64,000 nt of DNA. Origin: Octopus vulgaris. Taxonomy: Eukaryota. The DNA lies in assembly GCA_951406725.2 (NCBI GenBank), contig OX597823.1, positions 104,346,001-104,410,000 on the forward strand. The letters run 5' to 3'. Below the pieces are notes generated by a model. The model was given only the letters and a program-made list of their open reading frames with translations, was not told the origin of the DNA and did not search any database. Positions 1 to 64,000 of this stretch are shown here, in pieces. The translations under genes and the position numbers were made by a program. Numbering within the stretch: the first letter of the stretch is position 1; each line of letters starts with the position of its first letter.

Positions 1-222
1 GGGTAATTTAATTTAGTTCTGTATTTCTAATTAATTAAAAAAAATTATACCTATATTATTACCTTGTAACAAAGGGTCATATTCTGAATGGTTATGAGTA
101 TGTGAGAAAAAAGAAATTAGATAAAAAAAAAAGAGTGAGAGAGAGAGAGAAAGAAAAACAAACAAAACAAAAAATAAAATCAATATCAACAAATCAGGGC
201 AAAACCAAACAAAACACTTTTC

Positions 223-267
<45 letters not shown>

Positions 268-812
268 CATTCATCATCATCGTTTAACATCCATTTTCCA
301 TGCTGGCATGGGTTGGATGGTTTGACTGGGTTCTTTGCCTTTCATCCTTTCAAGGTCAATAAAATAAGTACCAGTTGAACACTGGGGTTGATGTAATCGA
401 CTCATCCCCTCCCCAAAATTGCTGCCCTTGTGGCAAAATTTGAAACCATTATTATGATTGCTGAGAGCTGGCAAAATCATTAGCATGGAGCACAAGATGC
501 TTAGCAGCATTTCATTTATCTTTGCATCCTAATTTCAAATACTGGCAAGGTCGACTTTGCCTTTCATCCTTTCAATTTATCAACTAGCATCTCTCCCAAA
601 ATTTCAAGCCTTATGCGTATAAGAGAAAGGATTATTATAATGATGACGAATGCAGTGAGTTGACAGAATCATCAGAGCATAGGATAAGAATAAATGAGTT
701 GTAGTATTTCTTCTGACTCATTTCGTTCTGAGTTCAAATTCGGATTTTCTTCATCCTTTTAGGGTCAAAAAAATAAGTAATTCATTTGCCCACCACTACC
801 ACCTCACATCAA

Positions 813-844
<32 letters not shown>

Positions 845-846
<2 letters not shown>

Positions 847-1410
847 TCAGATGCACTGATGCAGTACTAGACAGTGGCTCTCATGGCTTCTGATCTTAAC
901 TCATTGGAAGTGTTATCATGTACATTGTTTTGTCTTGGTATAAAAGATGGCCTACAGCAAATATTCTGCTCAATACCAGAGATTTGCTTGTCAGTTGTTT
1001 GACCATAACCAGTTGAGCATGTCTCTTAGTGGCTGACGATATGTACATCTCTGATCACAAGCAGAATTAGTTGGGGAGCATCATAGCCGTGTGTTGAAAG
1101 GAATTCTTAGAGGTTTAGATAATTCACCGTTGGAAACATGGGTGGTTCGTTCATCATCCTTAAACAATCCTTATTCAGGGACCTTTTGAGCGGGATGGGC
1201 TACTCAACCTGAAGAAAATTCTAACTGGGCCCCACCTGCAAGGTCATGCACTGTATATTTTGATATGAGATCACCATGTCGTGCACACATGGTTGTGATG
1301 CATGTGCTTGGTGTACCCTTATCAGACGAGTAGTCATGATGGGTATACTGGGCTTCGTATATTTCATCCCCGTGTCACTTTGATGGCATGCACTGCTCTC
1401 TCACTCGATC
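845..1410. mobile_element. Interspersed repeat inserted in a (TAA)n microsatellite (class uncertain)
   Basis: GC-elevated block bounded on both sides by TAA repeats; no recognisable coding motif. Confidence 0.4.
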
Positions 1411-1931
1411 ATAATAACAATAATAATAATAAGCAAAAATTGAAATACAATTTTCATACCAAAGATGCATAGAAACAATGACAAGGAGATCAGGTCTGGT
1501 TGCAAACTCTGGACCCAGGAAAATTTAGGAAAACTAATTTCTTTAGAAGATAGGAAAGCAAGGGAGACAACTAAAAATATAGGCGTTGTTATACACTCTG
1601 GGAATAGATTGTTTAAATCAGTGTCATTAATAAGCATCAAAAAACTATCTGCAAATAAATATCTGTGAACAGAAGATGGGCATTAAATAACGAAGATATG
1701 TGTACAACAGAGATATAAATATATAGACAGTTTTAATAAGCAAAAATGAAGATAGGACTCAACTGCTATCTGCGGAGTGGTCATGCTTGATATGCAGAAA
1801 AGGACTAAGTACCATATTTTCAGGAATACAAGTCAAATTCTTCAGACAAAAATCTGAACCAAAACTTCCATGTGAAATGCAACTGGATTTGGAGAGATAG
1901 TGACTATGTTTGAATGTTTACATATATATAT

Positions 1932-2243
1932 ATCACCGTGATCTCTGTGACCGACCAGGCTATCAGATGTTGCTACACATCGCTGGTCACAATGCGCTTT
2001 GCATTGTTTTAGCTTTCAAGTGACGCCACCCCGCTGGCTAAGCGAGCAGGCCAACAGAAGAAAGAGTGACAGGAAGTTGTGGCGAAGAAGTACAGCAGGG
2101 ATTGCCACCACCCCCTGCCGGTGCCTCGTGCAGCTTTAGGGATTTTCGCTCAATAAACACTCACAACGCCCAGTCTGGGAATCGAAACCGCGATCCTACA
2201 ACCGCGAGTCCGCTGCCCTAACCACTGGGCCATTGCGCCTCCA
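1932..2243 (-). mobile_element. tRNA-derived SINE
   Basis: Minus-strand head GGCGCAATGGCCCAGTGGTTAGGGCAGCGGACTCGCGG…GGTTTCGATTCCC with A and B boxes, followed by a ~240-bp body and an (AT)n tail. Confidence 0.8.
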
Positions 2244-2804
2244 CTTACACAATATATATGTCGACTTATATGCCGGAAAATATGGTAAGAATTCCATACA
2301 ACAGATGAACAAGTGGTGTAGTGGGATTACAGGCAGACCAGAAAGAAGGACCTTGTAGAAAACAGAGCTGTTAAATAAAAGAACAACCATGAAATATAAT
2401 TTTTCCTATGCTCAGGAGAATCCATGAAAATTTCCAAACAGTTTTTCTTACCAATGTGATCAAATGAGCAGTGGAGGTAGGTATTCCAAAAGTATACTAT
2501 ACAAAGTAAGAACATAGCAGAAAACATTTTGGGACCTTGTACCTCTTCAGGCAACAAAGGGATTCTCTCTTTATGCAAAAGGTCGATGGTATGATGTTTG
2601 TATATAAGATATTGGAAAACATTAAAATGCAAAGATTGGAAAGAAATGAAGAAAAACATGCTTTGGACAATATGTTAAGTTCCCATGCCGGAATAACAGA
2701 ACACAAACGAGTTGAGAGAAATACTAGATGTAAAAGAATCTGATGGAGATGGCAAGAGAGGTGATACTAGTGGTACAGATATGTAGTAAAGATATGAGAG
2801 TTAA

Positions 2805-2830
2805 TTAAAAACTACCAAACTGGAAAGAAC
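2805..2830 (-). CDS. Putative terminal coding exon 7 (GSFQFGSF*)
   Basis: Acceptor GTTTTCCTTATCTGCAG, phase 1 entry, TAA at 2807-2805. Very short, so the true last exon could lie elsewhere or beyond the window. Confidence 0.55.
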
Positions 2831-2851
2831 CTGCAGATAAGGAAAACATAT

Positions 2852-2882
<31 letters not shown>

Positions 2883-3084
2883 TGTGTGTGTGTGTGTGTG
2901 TGAGAGTGAGCATATATATATATATATATCATCATCATCATCAACGTTTAACGTCCGTTTTCCATGGGTTGGACGATTTGACTGAGGACTGGCGAACCAG
3001 ATGGCTGCACCAGGCTCCAATCTTGATCTGGCAGCGTTTCTACAGCTGGATGCCCTTCCTAACACCAACCACTCCGAGAGTGTA

Positions 3085-3155
<71 letters not shown>

Positions 3156-3862
3156 TGTATGTATATATGAATAATTCTGTATGTGTGTATGATTACATAT
3201 GTATGCATGTATGAGTAGGTGTGTGTATCCAGCTGTGTGTGGAAAAGTGCATGGCCACTAATGTATGCTTCCTGAAAGCACAGCTTATGAGTATCAATGG
3301 CTCACTGAATACAATGAGTGTATGCGAGAGGACAAAGATGAACATGTGATGATGTATAAATATGAAAATACACACGTGTACATAGGTATATACTAAGGTG
3401 TGTACATTAATCCAAGGCAATATATATACATTTAAAAATTCTATTTTATTCTTTTCTTTTTATATATTTATGTATTTTTATACACTAATCTCATTGCCAG
3501 CGTTCATCATCATCGTTTAACGTCCGTTTTCTGTGCTAGCATGGGTTGGACGGAATTAACAATCCAAAATATTACCTGTAGACAAATATGTACTTCGTGC
3601 ACGGAATTACAGTAATTAATACAGGTGTACTGAGTGATATGGAAACTGTTTGTGTTGATACAAGAACAGGTACTGGAAATGAATAGGTGCGCTCAAGAAT
3701 ATTTCAAAAATATGTTTATTCACCAGGAAGGTTTGCTGCCAATTCTTAGTCTGTGTATAAGTTACCTCCCTTTACTTATCTCCCTTTGATTTGCATTGTT
3801 CGAATTTCTGTCACTATGAGAGTGATCTCGCTTGTCCCATTTTAGCGTTACCTTAACGCAAG

Positions 3863-4330
3863 TGTTGTGTAGGAATATTCAAATATAATATACTGCCTAC
3901 CAAACTGTTTGTTGGTGTGGATCTCTAACAAGATGGCTGAGGAATTTTCAGAGGTCTGTTCGCTCTGAGGAAAAACGACTATGCACAGTGGTTAATGTAA
4001 GACCCAGTGGGAGATGGATGGATACAATATGGGAGGAAAGAATTGGGGAGACAAGCAAGACGAATGTACAAGCCAAGCACCGAGGAACAGGGGCCAAAGT
4101 TAATAGAGCATGACAGCATGATTGTAGGTTAGAGGCGAGTGCGTTTGTGTTTGGAATGTAAATGTGAGCATCAAATAGAGAGAGTATGAATAGGAAATTG
4201 AACACTGAGTGGTTTCCAGAGACTTGGAATATAGAGACTTATTCTTAAAAATAAATAAAGATTGATTCACACTAGTCCCAACAAAAAATAGGGGAAAGGG
4301 TTGCACTTCATTTGCCTTTGAAACACAACA
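3863..4330 (+). mobile_element. Candidate solo LTR
   Basis: Terminal inverted TGTTGTGT…ACACAACA, internal AATAAA near the 3' end; no TSD seen. Confidence 0.4.
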
Positions 4331-4634
4331 GTCGTCAATGATACTGGAAGGAAGAATTAAACAACTTCTTTTTTTGTTTTAGTGAGTGTGGGTAATAAAA
4401 CATTATAAATAGGGCATTGTTAGATGTGTTTATTGCAATGTTTCATCCCAACAAAAACTCGTTTAACTATATCAAACAAAAGAAAACAAACAAAGAAAGG
4501 ATGCTAGGCAAGGCAGCACTAATAACAGGAGTACTAGAAATCAAAACATCACCATAATTTAAATAGCTCATAACAGGCAATCCATTAGAAACATGCACAA
4601 AGATACTTGTTTAAATGTAGAATCAATTCTCTAC

Positions 4635-4697
4635 CTGCTGGTGGCGGTGGACATGAAGGTTGGCCATATGTAGAGCCATAATTCATTGGATATTGTG
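4635..4697 (-). CDS. Exon 6: Pro/Tyr-rich cytoplasmic segment (AQYPMNYGSTYGQPSCPPPPA)
   Basis: Acceptor TTCTAACATTATTGCAG with a CTAAC branch site, donor CAG|GTAGAG, 63 nt, phase 1-1. Confidence 0.82.
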
Positions 4698-7600
4698 CTG
4701 CAATAATGTTAGAATAAAGAGAAAAATATGCACAAAGCACCAATCTGGTTTGGAAGAAATTAAATAATTAAAGCAGAGAAAAATAGATTAAGAAAGAGGG
4801 AGAAAACATAACGGTCAGTTAATCATGACGAATGCAAGAAAAAGATATAAAAAGTAGAAACAGTAGAGGAAGCTGAAGGTTGTAGAAAGACTGTCGAATG
4901 AATAGTGATTTTCTTGTTATTCTGGAGATTAACTAAGATGGTGACTGTATTAAATGGTTAAACGGACACTGAGAGACTTGTGGAAGTATTAAAGCTATAT
5001 GTAAAACTTTGAATCGCACTTGAATAACATACCTATTCCCTAACCAATATTTATACTGTATCTATAAATGGACTACACTGGACTGCTCTGATTGGGTTTT
5101 TATAGTACCTTACTGATTGATTCTTAATCACAAAGAAGGCCACTGTTGGAATCTAAGATATTAGATATACTCTGAACAGCTGCACAACACAAGATATAAC
5201 TTGAACTGAAATACTAACTTCATTCATTAAAAACAAGATAGAAAGTTATCTTTAATGAAAGAGATATTAATGCTGCCGGAGACATTAAATATAAATGTCT
5301 CTGGTCAAACAGGCAAAATATTCTGATGTTTACAAGCTCCCAAAAAAGGAGAATATACCCAGAAGACATGGTCCATAATTCCTGAGACTGTAAGGATAAA
5401 GGAAGCTGACTGGGTGAGAGAATATAAAACCAGAAATAAGTGAAATTCTTAACGGTGAGTGTAGTTTGGGTCAATAACAATGAATTATAGAAGGATTAGA
5501 ATAACAAGTTTGAGATGTTTTTATCTCAAACTGATATAAATGCCAATTTGGTTCTAACCCAATTTTGGCATTGGTCTTAAAAATAACGGTTGTGTAGAAT
5601 AATGAATGAAGATTAAACATTTGAAGTCAGGTAGTAGCAAACAGTCTTCCCAAACCTAATAACAGTGTAGGATGTATGAGCTGCAATATGAAGAGGGTAG
5701 AAATTTCTCAGTCAGTGTTAGCAAGCAAGATATGCAAAAGTAATGACAAAGAAAAGAAAAATATTTTGAAATATTTGGATTTGATAAATGTTTTCCCAAA
5801 TTATTTTCGAAAAATATTTCTGATTTTTTAATTCTTCTAACATCAAAAAAAAAAGTGAGTGAAAATATAGTGTAATTTGAAGCTAGAAGTATTAGATTGA
5901 AAATCTATTTCTCTTAATCTAAATTATTTAATAGCATCAAGTAAGGTTATTGAAACATAAGAAATGAGATGATATGACAAGATAAAAAAGAAACAATGTT
6001 GTATCCAAGTCATTGAAACATGAAAGGAAATTGAATAGTGATTAATTGATAGTTTAATTACAAAGCGGGGCTTAATCAAATATTTAAATAATATTTTCTA
6101 ACTTTCCAACATTAGAAATAAACACAAGGATTATGAAAAATATTAGGGGTTAGCTAAGCCAAAATGTTTGGAGTCATGTAGCTTGCTTAGTCAAAGACTA
6201 AAATGTTAGCTAGTGCCAATATTCTTTAATAATCACGTACTGTAGATATATGTTGGAAATATTGTAAATAATCAGAGCTAAGTTTATAATGAAGAAGATA
6301 AGGAAAAGTTGTGTAGTCATTATGCAATAGATAACTACTGCTGTTTGTCACTGAAGGAAACAGTTTTAAAGAAGTGTTTTAATAATAAGGTTTAGCATTA
6401 GTACAAGATTAATTAGTGTTGTGCATGACCTTAGCTTTGATTGGGTTTTTTTAAGTTGAATTTACGAGCTTGTATTGTTGTGTTTATTAGTTTGTATTCT
6501 AAACAATTTCATTTTGTAAAGAGAAAGTTGGCGCTGGTTGAAGATCATATCAATAAAATGGCTGAGTTGAAGAAGAGAACAACATTTCATAAAGTGGTGA
6601 AAATGAAAGAATGACAGACATTTTAAGCAATAACATGAAATGCAGAGGGTAGAAGGTAGAGCAAGTGATGCATTGCAGAGGGTAAAATAATTTATGCCAA
6701 AGAAAATGTTTTTAATTTTCTAATCTTAAAAGTAGAAGAATTTTAATATTTCTCTTTCTTTAACTAACAGAGGTTTATCCAAGCAAAAACGTAGACAAAT
6801 GTTTAAAGAAATGAAAGATGCTACATATCTCATGAAGCTGTGATGTTACAGCTCTAGTTTTTTTTTTTAATTGTGATAAAATTTGAAAACATGTACATCT
6901 ATAATATTTTAAAATCTAGTTGAACTGTGTTTGCTTTTAAGTCACTGCTATAAATAAGAGGATATATAAATATATGCTGAATGGTAGGTGTTTAAAAGTT
7001 AAAACATTTGGCTGCCATAATACAGCATTACAATAAAAAAAATATCAAAGGCTTGTATTGACTGAAAAAAATTTTTTTTTAAATATACGTTGCTAAAAAT
7101 TCTGTGGTGTGGAAGCTGATACAAAAACATATATTATCTCAAATTATTGGTGACAAACGATACTTTTGAGATTAGTCACTGTCACTTCTATTAGTGAAAA
7201 AAAAAACCCTCAACTTCAGCTTACTATGACTAGTTCTCCTCAGAGTAACACACACACACACAAATATAAAAGCATGGAAGTCAAAATTTAATAGTTTTAG
7301 AGACTTTTTTTCTTTTCTTTCTGGCTTTGCTTTGTTTCTGCAAGTTTGTTGCAAATTTTCAATTACATTGCCACTCTCTAAAATTGATAATTGGTTTTGT
7401 GATAATCAACAGTGTCTTCAGTATAAAAGATTTTTCAAAAATCCAGGATAATCAAGTATGACACATATACTATGACATGCATGTATGCATATGCCCACAC
7501 ACACACACACACACACACACCAATGGATTTCAGTAACAGTGAAATAAAGGATATTAAAATATTAATCTGGAAACATTGTTTAAGGCCACTTAAGTTAAAA

Positions 7601-9520
7601 ATACAAATATAGTATATGAACTCATTAAAATATTAAGTGAAAGTACTTTTTTATCAAGATTCTGACTGTTTGACAATTAGAATTTTGAGTAAAGCAGATA
7701 AAATTAAATAAGTGGTACTGAGATTAAAAAATATGATCCTAGTAGAAATTATTGAAATAGAGGAAACAGAAATATATATACATGTATATATATAGAAGTA
7801 GTTCCTAACATGGGTGGTCATTACTCTATTTAGGTCATTGTGAAATCACAAGAGACCAGCAAACTTCAAGGAAGTACAATGGAAGTTGCTGGGTGTTTAG
7901 AGTAGTCTGAGTTTTCTTCAGAAATAATACATTTAAGCCAGGTACAATACTTAGTTTAAGTACATTAAAAAAAAGAAAAATATCTTTGCCATGATCTGAT
8001 GGATGACAATAAAGCACTGAGCAAAATTGGTTTCTTTTGATCAAAATAAGCCACTGGATTTTCCTTAGAGGAGTTGCTTTAAAAAATGTCAACCAATGAA
8101 GGAAAGCGCTGAGCTACAAATGACTGGGAACCAATAGCATATGGCATTTTCAAACAAATTTCAGCATCAGATAGAGAAAAGGTAAATAGAATTGCTATGA
8201 GAAGATAACATAAGAAAAAAGTTCACTCCACAAACTAAGTTATTTCCCTCATTTCTTCTGGCATAATTTTGTTCGCAAACACTTCACATAATAGGAAAGT
8301 TTTGCTATCAGAAAAGGGTCACCTTAAAAATATGGATATATAAAATATTATAATATAAATATAATTTATATATAAAAAAAAAGTAAATAGAACCTGAGTG
8401 CTGCTTAATTCAATGCTATAAAAAAAAAATTCTACATTCTTTCAGATGAGGTTATTCATAGATAAATTGCAAAATTATATCTTGAATGGAGATATTTCAG
8501 AGTCCATAACGTGTTATCTTTACCTCCATATTTAGATACAAATATTTCTCACACTCTTCAGGGACAAACTTAAGTACGCCATTTTAAATTTATTTAAAAA
8601 AAGAAAACTACCTAGAAAAAAATTATAGGTATTTCTATGCAGTATTTAAAAGTGCTTGCACTTGAGTAAAACAATTAAAATAGCTTGCACTCAAGTCAAG
8701 TGTATAAATTCTGGAAAACTGAGATGTAACATAAAAATGACTAAACTTAAAAGGCAGCACAGTAATTAAGCTAAATTAGAAGCTCTTTGTACATTTGGTA
8801 TCCTGTAAAATTGATTTGAATCAAACATCCCTTTCACTATGTCAAACAGAGTGAGTACAACAATCAGCCACTTTTTCACCATTCATCTTGAAATTTAAAC
8901 AAACAAAGAAAACAGTGACACTACTTTTTGGCTAATACTGTAGAAACTATGAAATTAAACTAGAGGACAAAATTAGGAAATATGCTGAGAAGAAATCATA
9001 ACTTTTTAGAAAAATTAAAGAACAGAAAGGAATAAGAAAAAGAAAACTTATTCTGAGTGGATATTTTTATCTTCCAGGTTAAGAGTTTCGATCAAAAAGA
9101 GACGAAAGAGAATTACTATTCTTAAAATGTAGAGAGAAAAAAACAAGGATAATGAATCCTAAAAACATATACACACACATATTTACATATATATCAACCA
9201 CAATTCTAACATAAAAATATATTTAGGTTGAGTATAAATGTTTAGGCAGTTTGGATCTGGAATCTGATAGAGTACAATCTTTCACCTCAGCCTTAATAAT
9301 GAAGCAAATTAATTTTCATTCAAATAGTTACTATAAATTATAAATTTTTTCCTCTCTTAAGCCGTTGCTTAAATTGAAAAATTTGTGGCTAAAAGAGAAA
9401 TGACGACTTGCTTCCTGGATGAATCACAATTCTTTTTCTTCACCCTTAGTAGATTTTATCTTGGAATTTTAAAAAGAAACCGTTTCAAGCTGTTAATATT
9501 AAGGAATTCATATTTCAAAC

Positions 9521-9649
9521 CTTGGTTGGGATCCATCACAGGGGGAGGCATCATTCCTGGATGTGGAGGATAACCCATAGGCATAGGCCCAGGTTGATGT
9601 GGTGGCATTGGAACTGGGGGTGGTCCCATTATAACTTCCTGTCCTTCAC
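9521..9649 (-). CDS. Exon 5: proline-rich cytoplasmic region (GEGQEVIMGPPPVPMPPHQPGPMPMGYPPHPGMMPPPVMDPNQ)
   Basis: Acceptor TTTGCTTTGTTGTGCAG, donor AAG|GTTTGA (weak), 129 nt, phase 1-1; GC-rich island in an AT-rich intron. Confidence 0.88.
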
Positions 9650-10794
9650 CTGCACAACAAAGCAAATTAAATCATGACAAACTATATATAAGGAAACTGG
9701 TGTGAAACATTATTCAATACAAATCAGAGCTAATTTCTCAAATGGCATTTTCTTCAAAATACACATATGTAGTTTAGGCAATAAATAAGTACAATTCACA
9801 ATCAATTCCAAGTTTTATTGTTTTGTTTCATTTTTTACAATAGATAATATGTATACTCGTCCTGAGCAAGACATTAAACTGCAGGCTTAGTAAGGCTCCA
9901 AATCGAGAGTACAAGAGTTTTGAAGAATATGGAGATACTTTAATCACTACTACTACTACTACTACTATCATGTCCAGTCATGTCTAGGGTAATAGTACAT
10001 GTCAAGGATTCTAGTTATGGATCAAATAGCAGATGGTTTTGAGACTAAGGCATACAGGACATTGAGGAGGGTTGGTCCCTGAACATGTCACTAAGGTCCT
10101 CCAGTGTGTCGTCATGCCATAGTGTCACATGAATTAGTCCTGCTGCCTCTTACTCTTCTGATATTTGAGGAGATGAATGGATGCATCCTACAGGGTAACA
10201 AAACTTTAAGTCATATGGAGCTACATATAAATATATTATACATTTATCTGTACAAATAAAAGAAAGGATGATTGTTGATTCACTCCTCTGTTTCTCAGAG
10301 TTACCAATATGAAATATTGCTCTTGTCATGAAAATCCACTTAACATGCCACAAATACACATGCATGTAACCTATATAGTAGATATATAAACAGAGTTAAT
10401 TTTGCTATTTCTTCAGAGACAGAAAAAAATGATGAAAAAATGAAATCGATTTTTGAACTTCAGAGGTGTCAACCTGACCGATTCCAAAGAAACAAGCAGC
10501 CAATCTGTTTATATACTCGACAATTTCAGTAACTGCAGAAAACTGGACCTACTAACTTACATACTGTATCAACACTTTATCTAATAACAGGGGCCTGTCA
10601 ATGCGGATCTTAGTCCACACAGTATCAAGATATATAATATATGCAACTCATCAGGTGGTGCTATTAAGTTAGACATGGCCTGGACCAATCTTTGGACGAA
10701 ATATATCTAAGTTTTGTAGAAGGCATCTCACTTTTTCCAACATATATTGGGAAAAAACCTAATAGACCAGTGTTTTCAAGGGAAAGCACTCTAT

Positions 10795-11340
10795 AGGTGC
10801 AGGCATGGCTGTGTGGTCAGAAGCTTGGTTCCTAACCACATGGTTCTGAGTTCAGTCCCATTGCATGGCCCATTACGTAACACCTTGGGCAAGTATCTTT
10901 TATTATAGCTTTGTGAGTTGATTTGGTACACATATGATGAGATTTGGTATATATAGTGAGCTTCTTTCATTTCCTTGTACCAAATCTATTATGCTAGATG
11001 TAGACTCCATATAGTCTGACCACTAAGAAAAGATTGTTCTCAAATTCAAATTTATATGTGTGTGTGTGTATGTATGTATATTTGTGTCTATCTGTGTGTG
11101 TCTTTGTGCCTGTGTTTAGCCCCCCCCCCCCCCCATCACCGCTTGACAACCAATGGTGTGTTTACTTCCTCATAAGCAAGGAGTTCAGCAAAAGAGACCA
11201 ATAGAATAAGTACTAGGCTTAAAAACTAAATCCTGGGATTTATTTGTTTCGTCCTGGGATTTATTTGTTTGATTAAAACCCTCCAAGGTGGTGCCGCAAC
11301 ACAGCAACAGTCAAATGACTGAAACAGGTAAAAGAATATA
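10795..11340 (+). mobile_element. tRNA-derived SINE with central (TA/TG)n; related copies at 33270-33440(-), 34985-35400(-), 40040-41310(+), 46190-46430(-), 47550-47715(-), 51180-51350(-), 55730-56085(+)
   Basis: Head GGCATGGCTGTGTGGT…GTTCAGTCCCA, CACCTTGGGCAAGT core, 3' part GCAAAAGAGACCAATAGAATAAGTACTAGGCTT…GTCAAATGACTGAAACA. Confidence 0.8.
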
Positions 11341-11700
11341 AGAAAATGGTATGTTTTCTCTCCTGGCTTCTCTGTTACTCTCATAGTCATAACTACAGTG
11401 ATTGACCTATTAGAAATCATAACAAACCATGTTGTTCTTAACGAAATGCATTCTAAAATAAATATATGGCCATTGAAACAAACGCCAGATTATCAGGACA
11501 TGTCCAGACTCAGACCAGAATAACCCAACAGTCATTGTCTGCCTTCCGAATGGATCTGGGCTTTGGTAATAAAGGTGAGCTGCATGTAATGGCTTACTAT
11601 GAATAACATCTATCGTCATGCTCAACTTACACATGTACATTCACCACGAGGTGGACATCATTCTCAGCCACAAAAGATAAAGGATTCTTCCCATATACAT

Positions 11701-11964
11701 ATATATATATATACACACACACATATATATATATACACACACACACATATATATATATATACACACACACACATATATATATATACACACACATATATAT
11801 ATATATACACACACACACATATATATATATACACACACACACACAGATATATATATACACACACACATATATATATATACACACACACATATATATACAC
11901 ACACATATATATATACACACACATATATATATATACACACACATATATATATATATACACACAC

Positions 11965-11995
<31 letters not shown>

Positions 11996-12005
11996 TATAT
12001 ATATA
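11701..12005. repeat. Compound (TA)n(CA)n microsatellite
   Basis: Directly visible alternating AT and AC tracts. Confidence 0.97.
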
Positions 12006-12171
12006 TCATCATCATCATCATCGTTTAACGTCCGTTTTCCGCGCTAGCACGGGTTGGACGGTTCGACCGGGGTCTGGGAAGCCAGGGGCTGCACCAGGCT
12101 CCAGTCTGATCTGGCAGAGTTTCTACAGCTGGATGCCCTTCCTAACGCCAACCACTCCGCGAGTGTAGTGG
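12006..12171 (-). mobile_element. RTE-type retroposon 3' end with (ATG)n tail; related copies at ~270, 2930, 3505, 13570-13910(+), 18960-19325(+), 22505-23030, 27650-27820(+), 30995-31660, 35960-36145, 38010-38400, 46435-47530, 50430-50710(+), 55030-55225(+), 56870-57060, 61670-61850
   Basis: Shared motif …GGCGTTAGGAAGGGCATCCAGCTGTAGAAA…CCAACCCATGCTAGCATGGAAAACGGACGTTAAACGATGATGATG; contiguous with RTE ORF2 remnants at 38400 and 54940. Confidence 0.8.
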
Positions 12172-13141
12172 GTGCTTTTTACGTGCCACCTGCACAATGC
12201 CAGGGGGTCCGGCATCGGCCACGATTGGTTGGAGCTTTTAACGTGCCACCGGCATGGAAGCCAGCTAAGGCGGCGCTGGCAACGGCCCCGTTCGGATGGT
12301 GCTTTTTATGTGCCACCGGCACAGAAGCCAGTCGGGGCGGGGCTGGCATCGGCCACGTTCAGGTGGTGCTTTTTATGTGCGACCGGCACAGGAGCCAGTC
12401 GGGGCAGCACTGGCATTGGCCACGTTCGGATGGTGCTTTTTATGTGCCATCGGCACGGAAGCCAGTCGGGGCGGGGCTGGCATCGGCCACGTTCGGATGG
12501 TGCTTTTTATGTGCCACTGGCACGGAAGTCAGCTAAGGCGGTGCTGGCAACGGCCACGTTCGGATGGTGCTTTTCATGTGCCACCGGCACAGAAGCCAGT
12601 CGGTGCGGGGCTGGCATCGGCCGCATTCGGATGGTGCTTTTTATGTGCCATCGGCACAGAAGCCAGTCGGGGCGGTGCTGGCATCGGCCACGTTCGGGTG
12701 GTGCTTTTTATGTGCGACCGGCACAGGAGCCAGTCGGGGCGGAGCTGGCTGGCATCGGCCACGTTCGGATGGTGCTATTTATGTGCCACTGGCACAGGAG
12801 CCAGTTGGGGTGGCGCTGGCATCAGCCACGTTTGGATGGTGCTTTTTATGTGCCACCGGCACAGAAGCCAGTCGGGGGCGGCGCTGGCATCGACCACGTT
12901 CAGATGGTGCTTTTTATGTGCCACCGGCACAGAAGCCAGTCGGAGCGGCGCTGGCATCGGCCACGTTCGGATGGTGCTTTTTATGTGCCACCGGCACAGA
13001 AGCCAGTCGGAGCGGCGCTGGCATCGGCTACGTTCGGATGGTGCTTTTATGTGCCACCGGCACAGAAGCCAGTTGGGGCGGCACTGGCATCGGCTACGTT
13101 CGGATGGTGCTTTTTATGTGCCACCGGTACAGAAGCCAGTC

Positions 13142-13143
<2 letters not shown>
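12172..13143. repeat. Tandem array of 15 units of 67 bp (minisatellite in an RTE-type 3' UTR/SINE body)
   Basis: GTGCTTTTTATGTGCCACCGGCAC recurs at 12299, 12366, 12433, 12500, 12567, 12634, 12701, 12772, 12839, 12907, 12974, 13041 and 13107, plus two diverged units at 12172 and 12231. Confidence 0.95.
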
Positions 13144-13188
<45 letters not shown>

Positions 13189-13433
13189 ATTATACATTTA
13201 TCTGTACAAATAAAAGAAAGGATGATTGTTGATTCGCTCCTCTGCTTATCAGTTACCTCCATGAAAAATTGCTCGTCAGACGATTTCATGAAATATATAC
13301 ATATATGTATGTATATGGGAAGAATCCTTTATCTTTTGTGGCTGAGAATGATGTCCACCTCGTGGTGAATGTACATGTGTAAGTTGAGCATGACAATAGA
13401 TGTTATTCATAGTAAGCCATTACATGCAGCTCA

Positions 13434-13473
<40 letters not shown>

Positions 13474-14138
13474 CATACATATAGGGATCATATATATATA
13501 CATATATATATACATACAGGGATCATATATATATATATATATATATACATATAGGGATCATATATATATATGTAGTTGTGATACCAGTGCCGGTGGCACG
13601 TAAAAGAACCATCCGAACATGGCTGTTGCCAGCGCCGCCTCGACTGGCCTCCGTGCCGGTGGCACATAAAAAGCACCAACCGATCGTGATTGTTGCCAGC
13701 CTCGCCTGGCACTTGTGCCGGTGGTACGTAAAAAGCACCCACTACACTCACAGAGTGGTTGGCGTTAGGAAGGGCATCTAGCTGTATAAAAACTGCCAGA
13801 TCTGACTGGGCCTTAGTGCAGCCTCCTGGCTTCCCAGACCCCAGTCGAACTGTCCAACCCATGCTAGCATGGAAAGCAGACGTTAAACGATGATGATGAT
13901 GATGATGATATATATATATATATAAACATACTTTTGTTTTTATTAGAAGCACTGAAATGTGTATTGCGTTAAAAAAAATATCATTATCTTTGTATTGCAT
14001 GTGTGTGTATGTGTATATGAGACAGACAAGCAGACAAAGAAATAAAACAGCCAAATGAGAATCAAACATACATCATTAAAATAGCCTTAGACAACAAAGA
14101 AACTAAAACATTATATATTCGTCAAATAAATCACTCAC

Positions 14139-14260
14139 CATCCTTATCAATGACATGTCCTCTCTGTTTCTTCTTCTTCCGACATATACAGTAGATGATA
14201 GCAGAAATGATTGCTACAGTGATGATGACACCAATCACAATACCAACAATACCACCAGTA
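14139..14260 (-). CDS. Exon 4: transmembrane helix, juxtamembrane Cys and basic stop-transfer (TGGIVGIVIGVIITVAIISAIIYCICRKKKKQRGHVIDKD)
   Basis: Acceptor TTTTTCTTGTAG, donor G|GTGAGT, phase 2-1 matching both neighbours. Confidence 0.92.
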
Positions 14261-16315
14261 CTACAAGAAAAATGACATACAATAAAAGAAAAAAAAGGAA
14301 ACAATATAAAAATGCTTTTCACAGAAATCAAGATAGGGTTCTAAATAGCACTAGTTTAGAATAGCTCAGGACTTCTCCATCTTCCCTCTCTTGTTAATAT
14401 ACTGTACATTAATTCATTCTCTCTGAAAGTAGTTCATCGGAATAAATAAAATTCTCAAGCATTCCCACTGAATAAATCTGTAGCAGACAGAGAGTTAAAT
14501 CGGTTGAGCACCAAATGAAATACTTGTGATACTTAGCTATGGCATTTCACATCTTAAGTGCAAATTCTAACTAGACCCACCCTGCTTTCCATATTTCTAG
14601 GGTTAATAAAATACAGACCAATTGATGAAGTAAGTACTGAGATCAGTACCTATTTTACCAATTAGAAGGCAGTGCTCCAGTCTGGCCACAGTTCAATGAC
14701 AAGTAAATGAATAAAAGGAAAAGGGATCTTTTTATACTCATGACAACAAGGCAATAATCTGAAGGGTTGCATTTATGATGAGGAAGATAGAGAATCTTCA
14801 ATTTTATAAATTCCTACATTATGCAGCTAATATTTAGTATTTGAAGATTGGGACTTCATCAACAGGTGATTTCAAGTGGGTTACCCACCCCTTCTCTATA
14901 AGAGTGCACATCCTGCAAGAATGAGAAGCCAAATCTTCCTCAAATCACATTCAAACATTCAATGAAGAAGAAAAAAATCACATCAGATAATGTAATTTGA
15001 GTATATCTTGAAAAAGAAAATAAAGAGACAGGGTGGTCACGACTGGAATACTTTTGATCATGAGTTTATTCAATCATGGCAGACTTGCATCAACAACAAT
15101 ATCATGAAGACAAAAGCTGAACAAATTTACAGCTAAAAAAACAAAGGGTTTCACTCATACATTTGCATACTTTGGATGTTAATTTTGTGTTATACATAAC
15201 ATTATGATATTAAACTTTCAACCAAAAATCAGTAAATCTGGATTTCAGTTCAACAAAACCTGTATATAATTCTGATGACTCCCTTTAGCAGAGTCGACGT
15301 AGGCTGAAAAGAACCTAACAATACCAGATCCAGTTACAAAGAGTGAAATAATGTTAAATATTAATTAACTCAATATCATGCTCATATACCATTAGCATTA
15401 TTATGCTTTTGTACCTAATTCTATTTGCACCTAAGAATATTAAACCAATTTTAGTATTTGACTCATATAATGTTTTACCAAGCCTAGAAAGATGAAAGGC
15501 AAAGTTGACCTTCATAGAATTTGAACTCTGAAAATGAAAAGTTACAACCAAGTACTGCATAGTGTTTTGCTTGATGCCCTACTGAATCTGCCATTTCCAC
15601 ATAGCCAGTAATGTCCTTTCCTCTAGACGTTAACTGACAAAAAATGTTTTATCCTAGTGAATGAAATTTATACAGTGGTTTCTACCCGTTTACTACAAAT
15701 ACCCAGTTTGTGCCTCTGAAAGATATATATATATACTATATAGCTACACTGTTAACAGCTGGAAAGAAAAACAGAGTACTCAGTACTGTATTAGAGAATA
15801 ATATATTTTATTTTGGTCGTCAGTTTCTTGCTACTCTGACTTTCACCAATGGGTGCAAAGAATCTTTGAGGCAGGTTATGATTTGCCTGAAAATCCCGTG
15901 CACTTACTGATAAAATTCAGAATAGCAAGAAACTGGCTTGACCAAAAGAATATACATTCACACATAAATATATCGCTATCTCATATGCATATCCTAAAAT
16001 TTCAAACAAATTAATTTTAATATGGGGTAGGGCTGCCTTTGGCAGTAATTACAGCTTGAATTCTATGAGTTATAGACTCATACAAAGTTTGAATTGTTTT
16101 CAAAGGAATTTTTGTCCAATTTTCAGCTAAAACAGTCTCCAGTTCTTGTACCACACCTCAAGAGAAAAAAAACTAATACAATGCAATACTGGGGAAAAGT
16201 TTGTACACACCCAACAGCAGAAAAGAGCACACAATGATGCAGACACCCCAGCAACATGGAGGTGTAGCAGGTGATGCAGTAGTAATTTGCCTCAACCTAC
16301 CAAATGTTGAACAGT

Positions 16316-16358
<43 letters not shown>

Positions 16359-16533
16359 CAAGTAAAAACTGGTTGGTTTTTGTAGATTAGCCCAAGGCAA
16401 GAACCTTGATTCTGCAGACATGATCAAAAGCATTCTAATGTTGAGCATACAGTCTCTTTTGTCTGTCAAGTACTACATTGAGGAAAGTGACCAGTTATGT
16501 TGAAACCATCTGAGAAATGAAAATAGCAATTAC

Positions 16534-16681
16534 GTTTTAGTTGCAGCACAGCATCTCTGTTGTCCTTCTGGTCCACAACAGTGAGTAAGACTGTCACTTT
16601 CGTAATGTCTAGGGCATATAAACATCTTATAGACTGTACCATTTTCATCAGCATCAACATAGTTGGAACAAATGGTTGGTC
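16534..16681 (-). CDS. Exon 3: Shisa-like cysteine-rich ectodomain PTICSNYVDADENGTVYKMFICPRHYESDSLTHCCGPEGQQRCCAATK
   Basis: Acceptor CTTTTATTTTTAG, donor AC|GTAATT, phase 1-2. Pattern C-x17-C(P)-x11-CCG-x6-CC with an F-x-CP motif and an NGT sequon. This frame is not in the ORF track (no Met). Confidence 0.9.
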
Positions 16682-17734
16682 CTAAAAATAAAAGAATAGA
16701 AAAACATAATTTTTTTTTTTTAAATCAAAGATGAGCATTTTTTTAACAGGAAAGTTATACAACATATAAATAAAAGTACTTCAAAAGACATGAAAGTAAA
16801 TTTAACGTCATCAATATAATTAAATTAAACATAGACTAATGTGTTTTCTTTTTCTTTTCTTATTTGCCCTTTTTCTCTCCTAGCTGCTATTGGATTCTAA
16901 CATGAGGTTTGCTAATTCCCACTGAATTGGGAATTCAGTCTGAAATTCTCCATAAACTGGAAACATAGCCACTTGTTTGATAGGTTTCAGATTCTATATA
17001 TCCAAGTATATTGCCCCATAGTCTTCTTATAGAGTCTAGTGATAGATTTATATCTATATTTTCTGGCATACAAATTAACATAGTAAGTAGCATAAACCTT
17101 GTCAATATCTTTTCGAATCCTGCTGCATTTCACATAGAATTTTTGGTCCTCCAAAGTCATTTTGGTGCTTAAGCCAACCTACCTCATTTGGCTGTAAATT
17201 TCGGTGTAAAAAATTTGATTTGTGTGATGGAAAATACAGTTGCAACTCGAAGAATATGTTTTTATTCACTTCATATGTTTTCTTATCGTTTTTATTATCC
17301 AATTGGAAAAATTGGTTAAAGTTTTTGATGCAGCTTGTTTTCATTTTTATGTCATTTCATTTAGATGATACTCCTATTTTTGTTTCTGTTGTAGTCCTTT
17401 CTAACAACCCCATGTACCTATCTCTGTTCTAGCAAATCAATCTGATTCATATTTCAGGCTTCTGACTATACAATATATAAAAACACTTTTTGACCTGTAC
17501 CTCCTATATACACATACACATTTTCTTTTGCTTTCTCCAATTATAATCCATTAGAAAAACTATTTTATGCAGAGAGGAGGAAATCCTACCTTTCCTCCTC
17601 TATACACCATTATTACAATTATTATTTTATCATTTCTGAGTTACTCTTATTTCTTTTTAGTCCCATCAAATTAATTTTGTTTCTTCTTTTTTTTATTCCT
17701 AATTTTTCCTATACCTATATATATATATAGGGGA

Positions 17735-17915
17735 GGGGGTTCATGAAAAGAACAAAAGATGAAGACAGGTGGTGTACAAAACAAACAGATGTGTTAGTAT
17801 AATGCTCAGGAATTGAAAAAGTCTTTTACGTTTTGAGCCTATGCTCTTCTACAGAAAAGGACACAGAAAAAAAAACAAAGAGAGAAACAAGGAGAGAAAA
17901 AAATGTGTGTAGTAG
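17735..17915 (-). mobile_element. Possible Penelope-like fragment with a variant minimal hammerhead at 17821-17862
   Basis: Minus strand reads GTCCTTTT-CTGTAGAAGAGC-ATAG-GCTC-AAAACGT-AAAAGAC; adjacent to (TA)n; the core is non-canonical. Confidence 0.35.
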
Positions 17916-18254
17916 CTACGGATATCTTTCAAATTTTATCAAAAACCCTAATTCAAGGTTTCACCCTACTCGCTCCATATGTGCTTTTCTTCATAATTCT
18001 CCAGAGGTGGGCTTCATTACTATATACACATTAATTTATTCCTACTGCACATTAGTTTGACAAGATCATGAGACTAAAACATTCTGCAACTTTTTTACCA
18101 GTCATCAATTACATTGCGACTATCAAATTTTAATCACAAGGAATTGGTCAAGCTAAAGTACAGCAAAGAGACTTGCCCAACATGTCCTACTGTAAGATCA
18201 AACATGGAACCAGCTGGTTATAAAGCAAACTTCTTAACCATATGACACGCATAA

Positions 18255-18832
18255 TCTATCCCTTAGCATTCAAGCCAGCCATAGCCAGCCCAAATATTCT
18301 ACCTGCTTTATGATCAAACCAACCAGCCCCAGCCCAACACATCTACTCAACAATATCACTCTAAAAATAAACAATCACATTGTTGACATCTTAGAGCTAC
18401 AGGATAATGCATAAGTAATTCAAATTGATATGAATAAATAAGCATATATTACACAGAGTAATCTGAATGCTAAAGTGTTACATGTTACATGTCCCTATCA
18501 ACAGCCATCTCTTACACAGAGAAAGGAAGTGGCCAATACCTTTCTTAGACAGTTACCTCTTTAGCTCACTTATGTACAGTCTAACCAACAAGTTTAAAGA
18601 TAGATATTAGCAGCCAGGTAACCATTTAACATTCAGAGTATCCTGTCAAATTTAATGCTTATCTATTCATATTGTTTTGAATTAACCATGCATTTTTTCA
18701 TATCTTCAAGATTTCAAAGAAGTAATTGTTTATGTTCAGAATAACATTGCAGGGTAGGTGTGGCCAATTGGAACATAAAACAGCTGGGATATTTGAGCCG
18801 GATATGACAAGTATAAATGCTAAAAGGTTAAG
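18255..18832. mobile_element. Two old MITEs in opposite orientation with TTAACCCTTTAGCATT-like ends (piggyBac-like)
   Basis: CCCTTAGCATTCA…TGAATGCTAAAGTGTTA (18259-18479) and TAACCATTTAACATTCAG…AATGCTAAAAGGTTAA (18619-18831). Confidence 0.5.
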
Positions 18833-19648
18833 AAACTAGACTTGTAAAAGAAATGAATTTGTTCACCTTATAAGCCAAAATTTAAGAAAACATTACAATT
18901 GAGCATAATTATCTGACTTATAATAGCATATAAATAGCATGAGAGAAGTATTTAGGAAGAGCACCATCTAAGCATGATCATTGCCAGAGCAGCCAACTGG
19001 CTTCCATGCCGTGGCACGTAAAAGGGCACCATTTGAATGTGATCATTACCAACGTCGCCTTACTGGCACCTGTGCCAGTGGCATGTGTAAAAAGATTTGA
19101 GCGAGGTCATTGCCAGAACCGCCTGACTGGCCCCGTGCCGATGGCATGTAAAAAGCACCCACTACACTCTCGAAGGGGTTGGCATTAGGAAGTGCATACA
19201 GCTGTAGAAACTCTGCCAGATCAAGATTGGGGCCTGGTGCAGCCATCTGGTTCACTAGCCCCCAGTCAAAATCGTCCAATCCATGCTAAATGGACGTTAA
19301 ATGATGATGATGATGATGATGATGTAAAGTTACTAATAAACTATTATCAGAGAAACATATAACTAAAGAATCTTCTTTGATCTGATACTAATTGTACACA
19401 ACTTATTAAGCTCCTTATAATAATCTTACCAACTTTACGTTGGCATTTGATTTATTTCCAATGTTCTGCATACTTTTTAAAATCTTCATTCCTTTCCATT
19501 TTGTTTATGTTTTATATGTTCTTTAAGCAGTCACAACTGAAATGCATTTCACAGCACCACATCAAGAAGAATCTCTGTCCCCCATTAGCTTGGGTAAGTC
19601 CTCACTGTCATGCATTTTTCTGCCAATAGCAACAATGTAGTTCAGTGT

Positions 19649-19697
19649 TCACCACTGATGATGGGCACAAATAGCCCAAAACTGCTTGCTCTGATGA
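19649..19697 (+). ncRNA. Degenerate second copy of the same hammerhead motif
   Basis: TCACCA-CTGATGA-T-GGGC-acaaata-GCCC-AAAAC…; GAAA is mutated to AAAA; lies in the first copy of a ~210-bp direct repeat. Confidence 0.55.
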
Positions 19698-20099
19698 TCC
19701 CATTGTCTGCTAGAAGATGGTAGGGGTTCACTCCCCTGCTGGCAATACGTACCGGGTGCAGACTGCATTGATAACCAGCTGGAGGAAGCTCTTCCTAAGG
19801 TTAAAAACTGTAATAACGTCAAACAGTCATATCGATATGGCTATAAACATTACTTCTCAGTGTAGTTGCTACACTGTTATAGAGATTTTCTGACTAACTA
19901 ATTTGCATGGCTGTCACTAGTTTTCTATATATTGCAAACTGGAACAAATTCTTGTTATCTCTAGCAATTATGTTGTTGTGAAACCTAGCAATAATTACTA
20001 AAGCACAATACAACATAGGTTCTGAATGTATTTTAATAAGTATTCCAAGGTACTACTGTAAGAAACCCACAAAGGCCTTCTTCTCTAGCAGCCGGGTGT

Positions 20100-20148
20100 T
20101 TACCACTGATGACGGGCACAAATAGCCCGAAACCATTCAGTCTGGTGA
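20100..20148 (+). ncRNA. Minimal type-I hammerhead ribozyme motif (Penelope-like element/retrozyme type)
   Basis: TTACCA-CTGATGA-C-GGGC-acaaata-GCCC-GAAA-C-cattca-GTC-TGGTGA: intact core, 4-bp stem II, 6-bp stem I, minimal stem III. Confidence 0.75.
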
Positions 20149-21294
20149 TCCTGTCATCTGCTAGAAGTTGGTGGGGGTTCATTCCCCTGCTTGCAATATA
20201 TACTGGGTGCAGATTTCATCAATAACCAGCTGGAGGAGGCTCTTCCTGGGGTTAAAAACAGTAGTAACATTGAACAGTCATATTGATGTCACAATAAACA
20301 TTACTTTAAACATAATAATTTCAAAATTAAAATTACTGAAACTATAGCCAAACACAGTTGATGACTTGGTGGTTTTTATAGATGAATGCCCTTCCTATCA
20401 CCAAGCACTTTACAGTATGATACTAAGCATATTGTGTCATAACATTGATGCTTGAAAGATCATCAATATGACTAAAGAATTCTCGTTACTGAGTATCAGT
20501 TTTTATTCAGAATTAATGCTCTCCTAAAAGGTTACCTTTGCTACGGTTTACCTATCCTTTATACAATTAGAGTAGACCCTTTTCTGCTAGGTTTGTTCAA
20601 AGTGCCCAACTTCTTAGATGGGTCCCTTTATTATAGCTGAGAGACCATATCCCTTTATGATGTAGGAAGGAAAGTGGTTAAGTTATAGCTATCATGAGGA
20701 TTCATAATGGCTTTCTAAGGCTACTGGACATAGAAGTTGTCTCCTTTATACACATAGGAGAAAAGAGCTTACAGTAGTAATCTGAAGCTGCTTGGAAAGA
20801 AGCAAAAGTTTAGCTCCAAGAGGAATTTATCATGTTAGATCTAATGATAGCTTGGCATGCACTGCCAGGAAAAACAGAAGAGATGGAAAAGTGCTTCCTG
20901 AAATTTATTTTACATGATATTGATAACTGGCAATTTTACAAAATAATTTATAACAAATAAACAGCCATTAATAATAAATAGTAGGCATAATTAATATAGC
21001 CATGATATCTCTTTGCTCATTATTTTGCTCCACAGTTCACTTTAGGTCTTTGATTCAATGTCAGATTTGTTTACATGAGAAAAATTACATGCTTTCAGTT
21101 TGTTTGATCAAATATAGAGATATTACTTAAGTTATTGCCCAAGATGGCTGGGGAAAGCTGTGTTTCCATAATGCTAAGTAGAAGGGCTCATTTTGCTACA
21201 AAGGGAACTTAGCATGAAAAGAACTGACACTGGCTCAATCTGAAATTGCCACATGCAGTGGAGTGGGCAGGAAAGCCTGGCCTATATTAAGATC

Positions 21295-22160
21295 TCTCAG
21301 ATCGCTCCTTCCAAGTCCAAGTTAATGGTTCACTGTCCAATGTCTCTAGTGTGAGCAGTGGTGCACCTCAAGGTTCAGTGCTTGGGCCGTTATTGTTTTT
21401 AGGCTTCATCAATGACTTGCCTGACGACCTCACACAACACACCCTTCTATTTGCCGACGATGTCAAACTGGTCGCTCCTCGCAATGATATAGATGATCTT
21501 CGCCGATGCCTCCACTAAGTTTGGAGATGGTCAAACGAATGAGACCTGTGTCTGAACGTGTTAAAGTGCTGTCATCTGCCTGTTGGCTCCTCTCGTGCAA
21601 CTCAACTTGATTTCAAGCCGGGTCATCTGCTGCTGGAGAAGACCGACCAGGTAAAGGACCTGGGTAGCTTGCTGGATTCTTCCTTTTCGCCTTCGGCTCA
21701 ATGTGTCCATGCTGCCAACAAAGCATGAGGAGTTCTGTTTTTGATTCAACAGTCATTCGGAATGCTCACAGCAGCCATATTCCTACTGCTCTATGTCACG
21801 CTGGTGAGACCCATATTGGAGTACGGGATTCAAGCCTCTTCTTATCTCCTAAAAGACATCATAAGTGGAAAGTGTAACCTCTCGAAAGAGCTGTTCTTCA
21901 CTCCTGCTCCGGAGCGTGGGCTGCGGGGTCACTCCGAAAAGCTCTATCTACGACGATTTCATCACAATAGGAGAGGGGCTTTCTCCGCCTGGGTTGCGGA
22001 TCCATGGAATAAGCTGCCAGACGAGATAGTGAAGATGCTGACAACCGCTCGGTTCAAAGTCTCTCTTGACCAGAAATGGCCTGAACTCTTTGTATGACCA
22101 CCCTCCCTGTCCCACCTACATGGCCTTGCTTTTGCTTTTTGAGCCAATAAAAATTGAATT
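21295..22160 (+). mobile_element. 5'-truncated CR1-clade LINE (reverse transcriptase remnant)
   Basis: Translates as …VSSGAPQGSVLGPLLFLGFINDLPD…LFADDVKL…LVRPILEYG…LRGHSEKL…WNKLP with stops and an internal deletion. Confidence 0.9.
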
Positions 22161-23417
22161 GAAAAAGAGTGACCCAAGTAGGGGGAAGATAGGTAAGTTA
22201 GCAGTTTTGTTACTTGGCATACCAAAATATGATAAATTTTCTGAATATTGAAAGTTTGTATTTTTAATATCTCTGTACAGTGTCTAAATATGTCATTTTC
22301 TCAGAATATGTTTAGATATATGACACAGAAATGATTACTTGTCTCTATTCACTAGATAATGTCAATGGAATAAGCTGCCGGGCGAGATAGTGAAGATGCT
22401 GTTATCTAGTGAATATTTTTTTCAATGGGACGAAGATTAATGAAAGATCCTGGTGAAAACAGCTAGAAAACTTGTTCAAGAAATGTTTGAAGTAATAAGA
22501 TACATCATCATCATCATCATCGTTTAACGTCCGCTTTCCATGCTAGCATGGGTTGGATGAATGACTGAGGGCTGGTGAACCAGATGGCTGCACCAGGCTT
22601 CAATCTTGATCTGGCAGAGTTTCTACAGCTGGATGCCCTTCCTAACACCAACCACTCCGAGAGTGTAGTGGGTACTTTTACATGCCACCGGCACGGGGCC
22701 AGTCAGGCGGTACTGGCAACGACCTCGCTCGAATCTTTTACACATGCCACCGGCACAGGTGCCAGTAAGGCGATGCTGGTAACAATCACGCTCGAATGGT
22801 GTCTTTTACGTGCCACCAGCACGGAGGCCAGATAGCCGCTCTGGCAACAATCATGCTCAGATGGTGCTCTTAATACCCTACTAGCACAGGGCTCGAGTGC
22901 CAGTAAGACGACGCTGGTAATGATCACGCTCGAATGGTGCCTTTTAAGTGCCATTGGCACAGAAGCCGGTTAGCCGCTCTGTCAATGATCACACTCATAT
23001 GGTGCTCTTTGCACATCGAATTTGATTTTAATTTTGATTACTGATAAATATGAGAATTCAAACTAAATATTGATGAATCACATTGAAAACATGACATTTA
23101 TACAAAAAAAAAATAGCAGCAGGGACACAATCTATTCCTTAAAGAGAAGCACTCATCTCCTGGTCACCATGAGGAATTGCATGCAGGTTAAAAAGCAGAT
23201 GTAGGAAGATATGTTTGTTGAAGAGATGATTCTTTTGTAAATGATATAGAGTTTGGTTTCTTCTATATCTGAAAATATTGTTTGTCATTTAGCACTATTT
23301 GGGATTTGTTCTGAAATGAAATTCATAATGTTGTTGGTTATTCTAAAAAAGAATTAAATACCAAAAATGAAATGCAAATCATGTAATAGATAAGAATTAA
23401 TAGTTATTTATACTTAC

Positions 23418-23669
23418 TTCGGGAAGGGTGTGTATAGTACATACGACGACTCATGTACATCCGAGAACCTATGTACAACAAACCACCGGCTACTAGTGCT
23501 TGTTTCCAACCAATTGATGATATCTTGTTTCGGGTAAAAGAAATTGACCGACCATATTTTGTTCGGAGTGTACTTCTTGATAAACTAGTTCTAGAATATC
23601 TCCTTGTAGATCTTCTGGCATAAGATATTCTGGTGGAACTGCTTCTTCTTGCATCACAAAATTCCACAA
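23418..23669 (-). CDS. Exon 2: signal-peptide end, Arg/Ser-rich basic region and hydrophobic KQALVAGGLLYIG segment
   Basis: Long polypyrimidine acceptor (TTTTTTTTTTCCTTTTTTCAG), donor A|GTAAGT, 252 nt open, phase 1-1; lies in ORF 23404..23667. Confidence 0.88.
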
Positions 23670-23727
23670 CTGAAAAAAGGAAAAAAAAAACTTCATGTCA
23701 TATAGTTATTCTTTAGTTGTTTCAAAT

Positions 23728-25392
23728 TGTTGTGGAAGGATTCTAGCCACCTCCATGTGACTAAAAGTGGACTGACACATTGCTATGAAATAAATAATTA
23801 TCGGCAGTTCAGCAAGAACAGGGAATGCAAGAGGTTTAAAATGGATAAACTAACTCCAGATTCGTTGGAATACCTGATATTTGCACAGAGACTTACTACT
23901 AAAAAGGATGCAGAAGTCAGAATGAAAATCTTGGAAAGCTGAAAATGAACCAGGATATAACCCTACAGAAACTGTCAGAAGAATGCAATATGATATTAAA
24001 AGTAAGACATAACACAGAGGAAATCCAATGCAGAGATTGTTTCCAGATAAAACCAGTGCAGAAGAGTCTGAAGATGGATAAAGTGTTTCACAAAAAACAC
24101 AATAAACATCAGGATATAAGCCTATGTATAGCATGTGGTGGTATGCACCTGAAGAAAGATTGTCCATTCAAAAAAGCAAAGTGTTTTCATTGTGGGAATA
24201 CAAGACATATTAAATCGCACTGCAGATGATGAAAATTTGGAACAAACAAGAAAAAAATAAATAGTTTGTTGTCAGAAAAAGAGTTAATACAGTGAACAGA
24301 AAATTCATCAAGGTGAAAATCAAAACCACAAGTGTCAAACTGCAATTAGACATGGGAAGTGACATCACTATCATAAATGAGAAAACATGGGGAAAAAATC
24401 GGTAAGCCGAAATTATTTAGATCAAATAAAGTAGCATATGGTGTTACTGGAAGGAAATTATATTTTATCGGCGAATGCCTTTGCAATGTAACTTCTCAAG
24501 ATAAGATGAAAAGGACAAATATTTGTGTTGAAAAAATCACTAAACTTATTTGGTACAGAACGCATGGGGTTATTTAAAATGTGGGATACAGACATAAGTG
24601 TTCTCTGTGGAAATCTAGTTGGGATGGTCAAAGGCTCGAATGAAGTCAAAGAACTGAGACAAAAAATAAAAAAATTATTTCCAAATGTTTTTTTGGAAGG
24701 ATTGGGCTGTTGCCCTAAAACAAAAGTGAGGATTGCTGTAAAAGAAAATGCAACACTTGTTTTTAGGCCAAAACAGAACGTGGCGTTTGCGGCAATAGAA
24801 CTGGTCAACAAAAACTGGAAAGTCTAGCTATAATTGAAAAAAATCAACCACTGAAAAAAAAGAAGAAATTAGAGTGTGTGAAGATTTCTCAACAGAATTA
24901 AATGACTGTTTAGTTGAACACACAAGCCCAGAAGAAGTATTTTCAAAACTAAATGGAGGAAAAAATTTCGCAAAATTAAAGAAAAAACTCAAAAAAGTGA
25001 ATAAAGTAAAAAAAAGGAAAAATCTAAAAGGAGATGTTGTAGTGGAAATGGTACACCTCTCCCACGGGATAAGTGGTATGTGCAGCCACTATAAAGTGAG
25101 ACGATGTCAACCAATACAGGGGGTCATGTATTAGTCATCATACGAGTCATCATACGAGTTCTCAGTAGGAGTTAAGAGTCAGTTGTGTGTTATAGTTGAT
25201 TTCAAGTCACAGTCAACGTAGACGCTTCAAATTCAGTGTCTTGCAGAGCTCTCAGTGATAGCACGATAGATAAAGCAGTGTATTACCGTTCTGGCATAAA
25301 AGAGATACACTGCATCCGATACCAAGAAAATATCATGGCTACTAGAGTAGATACAACAGCTACAGTCACAACAGTTGCCACACATTATAACT
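23728..25392 (+). mobile_element. Decayed Ty3/Gypsy LTR retrotransposon (gag Zn knuckles, protease, RT fragments, probable 3' LTR ~25034-25392)
   Basis: CIACGGMH…CPFKKAKCFHCGNTRHIKSHC; LDMGSDITII protease-like motif; DFSTELNDCL…EEVFSKLNGGK; purine tract AAAAGGAGA immediately before TGTTGTAG. Confidence 0.8.
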
Positions 25393-25999
25393 GTGGAAAA
25401 CACCAAATCATAACAATTTTCAAATCATTTTAACTGAAGTACCAAGAAAAATAAAGAAATGAAGTTCATATTCACATGGATTTCATTTTGCTATGAAATT
25501 GAGGTCACTAGGAGGACCTTTTAGCTAGTATGGGATTGAGGATCAAACCAACTGGATTTGCTATTTTTACAGTTTATTAGTTTGCTCAGCTAACTCTCTC
25601 AAGATATTGGGACAAAGTAGCAGGAGGTTTACCTATTAAAATATGAACAAAACTGTTCCAGACACAGCTTTCATAATTGTACAACAATTATGTTGTGAAA
25701 CCTAGCAATAATTACTAAAGCACAATACAACATAGGTTCTGAATGAACATACTCATATTCATGTGTATTTAGTCTCACAATAAAACTAAGCCCACAAAGG
25801 ACCTTTTGAACAAGGGATGAAGATCAAACCAGCAAGTTTCAGTCTTCACAGTTCCTCGAGGTTTTACACTTCCCTCTCTCAACGTACCACAATAAAATAG
25901 CAGACAGCTACTAATGTAACTATTGCAGGCTGTCAGTCATATCATTTAGCAAAATGAATTATGCCTGGGATAACCTTGTTTATCTATAATATATAAGTA

Positions 26000-26280
26000 C
26001 TAGCAGTATCGTCCGGCATTGCTCGGGTTTGTTTTGACCCTTTAGAATTGGAATTTTTGAAAAGTAAAAATTTTGCATTATGTAGCTTGTTATTCTCTTT
26101 AAGTGAACATTTTTCTGGCTGAAATACACCGGAAAATGGCAACACAGCAGTCAAAAAATCGTAAAAAATAGGGATCTTCATAGAAAAAAAGCACCTTTTT
26201 GATGTAAATAATTTTTGGTGTTAGTTGAAGGCTATCAAACCTGCCATACACAGACAACTTCAGCTTTATATATAGAGAGA
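26000..26280 (-). mobile_element. Non-autonomous Helitron
   Basis: Minus strand starts TC(TCTCTATATATAAAG) and ends with a GC hairpin plus CTAG, inserted between A and T; internally deleted relative to the 48552 copy. Confidence 0.85.
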
Positions 26281-28779
26281 TTTTAATAAGTATTCCAAGG
26301 TACAACTGCAAGAAACCCACAAAGGCCTTCACTGTGAGACTAAATACCTATGGATATGATTTGGTATATTGATTTATTCATGAAGAATGTATTGAGATTC
26401 AAGTAATTATTGAAGTACACAGAGCCAAATATTTTCCTAAAATTAATAATGCAGTGTCTGCAGCCAAGTCTATACTCTTGATATTTTAGACAGAAGTCAT
26501 ATGATCATCCAGATAAGCTGCTTGCACAAACAGCAGGTTTAAATGCAAGCAGAGATGTGAAAACAAAAAGCAAATATAGAAATAAAAATCCTATTGATAT
26601 AAAAATAATTCAAATAAATTAGTGACATAATATCTAAACAATTTATTCAAATATGAATATTTTCTTCATTAAAGAACTTTGAATTTATCACAAATTGTAG
26701 TGTTACTATTCCTCTTCAGACCCATTGTTCTTCTTCTATTAAAACAGATTAATTTTATAAGAAGAAAAAAACTGCTGACATAAGAGGAATTAGATGCAGT
26801 GTGCAAGAGAGAAGACTGCACTGGTTTGGTCACATAGATGTAGATAGCTGCATAAGAAGTGGATGGAACTTGGGGAAGAGGGAGACGCAGAAAGACATGG
26901 GATGAAGTACTGAAGTTTGAGCTCAGGACACTGAGCCTTATGAAGGATATGACAAAGGACATTGATACCTATTTCTTTATTGCCCACAAGGGGCTAAACA
27001 CAGAAGGGACAAACAAGGACAGGCAAATGGATTAAGTCAATTATATCGACCCTAGCGCATAACTGGTACTTAATTTATCAACCCTGAAAGGATGAAAGGC
27101 AAAGTCGACCTCAGCGGAATTTGAACTCAGAATGTAATGGCAAACGAAATATGGCTACATGTTTCGCCTGGTGTGCTAACGTTTTTGCCAGCTCGCCAAT
27201 ACCTAGTGCCTTGCTGTACTCGAGAAGACCTGTCCACCACAGTAGAATTGTTAATGCTCCCCTCCCAACTGAAGAGATGTAGATGTTTGCTATGCAAGAG
27301 CCCTGAACCTCATAAAAAGCATCCGTGCTGATGTCACATAAATAATTACCTGTGCCATGTAAAAACTACCTGTGCCAGCACCACATAAAAAGCGCCCATG
27401 CTAGGTCACAAGAGAGGCACCTATTTCGTTACTACCCACAAGGGGCTAAACACAGAGAGGACAAACAAGGACAGACAAACAGATTAAGTCGATTATATCG
27501 ACCCCAGTGCGTAACTGGTACTTAATTCATCGACCCCGAAAGGATGAAAAGCAAAGTCGACCTCGACATAATTTGAACTCAGAACGTAACGGCAGACGAA
27601 ATACCGCTAAATATTTCACCTGGCGTGCTAACGTTCCTGCCAGCTTGCCTGTGCTGGTGTCATGTAAAAAGCACCCAGTACACTCTGTAAAGTGGTTAGC
27701 ATTTCAGAAGGCATCCAACAGTAGAAACCAGGCAAAATAAGACTGGTACCTGATGCAGCTCTCCAGCTTAACCTGTCCAACCCATGCCAGCATGGAAAAT
27801 GGACATTAAATGATGATGATGAAATAAGAGAATGGCTGGGGGAAGAATAACTGAGTATAGTTGCTGCATGGAAGTGGGTACTAATGCAGTTCATGTTGTA
27901 AACCAAATAATTTTGATTCATTCACATTATCCCTTTTATGATGAAGATGATAATTATCAATAAGGCTAATTTCCATCAAAAAGGCAAGTAGGGACAACCT
28001 CAAAATGTTACCCAAAATGATGAAAGGCAATGTCGACATTGAGTATAAGTCAATTACATTGACCCCTAGTGCTCAACTGGTACTTATTTTATCAACTCTA
28101 AAAGTCAACTTTGGCAGAATTTGAACTCAGAATGTAAAGACAGATGAAATGCCAATGAGCATTTTGTTCAGCATGCTAATCACTCAGCCAGCTTGCCACC
28201 TTCATAACTATCCTTTCTTAATTTAGCACAAGGTCACCAATCTTGAGGTGTGGGGAAGTGGATTCCAATGCTCTCAGTATTCAAATGGTACTTATTTTGT
28301 TGATCCCAAGAAGATGAAATGCAAAATCAACCTCAGCAGAATTTGAACTCCAATGTAAATGTCACAAGCATTTTGTCTGGCATGCTAATGATTCCATCAG
28401 TTCATTGTAACAACAACAACAACAGCAATGACAATTCACTGATGACTACTTGGAAGGATGACAAATGAAACCAACCTCAGAAGGATAAAAGTTGAGTTGG
28501 TCCCGGTGGGATCTGAATTCTAAATGTAGAGAAATGCAATGAAATATTGGAAAGCATATTTCCCAACAATTTACTGATTTTGCTAATCCAACCTTATTAA
28601 TTGTACAATAACTATATTTAAAAATTTAGAATATAAGTTCTGACAATCATGCCATTATCATCAATGTACACTGAACAGCCACTTTTTCTACGCTTGCATG
28701 GTTCAATAGGTCTGCAATATAACATGACATCTTTTCTTCATCTGATCTTATCTCATCTATATAGCATAGTATCTTAAGA

Positions 28780-29900
28780 TCTACATCACTCTACCCATGT
28801 CTTTTTTTGGGCTTCTGTCACAACTAACATTGTTTCAATTAATGTTTATTCTCTTTTCACATTACATTCCCATCTCAATAGAATGCAATTTCTGTACACA
28901 TCAGTGGACTTCTTGATTACTAACTGCTCCCTTGGGTCACTTTTTATGTCTTTTTTGAAAGCTGTTGTTGCATATCTAATCCATCATTATTCAACTTGTT
29001 TTTCTCAAGTTTCAGTAAATCTGCCACACTTAAAGCCTAACTCTCATGACTGCACTGCATGAAACTTCTATTAAATGTCAAATGTCTGACAGAATCAGAA
29101 CAAAAAAAAAAAAACATTGTTACCAACAGTGGTAAAAGCTCTCTAAACTTGTTACACCTCCAGAGTTAATTACAACACTTTAGTCACAGAACTATTAATT
29201 ATTCCAACCGAGTCATACATGTGTAATTCATAGGCATGGGTGCTCCTACTGCTATTCAGTCCTGTGCATCAATTATACTTGAAGACCTAAATGACAGTCA
29301 CTCTGTGAAAACTTCAGTACACACATTTCTTGCACCAAGTACAAAATATTAAGGCCCTTTCACCTTCTTGTTTTCATGTCAAACAGAATCACCTCCCAGA
29401 TAACATTGGAATTTTGAGCTTTCACAAGCTAGCACCTTGGTTTTTGTAACTGTCACATTAGATTCTAACTCTTTCATCCAGATGTGGAACTTTTTCTGCA
29501 GATCTTCAACAATTACTATTATAAAACCAAACCGTTAACATATAAATGTTATCGAAGACAACCAGTCCTAGATTTTTTGTGTTATTGCTTCAAGAACTAT
29601 AACAAATAGAAAGGCATTGAAAATAGAGCACTAGTACACACCTACCAATACATTAAAATCCTCAGAACTTGCTGTTGACCTGAACATTACTAATTATACC
29701 TTTATATTTTAAGGCTTGGTCTGGAGAAGTTGTGCTCAATATTAACATGAAGTCTTCAAATACTTGCTTGCCTATCTTTCACAAGTTGTTTATCTGCAAC
29801 TAGTTATAATGTCTTACTAAACAAAAATGCCAAGGATCTTATCAAAGAATCCTCCAATGAAGGATAATCTTAAAAGCCCAACAGAGCTATTAAGATTAAT
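28780..29900 (-). mobile_element. Highly decayed RTE LINE remnant
   Basis: Patchy similarity to the RT region of the 38.4-39.7 kb copy (e.g. GGTGTGTACTAGTGCTCTATTTTCAATGCCTTTCTATTTGTTATAGTTCTTGAAGCAATAAC). Confidence 0.5.
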
Positions 29901-31679
29901 CTGTATCAGCTTAAATCATCATGTTGTAAGAGACAACTAAGAGTTGGTAGCAGGAGGGGTATCCAACCATAAAACATTACCTCAAAAACCCTGTCCAAAC
30001 CATACCAGCATGGAAAAGTAGACGTAATATGATGATGCTTGTTAGGTATATTGGTATGCCATAAGAAGAAAATAAATTTAATATCACTGGTAATACCCTT
30101 TATTGTAAAGTAGCTTTTCTACTTTATGTATCTTTTTTTATATACAATAGACAGCAATTGTCTACTCAGGCACAGATCCTTATACTTGTGTGAAAAGACA
30201 CAAATAACCACTTATCCTAGAAGAAACAAACAAAGCAGACATGTATTGGAAGGTGTTTATAATAAAAATGGCTATAATAAAGTTGGTGTCTAAAACGGAC
30301 AACTTTGAATCCAAGAATTAAGGGTTGTGTCAGTCAAGTTAATATTAAAAGGTTTAAGGCAGATAAATTCAGCTCTCACTGATTCGTACCAAATACAGGT
30401 CTTAACCAAAACAACAATTATTCCAAGAATGATGTTGCATTTGTGTCTTATGCAAATTATATTTTTTTACTAAAATTGCCTAAATCATACTAAAGGAAAC
30501 CTACCAGAGACTCCCTTGTTCTTGTATTTAATATCCAAGTTTTTGATACTGATACAGGTTAGATGGTTCTAAAACATTTTTTTCTTTATCTTAAATTATC
30601 ATTTCATATAATGTGATCTTGATTTTTAAAAACTTCTTTTCTTTTTTTTAAGTGGCTTAATCAGAAGAAGAATGGCAATACTTTTGACCTTTTTCTAGAC
30701 CCCACTGACAAGGAGAAGCAAGTGAAGTAGTTATCTTCAGACCAAAGATGGTCAAATGCTTGCAAAAAAAAGGTACGCAAAGGCTAGGCCTGGTGGTAAT
30801 GCTAAATCAGAAATGGATTAAGTTTTCCACCTAAATCCATGGTCACTGATGGACTTCCTCACAGTTTCCCTCAGCCAGATTTCTCTCACAAGACTTTAGT
30901 TTGTTTAGGACTTATTCCATCAGTCTCTTCTGCCAAACTACTAAGTTATAGGGACATAAACAGACCAACATCGGTTGTCAAGTGATGGTAGGAGGACATC
31001 ATCATCACCATTTAACATCCACTTTCCATGCTGGCTTGGATTGAATAGTTTGACTGAAACTGGTAAGCTACACCAGGTTTCAATCTGATCTGGCATGGTT
31101 TCTACAGCTGGACGCCCTTCCTAATTCCAACCATACTCCAAAAGTGTAGTGGGCACTTTTTACATACCGCTGGCAAGGGTGCCATCTATGTGAACCCAGC
31201 ATCAACCACAACTATGATCTCACTTAGCTTGTCAGGTCTATACATAAACATGGTATATTGCCCCCCCACCCATATATATCATCATCATCGTTTAACGTCC
31301 GTTTTCCGTGCTAGCATGGGTTGGACGGTTCGACTGGGCTCTGGGAAGCCAGGAGGCTGCACCAGGCTCCAGTCTGATCTGGTAGTATTTCTACAGCTGG
31401 GTGCCCTTCCTAACGTCAACCACTCCATGAGTGTAGTGGGTGCTTTTTACGTGCCACCGGCACAGGTGCTAGGGGAGGCTGCCAGTGGCCACAATCAGTT
31501 GATGCTTTTTACGTGCCACTGGCACAGAAGCCAGTCAAGGCGGCGCTGGCATCGGCCACGTTCAGATGGTGCCTTTTATGTGCCACTGGCACAGGTATCA
31601 CAACTACAATTTCCATTTGATATTTATTTTGATATTGATGTACTTGACTCAATAGGTCTCATATATATATATATATACA

Positions 31680-32487
31680 CTAGCAGAATTGCCCGGCGTT
31701 GCTCGGGGCTGAATTGCTTGAAAGTACTGTTAATGATTGCACTGAATTATGATGATTATTCAGGCAAATATTGATATAAGTTTACAGTGGGAGATAAGGA
31801 CTTAACGATTAAACGTGTGCCATTGCATTGTTTTGGGGGAACCAAATTTCTGATGAGCATTATAAGGGCACCAACTTTAAGTTTGAGAAAGTGTAGTCGT
31901 AGTCCGGGGTGCTCAAAGGAATTGAGTACCTCTATTGGATAGTTGATGACGTCCTCTGGGTCAGGAGTTGTATCGATAGACTGATATACATAGACTTCCC
32001 CAGGAATGAGTTTTAGCATTTCATCATTAATATGGTGAACAGTTTTATTCCTCGGGGCCAGTATATATTCTGATAATTAGCTTGTAGATCTGGGAACACT
32101 GCATCTCTGAGATCAGAAGGCGTCTTAACAATGGTACAAATGGAATCGATGGCAATATTACCATTTTCATCCCCTGGTATTTTGCCTTCGCCAAGTGCAA
32201 GGAGGGTGTGAGGAAATGCTGCTGATGTGATATTACGTCGCATATGAGCACGCATATTGGTGTGAAGTTTGAGAGTTACTTACCTTTATTTAAAAAAATA
32301 TGCATTAAAATGGAAAAAAATGATGGTAAATTATTTGTAAAATCATAGACTCATCGTAGACGCGCGCTGATACCCAGAAGGGCTCGATATGAATCACGAC
32401 TTGGTTAAACTGCATCGCAAAATGTGGGAGTAGTTAGGAATCTAATTCGGAGTAGACAGACACACAACCTTTCTTTTATATATAAAT
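31680..32487 (-). mobile_element. Helitron deletion derivative retaining a PIF1-type helicase fragment
   Basis: ORFs 32013..32255 and 31756..32019 (L.TNMRA…YPIEVLNS…LKLKVGALIMLIRNL…CNGTRLIV); 3' hairpin CCCGAGCAACGCCGGG plus CTAG. Confidence 0.88.
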
Positions 32488-32840
32488 ATTTTCGTCCTAA
32501 AAAACTTTGTATGGATTGAATGGTTACCTCTATGGAAATATATACACACACGTTATACATACATGTGTACATAGATGAATATATAAATACATTTATATAT
32601 CTATATACACTTTTGGGCGATCTTTGTGCTACTTAGAGATAACTTTAGATCTTATTTTCGTCCTAAAAAACTTTGTGCGGAGTGAATGGTTACGTCTATG
32701 GAAATATATACACACACATTATACATACATCTGTGTATAGATGAATATATAAATACATTTAAATATCTATATACACTTTTGGGCGATCTTTCTGCTACTT
32801 GTATATACTTTAGGTCTTATATTCGTCCTAAAAAACTTTC
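32488..32840. repeat. ~166-bp tandem duplication (about 2.1 units)
   Basis: TTCGTCCTAAAAAACTTT recurs at ~32490, ~32656 and ~32822. Confidence 0.85.
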
Positions 32841-32891
32841 CTGTCACACACTCACGCACACGCACACACACACACACCCTCACACACACAC

Positions 32892-32928
<37 letters not shown>

Positions 32929-33241
32929 AGCTTACAATTTTATTTATATATTTGCGTGTCTATGTGTGTAAAGAGGAAGTGGGAATGCAGAGTGAAAGAG
33001 TCACTCACTACAAAAAGTGAATTACTTTCACTTTAATCGTTGCACACTGTGTGTGTGCGTGTGCTGTAACCCACACTAAGAAAAGCATTTGACTTATACA
33101 CCACAATGTGAGTTTTCTCTAAATTTTGCTTAATTGGGGTTGAAATTGTAAAAACTGGACCTGGCACGACCCGATGCATTCTACTCTTAAAAATGCTAGG
33201 TAAATTGTAATTGAAGAAATCCTATATTGTAGATTTCTATA

Positions 33242-33282
<41 letters not shown>

Positions 33283-34124
33283 GCTTCTTTCAGTTTCCAT
33301 CTACCACATCCATTCACAAGGCTTTGGTCGGCCCAAGGCTATAGTAGAAGACACTTGCCCAAGTGGCCACACAGAAGAACTGAACCTGGAACTATGTGGT
33401 TGGGAAGCAGACTTCCTACCACACTGCCATGCCTGTTGAAATATGATGATGTAGTAGACATGGTTTTTTCCAAGGGTACTAGTAAGCATAAGAGTATGGT
33501 TTCAACTAGGGATTGAAACTACTCTACAGAGCTGATTAGTCAAGAACTTAATTCTTTCAATAATGTAAGCATCACTTCAAACCAAGAACTACATTACTTA
33601 AGCACTTTGAAACTACTCAAGATATATTATATTCACAGCCAACCCATGTTACCAGTGCCACCAAATCTTGTCAATCAATGTGACAGGCTATGAACCCATT
33701 CATATAGTACCCCTGCTCATGTACAGTCATCTACAATGCAATGTTAATATTCTATTAGTTTTAGTTTTTTCTCACCTTCAATATGTGACAATAAATCCCT
33801 TAACCATCCAATCAGAAGATTCAGATTACTGCTTAAGAATCAAGCATAGAATTTCCATGAGACTTTTCACAGATGGGAGAAAAGGTATGAAAGAATAGTC
33901 GCAGTCACTGCAACAATAATGAGCCAAAGCAACACAAAATACAAAGCTGGTGCATGACTAATGTTTGCAGTGATTAATCAACAATGGAATCTTAACATTT
34001 CTATAAGTGAAATATGATAAATTCCAGTTTTGAAGCTTAAACATAATAATAATAAAACAAGACAATCAAAGCAAAAAATAACAATAAGCCGTCGTAATAT
34101 AATTGCCATTTCTAAGGAACCTAA

Positions 34125-34455
34125 AACTTGACTTGACTTGAGACAGCATTCACCCGGGGTAGGTTGAGCTGGCTTCATTCATCCTCAATGCTGCATCTCT
34201 CACAAACGCCGACCAGACCTGGCGATTTGATGCTAAAAACTGCGTGATCTCCAACCATTCCCTATTCCAGCAGCAAACGCCATAGATATGGGGGGGGGGG
34301 GGGGCCTAGGTTGGGTTCCAGATCAGCCTTGACTGTCGTCAGCCAGGTTTTTCGTTGTCCACCACATCGCTTTCACCAACCCTGAAGGGGAGCTGGGGCA
34401 ATTGCTTCGTAGATGAATTCTCCTGGTTGACGACGGATGGCATGACCCAGCCAAC
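34125..34455 (-). mobile_element. LINE 3' end (RTE-like) with (CAAGT)n tail
   Basis: GHAVRRQPGEF…RCGGQRKTWLTTVKADLE-like translation; ACTTG repeats at 34126-34140. Confidence 0.6.
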
Positions 34456-35188
34456 ACAGATTAAAATATTTGAAAATAATTATCATTAAAAAAAGAAAAC
34501 AAGAAACACAATTTGCTTCTTATATATTATATATTATAGATACTTTTCTAAATAATAGATTATTGGTGAAGAAAAATGGAAGAGATATGAAGCCAACAAG
34601 CAACAATAGAGACAACCTGCCTTGAAGTGCAGCAACTCCAAATAAAACTGATGCAGATTAGATAGGACATGTAAGCCCTGGTAGACAGCCCCACCTAGTT
34701 CATAATCCTTGTTGTAAAATGGTTGGCAATAGGAAAAGCATTGTTCCATAAAAACCATCCAGTAAAATAGAGCTATACACAGTAACAGAGGATTGCAGCT
34801 TTCTTCTTTTTATTATGTGAGTTGAATGATAAAACACTGTATCAGATTTGTCCAACAAATGCCAGCATGGAAGAATGGATCGATAACAATGACGATGGTA
34901 ATAATAAAAGACCTTTCTGCTGCAAATGCAAAGATACTAGCAAGAGAAGAGTTAAGTCTACTAGCAATATTTTAAGCGTGATTTACTTTTTTACTTGTTT
35001 CAGTCATTTGACTGTGGCCATGCTGGAGCATTGCCTTTAGCTGAGCAAATCGACCCCAGGACTTATTCTTTGTAAGCCTAGTACTTATTCTATTGGTCTC
35101 TTTTGCCGAACTGCTAAGTTATGGGGATGTAAACACACCAGCATCGGTTGTCAAGCGATGTTGGGCGGACAAACACAGACACATAAAC

Positions 35189-35223
<35 letters not shown>

Positions 35224-36148
35224 CATACATATATATACAATGGGCTTCTTTTAAGTTTCCATCTACCAAATCCACTCACAAGGCTTTGGTCGGCCTGAGG
35301 CTATAGTAGAAGACATTTGCTCAAGGTGCCACGCAGTGGGACTGAACCCAGACCATGTGGTTGGTAAGCAAGCTACTTACCACACAGCCACTCCTGACTA
35401 ATTTCACTAACAAAACTCGAAGATGTAAGTATATGAAAATATCTTCATGTTATATCTAACTAAAATAATGGCTTCACAAATAACAGAACCAAATTTAAAA
35501 AACAATTGTTATTTGAGGTGATATTACTATGTTTTGTACTTTGACACTAACAAAATTAACCAAATTAATCAGGGTTGATATAGCAATTAAATGAAACAAC
35601 GTCCAAGTGCTAACAATGTTCAAAGTAAATTAGTCATTACACACAAATTACTATAATTGGCAGTAAAATGACAAACCAACAGAATCAGAATCAGGGTTTT
35701 ATTTTACCCACATCATGAATTCGGACATGTCAGTACTTTTTGCATTCAACTGTTGGAATGTGTAATTTCCCTGTTATTTAGCATTTGGTTGAGTGCTCTT
35801 TTTACCAAGTGACCAATGAATGCAGGTAACAGCATTGTAGTCCATCATGGATGTATTGGACATCTAGTAAATCATTCTCAAATCTGAAAGCCTGGACAGT
35901 GGGAAATACTCATGTACACCTGTGGCATGAAAAACAAACAGTACAGTAGGTAATAACACCCCTAACATCCACTTTCCATGCTAGCATGGGTTGGACGGTT
36001 CGACCAGGGTCTGGGAAGCCAGGAGGCTGCACCAGGCGCCAGTCTGATCTGGCAGTGTTTCTACAGCAGGATGCCCTTCCTAACGCCAACCACTCCATGA
36101 GTGTAGTGGGTGCTTTTTACATGCTACCGGCACAGGTGCCAGCCTATG

Positions 36149-36217
<69 letters not shown>

Positions 36218-36234
36218 ATATGTATATATATAAT

Positions 36235-37022
36235 TAAGTTAAGTTAATTTTTGGGCTCAAAAAGCAAAAGCAAGGCCATTTAGGGGGACATGGAGTTATG
36301 TACAGGGAGGGTGTTCATGCAAAGAGTTCAGGCCATTTCTGGTTAAGAGAGACATTGAACCGAGCGGTCGTCGGCATCTTCACTATCTCATCCGGCAGCT
36401 TATTCCACGGATCCGCAACCCGGATGGAGAAAGCCCCTCTCCTTCGATTGAGATGAAATCGTTGCAGATAGAGCTTTTCAGAGTGACCCCGCAGCCGACA
36501 CTCTGGAGCAGGAGTGAAGAACAGCTCTTTCGAGAGGGTACACTTTCCACTTATGATGTTGTGAGCGAGAATGAGATCACCACGGCGGCGGCGTTTTTCT
36601 AGAGAATAAAAGTCAAGCGTCTTCAGCCTTTCTTCGTAAGACAAATGCTTGAGACCAAGAACCATGCGGGTAGCCAGCTTCTGGACTCTTTCAAAATGAT
36701 ATATGTCTTTGAGGAGAGAAGGAGAAGAGGCTTGAATCCCATACTCCAATATGGGTATCACCAGCATGACATAGAGTGGTAGGAACATGGCTGCTGTGAG
36801 CATTCCGAATGACCGTCAAATCAAAAACAGAACTCCGTGTGCTTTGTTGGCAGCATGGACGCATTGGGCCGAAGGCGAAAAGGAAGAATCCACCAAGCTA
36901 CCCAGGTCCTTTACCTGGTCGGTCTTCTCCAGCAGCAGACGACCTGGCACAATATCAAGTTGGGTTGCAAGAGAGGAGCCAACAGGCAGATGACAGCACT
37001 TTGATACGTTCAGACACAGGTC
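36235..37022 (-). mobile_element. CR1-clade LINE 3' fragment, same family as 21295-22160
   Basis: ORF 36315..36803 (PILEYG…ERVQKLATRMV…LSYEERL…RRRGDLI…LRGHSEKL); clear DNA similarity to the 21.5-22.1 kb copy. Confidence 0.9.
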
Positions 37023-38399
37023 CCAGGGGCTAAACACAGAGAGGACAAACAAGGACAGACAAACGGATTAAGTCGATTATATCGACTCCAGAGCGTAACT
37101 GGTACTTATTTAATCGACCCCGAAAGGATGAAAGGCAAAGTCGGCCTCGGCGGAATTTGAACTCAGAACGTAACGGCAGATGAAATACCACTAAGCAGTT
37201 CGCCTGGCATGCTAACGTTTCTACCAGCTCACCAACTTAACAGTAGCAACAAACACAAACACACACACACACACAGAGTGGTGTGTACCTGTGTGTAACC
37301 TAAAAAGTATCAGTTTCTATTCTTGCTCTATTTATTTATTGCACAGCACCTCTTCAACATTATTTTCTTGCAATCAAATTTTTTTCCTGCATTCATTTAT
37401 GATATATGTGTCATGTGACCACAGTATCAACTATATGATATTGAATTTCCTTCTTCTACAAACATTCTAACAAAAAATTCCCTAAATAAAAGGAGGTCAA
37501 ATATTTGTGTGGTAGTGTGGTCATGGCATGTAGAACACACAAAGATTTATGCTGGGTGTGAGATATAAAGAATAGACGGCCATAATATGACCAAAAATGA
37601 GTAAAATCGAAGAATAAGAGGATAACTGAAACAAGAAGCACAAATATCAGAGCAAAAACTAATAAAGTTTAAGGAGTCAAAACAAAACCTGCTGCTAAGA
37701 AAATATTGTAAGTCATCCATATTCTTTGATATAAAAAAAGTGGTGGGGGGGGACTATAAGAGTATTAGAAATGTTGAAAACAATCCTTCGTCTACAAAAT
37801 TGTAGAACAGCTTAACTATACAAATAGTGTAAAGTAATACATTACTGAGCTTTTCAATATAGATTGTAGCTGATGTAGTTCTTGGTAGACAAACTAATAT
37901 CATAGGTTCACAGTTATCTAAGGAATGCGTACCCAAAAACAGGTCAGACTAAGGAAAATTTTTTATATGGAAAGAAATAAAGCTTATTTATTTGTTTGTT
38001 TTAATCACACATCATCATCATCAACATCCATTGTACATGCTGGCATGGGTTGGATGGTTTGACCAGGGCTGGCAAGCTGGAAGGCTGCACCAGATTCCAG
38101 CCTGATTTGGCATGGTTTTCTACAGCTGGATGCCCTTCCTAATGCCAACTAGGCTGAGAGTGTAACGGGTGCTTTTACGAGCCACTGGCACAGGCGCCAT
38201 TTGTGAGACACAAGTATATGCCATGACTGCGATCTTACTTGGCTTGATGGGTCTTCTCATGCGCAACATAATGCCAAGGTCTCGGTTCAACACTCAAAAG
38301 GAAAGGCCTTTCATGTGCCACCGGCATTGGTCATGACTACGATTTCACTTGGCTTTCACTGCATATCGCCAAAAGTCTCAGTCACTATTCATTTGCTTC

Positions 38400-39660
38400 T
38401 GTGAAACCCAAAATTCGAAGATCATGCTTCACACCTCATCTCATATCTTCTTGGGTCTACCTCTACCACAGGTTTCCTCCACAGATAGAGATCAGCACTT
38501 CTTTACACAGCTGTCCTCATCCATATGCATCCCATCACCATATCAGCACAGTTTGTCTCCCTTGCACAGCAAATCCTATGTCTTTTATGCCCAATTTTTC
38601 ACTTAAGATGTTTACACTGTTGTACATGCACACTGACATTGCACATCAGTGAAGCATACTGGTTTCATTTCTTTCAAGCCTACGCATGTCCTCAGCTGTC
38701 ACAGCCCATGTTTCATTGACGTGTAGCATAGCTGTTCGCACACAGGCATTATACAATCTGCCTTTCACTCTGAGGGAGAAGCCCTTTGTTGTCAGCAGAG
38801 GTAGGAGCTCTCTGAACTTTGCCCACCCTATTCTTATTCTAGTAGCTACACTCTCAGAGCATCCACCTCCACTACTAACTTGGTCACTTATATAATGGAA
38901 GCTATCTACTACCACTGGCAGTTGATGGAGTCTATTTTCTGTACATTTTCAGTGTTTATTGTACCTGTGCACTTTCCATACACAAAAGCTATTTTCCCTG
39001 TTAAACTTCTGATATTGCTGCACCACTTATCCATAGCTTACACTAGGTACACCTTATGGAGTTTCTACCTATGCCTTTTCTACAGATCAAACAGAGCCAT
39101 TTATCTGAAGGGATTTGTAATTTGTCTGCCCTCCTAGGACCTTGGTTTTTGCAAGATTAACTCTAAGGCCCTTTAATTCTAGACCTTGCTTCCATATCTG
39201 AAACTTCTCTAGTTCTGGTAGGGATTCAGCTATAAGAACAAGGTCATCAGCATAGAGGAGCTCCCAGAGGTAGCCTGTATTAAATTCTTCTGTTATTGCC
39301 TGGAGGACTATGATGAACAAAAGGGGGCTGAGGACCAATCCTTGGTGAACCCCCACTTGTGCCCTGAATTAATTGCTGTACTCATTGCCAATCCTCACCT
39401 TACTGATAGTGTACCTGTACATGGCTTGTACAGCTTTCACCAACCAATTGTCTATCCCTAATTTCCACATTGACCATCAGATAAGGGATCGGGGGGAACC
39501 TTGTCAAGGCTTTCTCAAGTCAACAAAAGCCAAGTACAGAGGTTTATCTTTGGCTATGTATTTCTCCTGCAGCTGCCTTATCAGAAATATAGCATCTCTC
39601 CCTAATTAGTTGGGCTATGACCTTCTCTGTAACTTGGTCCAACAATTTGATACCTCTGTA
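38400..39660 (-). mobile_element. RTE-clade LINE ORF2 remnant continuing into its 3' UTR (38010-38400)
   Basis: GVHQGLVLSPLLFIIV…LLYADDLVL…GLRVNLAKTK…RIRIGWAKFRELLPLL, with frameshifts. Confidence 0.9.
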
Positions 39661-40207
39661 AAACAAAAATCTGAAAAATCCCATTCAAAATGGAGAAATT
39701 CCAATTTATGTGGGCGACCTATCCCAGACATCCGTCTAAACTTTGAATAAACAATTAACAATTCATATCATCATAATCATAACATGCAAAATTCAAGCAA
39801 TGTTATTATAACAGAGAACTGACAAGAAATTATGAAATAGCATGTTTTCTTTATGTAAATCATTAATTGAGTTCTAAATTAGCTAAACAACTATTTATCT
39901 GAATGATTTTCAAAACAACCCTTACTTCAACACTACAAAGAAAAAAATAACAATGTCTTTGGTATATCAAAACAGTAGCTTCATAAACAGCTTTATTAAT
40001 AATAAATAAACTGCTACTAACAGACTATTATAATTGCAGATGTGGTGTGGCAAAGAAAGTTGCTTCCCAAACATGTGGTCTTGGGTTCAGTCCCACTCTG
40101 CATCACCTTGGGCAAATGATTTCTAGTATATCCCAGACTTACCAAAGCCTTATGAGTTGATTAGTTAAACAGAAACTGAAAGAAGCCTGTTGTATATATA
40201 TATAATA

Positions 40208-41067
40208 AAATAGTCGGGTAAGGTATAATTATTTATTATTTATGCTTTATACTGACTTAATTCCGAAACGCGCATCCGTAGGTAACCTAATATAGAATGA
40301 TCTTCGTCATTTTTTTCCCTTTTGCCTGCGTGGTTTGTTTTCAAGTGCTTTGGTTTTTCTGGGAATTCCCTTTAAAGTAGAAGGAATAGCTAAGATTTTT
40401 TGACTGCTATTTCTGAACTTCGGTGTGTGGTGAAGCAAATCGTTGCTGAACCCTAATTATATAGTATTACTTAAACTTACCATGAAATGGTCTTTTTTCA
40501 TGCCGAATTCTACTTGGGGAAATTATTGATTACTTCTTAATTAATTAATTTCACCCTTTGTTATTATTGATAATATTATTTTTCTCCCAGAAAAAAACTT
40601 TAGCATCTTACTTTGGCAACACGCTGGTGGGCGAGGGAGGATGACTTACTCTCATTCATTTTTTTGAATTTGGCGGCACTAGCATGGAATATGATCTCTC
40701 TGTTACCGTTAGGTGAAGTGATGGTTTCCAGTGCCTTCAAATTTAATATGCAATTATTAATAATTGAGATACAATTATTTATAGTTGAGGAATCCTACGC
40801 TGAAGAGACGAAATTAGTCGGGTAAGGTATAATTATTTATTATTTGTGCTTTATACTGACTTAATTCCAAAACGCACATCTGTAGGTAACCTAATATAGA
40901 ATGATTTTCGTCATTTTTTTCCCTTTTGCCTGCGTGGTTTGTTTTCAAGTGCTTTGGTTTTTCTGGGAACTCCCTTTAAAGTAGAAGGAATAGCTAAGAT
41001 TTTTTGACTGCTATTTCTGAACTTCGATGTGTGGTGAAGCAAATCGTTGCTGAACCCTAATTATATA

Positions 41068-41070
<3 letters not shown>
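40208..41070 (+). mobile_element. Partial-tandem Penelope-like/retrozyme-like element (604-bp period, ~257-bp direct repeats) inserted in the (TA)n of a SINE
   Basis: 40211-40467 is nearly identical to 40815-41070; flanked by (TA)n; the host SINE head lies at ~40040-40200 and its tail at ~41110-41310; hammerhead motif at the junction. Confidence 0.7.
40794..40886 (+). ncRNA. Hammerhead ribozyme motif with long stem II (degenerate)
   Basis: CCTACG-CTGAAGA-[~60-nt hairpin AATTAGTC…GACTTAATT]-AAAAC-GCAC-ATC-TGTAGG. The upstream repeat copy keeps GAAAC-GCGC-ATC-CGTAGG (40265-40282), close to the GAAACGCGCGTC motif of PLE hammerheads. Confidence 0.6.
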
Positions 41071-41111
<41 letters not shown>

Positions 41112-41359
41112 TGTGTAATTATCCATGTGCATGTCTTTGTGTTTGTGTTGTGTTTGTCCTCCCCCCTCACCAGTTGGTAACCAATTTTGGTTTGTTTACA
41201 TCCTTTTAATTTAGTGGCTTAGCAAAAGAGACCAACAGAATAAGTGCCAGACTTAAAAAATAAGTACTGGGACCAATCTATTCAACTAAACCCTTAAAGG
41301 TAGTGTCCCAGCATGAGTTGATTTGTTAGACAGAAACTGAAAGAAGCCTGTTGCAATAT

Positions 41360-41400
<41 letters not shown>

Positions 41401-41849
41401 GTGATAAGATAAAGATATTAATGATAAATACACTCATAATAATTATATGCAACAGTTTTCCATGGGTGGGGGTATTTTATATATTAGCATATTATTTGGT
41501 CTAATTGGCACATGAATGGTCTAATTGATTTCACAGCTTTCAATACTAATTACTCACCTGAAAGGTGAAAAATCATAAATATTATGAAATGGCTACAAGC
41601 CAACAGATTAACATGCCTTGCACCTAAGAATAAATAATACAATGGACATAATTAATATTTAGATATATAATAATGTGATCAGTAGAATGCTGCCAAAACT
41701 TCACATACTCTCTAGCTCATCAGTAAACATACAAAAAAAAAAGGTTTTTTGCTTTTTTCATTTTATCTCTTTTAATTTATTATCCAGAGAAGGTAAGACA
41801 GTACCTACAAGTTTTGTAAGTCTTCCTAGATTATGACTACTAGATAACA

Positions 41850-42975
41850 CTTTACTAAAAGTAGCTTCTCGGCCTCAAGGCAGCTCTGGAACCTGGTACA
41901 TGCATTCCTCGTTGTGTCCCTGGGAAGATCTTCAAACACTTCCTTGATCTTAGCTACCAGCTCTGTCTTGGTGTTGCAGGCAGAGCAGTTGGAGTCTTTC
42001 TCAACTATACCCCACACATAATTATCCATGGAATCACAATTGGAGGAATTAGGAGGCCAGAAATTGGGTCTGGTGATGTCACAGAAATTTTCCAACAATG
42101 ACTTCTAACTCTTTCTGAAGGTGTGGCAAGGAGTCAAATCCTGCTGCCTCATATATGGCCTTCTAACAGCAACTCTCTCCAGCCAGATTTGGCCAGTCTC
42201 CAGCAACTTGACTTAGCTGTCTGAGTTGATGTAAGATGTAAGGTGGCATGATGTCACCCTCACTGAAGACACACTCAAAGACCATCACAGTTTGGGGCAA
42301 CTTGCTTTTCATGATAGGACATCCCATGGCTTTTAGGTAAGCCACTTGTTCTTCTGAGTGTCATACAACTGGTCCTAGCAGGAGTTCTTTTCATCTGAGA
42401 AGAACCAGACCATCTGCAGCTCCTGTAGAACTGAGGTGGAGCCATTCAGGAGTTTTTCTGCCTTTGTCAAGCAGTTGTCCTTGGCTTAAGCTGTCAGAAT
42501 TTGTATGAGCAGCAGCAAAGGTCTGTATTCATGGTCAACTTCCTGGTAGCAACTCCAATACACATCTCTCTCAACAAAACCTGAATTCCCTTGCTCGGCT
42601 CTTCCATCACCTTGTCCTTCAGTTACTGAATGAACTCCAGCATGCAGACACAGTCAGAACACATGTTGTGGTCCTTCCTACTGACTGCGGCTTTATAGTT
42701 TCCATTGCAGCTGATCATGTCACATCTTACAGTCTTTACAGTGTTCACAGAGCACTGAGCAGCCGTCATGATGTCGGCATTTTGACACCCAGGGCAAAAG
42801 ATCATGTTACAGGTAACTCTTTTCCAATATGCAGATGGCTTCCAATCCTTTATGTCAGCTAACTTTTTCTCAGCTACAACTTCAAAACCTTTATGCTTTT
42901 CAATGCCATTGACTGTCCACCCATACAGCAAGCTGAAAAAAAGGAGACATAAAAAATTGCCAAATTTAGCCCGAA
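41850..42975 (-). mobile_element. Decayed Tc1/mariner transposase
   Basis: WFFSDEKN, FWPPNSSNCDSMDNYVWG (WPxxSPDLNP-like) motifs; frameshifted. Confidence 0.8.
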
Positions 42976-43614
42976 CACCCTGTATTACAAAAGCATCAAA
43001 ATGGCTCTCTACCCTCTCTGCTAGCTTTACCAGTCTAATAATATTGACTGTAGTCAACATATGTTTATATTTACATCTCTCTTTTTTTTTTTATTTAATG
43101 TTTCCACCCTTCTCAAATGTTTTGAATCAGCACACATGTTCTTGCAATATGTCTTACAGTCCACTACAGAAATCATATTTTTTCATGCACTGAAATGTTT
43201 ATCTTCCTATGTGTTTTCAAACAAGCACAACAGAAAAGAGATATTTCACACATAAATGCTATTTATTTATTTGACAAAGATAGAGTGTCTCTACAAAGTT
43301 TCCATGTATGTTTGACGAGTGAAAAAAAAAATAAGGATGCAATATTCATAATGGAGGTGTAATGACTCTTATGCAGCCAGGTGAAATTCACCATTTTTCA
43401 CTAGTTTATCATATAAGCAAACACTACCTTTCAATTATGCACTGAGTATAATTGCAGGACTCACTTGCTCACACACACACACCCAATCACCTTCCTACCA
43501 ACCTATCTATCTATCTTTAACAGATCTCAGCCACAATAACAAATGCCATAACTGATCTGATCTTAATACATGTTCCAATTGAACAGTACATCAATTTACT
43601 GCATCTCTATAGCT

Positions 43615-43842
43615 ATTTCTTTACTACCCATAAGGGGCTAAACACAGAGAGGACAAACAAGGACAGACAAACGGATTAAGTCGATTACATTGACCCCAGT
43701 GTGTAACTGGTACTTATTTAATCGACCCCAAAAGGATGAAAGGCAAAGTCGACCTCGGCGGAATTTGAACTCAGAACGCAGCAGCAGACGAAATACTGCT
43801 AAGCATTTCGCCTAGCATGCTAACGTTTCTGCCAGCTCGCCT
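43615..43842 (-). mobile_element. tRNA-derived SINE with Nin/Deu-like domain; related copies at 26965-27200, 27420-27650, 28040-28400, 37022-37235, 57160-57575 (tandem), and on + at 330-790 and 61380-61500
   Basis: Head GGCGAGCTGGCAGAAACGTTAGC…GAGTTCAAATTCC followed by GTCGACTTTGCCTTTCATCCTTT.GGGGTCGAT…AAGTACCAG. Confidence 0.8.
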
Positions 43843-44119
43843 GCATCTCTATACTATTAGATTACTGAGTATGGACATTGTCTTTCATTTCTTTTTCCAA
43901 AACATTCCTTCTCTAACTTGTTTGATTCAAACCAATTAAAATTGAAAATTGCTACTTTCCTTTGGATGAACAATGGTCTTATTCAAACTTGTACTTCACA
44001 ATCTAATGAAAGTAAACTGTGCTGTTTAGCCAGATTGAATTATTTTGCCACTTAGGTTTGAAGAGGTTCACCTTGTGGTGGTATGTAGGAAATCATAATG
44101 AACCCTTATACTTTTAATC

Positions 44120-44508
44120 ATTGTCTCTAAAAGTCTGGCTGCATCCGAAAAAATATATATTATGAAACAAAAATAAACAGAAAATTTATTACACGAATCT
44201 GTTACCACCACGACAGTCAACTATTTGACGCCGAACATGAGTTTGATGTTGAATACATCCACGAATTTTCTGCTCAGATAGCTCTTCCCAAGACTGTAAG
44301 ACAGCTTCGTGCAATTCATGCCTCGTTGTAGGGTTTTTCAGTTCAACTTTATCAGCCAAAAATTTGAAAATGCCTTCATCTAATGGATTCCACGTGTAAA
44401 CATGTGTTGAATAGAACTCACTGAATAAATCTTAATTAACTGTGTTGTCAATTGTATGCACCTGACATATGCTAACGTGTATGCAGCCAGACTTTTCACA
44501 CAGAGGAT
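44120..44508. mobile_element. MITE with terminal inverted repeats
   Basis: AAAAGTCTGGCTGCAT (44129) and ATGCAGCCAGACTTTT (44481). Confidence 0.6.
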
Positions 44509-47500
44509 ATATTTTCTGCAGAACAATAAAATAAAATAGACTTAATAACATCAGCGCTAAAAATCTAATTAGAAATGATTACACCATGGAGACATGGCTC
44601 AATGATTAATACTATTTTATTTCAGCAAGTATGAAAGTCTATATGATTGTGTGGTTAAGAAATTAGCTATGCAGCTACATGGTTTCTTAGGCAAGTGTCC
44701 TTCAACAGCCCTAGGCCATGTAAGTTAAATTTGGTAAATGGAAACTATGAAAGCTAATCAAAAGGACTATTTCTGTTCACGAGTAGTGGACTTCTGTAGC
44801 TACTACTGTAGCATGTTTTAACACTACCTAGTCCTTGGGTACCCTTAGCAGAGTCATATTTGTTGCATGTATCCAAGCCAGGTCTCCATTATGAAGAGAA
44901 TTTTCCTCAGCCAGTTGCAAATACACTGGAAAAAGATGATGGGTACAGTCCTTCCTTCTTGGACAAAGATATAAAACAAAATATTGAAATAAGTTTTAGT
45001 TTTATTAGACATTTTCAGCAAAGCACAGCATTCGCTATATTAGCCAAAGCAGAGATGGAAGAATCGCTAAGTATATGTACAATATTATAAAAATATTTGG
45101 ATGACTACGAATCTATCTTTACTCTAAAATGCTCGATTGATTCTGCAATATTGAAAGTTGACAAAATACCAAAAGTATACATGATATTTGCAGTTTGTAA
45201 GTAACTTTAAAAGTTTAGAGAATAGAATGACCAACTTTGACCCAATGAGAAAAGTTATTAAATCAGAAAGATTTAGTCGGGGATATGTTCCTTGTTAGAA
45301 AAGAGAACAAGTCATTGTAGTAACCACAGAATAGATGGGTTATTAGTTGTAGTTTGGCCTCAGCTTAGCACTGACTGAACCAACCAATGATTATGAAAGT
45401 CATCCCAGTCAGATCACCCTAGCATTCCATACATAGAACTACATTTTATGTGAATCTCTCTTTTCAAGAAAGCCAGGTGTACTTTAAGGAAGCCTGGCTA
45501 CTATTTTCAGTGAACAAATGGCTATAGTGGTATTGGTGAAATCGTTGAAGTGATGCTCATATTTGTAGTGGTGTTAATTAGTTAATTAGATACTCGTGTA
45601 TAAGCCACAATTTTTTCCACAAAATATACAATGTATAAACTAGAGCATAACTAATGTACATAACCTACAGAATCTCAATACAAAATATATGGTATATTGT
45701 AAATGGCAAAAGCAGTCATTCATTTAAGGGTATGTGTGACATTAGCTTCATATTGTTCTCTTTAAATAGTATTACAGCATTTTATATAACATTTACCGTT
45801 GCTCTCAACTGCCAGTACTCCATAAATAGTTGCTGCTTAACTTTATACTAAAATAAGTAGGTCACTTTAATCATTTATTTACTAGTCAATAATCAAGATT
45901 TTATGGTAATTTTCTGACCTTATAATTTAGAATCACTATTTGACAATTAAGTATTGCTTCTAATAAGTGGGAATAAAATAGATCACAGCAACGCATTTGT
46001 TTGTATGTTGTCATTTTCTCCCCTTGATAAGCTACATACACACGTTTTACACTAGAAAATGTTATCTGATACAATTAAATTGTGGAGGAGATGTTCAGGC
46101 TAAAGTTGAAGACTTTTATGTTGCCTTTTTTCAGGAAGAGTTTGATATGCTAGTGTAAATAGCATTTGGGGAGCATAAAGATGAAATCTATACTCTTTTA
46201 CTTGTTTCAGTCATTTGACTGTGGCCATGCTGGAACACCACCTTTAGTCGAGCAGATCAACCCCAGGACTTATTTTCTGTAAGCCTAGTACTTATTCTAT
46301 CAGTCTCTTTTGCCAAACCGCTAAGTTACGGGGACGTAAACCAGCATCGGTTGTCAAGCGATGTTGGGGGGGGGGGGGACAAACACAGACACACAAACAT
46401 ATACACACACACAAACACACACACACATATATATATCATCATCATCATTTAACGTCCGCTTTCCATGCTAGCATGGGTTGGACGGTTCAACTGGGGTCTG
46501 GGGAGCCCGAAGGCTGCACCAGGCCAGTCAGATCTGGCAGTGTTTCTACAGCTGGATGCCCTTCCTAACGCCAACCACTCCGAGAGTGTAGTGGGTGATT
46601 TTATGTGCCACCGACACAGGTGCCAGACGAGGCTGGCGAACGGCCACACTCGGATGGTGTTTTTTATGTGCCACCGACACAGGTGCCAGACGAGGCTGGC
46701 AGACGGCCACGCTCGGATGGTGTTTTTATGTGCCACCGACACAGGTGCCAGATGAGGCTGGCGAACGGCCACGATCGGATGGTGTTTGTTACGTGCCCAC
46801 GGTACGGAGGCCAGTCGATGCGGTACTGGCTACGGCCACGTTCGGATGTTTTTCTTGTGTGCCACCGGCACTGGTACCACAAAGATACAAATTCCATTGA
46901 TGTTCATCTATTTTGATTTGTTTTGATTTGATTTGATTTGATTTTCACTTGCCTCAACAGGTCTCCACAAGTGTCACAAGAAGGAAGGTATGCACAGGTG
47001 GACTGACTACGTCCCAGGTAGGGGCCACGGGTTATGGCCTGACTAGTCTTGCCGGGTTTTCGGATGGTGTTTTTATTGGACTGACTACGTCCCAGGTAGG
47101 GGCCACGGGTTATGGCCTGACTAGTCTTGCCGGGTTTTCGGATGGTGTTTTTATGTGCCACCGACACAGGTGCCTAGTCTTGCCGGGTCTTCGGATGGTG
47201 TTTTTATGTGCCACCGACACAGGTGCCAGATGAGGCTGGCGAACGGCCACAATCGGATGGTGTTTGTTACGTGCCCACAGCACGGAGGCCAGTCGATGCG
47301 GTACTGGCTACGGCCACATTCGGATGGCTTTCTTGTGTGCCACCGGCACTGGTACCACAAAGATACAAATTCCATTGATGCTCATCTATTTTGATTTGTT
47401 TTGATTTTCACTTGCCTCAACAGGTCTTCACAAGTGTCACAAGAAGGAAGGTATGCACAGGTGGACTGACTACGTCCCAGGTAGGGGCCACGGGTTATGG

Positions 47501-47721
47501 CCTGACTAGTCTTGCCGGGTCTTCGGATGGTGTTTATATACATATACATATATACGATGGGCTTCTTTCAGTTTCTGTCTACCAAATCCAGTCACAAGGC
47601 TTTGGTCAGCCTGAGGCTATAGTAGAAGACACTTGCCCAAGGTGCCACGCAGTGGGACTGAACCCGGAACCATGTGGTTCGTAAGCAAGCTACTTACCAC
47701 ACAGCCACTCCTACGCCTGTA

Positions 47722-48480
47722 CTTAAGAAAATGTTAACTGACATCAAGGACTGGAAGCCATCTACATATAGGAAAAGAGTTACTTGTATCATGATGATCC
47801 ATGCCAGGTATCAAATTGCCAACATCATGATTACTGCTCCATGCTCTGTGAACAGTGTAAAAGCAGTAAGATGTGACATGGGCAGCTGCAATGGTGACTA
47901 CAAAGCTGTGGTTAGCAGGAAGAGGGACAACAGATGTTCTAAGCTGCATCCACACACAGGAATTCATCCCCACACCTTTGAACAAGCCTTTGACTTCATT
48001 CAGGTGGTTATGTGAAGCTGCCGGAGAGGTTTGCTGTTGGAAGGCTATATGTGTGACAGCAGAATTTGGCTTCTTGCCATATCTCCAGAAAGAGTCAAAA
48101 GTGGTTATTGGAGAATTTCCATGACTTCACCAGACCCAATTTCTGGCCTCCTAATCCCCCTGATTATAATTCCATAGATTACTATATGTGTGAAGTATGG
48201 TTAAGAAAGACACCAACTGCTCTGCTCTGTAACACAAAGGCTGAGATGGTGGTTAAGATCAAAGAGGTGTCTGAAGATCTCAGGGACACAATGAGAAATA
48301 CATGCACTAGATTCCAGACCTGCCTCAAGGGTGTGGTGGAAGCTGAAGGAAGCTATTTTGAGTAAAGTGTTATCTCCCAGCCATAATCTAGTTGATGTTT
48401 TTTGATTTTTTAAAAATACTTTTATTTCTGGATCAGATATTGTCTTCTTTTGCACATTGTAAAATTTAACCTGAAACACA
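47722..48480 (+). mobile_element. Decayed Tc1/mariner, same family as 41850-42975, internally deleted
   Basis: DIKDWKPS…KRVTC; FWPPNPPDYNSIDYY. Confidence 0.8.
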
Positions 48481-48551
48481 CTGTTTTTTTTTTTTTTTGT
48501 AGCAGATAATATAATTATTAAGTGATTAAATATAATGGAATTATTACATAA

Positions 48552-48938
48552 CTAGCAGTATCGCCCGGCGTTGCACGGGTTTGTTTCGACCCTTTAGAAT
48601 TGGAATTTTCGAAAAGTAAAAATTTTGCATTATGTAGCTTGTTATTCTCTTTAAGTGAACATTTTTCTGGTTGAAATACACAGAAAAATGGCGACCCAGC
48701 AGTCAAAAAATCGTAAAAAACAGGGATTTTCATAGGAAAAAAGCACCTTTTTGATGTAAATAAGTTTTGGTGTTAACATGGTCCGATTTGAATTTTTTCT
48801 TCTACGGAAGGAAGAGCAAGCCTTCTTCTATCATACTCTCAATTTTGGTCAACTTGCGCCGCAGGGTTTCGGAGGAGATACTGTTAGTTGAAGGCTACCA
48901 AACCTGCACAGACAACTTCAGTTTTATATAGAGAGAGA
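48552..48938 (-). mobile_element. Non-autonomous Helitron (same family as 26000-26280)
   Basis: 5' TC, 3' CCCGTGCAACGCCGGG hairpin plus CTAG, A|T target. Confidence 0.87.
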
Positions 48939-51900
48939 TTTGTGAAGAGCTATCAAAGGGTGTTTACACATAGTTTTATGAAATAATAATAAAGTAAAAA
49001 TACATTTAGTTTTGAATTTTTTATGGAAATTTCATTCTAGCATATATATATATAAGCAGCATTGATAAATACAGCCTGTAGCTTATATGTGAGTCAAGTA
49101 CAAATCCAAGAATATTATATGTAAAATGGGAGTGTGGTTTACCTACCAGTGTAATATATACATTAGTATACATATGATACCAAAGATTTGTTACACTAGT
49201 AGGTACTAGTATGCCCCCAAAAAGGAACTCCTAGTGACTGTGTGACTTGCCAGAAATAGCAGCTTAATCTGTGTTAAATTAAACCCCTGCACAAAGAAAA
49301 AACATTAGAAAATGTATTGTAGTTTTAAGCACTCTTTAAAACCAGCAAGTTCACACATAGAATGTAGCTAACAAAACTTCTGCTCAATCAAGTTTAACCT
49401 GAAGTTAAACAATAGTGACAATAGTTAGAATTAGAGACATCTGATCAACAGCAGGTAGAATTAAAAGAGAAAAAGATACTGATAAAAGGAAAAAAACGTT
49501 TTCACAACAAAAGATTAATTAATAATACAACTAAGTTTGCCAATAAATTAATCTTCAGAAGATACTTTCAATCATAATATTTAAGTTAATAATTCCTTAT
49601 ACTAATCCCAGAATATTTGTTTCCCAATCAGAACAAAACAAAATATTACAAAATAAAAAGAACATATACACTTGATAAACATACTATATGACTATTTCTT
49701 AATTAAGATTTTGCAAGAATTATAGATTAGGGTAAATATATGTAAAAAGTTTAAAATGTTCATAGATTTCAAAAGACTGACAGAATGTGTGTGTATGTAT
49801 GTGTGTGTGTTTATGTATATATATACACACACACATATATATTCATGTATTCTACTTGTTTCAGTCATTGGACTGGAGCCATGCTGAGACACCACCTTTG
49901 AGAGTTTAATTAAACACAATAACCCCAGGACTTATTTTAATTCAATCAATTTATGATTTGTTTTATGTCAATTTTTTCCCATGCTACCAAATGTTTGGAG
50001 CAACAAGTACTGGGGAAATGTTTTACAGTCAGACGTTCTTCCTCTTACTAATCCTTACCTGTTTTACAAGTAAACAGTTATTGATTCTACATGGCTGCAA
50101 AGGTACAGAACAACTGTACGATTTATTAGCAGGAAATGTTAACAAACATCACCATTTTTCTTAACGCTCTTCATATAAAGACATGAAATATAAACAAACA
50201 CATACATATGCAAATATGATGTTAAATACTTAATATCACATTCAAGATAAGATGAATAGATTAGAAGGCGTTAGATGAATCAACAAACTGTAATTGTGTT
50301 CAACAACAAAATAAACAATTCTGATAATATTTATACAAATCATTGTTAGTATTACTCTCAGTTTTAAACATTGTTTACTTATGAAGAACACAAGCAATAG
50401 TGTGTTTTTGCTTGCTTTTCTTTTATATTTCTTGCCAGTGCCGTCTCGACTGGCCTCCGTGCCGGTGGTACGTAAAAAGTACCAACCGATCGTGGCCGCT
50501 GCCAGCCTCCCTTGGCAACTGTGCTGGTGGCACGTAAAAAGCACCCACTACACTCATGGAGTGGTTGGCGTTATGAAGGGCATCCAGCTGTAGAAACACT
50601 GCCAGATCAAGATTGAAGCCTGGTGCAGCCTCCTGGCTTCCCAGACCCCGGTCGAACCGTCCAACCCATGCCAGCATGGAAAACGGACATTAAACAATGA
50701 TGATGATCATTGCTTTTTGATTCTTATCAATAATTCTATAGTTTTTATACAAATCCAAACAGCCCTACTTCAAACTAATTCACCTCTAATCATTCTGACT
50801 ATCAGAAATCATCCCTTAATGTCTTAAAAAAGACAAGACACATTGACCAACGTTGTCCTTGGTACACAAAGACATGAATCAAAATACCTTTGAGTATAGT
50901 TCTACTCCATCATAACTGACCTGGGGCTAAATAACAAAAACTTTTAACAGAGTAATATTATCCACTTTCAACAAACAGATAAACATTGGACTACCAACAA
51001 ACTTTCTTGCCTCAACACTTTACCCAATCTACATTCATTTTTATTGTATATCATATCTTTCTTTATTTTTAATCATTAAATTAAGACATCATATTTTGCA
51101 ACAAATTCAGATTCTCCAGCAAGAATGTCCTTAGTTTTTGCAAGTCTTCAACTTTCCATTGTTCTTCTTCTATTCTTCTTTTACATGTTTCAGTCATTGA
51201 CTGATGGAATACCACCTTAAAGGGTTTTAGTCAAAGAAATCAACCTCAGGACTTATTCTTTATAAGCCTAGTACTTATTCTGCCGGTCTCTTTTGCTGAA
51301 CCGCAAAGTTATGGGGACATAAACACACCATCATCGGTTGTCAAGTGATAAAATAAAATAAGTAGTAGGATATAATGATCACAGGAAGTAGCAGGTAGTA
51401 AACAGTCCTGTCAGCATAATAAAGGAAGTTGTTAATGAAACTGTGGCAGTGGGTATCTCAAGAAAATATAAAAATGAATGACTTTCTGGTAGAATCTGTT
51501 AAAACTGGTAACAGAGAGTCTCAAGAATGAAATGAAACATTTACTATGAAAGAAAGAGTATAAAGAATCACAAGCACATGAAGGAACTTCTCCATAGTGA
51601 CTCAGGTAGATAAAAGCTAACAGCCAAATCTTCAAATCACAGCATTTTTAATAATAAGGAAGGAAAATTTTGGCTGATGTGTTTGTGATAAACTATACCT
51701 TAAAAGACAGATCGTCATGGTGAAAATAACTCTGAATGCTATATGGTGGCTCAACCTGAACTGATCTAGGATTAAACAACACTAACAGCAACACAAAGAG
51801 TCAGTGCATAAATCTGAAAGGATTTTCTTCCTTAATGATGTAATAAATTGTTAAAACAAGATCATAAATGTGAACAACTAAATATAAAACTATAAACAAC

Positions 51901-52219
51901 TGTAGGAGAACTTGAATTTTCCTAGTTTTTAAGTAAGGACTTCAGAAAGAACTTGCATAGAATCAGATTTTAAATCTTACGTATTATGTAACTTCCACTT
52001 GGAAATAATGTGTAGGCAAGTATTGAATATAATACATAATTGGTTGGCACTTCTTATTCATATTTTATTCCACCAAAATACTTTTACTAAGGGAAGCTTC
52101 ATGAAGAGAATCCTTCCTTACAGCTAGCAATGGGACAGAAGTTGATCCAAAAATCCAACAGCAATGCAAACTTAATGATAAGTGTATATAATAGCGTTAA
52201 TCAGTGTATTATATATATA

Positions 52220-52925
52220 GTGATGAAGGTCACAGAGAGGGTTATAGCCCAACTAAGTAGGAAGAGAGTCTGCTTAGATGAGATGCGGTTTAGTTTTGTG
52301 CCAGGTAGAAGCACTACATTCCTGGTACGGAAACTACAGGAGAAATACCTAGCCAAAGAGAAACCCCTATTCTTGGCTTTTGCTGACTTGCAGAAAGCCT
52401 CTGACAGGGGCCCCCGATCCCTTATCTGATGGACGATGTGGAAACTGATGTGGGGATTGATGAGTGGTTAATAAGAGCTGTACAGGGATGCTGTTAGTAA
52501 GGTAAAGGTCAGCAATGAGTATAGTGAAGAATTCTGGGTAGAAGTAGGAGTTCACCAAGGATCAGCCCTCAGCTCCCTCTTATTCACCATAGTCCTCCAG
52601 GTAATAACAGAGGAATTCAAGATAGGTTGCCTCTGGGAGCTCCTCTATGCTAATGACCTTGCTCTCATAGTGAATCATTACCAGAACTAGAGAAGAAATT
52701 TCAGGTGTGGAAGCAAGGTTTAGAATCGAAGGGCCTTAGAGTCAATGTTGCAAAAACCAAAGTCCTAGTAAGTAGAAAGGCTAACACATCACAAACCCCT
52801 TCAGGTAGGTGGCCCTGCTTGATCTATAGAAAAGGAGTAGGTAGAAATTCCATAAGATGTACCTAGTGTAAGCTATGGACACATAAGAGGTACAGCAACA
52901 TCACAGGAAGGTTAACTGGGTAAAT
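52220..52925 (+). mobile_element. RTE-clade LINE RT remnant
   Basis: MKVTERVI…FVPGRSTT…FADLQKA…GVHQGSALSSLLF…LLYANDLAL. Confidence 0.88.
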
Positions 52926-52944
52926 AGGTCATAAAAAATATATA

Positions 52945-53179
52945 CAATAATCCCTCTACTATCGCAGGTGTTATGTTCCAAAACCTCCCACAGAAATAAT
53001 TAAAATCTAAAAAAATATAAATACCTATTGGTCCCAGAAACTCAGATATACTAACAAGTCCGTAATATAAATTTACAAATATTTTCCAGAAAAATCTGTG
53101 ATGTAGTGAGTGTGCAATAGGTGAACCGCAATGTGCTGAGTGCATGATAAGTGAACTGTGATATGACATGGGATTATTG
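52945..53179. mobile_element. Tc1/pogo-type MITE with TA target duplication
   Basis: TA|CAATAATCCC…GGGATTATTG|TA. Confidence 0.7.
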
Positions 53180-53566
53180 TACTGAGTTTATTAAATAATA
53201 TTTATCTTTCACCAGATGGAGTATTGATTTTGTTGATCTTACCATCATAGAATACACTATGTATGTATATCAGTGGTTTCTAAAGTGGGCAATACTGGCC
53301 CCTTGGGGGAAGTGGAAAGATCCAGGGAGGCATTGAAGAAAAGTGGGATGATAATGGGGTGGCCAAAATGGGGTGAAAGAGGTAAAAAAATAATATTAAT
53401 AGTATTAATAGGCTAATTAGTTTTAAGGTTTATTAGTGAAATACAGTTGTTTTGAATTTTCTGCAGAAAGTGTTCTATATTTGTGGTGGGAGGGTGAGGG
53501 AGCGCTAGGAATGTGGCCTGGGTGCCAAGATGGCAACAGCCTGAAAAAGCTTGGGAAACTACTGAT

Positions 53567-53599
<33 letters not shown>

Positions 53600-54329
53600 C
53601 ACGCACACACACACAGTGCAATCATTATCTACAAACAACTTATTCCAGTAGCCTATTTATTAACTAAATTGCTTGTTACACGATTAATTGAAATACATAT
53701 AAATAAGCAATTTCCAACTCTCTCTCTCTCTCGCTATATATATATATATATATACATACAGACACACATGCACACACACACGTGTGCATGCATGCATGTT
53801 CTGAATAACAGTTTATGTCCAAGAGACGGAGACAGAAGGTACAAAATTCAAACAGAAAATGTGAATTAAAGAGACACAGTGAGACTGTGTTGTTGTTGTT
53901 GTTGTTGTGTAGTTCCAAATCAGTATTCCAGCAATGACCATTTCTTTTATTTGACTTTTTATTTTCCATTTAGTCTGGATTGTCATTTGAGGGAGATTTG
54001 ACATCTATTTCTAGTAGATCAAACACCATGAAACACTTAAAAGCTTCTTCGTTATATATATAGATGTAAGAGATGAATAGACAAGAGAAGGATTACATTA
54101 ATAATGTTAATCACTCCTCTATGTAGTAAACAGAGATCACATTTAAAGTACAGCTCACCTATAAGGCAACAGAGCATATCACAAACACACAGACATGTAT
54201 GCATACACACACACACAACACACACTGATAAACATAACAACATAAACAGCATGCAAATGCCATCACCACCAACAATTATAGTAACAACAGGATCCACACA
54301 TCTATTTCTATTTCTTTACTACCCACAAG

Positions 54330-55225
54330 CCATCACATGCCAGGGGAAGAAACTAGAAATAGTTGATAGCTTCCGCTATCTAGGTGACCAAGTCTGTAGT
54401 GGAGGTGGATGCTCAGAGAGCATTGCCACTAGAATAAGAATAGCCTAGGCAAAGTTCAGAAAGCTCCTACCCCTACTGGTAACAAAGGGCCTCTTGCTCA
54501 GAGTGAAAGGGAGATTGTATGATGCATGTGTGCGAACTGCCATGCTACACAACAGGGAAACATGGGCCATGACTGCTGAAGACATGCGTAGGCTTGAAAG
54601 AAATGAAGCTAGTATGATCTGTTGGATGTGTAATGTCAGTGCGCACACACTACAGAGTGTAAGCACCCTGAGAGAAACGTTGGACATAAGAAGCATCAAA
54701 TGTGGTATGCAAGAGAGACAACTATGCTGGTATGGTCATGTACTGCATATGGATGAGGAGAGCTGTGTGAAGAAGTGTCACTCCCTAACAGTGGAAGGAA
54801 CCTATGGTAGAGGGAGACCCAGGAAAACATGAGATGAGGTGGTGAAGCATGGCCTTCGAATGTTGGGCCTCACAGAGGCAATGACGAAAGACTGAGACTT
54901 CTGGAGGTATGCTGTGATTGAGTAGACTCGGCAAGTAAAGTGAGATCACAGCCGCTGCCTACACCAATACCTTTGAATCATCGGGTGACATTCCGTGCTT
55001 GAGGAGAACTATCGAGTCAAGTAAAATCAAAATCAAATAGAATTGTAGTTGTGCCACCTGACTGGCTCCCTTGCTGGTGGCACCAGTGCTGCCTAACTGG
55101 CTCCCTGTGCCGGTGACACATAAAAAGCACTCACTACACTCTCGCAGTGGTTGGTATTAGGAAGGGCATCCAGCTGTAGAAACACTACCAGATCAGAATG
55201 GAGCCTGATGTGGCCTCCTGGCCAT
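54330..55225 (+). mobile_element. RTE-clade LINE 3' coding end plus 3' UTR
   Basis: VDSFRYLGD…VKGRLYDACVRTAML…WYGHVLHM…GRGRPRKT; probably continues the 52220-52925 piece. Confidence 0.88.
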
Positions 55226-58200
55226 TAAAAGATCATGAGGAGGTGGCATGATGGGGTTTTTTACCCTTGGATGCCCTTCCTTTTTCCAACCAATTTACAT
55301 CATATACTGGACATCTTTTATCATACCACTGGCAGCAGAAAGGTTGCTTTCTACCTACCCTGTAGCAGTTTTTATTTGGAGTTACTGGTCTCCTACACAG
55401 ATTATCTTCCCTACAGACTGGAGAGTCCATGTTACCGCCTGCAGTCCAAGTGGTAATCAACTACAAACACAAGAGTACAGGGGAAAGGGGATATATAATT
55501 TCCCCTACTCTACTGGTACTTAATTTAACCAACACTGGAAGATGAGAGGCCAAGTCATTCTTAGAAGAATTTAATAATACTGACTTCTAAACTAGAAATA
55601 AAGTCATAATTTTGAGCAAGTGTGCTGTGTATTACATAGAAGCTTGTACATGACTGGTCCTTATTCTCTTTAATCCCAAGATGGACAGAAAATTAACCAT
55701 AGAGGGATTTGAACTCAGAAGTCATATTAAACATGGCTGTGTAGTAAGAAGCTTGCTTCCCAACCACATGGTTCCAGGTTCAGTCCCACTGCATAGCATC
55801 CTGGCCAAGTATCTTCTACTATAGCCTTGTGAGTGGATTTGGTAGACAGAAACTGAAAGAAGCCCATTGTATATATATATTTGTGTGTGTGTGTGTTCCT
55901 GCCATCACTTGACAACCGATGCTGGTGTGTTTATGTGCTTGTAACTTAGCCATTTGGCAAAAGAGACCAATAGAATAAGTACTAGGCTTACAAAGAATAA
56001 GTCCTGGGGTCAATTTGTTTGACTAAAACCCTTAAAGGTGGTGTTCCAGCATGGCCGCAGTCAAATGAATAAAACAAATAAAAGAATAATTTCTCTAAAA
56101 CAACAAACACAAAACTCAAATATCCAAAGACTAGAATTGAGAACTGAGCATGGATTTCTCATATAACAAGTGAAGATACCACTACACCACAGAAGACAAT
56201 GGGTAGTTTGGTGTACTAATTGCGTGACACTCTATTGTATTTGTATTTAAAATGCCAAAAACTCTCCTGAGGAGTTTTCCCCTCAGTCTTATATTATGTA
56301 AATAATGTGGTTGCTTTGTTTCTACTGAGGATATTTTTGCATCTTATTGCGTCATTCACCTAGGGCTACTCAAAAGAAAATCACAATATCAAACTACTGG
56401 AGTTTCACTAGTGAATGACATTAGTAAAAAAAAATCTCTGTGATTATAAACAGGGAAACTAGTTGTAGTGTCGATTGCCTTCCTCTTAAGGTCATCGGGA
56501 ACTTACTGGGTTGTAGTAATGTAAAAATATTTGGAAGGGTGGGGAGCTTTTAAGAGCTAGAGCTAGAATAGTTTATTCTTTTTGCATCTGCATTAAATCT
56601 TTGGGAAAATACATTACAAATCTTTCTATTATAAATGAAATGTATATCTTCATTTGAGGATATTCAGTACAGGTAGTAGCCATTGCATAAGTATCAATGT
56701 CTGTATCTACTTTCATTCATCACAAGATTTCATTTTTCATTTCAATAACTATTATAATAGGAAATAACCCAAAACATTGGCTTTTTCTTTTTCGTTATAA
56801 TTTTGATTTGTGTCTTATACCCCATGAAACTGAGATAATAAAGTAACCATGAGGCAGACAATTACAACCACTTCATCATCATTATCATTTAAGATCCATT
56901 CTCCATGCTGGCAAGGGCTGGATAGTTCAATAGGAGCTGGTGATCCAGAGGACAGCACCAAGTTTTACTGTCTGCTTTGGCATGGTTTTGATAGCTGGAT
57001 GCCCTTCCTAATGCCTAACACTATAAAGTGTGCTGGGTGCATTTTATGAGACCAAGTACCTTTATGAGGTAACTAAGTAACTTGAAAGACCCTTCAACTG
57101 GGGGAGGGGTGGTATTGAGAGAGGTGGCCTTGTGCCAGGTGATGGGAGGTTAGGGTATATTTTTCTTTACTGCCCACAAGGGGCTAAACATAGAGGGGAC
57201 AAACAAAGACAGACAAAGGGATAAAGTTGATTACATTGACCCCAGTGCGAAACTGGTACTTAATTTATCGACCCCGAAAGGATGAAAGGCAAAGTCGACC
57301 TCAGCGGAATTTGAACTCAGAATGTAATGACAGACGAAATACCTATTTCTTTACTACCCACAAGGGGCTAAACACAGAGGGGACGAACAAGGACAGACAA
57401 ACGGATTAAGTCGATTACATCGACCCCAGTGCGTAACTTGTACTTAATTAATCGACCCCAAAAGGACGAAAGGCAAAGTTGTCATCAGTGGAATTTGAAC
57501 TCAGAACGTAACGGCAGACGAAATACAGCTACGCATTTCGCCCAGCATGCTAACGTTTCTGCCAGCTCGCCGCCTTGATGGGAGGTTAGAGTATAACAGA
57601 CGGACAGAGACAGCTGTTTTGCAATACATACATGGCTACCTCACTTGGAAAAAGGGATGAAGGGGAGAGAAAGAGAGAGGAAGAACTTCCCCCTTTCTAT
57701 ATTTTAATTCTGCTACCATATTATATAAGGACTGCAGGGCATGACTGTAATTTTTAGAAGTCTGCTTCCCAATCACATGGTTTCCAATTCGGTCCCATTG
57801 CATGGCATCTGAGGCCAAGTTTTGCTTCCTATAGCGCCGGGCTGGAAACTGAAAAAGAAGCATGTGTGAGGCTGTTTACATTTGTCTAAAGACAACTCAG
57901 CAGCCAACATTTCCAATCAATGACTTGTCTGTTGGTTTTGCACCTTCGTAAATGTGTGGACTAAGATACTCTGTACTCGATAAACAAGGGTTTGTGACAT
58001 AAAAGGGCATCCGGTTATAAAACCATTTCAGCATTAAAAAGATTTTATTTATTATTATTAGCGATCCTTCAATATTGGTATCCGAAAGAACATACATACA
58101 CACACACATATACATACAAGTCTTCCTGTCTCCATGCTACCGATGTTGGCCAAGGGCTGATGCAGCTATGTCCCTGTATCGTTACAGGCATTGCCGGCAG

Positions 58201-58348
58201 AATAAAAAGATAGACAAAGCCAACCTGAGAGATAGAACAGAAACAATGAAGAAAAACAAGTTTGAATGTACAAACGAGCGGTGAAAACATGTAGCAGAGT
58301 TTTCTTGTTTTCCTTTTTTTTTTTAATCGCGCGATGGAATGGTGCTTC

Positions 58349-58615
58349 TGTTTCGAATAAAACAATACACCACATATTCACATATATTTAAATGTTCACC
58401 ACCCTATGTATATATAAATATATATATATATTGTTGCTTATTTTGATTATAATCACCCCATTTGATTTATATGGATAATACCATACCAAATTCTGGTGCC
58501 TTTAACTTAAGTACCATATTCATCTGAATCTAAATTTTTATTGAACTTATATATATATAGGGTGGTGAACATTTAAATATACGTGAATGTGTTGTGTATT
58601 GTTTTATTCGAAACA
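58349..58615. repeat. Long inverted repeat/hairpin (~70-bp arms), MITE-like
   Basis: TGTTTCGAATAAAACAATACAC…ATTTAAATGTTCACCACCCTAT versus ATAGGGTGGTGAACATTTAAAT…GTGTATTGTTTTATTCGAAACA. Confidence 0.85.
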
Positions 58616-60284
58616 TATATATGTGTGTGTGTGTGTGTGCATACACACAGCTAGAATACGTGGGGTGCGCGCAGTTAAGGAGGCGAACGAGGGAGCTCTT
58701 ATGTAATCACTCGAGCGGCTAGAAATAGCAATGGAATCTCTCTCAAATAACATTCCACAGTCATTAAAAAAAAAACATACATATTGTCTAATGTAGTCCA
58801 AGAGATGTTTGAAAAAAATGACAAGACGGCCACTGCTGGAACGCCTATGATTACAGCTCTACATGGCCAACAACAAAGGTAAGCGTAAATATAAACATAA
58901 TAGAGAAATGTCAAGAAACACAAGCACACCGTCGGCTCCACCACCCCTGCACACTGAGGGCAACCTTGCACTCAGCTAGAATAACATCTACATTTTCCCC
59001 TTCAAAGAACACTGCAGAGTTAAACAAAGGAAGTGCATATTGGAGATAGTTACAGGTGGAAAGCCTTTGGTCGGGGGCTTACTCGATCAGTTCGATCTTG
59101 GGATTGAATAGTAATAAATTAGTAAAACAAAGGCAAGTCTGCTGGGGAAACAAATTGTCAAAAATAACATGGAACATATATGAGTGCGTCCGTGTGTGTA
59201 GGGAATATATTATGTCAAGACTGGACGATCGTACTTATGAGATTACAGCATTCCAATCGTGACCATCACGTCTTTTTATTATTTTTTTGCTTTTGTTTCA
59301 TTGTTTAATCTTGTATACACGCAAAACCCTCACGACACACATTTTTTGTTTTGTCCTGTACTGTTCGTGTTTTTCTTAATGTAAACTATTTGTGGTTAAT
59401 AAAGAAATCATCATCATCATTATTATTATTCTCAGACAATGTATCTAGAAAGACACTGTCCGCGATGTCTTGTAATTTAAACCATGTAATTTAAAAACAG
59501 ATTATACTCAGACACAAATTATCAAGGGCTTCCTAGCAGGTGTTCATTCTCTATGTTATTTTATATATTTAGAACTACAGCATCTAATGTATCCCTCTAT
59601 TTCTCAGACAATAGGATGTGATCTGAGGGGAATTTGACTGTTTTGTCTAGCAGAACGACTGATCAGGCAGAAAACACTCCTCTTTGGTTCGTGTTATTGA
59701 TGAGTGTTTGTTGTCTAAGTTTGTTTCTAGTTAGCAAACAGTATTATAAATACGTAAATATGTGTTTAAATGTAGGTGTGACGGATGTTAAGGGCGAAAG
59801 TAAAGAATACATACACCCGTTGTTTAGGGTTGCGGTTAAGGGTTTAGTGTTAGAGTTAGGGTTTAGTGTTTGGGTTTTTACGCCAAAAAACAGGTGGTGT
59901 ACGTATTCTTTACCTCCGCCGGATGGATGTCCATACGTGTGTGTTCAGACGAGGCAATAAAATAAGATGTACTTTATATTACAAAGACTTTAATTGGTAA
60001 ATTTTTATTTTTACCCTCGTCACCAAACTCTGAATAACCATTTAGAAGGAAAACAAGAAAGTAGGGAGTTGTTGCCTTTTGTAAAAAAAAAATTTTTTTA
60101 ATTTGTCCCCAAAATTATTCTGGTTAACCATTAATCTTTTGTTTTTTTTTTGGGGGGGGGGGGTCACCCCCCCCTGCAATTTCGTGCCTCTTCCATGGAT
60201 TTTCACTATTACACCTATTTCAGTGACAGGTGTAATTGTAAGACAAATACCGTTTAACTATATGCAAGCAGCCACTACAATCTT

Positions 60285-60315
<31 letters not shown>

Positions 60316-60730
60316 GAAGCCAACAGAAGATGTGTTTCTACACGCACATTGTATAATTATTGTCTTTAGAAGAAAAAAAATTAAAAATCAATTAAACATG
60401 ATTGCGATGGCCAGCATGGCCTTTGTTGGAACAGCCAAAACAAAGTACAGAACATACATTATATATATTTAGCATATGTACACAAATAGGGAAATGTATA
60501 CACAGACGAAGTCGACAAGGCATCACAGAGAGCAGAAATTATAGAGAAGCAACAATTAAGACAACGGAACAGACGACATTTCTCTTAAGATATGTAACCA
60601 TGTCATTAGAAAAACTGGAAGCGAATGTTTCCTTCGTTCCCTTTCACATGGCATGGAAAAGAAACGGGGATAGTGTTTAGAGCCGTCCCAAGTTTCATTT
60701 GTATGGTTTTTTATTATATAATCGACTTAC

Positions 60731-60794
60731 CAAATTGTAGTAAAATAGTTGAAATGATCAACAGAGTAAATAACTTCCGACGCGGTGTGGCCAT
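60731..60794 (-). CDS. Exon 1 of Shisa-like TM gene: signal peptide MATPRRKLFTLLIISTILLQF(V)
   Basis: ATG in AAG-ATG-G context at 60794, 21 codons of basic n-region plus hydrophobic h-region, perfect donor G|GTAAGT. Phase 1 matches the exon 2 acceptor and completes the signal peptide (…LQFVVEFCDA|RR). Confidence 0.85.
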
Positions 60795-60900
60795 CTTGGA
60801 TGATTTGTTTTCTTTCTCGAAAAAGAAAGAGAGACAGACAGAAAGAGAGAGAGAGAGAGAAAAGATTGACAATATAAAGTGTGCGGAAGGATATCAAACG
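60770..60900 (-). promoter_or_regulatory. Probable promoter/5' end of the gene with a YY1-type motif overlapping the start codon
   Basis: CAAGATGGCC (YY1-like) spans the ATG; CGGAAG ETS-like cores near 60775 and 60884; (CT)n tract upstream; CpGs are visibly more frequent at ~58.2-61.5 kb than in the gene body. Confidence 0.45.
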
Positions 60901-61869
60901 TAGTAAATAAGGCAACCTTATTGCTCCTGCAATGTGCATGCTAAATTAACGCACTATTTGCGAATGTACTTATAGATCCATCAGACATTGATTGTTTATA
61001 TTTTTATATTTTGTCTGCTTATTTGACATTTTTTTATGCTATTCAGTCTCATATTAATTACGAAAAGCAATACCTCTGGCCTATTTTTGTAAATATGTAT
61101 TTATATTAGACATATACATATATATTAACACTCATACATACATATATATATATATATATATAAACAAATTTAGTAGGGTATCATATAGGTATGTACAGAG
61201 TTTTCCGAGCATGTGCTGGAGAATATGTGAAGTACAACATTAACTGAGTGAAGTTAGGGCAGTTCTTGCTTCGTTGATGGTTAACAGAAAGGGAAAACAT
61301 GAACATAATGATATTTTAATGTAGTGTCATTGTCCTGCTGTTGCTGCAATCGCACTTTTATCAGACCTATAAATAGATTTGGCAGAATCGCAGAACGTCC
61401 GATAAAAAATAATCGCGGTATTTAGTTACAGCAGTTCCTTGTGTTCATCCTTCCGGGACAGATCGATAACGTAAAATCGGATAGTAAAAGATGAATTTAT
61501 AGTCCGCTAAAGGAATGCCTCTCAAAGGGGATAGTATTGCACACTGGGTGGAGGCACTGGAAAATTTTATATGGCCACTGGAGCAAAAAGAAACTAAGGG
61601 GGCAACAGAAGGACCTGCGCAATTTTTCTTTTTTTGTTTTTTTTTTGTTTTTGTTTGCCCTTTCAATCATAATCATCCTCATCATCATTTAGCGTCTGCT
61701 TTCCATGTTGGCATGAGTTAGACGGCTTCACTGAAACTCGTAAGCTGGAGAGCTTCACCAAGTTCCAGTCTGATTTGGCATGGTTTCTGTGGCTGGATGC
61801 CTTTCCTAATGCCAATCACTCCAAGCATGTAATGGGTGCTTTTTATGTGGTTTGAACCCACTTTACATC

Positions 61870-63210
61870 AGTGATCACTGATTCTACCCAGCCAAGCATG
61901 GTGGCCAAATTGCTTCAGATTTTGATGCTGCTAGCATCGCAACATATGGTCCCATTCTCCAATTTGGCCACATACCAGTTCCCTCTTCCTGGGTCATCTG
62001 CTCTAGGATCTCCCACATCATTGCCACCAGCCCCTCTCCCATTTTCTCTTCCCAGTTTGCCCCTTCTGCTCATCTCTTGATGTAGCTGCTGCATGCTGTC
62101 CACAGCCACCCTGTGATTGGGTAGTGTCCCATGAGACTCCCATACTTGAGAATAGCTCCCTCCCACTGACGCTGGTACCCAGTTCCAGGATCTCGTTCCC
62201 CCTCCGGAACACCAATGAACCTGTTTTGTCTCTTTGAAGCTTGAGTCCCAGTGTGGCTCCTCCAACCATTGGCTCTGGTGACTTCACGATCAGCCTGAAC
62301 ACCATGAGGTGACTTACAACCGCTGTGGCAGACACTACAGTCTCATCTACCAAGATGTCATCTATATAGGAATTGGTAGCCCTTCTTATCCTGTCCACCT
62401 TTCCCAGGATAGACTTCAGCACTGTTGCCATGATCTTCAGTGCGGAATTTGGCCGGCAACCCAACCTAGTCAAACAGTATGTCTGGCCCTTGTATCACAC
62501 CAGCTGATACTGCCAGTTTCTTGTTCACATGGAGCTGCAAAAATTCCGACTTCAAGTCAACAATCATTGCTGCTCTTGTCATCTGTCTCCACTTGCTCAG
62601 TGTCTCACCACAAACACCAGTCACCTCACCATTTGTGTGGCACAATACATGGCCATTCATCTCCCAAAAGTCCAGTACTGGCCTGACTTTGCCCTTTGTT
62701 GGCTGCACCACTGCCATTAGTGGTAGCACTCCGCTCACCACCTCCTCCTTCCACAGGATAAGGACACCCTCCTTAATCCACCTCTCTACCTCTCCTTCAA
62801 ACTCACACCTAGCATGTCCCTTCAAGATATGATGGTAGCAGCTCAGCCTGTTCTTTGGCATCGGGGTCTCCCCTTTCCAACACCATTCTACCATCCACCA
62901 CTGACTGTCGAACACCACCCGAAGATCTTTGTCCTCAACAAAGTAAGCAGTACAGTTCCTCACAGAGCTCTGCTCCCTCTCATGTTGCAGACTCATGGTG
63001 CATGACACCCTTGCACTACCAAACAAAACCATGTCTCCACCAACACTGATACCTCCAAGGCAGTTGATTGCATATATCCCCATCACCACGTTAATTCTAT
63101 CTACCACATGGTCAATCACAATCGCCTGCAACCTCAGTGTCATGCCTTGCACCACAATCTCCACATCACTGCTACCCTTACAGCCAATCTAGTTGCCATC
63201 AATCACCTGA
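61870..63210 (-). mobile_element. Decayed Ty3/Gypsy-like pol (protease C-terminal half and RT)
   Basis: PLMAVVQPTKGKVRPVLDF…IVDLKSEFLQLHV…LTRLG…SYIDDILV across frameshifted ORFs 62466..63164 and 62018..62473. Confidence 0.85.
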
Positions 63211-64000
63211 AAACCACTCATCCATTTCCATTTCCATTTTTTTTATCACCCTAAAGCATGAACATAAGAAGCTTCAAACCAGAACCAAACTATATCACCA
63301 GTCTATGACTATGTATAAACAGTGAAAAAACTACTTTCTGGTATGCCATGCCACAATGATGCATTCATAAGAATATATTCAATTATGAATTGGAAGCAGT
63401 GCTAGTGTTCTAAACATTATCAAATGCACATACTCAATGCATATGTTTTGCTGGTTTGCTGTGTTTAAGTACCTGGAGGATGACATCATTGCACTGGATG
63501 TTAAAACACCTAAAAATCACAGACTTTCGTCTCCATTTCAATTCAGGTACATGATATTGATAAGCCACAAAAATGGTGAAATATCAGTATCCATCATTCC
63601 TGAATGGAGCCTGGGATGAGTTGTCTGTCCTGCCTGTCTTTGAGTTTCAGATGTTTTAACATCCAGTGCAATGAAGGGCTCATTCTTCAGGCACTTTACT
63701 GCAGTGAGCCATCGAACAAGTAAAACATATACATTGAGTATGTCTGATTGATAATGTATACACACACACACACACACATACACACACACACACGTGCACA
63801 CACAAATCCTTTGCTTTATGGAAGTAATGTATCCCTGAAAATCTGACCCTAATTAATCAAGTGAGATTTATCAAGTGAGATTTGCATTCCTACAGATTTA
63901 TTTGAAAAAAAAAAAAAAGGGGCACAAGAAAACAAAACAGAACAAGCAACATGATCCCTTTCGTACATGGAAATAACATTTTCTAAACATACACAGTACA

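What the first reader, a model, noticed from the sequence alone, without database searches (positions are those of the whole stretch)
2805..60794. Hidden 7-exon gene: Shisa-like membrane protein with a Shadoo/PrP-like basic-plus-hydrophobic N-terminal module
Seen: seven exons join in frame through GT-AG introns to 267 aa. After the predicted signal cleavage (…EFCDA|RR) comes a ~78-aa stretch with about 20 Arg/Lys and no Asp/Glu, containing a small hydrophobic block (WKQALVAGGLLYIG) followed by Tyr/Arg-rich sequence. Then come the six-Cys domain, TM, YCIC and the Pro-rich tail. Established: C*C*CC*CC plus TM, juxtamembrane Cys and Pro-rich tail is the Shisa-like/STMC6 architecture (Shisa, WBP1/VOPP1, nematode CX), whose members act as membrane-protein adaptors. 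Signal peptide, polybasic tract and Ala/Gly hydrophobic core is the N-terminal layout of vertebrate Shadoo/PrP. Inference: a lophotrochozoan Shisa-like subfamily with a prion-like polycationic ectodomain that could bind glycosaminoglycans or nucleic acid, or be released at RR sites as a cationic peptide. The resemblance to PrP/Shadoo is architectural only.
Basis: partly seen in the sequence, partly recalled or inferred. Interest (0 to 1): 0.7.

Follow-up and report, generated by a model that had tools for sequence, protein, structure and literature searches.

The report
Spiralian Shisa-like adaptor with basic tail
This is a real, already annotated octopus gene for a Shisa-like membrane protein that, like unstudied relatives in snails, worms and flatworms, carries an extra positively charged front end, and it likely works as an adaptor that would tag other membrane proteins for removal; its likeness to prion proteins is in layout only.

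Summary
Six of the seven proposed exons are right; the gene is not hidden. NCBI holds it for four octopod species, and spliced contigs join exon 2 to exon 3 in 4 of 4 runs laid. The proposed exon 7 is in none of 9 annotated isoforms: the real last exons lie outside the window and add two PPxY motifs. The protein is Shisa-like (Pfam Shisa_N above cut-off, mouse Shisa3 the best structure match). The exon-2 module is real and old: 97 relatives were found, all 16 named ones spiralian, and 48 of 50 keep an acid-free basic tract. An oyster member is among the 37 'spiralian-specific' genes of Wu et al. 2020, not recognised there as Shisa-like. The hydrophobic block is a sequence-specific W-A-G-Y-G-Y-R-Y motif, predicted helical, unlike Shadoo's disordered core; Shadoo/PrP matches are not significant. 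No conserved furin site supports a released peptide. Verdict: a new, uncharacterised variant of the Shisa-like adaptors; moderate interest.

The parts
60731..60794 (-). exon 1: start codon and most of the predicted signal peptide (aa 1-21), phase-1 donor
23418..23669 (-). exon 2 (252 nt, phase 1-1): end of signal peptide, acid-free basic tract (aa 29-75), conserved W-K-x-A-x3-G-x2/3-Y-x-G-x3-Y-x2-R-x2-Y block (aa 76-99)
   Evidence: contigs of 4 runs cover it with 0 mismatches and join it to exon 3
16534..16681 (-). exon 3: six-Cys Shisa-like domain (aa 106-154) with N-G-T sequon
   Evidence: Pfam Shisa_N 25.8 bits, cut-off 22; PDB 5m0w Shisa3 E 1.1e-4 by profile; Foldseek top hit 5m0w, E 0.035, prob 0.99
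14139..14260 (-). exon 4: transmembrane helix, YCIC juxtamembrane cysteines, basic stop-transfer
   Evidence: hydropathy; helix 156-185; in all annotated isoforms
9521..9649 (-). exon 5: Pro/Met-rich cytoplasmic tail
   Evidence: in all annotated isoforms
4635..4697 (-). exon 6: 63-nt cassette exon, skipped in P0004, P0005, P0006, P0008
63..83 (-). Two further exons with two PPxY motifs follow outside the window (G000:C10 104343675-104343598, 104340627-104340503)
   Evidence: in 0 of 9 annotated isoforms; not tested with reads

Best explanation
This is a spliced octopus gene for a Shisa-like single-pass membrane protein whose exon 2 adds a conserved acid-free basic tract and a conserved aromatic/small-residue block; it likely works as a trafficking adaptor that would bind a polyanion or acidic partner outside the cell and recruit NEDD4-type ubiquitin ligases through PPxY motifs inside. 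Shown: gene structure, Shisa-like domain, family-wide conservation of the module across Spiralia, PPxY enrichment, juxtamembrane cysteines. Predicted: the tract (aa 28-67) is disordered; the block (76-101) is helical and forms an N-terminal extension of the Cys domain. Inferred from relatives (WBP1L, CYYR1, Comm/PRRG4, Shisa2/3): palmitoylation, WW-domain binding, and ubiquitin-dependent sorting of a partner receptor. Inferred from charge alone: the tract binds heparan sulfate, mucin-type glycans or extracellular nucleic acid, or folds back on the protein's own acidic Cys domain.
For: Shisa_N matched 50 of 62 aligned members at E<=0.1; the only non-TM PDB match is Shisa3. 97 relatives at E<=1e-3; 16 of 20 looked up had names, all spiralian; 18 more trematode proteins. 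In 50 of 62 rows with a signal-like N-terminus and tract: median net charge +10, 48 with at most one D/E, 31 with RGG, Cys domain net negative in 41, NxS/T in 46; most of the tract, the signal peptide and the tail were not in the search profile. Block positions kept in 57-86% of 51-54 rows. AF2 with 62 sequences: pLDDT under 50 for 28-67, 68 for 71-80, 79-92 for 81-150, helices 76-82, 86-95, 97-101. PPxY in 37 of 43 tails against 20.6 expected by shuffling, 21 within the last 15 aa; two or more juxtamembrane Cys in 42 of 55. WBP1L binds NEDD4-family ligases (PMC6991692, abstract); CYYR1 binds WWP1 by PPxY (PMC11399591, abstract).
Against: No ligand, partner, localisation or phenotype is known for any member. 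Whole-protein Shisa_N scores of the octopus isoforms are just under the cut-off (20.7-21.9 against 22). The model's pTM is 0.39 and I saw no coordinates or PAE, so packing of the block on the Cys domain is not shown; with 4 sequences the model was unusable. The block was in the search profile, so its conservation among hits is partly selected for; the nemertean and bryozoan hits P0065 and P0068 and unnamed P0052 have a Tyr-rich stretch in its place, and P0037 and P0087 have acidic tracts. Half of the PPxY count is expected from Pro/Tyr composition. Rows were hand-picked from the hits and are related, so counts are not independent. Short isoforms P0003/P0009 lack the terminal PPxY.
Confidence: 0.6

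Rival explanations
1. The exon-2 module is a true relative or working equivalent of the Shadoo/PrP N-terminus: an RGG-type tract and a disordered hydrophobic core that self-associates or changes shape.
For: Same order of parts as Shadoo (signal, Arg/Gly tract, hydrophobic block, NxT; PMC4324250 passages). RGG in 31 of 50 relatives and GxxxG in 31 of 50 blocks. One member (P0031) aligns to Shadoo profile positions 6-56 at E 0.26. The origin of Shadoo's N-terminus is not settled (PMC2745754 passages).
Against: No Shadoo or Prion family for exon 2 at E<=10, for 21 relatives at E<=0.05, or above 11.9 bits in 14 members; no PrP chain among PDB matches at E<=10; the Shadoo model does not hit this locus in the genome. 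The octopus protein has no RGG. Conserved residues are aromatic and basic; block predicted ordered. No GPI anchor, no PrP fold. All 16 named relatives are spiralian; none is a deuterostome.
Confidence: 0.07
2. The protein is a precursor: the basic tract is cut off at Arg-Arg sites and acts as a cationic (antimicrobial or cell-penetrating) peptide.
For: Net +14 over 47 aa in octopus; dibasic sites in the linker of 23 of 51 rows; length and sequence of the tract vary freely (21-83 aa), as in such peptides.
Against: Furin-type Rx[KR]R in only 6 of 51 linkers and 2 of 51 tracts, none in octopus; low hydrophobic moment of the block (0.12-0.20); the conserved Arg-96 lies in the region predicted to be ordered. 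Dibasic pairs are expected in Arg-rich sequence.
Confidence: 0.1
3. Alternative topology: the first hydrophobic segment is an uncleaved anchor, the basic tract stays in the cytosol (as an RNA-binding RGG/RS region), and the block crosses or dips into the membrane.
For: A strongly basic tract right after the first hydrophobic segment could flip it (positive-inside rule, established knowledge); RGG/RS tracts are usually intracellular; one O. vulgaris model (P0005) makes the segment internal.
Against: The block is 14 aa, mean hydropathy 0.65 across relatives and never passes 1.2 over 19 aa in octopus, too weak for a TM; small residues at -3/-1 precede the tract in most relatives; the sequon in the Cys domain (46 of 50) fits plain type I topology.
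Confidence: 0.1
4. Not a separate spiralian invention: these proteins are the spiralian side of the CX-module branch of STMC6 proteins known from nematodes, which may carry the same N-terminus.
For: Best Atlas look-alike of both the octopus protein (0.84) and the trematode relative (0.88, 169 shared features) is the same nematode CX cluster; UniRef calls three trematode members 'CX domain-containing'.
Against: Scores under 0.9 are leads only; Pfam CX is absent from the per-protein lists and from the 25 families shown; no nematode or arthropod among the named hits; Wu et al. 2020 found no outgroup match at 1e-5 for the oyster member. No CX sequence could be fetched to compare N-termini.
Confidence: 0.3

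Closest known systems
Shisa/Shisa-like (STMC6) proteins: Shisa2-9, FAM159/ShisaL, WBP1/WBP1L/VOPP1, CYYR1, TMEM92, Drosophila CG15760
   Same: Signal peptide, C*C*CC*CC domain, one TM, juxtamembrane Cys, Pro-rich tail with PPxY (family description from PMC6125347 and PMC5578492 passages).
   Different: In described members the Cys domain follows the signal peptide directly (CG15760); here about 80 aa (basic tract plus conserved block, on a separate phase 1-1 exon) lie between. A more typical Shisa_N paralog (47.7 bits) sits elsewhere in the genome.
Oyster CGI_10002070, one of 37 'spiralian-specific' genes of Wu et al. 2020 (PMC7441323, Supplementary Data 1)
   Same: By eye the same RGG tract, block, Cys domain and TM, very close to hits P0061/P0058; the paper's screen agrees with a Spiralia-limited range.
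   Different: Listed by id and sequence only; 'shisa' occurs 0 times in the supplements and main-text listing; the oyster model has two extra Cys repeats in front. 18 of the 20 genes tested were ubiquitous in Tritia; the text I saw does not say whether this was one.
Nematode CX-module proteins (PF01705)
   Same: Best feature-level look-alike; six-Cys STMC6 branch.
   Different: No Pfam CX match seen; N-termini could not be compared.
Shadoo (SPRN) and PrP N-terminus
   Same: Order of parts: signal, Arg/Gly-rich tract, small-residue block with GxxxG, NxT.
   Different: No significant sequence match; Shadoo is GPI-anchored and disordered, this is a TM protein with a Cys domain, a signalling tail and a block predicted to be ordered.

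Membership tests
Shisa-like / STMC6 | Six Cys in C*C*CC*CC in the ectodomain | tested here: met
   C110,128,140,141,149,150 invariant in 62 of 62 rows
Shisa-like / STMC6 | Pfam Shisa_N at or above cut-off | tested here: met
   exon 3 alone 25.8 bits against 22; whole isoforms 20.7-21.9; 50 of 62 members at E<=0.1
Shisa-like / STMC6 | Shisa fold | tested here: inconclusive
   Foldseek top hit mouse Shisa3 5m0w, prob 0.99 but E 0.035, rmsd 4.1 over 50 columns; VIA list filled by the TM helix
Shisa-like / STMC6 | Signal peptide, single TM, Pro-rich tail with PY motifs | tested here: met
   hydropathy; PPxY twice in P0001/P0006 and in 37 of 43 tails; cleavage site judged by rule, SignalP not available
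Shisa-like / STMC6 | Acts as adaptor for a receptor or WW-domain ligase | not testable with these tools
   inferred from WBP1L, CYYR1, Comm/PRRG4
CX module (PF01705) | Pfam CX match | tested here: not met
   not in the lists; one search showed only 25 of 52 families; Atlas lead 0.84-0.88
Prion family (PrP/Shadoo) | Sequence match to Shadoo/Prion profiles or PrP chains | tested here: not met
   best Shadoo 11.9 bits, E 0.26, in 1 of 14
Prion family (PrP/Shadoo) | GPI anchor | tested here: not met
   internal TM followed by a 120-140 aa tail
Prion family (PrP/Shadoo) | RGG/basic tract after the signal peptide | tested here: met
   basic tract in octopus without RGG; RGG in 31 of 50 relatives
Prion family (PrP/Shadoo) | Disordered Ala/Gly hydrophobic domain | tested here: inconclusive
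   small-residue block with GxxxG in 31 of 50, but predicted helical at pLDDT 68-91 with conserved aromatics; prediction only

The most novel reading that the evidence does not exclude
A Spiralia-wide class of surface receptors that capture extracellular nucleic acid or glycosaminoglycans with an RGG-plus-hydrophobic module and send cargo to lysosomes through NEDD4 ligases, where the module is a true homologue of the Shadoo/PrP N-terminus that moved as one symmetrical exon, giving the prion family's N-terminal half an invertebrate ancestor. (Without the homology claim, the polyanion-capturing adaptor alone: about 0.3.)
Probability: 0.05. Interest if true: 0.85.

Novelty: new variant of a known kind. 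Interest (0 to 1): 0.42.

Why it matters
It defines an unstudied subfamily kept across molluscs, annelids, nemerteans, bryozoans, Seison and flatworms, and gives an identity (Shisa-like adaptor) to one of the orphan 'spiralian-specific' genes of Wu et al. 2020. It also shows that surveys reporting loss of shisa genes in molluscs such as Lottia (PMC7653359 passages) missed a divergent branch: Lottia P0013 has a Shisa_N match at E 0.0096. An acid-free basic tract held for so long on the outside of a membrane adaptor points to a polyanion ligand and is simple to test. It does not, on present evidence, bear on prion origins.

Tried and rejected
No RNA holder was listed on record by the run finder (kinds are guesses). 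Only the exon 2>3 junction was laid with reads; the others rest on annotated proteins. Two-chain folding of block against Cys domain gave no verdict (score 0.01, alignment not used). AF2 with 4 sequences was unusable (mean pLDDT 47). VIA-align wide search returned only helices matching the TM. Word-indexed protein searches with the octopus query found only 2 and 4 cephalopod proteins. The Shadoo model gave two stop-containing chance hits elsewhere in the genome. Rfam: 0 matches in the window. Three look-ups in earlier findings returned nothing. Pei and Grishin 2012 is not held: I know it only second-hand, and it may already describe this N-terminus under CX or Shisa-like groups. Paper searches listed no paper on this subfamily's function; Smp_173730 and LOC106867966 had 0 occurrences in the 12 papers listed of 13. 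bioRxiv supplements were not searched. Rejected: 'hidden gene', exon 7, a TM role for the block, a conserved furin cut.
Full report
Observation. Exons 60794-60731, 23669-23418, 16681-16534, 14260-14139, 9649-9521, 4697-4635 and 2830-2805 join in frame through GT-AG introns to 267 aa; residues 29-109 have 17 Arg, 3 Lys and no Asp/Glu. The window lies at G000:C10:104346001-104410000 of a 2.8-Gb genome. Contigs of 4 of 4 runs laid (four studies; three guessed RNA, one of unknown kind) skip exactly the intron between exons 2 and 3, with GT..AG ends and no mismatch, and carry 30-61 more letters 5' of exon 2, where exon 1 has 64. Whether the joined form stands in DNA runs was not given.

The gene is not hidden. 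Exon 2 finds annotated proteins of Octopus sinensis and O. bimaculoides; their clusters hold 9 isoforms, among them O. vulgaris hypothetical proteins and one named 'protein shisa-4 isoform X3'; Argonauta and an unnamed Logan protein follow. The genome gives P0006 at 305 of 305 residues (exon 6 skipped) and P0001 at 325 of 326 (exon 6 kept) with two exons beyond the window's left end, and a 21-nt micro-exon at window 83-63 explains P0003, P0007 and P0009. The true C-terminus has two PPxY motifs, the last within the final eight residues.

Family. Exon 3 matches Pfam Shisa_N at 25.8 bits, cut-off 22; whole isoforms score 20.7-21.9. Mouse Shisa3 (5m0w) is the best PDB match by profile (E 0.0083 with 4 sequences, 1.1e-4 with 27 and 62) and by fold (Foldseek E 0.035, prob 0.99). 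A profile of residues 58-183 from four cephalopod proteins found 97 representatives at E<=1e-3 among 1.84 billion (one, P0075, is an unrelated BTB protein by eye). I looked up 20; 16 had names: seven gastropods and bivalves, two annelids, Tubulanus, Bugula, Watersipora, Seison, Macrostomum and two trematodes (phylum labels are my knowledge). A 27-sequence profile added trematode proteins only, 18 named trematodes of 21 hits, in a search where only the 7,992 best candidates were scored. Independent support: Wu et al. 2020 (PMC7441323; I read passages, sections 6 and 10 and searched the four supplements) list oyster CGI_10002070 among 37 genes conserved in molluscs, annelids and flatworms with no outgroup match; by eye it is very close to hits P0061 and P0058. 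They do not call it Shisa-like in what I saw.

The exon-2 module. I aligned 62 hand-picked sequences (four cephalopods, 52 further hits, 6 cluster members). In the 50 with a signal-like N-terminus and a tract of 15 aa or more, the tract is 21-83 aa, median net charge +10, with at most one acidic residue in 48 and RGG in 31; the octopus tract is Arg/Ser/Thr-rich without RGG. The Cys domain is net acidic in 41 and has an NxS/T sequon in 46. Only 18 of the 47 tract residues were in the search profile, so this is mostly not a product of the search. After dropping 6 near-duplicates, W76, A79, G83, Y87, G89, Y93, R96 and Y99 are kept in 57, 72, 81, 75, 86, 70, 70 and 72% of 51-54 rows; this block was in the profile. 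Exceptions: P0052, P0065 and P0068 have a Tyr-rich stretch instead, P0037 and P0087 have acidic tracts. AlphaFold2 with this alignment predicts the tract disordered (28-67 under 50), pLDDT 68 for 71-80 and 79-92 for 81-150, with helices 76-82, 86-95, 97-101 and an ordered link into the Cys domain (pTM 0.39, no coordinates seen). So the module is best read as two things: a charge-only tract and a sequence-specific extension of the Shisa domain. Exon 2 is flanked by phase-1 introns. The phase-1 intron before the Cys domain looks conserved: 19 of 26 hits without a recognised block upstream have residues that fit a read-through splice acceptor at that place, against 4 of 37 with the block (Fisher p 5e-7; my pattern put several spliced proteins, P0002 among them, in the first group; 34 of 97 hits did not fit the pattern). 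Insertion of the module as an exon between signal peptide and Shisa domain is an inference from this.

Shadoo/PrP. Shadoo is GPI-anchored, has RGG repeats and a GxxxG hydrophobic domain and appears disordered (PMC4324250 passages); prion genes are described as vertebrate-only and ZIP-derived, with the origin of Shadoo's N-terminus open (PMC3203146 and PMC2745754 passages). Relatives of the octopus protein resemble that layout more than octopus does. But no Shadoo or Prion family was listed for exon 2 (E<=10) or 21 relatives (E<=0.05); 1 of 14 members gave Shadoo at E 0.26; one search showed only 25 of 52 families; no PrP chain came up in four PDB searches at E<=10. A released cationic peptide finds no conserved furin site.

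Mechanism. Tails carry PPxY in 37 of 43 against 20.6 expected from shuffles, and two or more juxtamembrane Cys in 42 of 55. STMC6 proteins are described as short single-pass proteins in trafficking and degradation, with PY motifs binding WW domains (PMC5578492 and PMC6125347 passages); WBP1L binds NEDD4-family ligases and controls CXCR4 ubiquitination, and CYYR1 binds WWP1 through PPxY (abstracts). I infer the same inside function here, tuned by alternative tail exons, and an outside function in which the basic tract binds a polyanion or an acidic partner and the block-plus-Cys domain gives specificity (confidence 0.6). The relation to nematode CX proteins is open: both Atlas searches gave the same CX cluster at 0.84 and 0.88, leads only. 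Pei and Grishin 2012 could not be read and may already note this N-terminus.

Verdict. Real gene, corrected 3' end; new variant of a known kind; interest 0.42.

Noticed in passing
G000:C10:104487645-104487827 (L004) and window 60773-60731: O. vulgaris model P0005 fuses an upstream gene (weak Pfam SOSSC, E 0.049, below cut-off) to this gene, entering inside exon 1; read-through transcript or annotation chimera.
   Followed up: no
L011 (G000:C20:5555787-5555915): A second, more typical Shisa_N exon (47.7 bits) in the same genome, also opening with a phase-1 acceptor; its upstream exons were not examined.
   Followed up: partly
window 12211-13140 and 22680-23009: 67-bp tandem array (13.8 copies) and related GC-rich repeats in introns; contigs pile on the 22288-22771 repeats at very high depth with many A>G/T>C differences, which may be repeat copies or RNA editing.
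   Followed up: no
window 21729-22097, 36315-36815, 54449-54832, 62018-63188, 42623-43090, about 48156: Broken mobile-element pieces in and beside the introns: LINE-like reverse transcriptase ends, an LTR-type RT-like piece, and transposase-like pieces (labels by eye from recall, not scanned).
   Followed up: no
P0040, P0016, P0029 (one search hits) and oyster CGI_10002070: Variants of the family: CUB-like domains (by eye) inserted between the basic N-terminus and the Cys domain in P0040; doubled modules or Cys repeats in others, which suggests tandem paralogs or fused gene models.
   Followed up: no
P0013 (Lottia gigantea LOTGIDRAFT_174838): A published survey lists 0 shisa genes for Lottia (PMC7653359), yet this protein has the six-Cys pattern and Shisa_N at E 0.0096.
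   Followed up: partly
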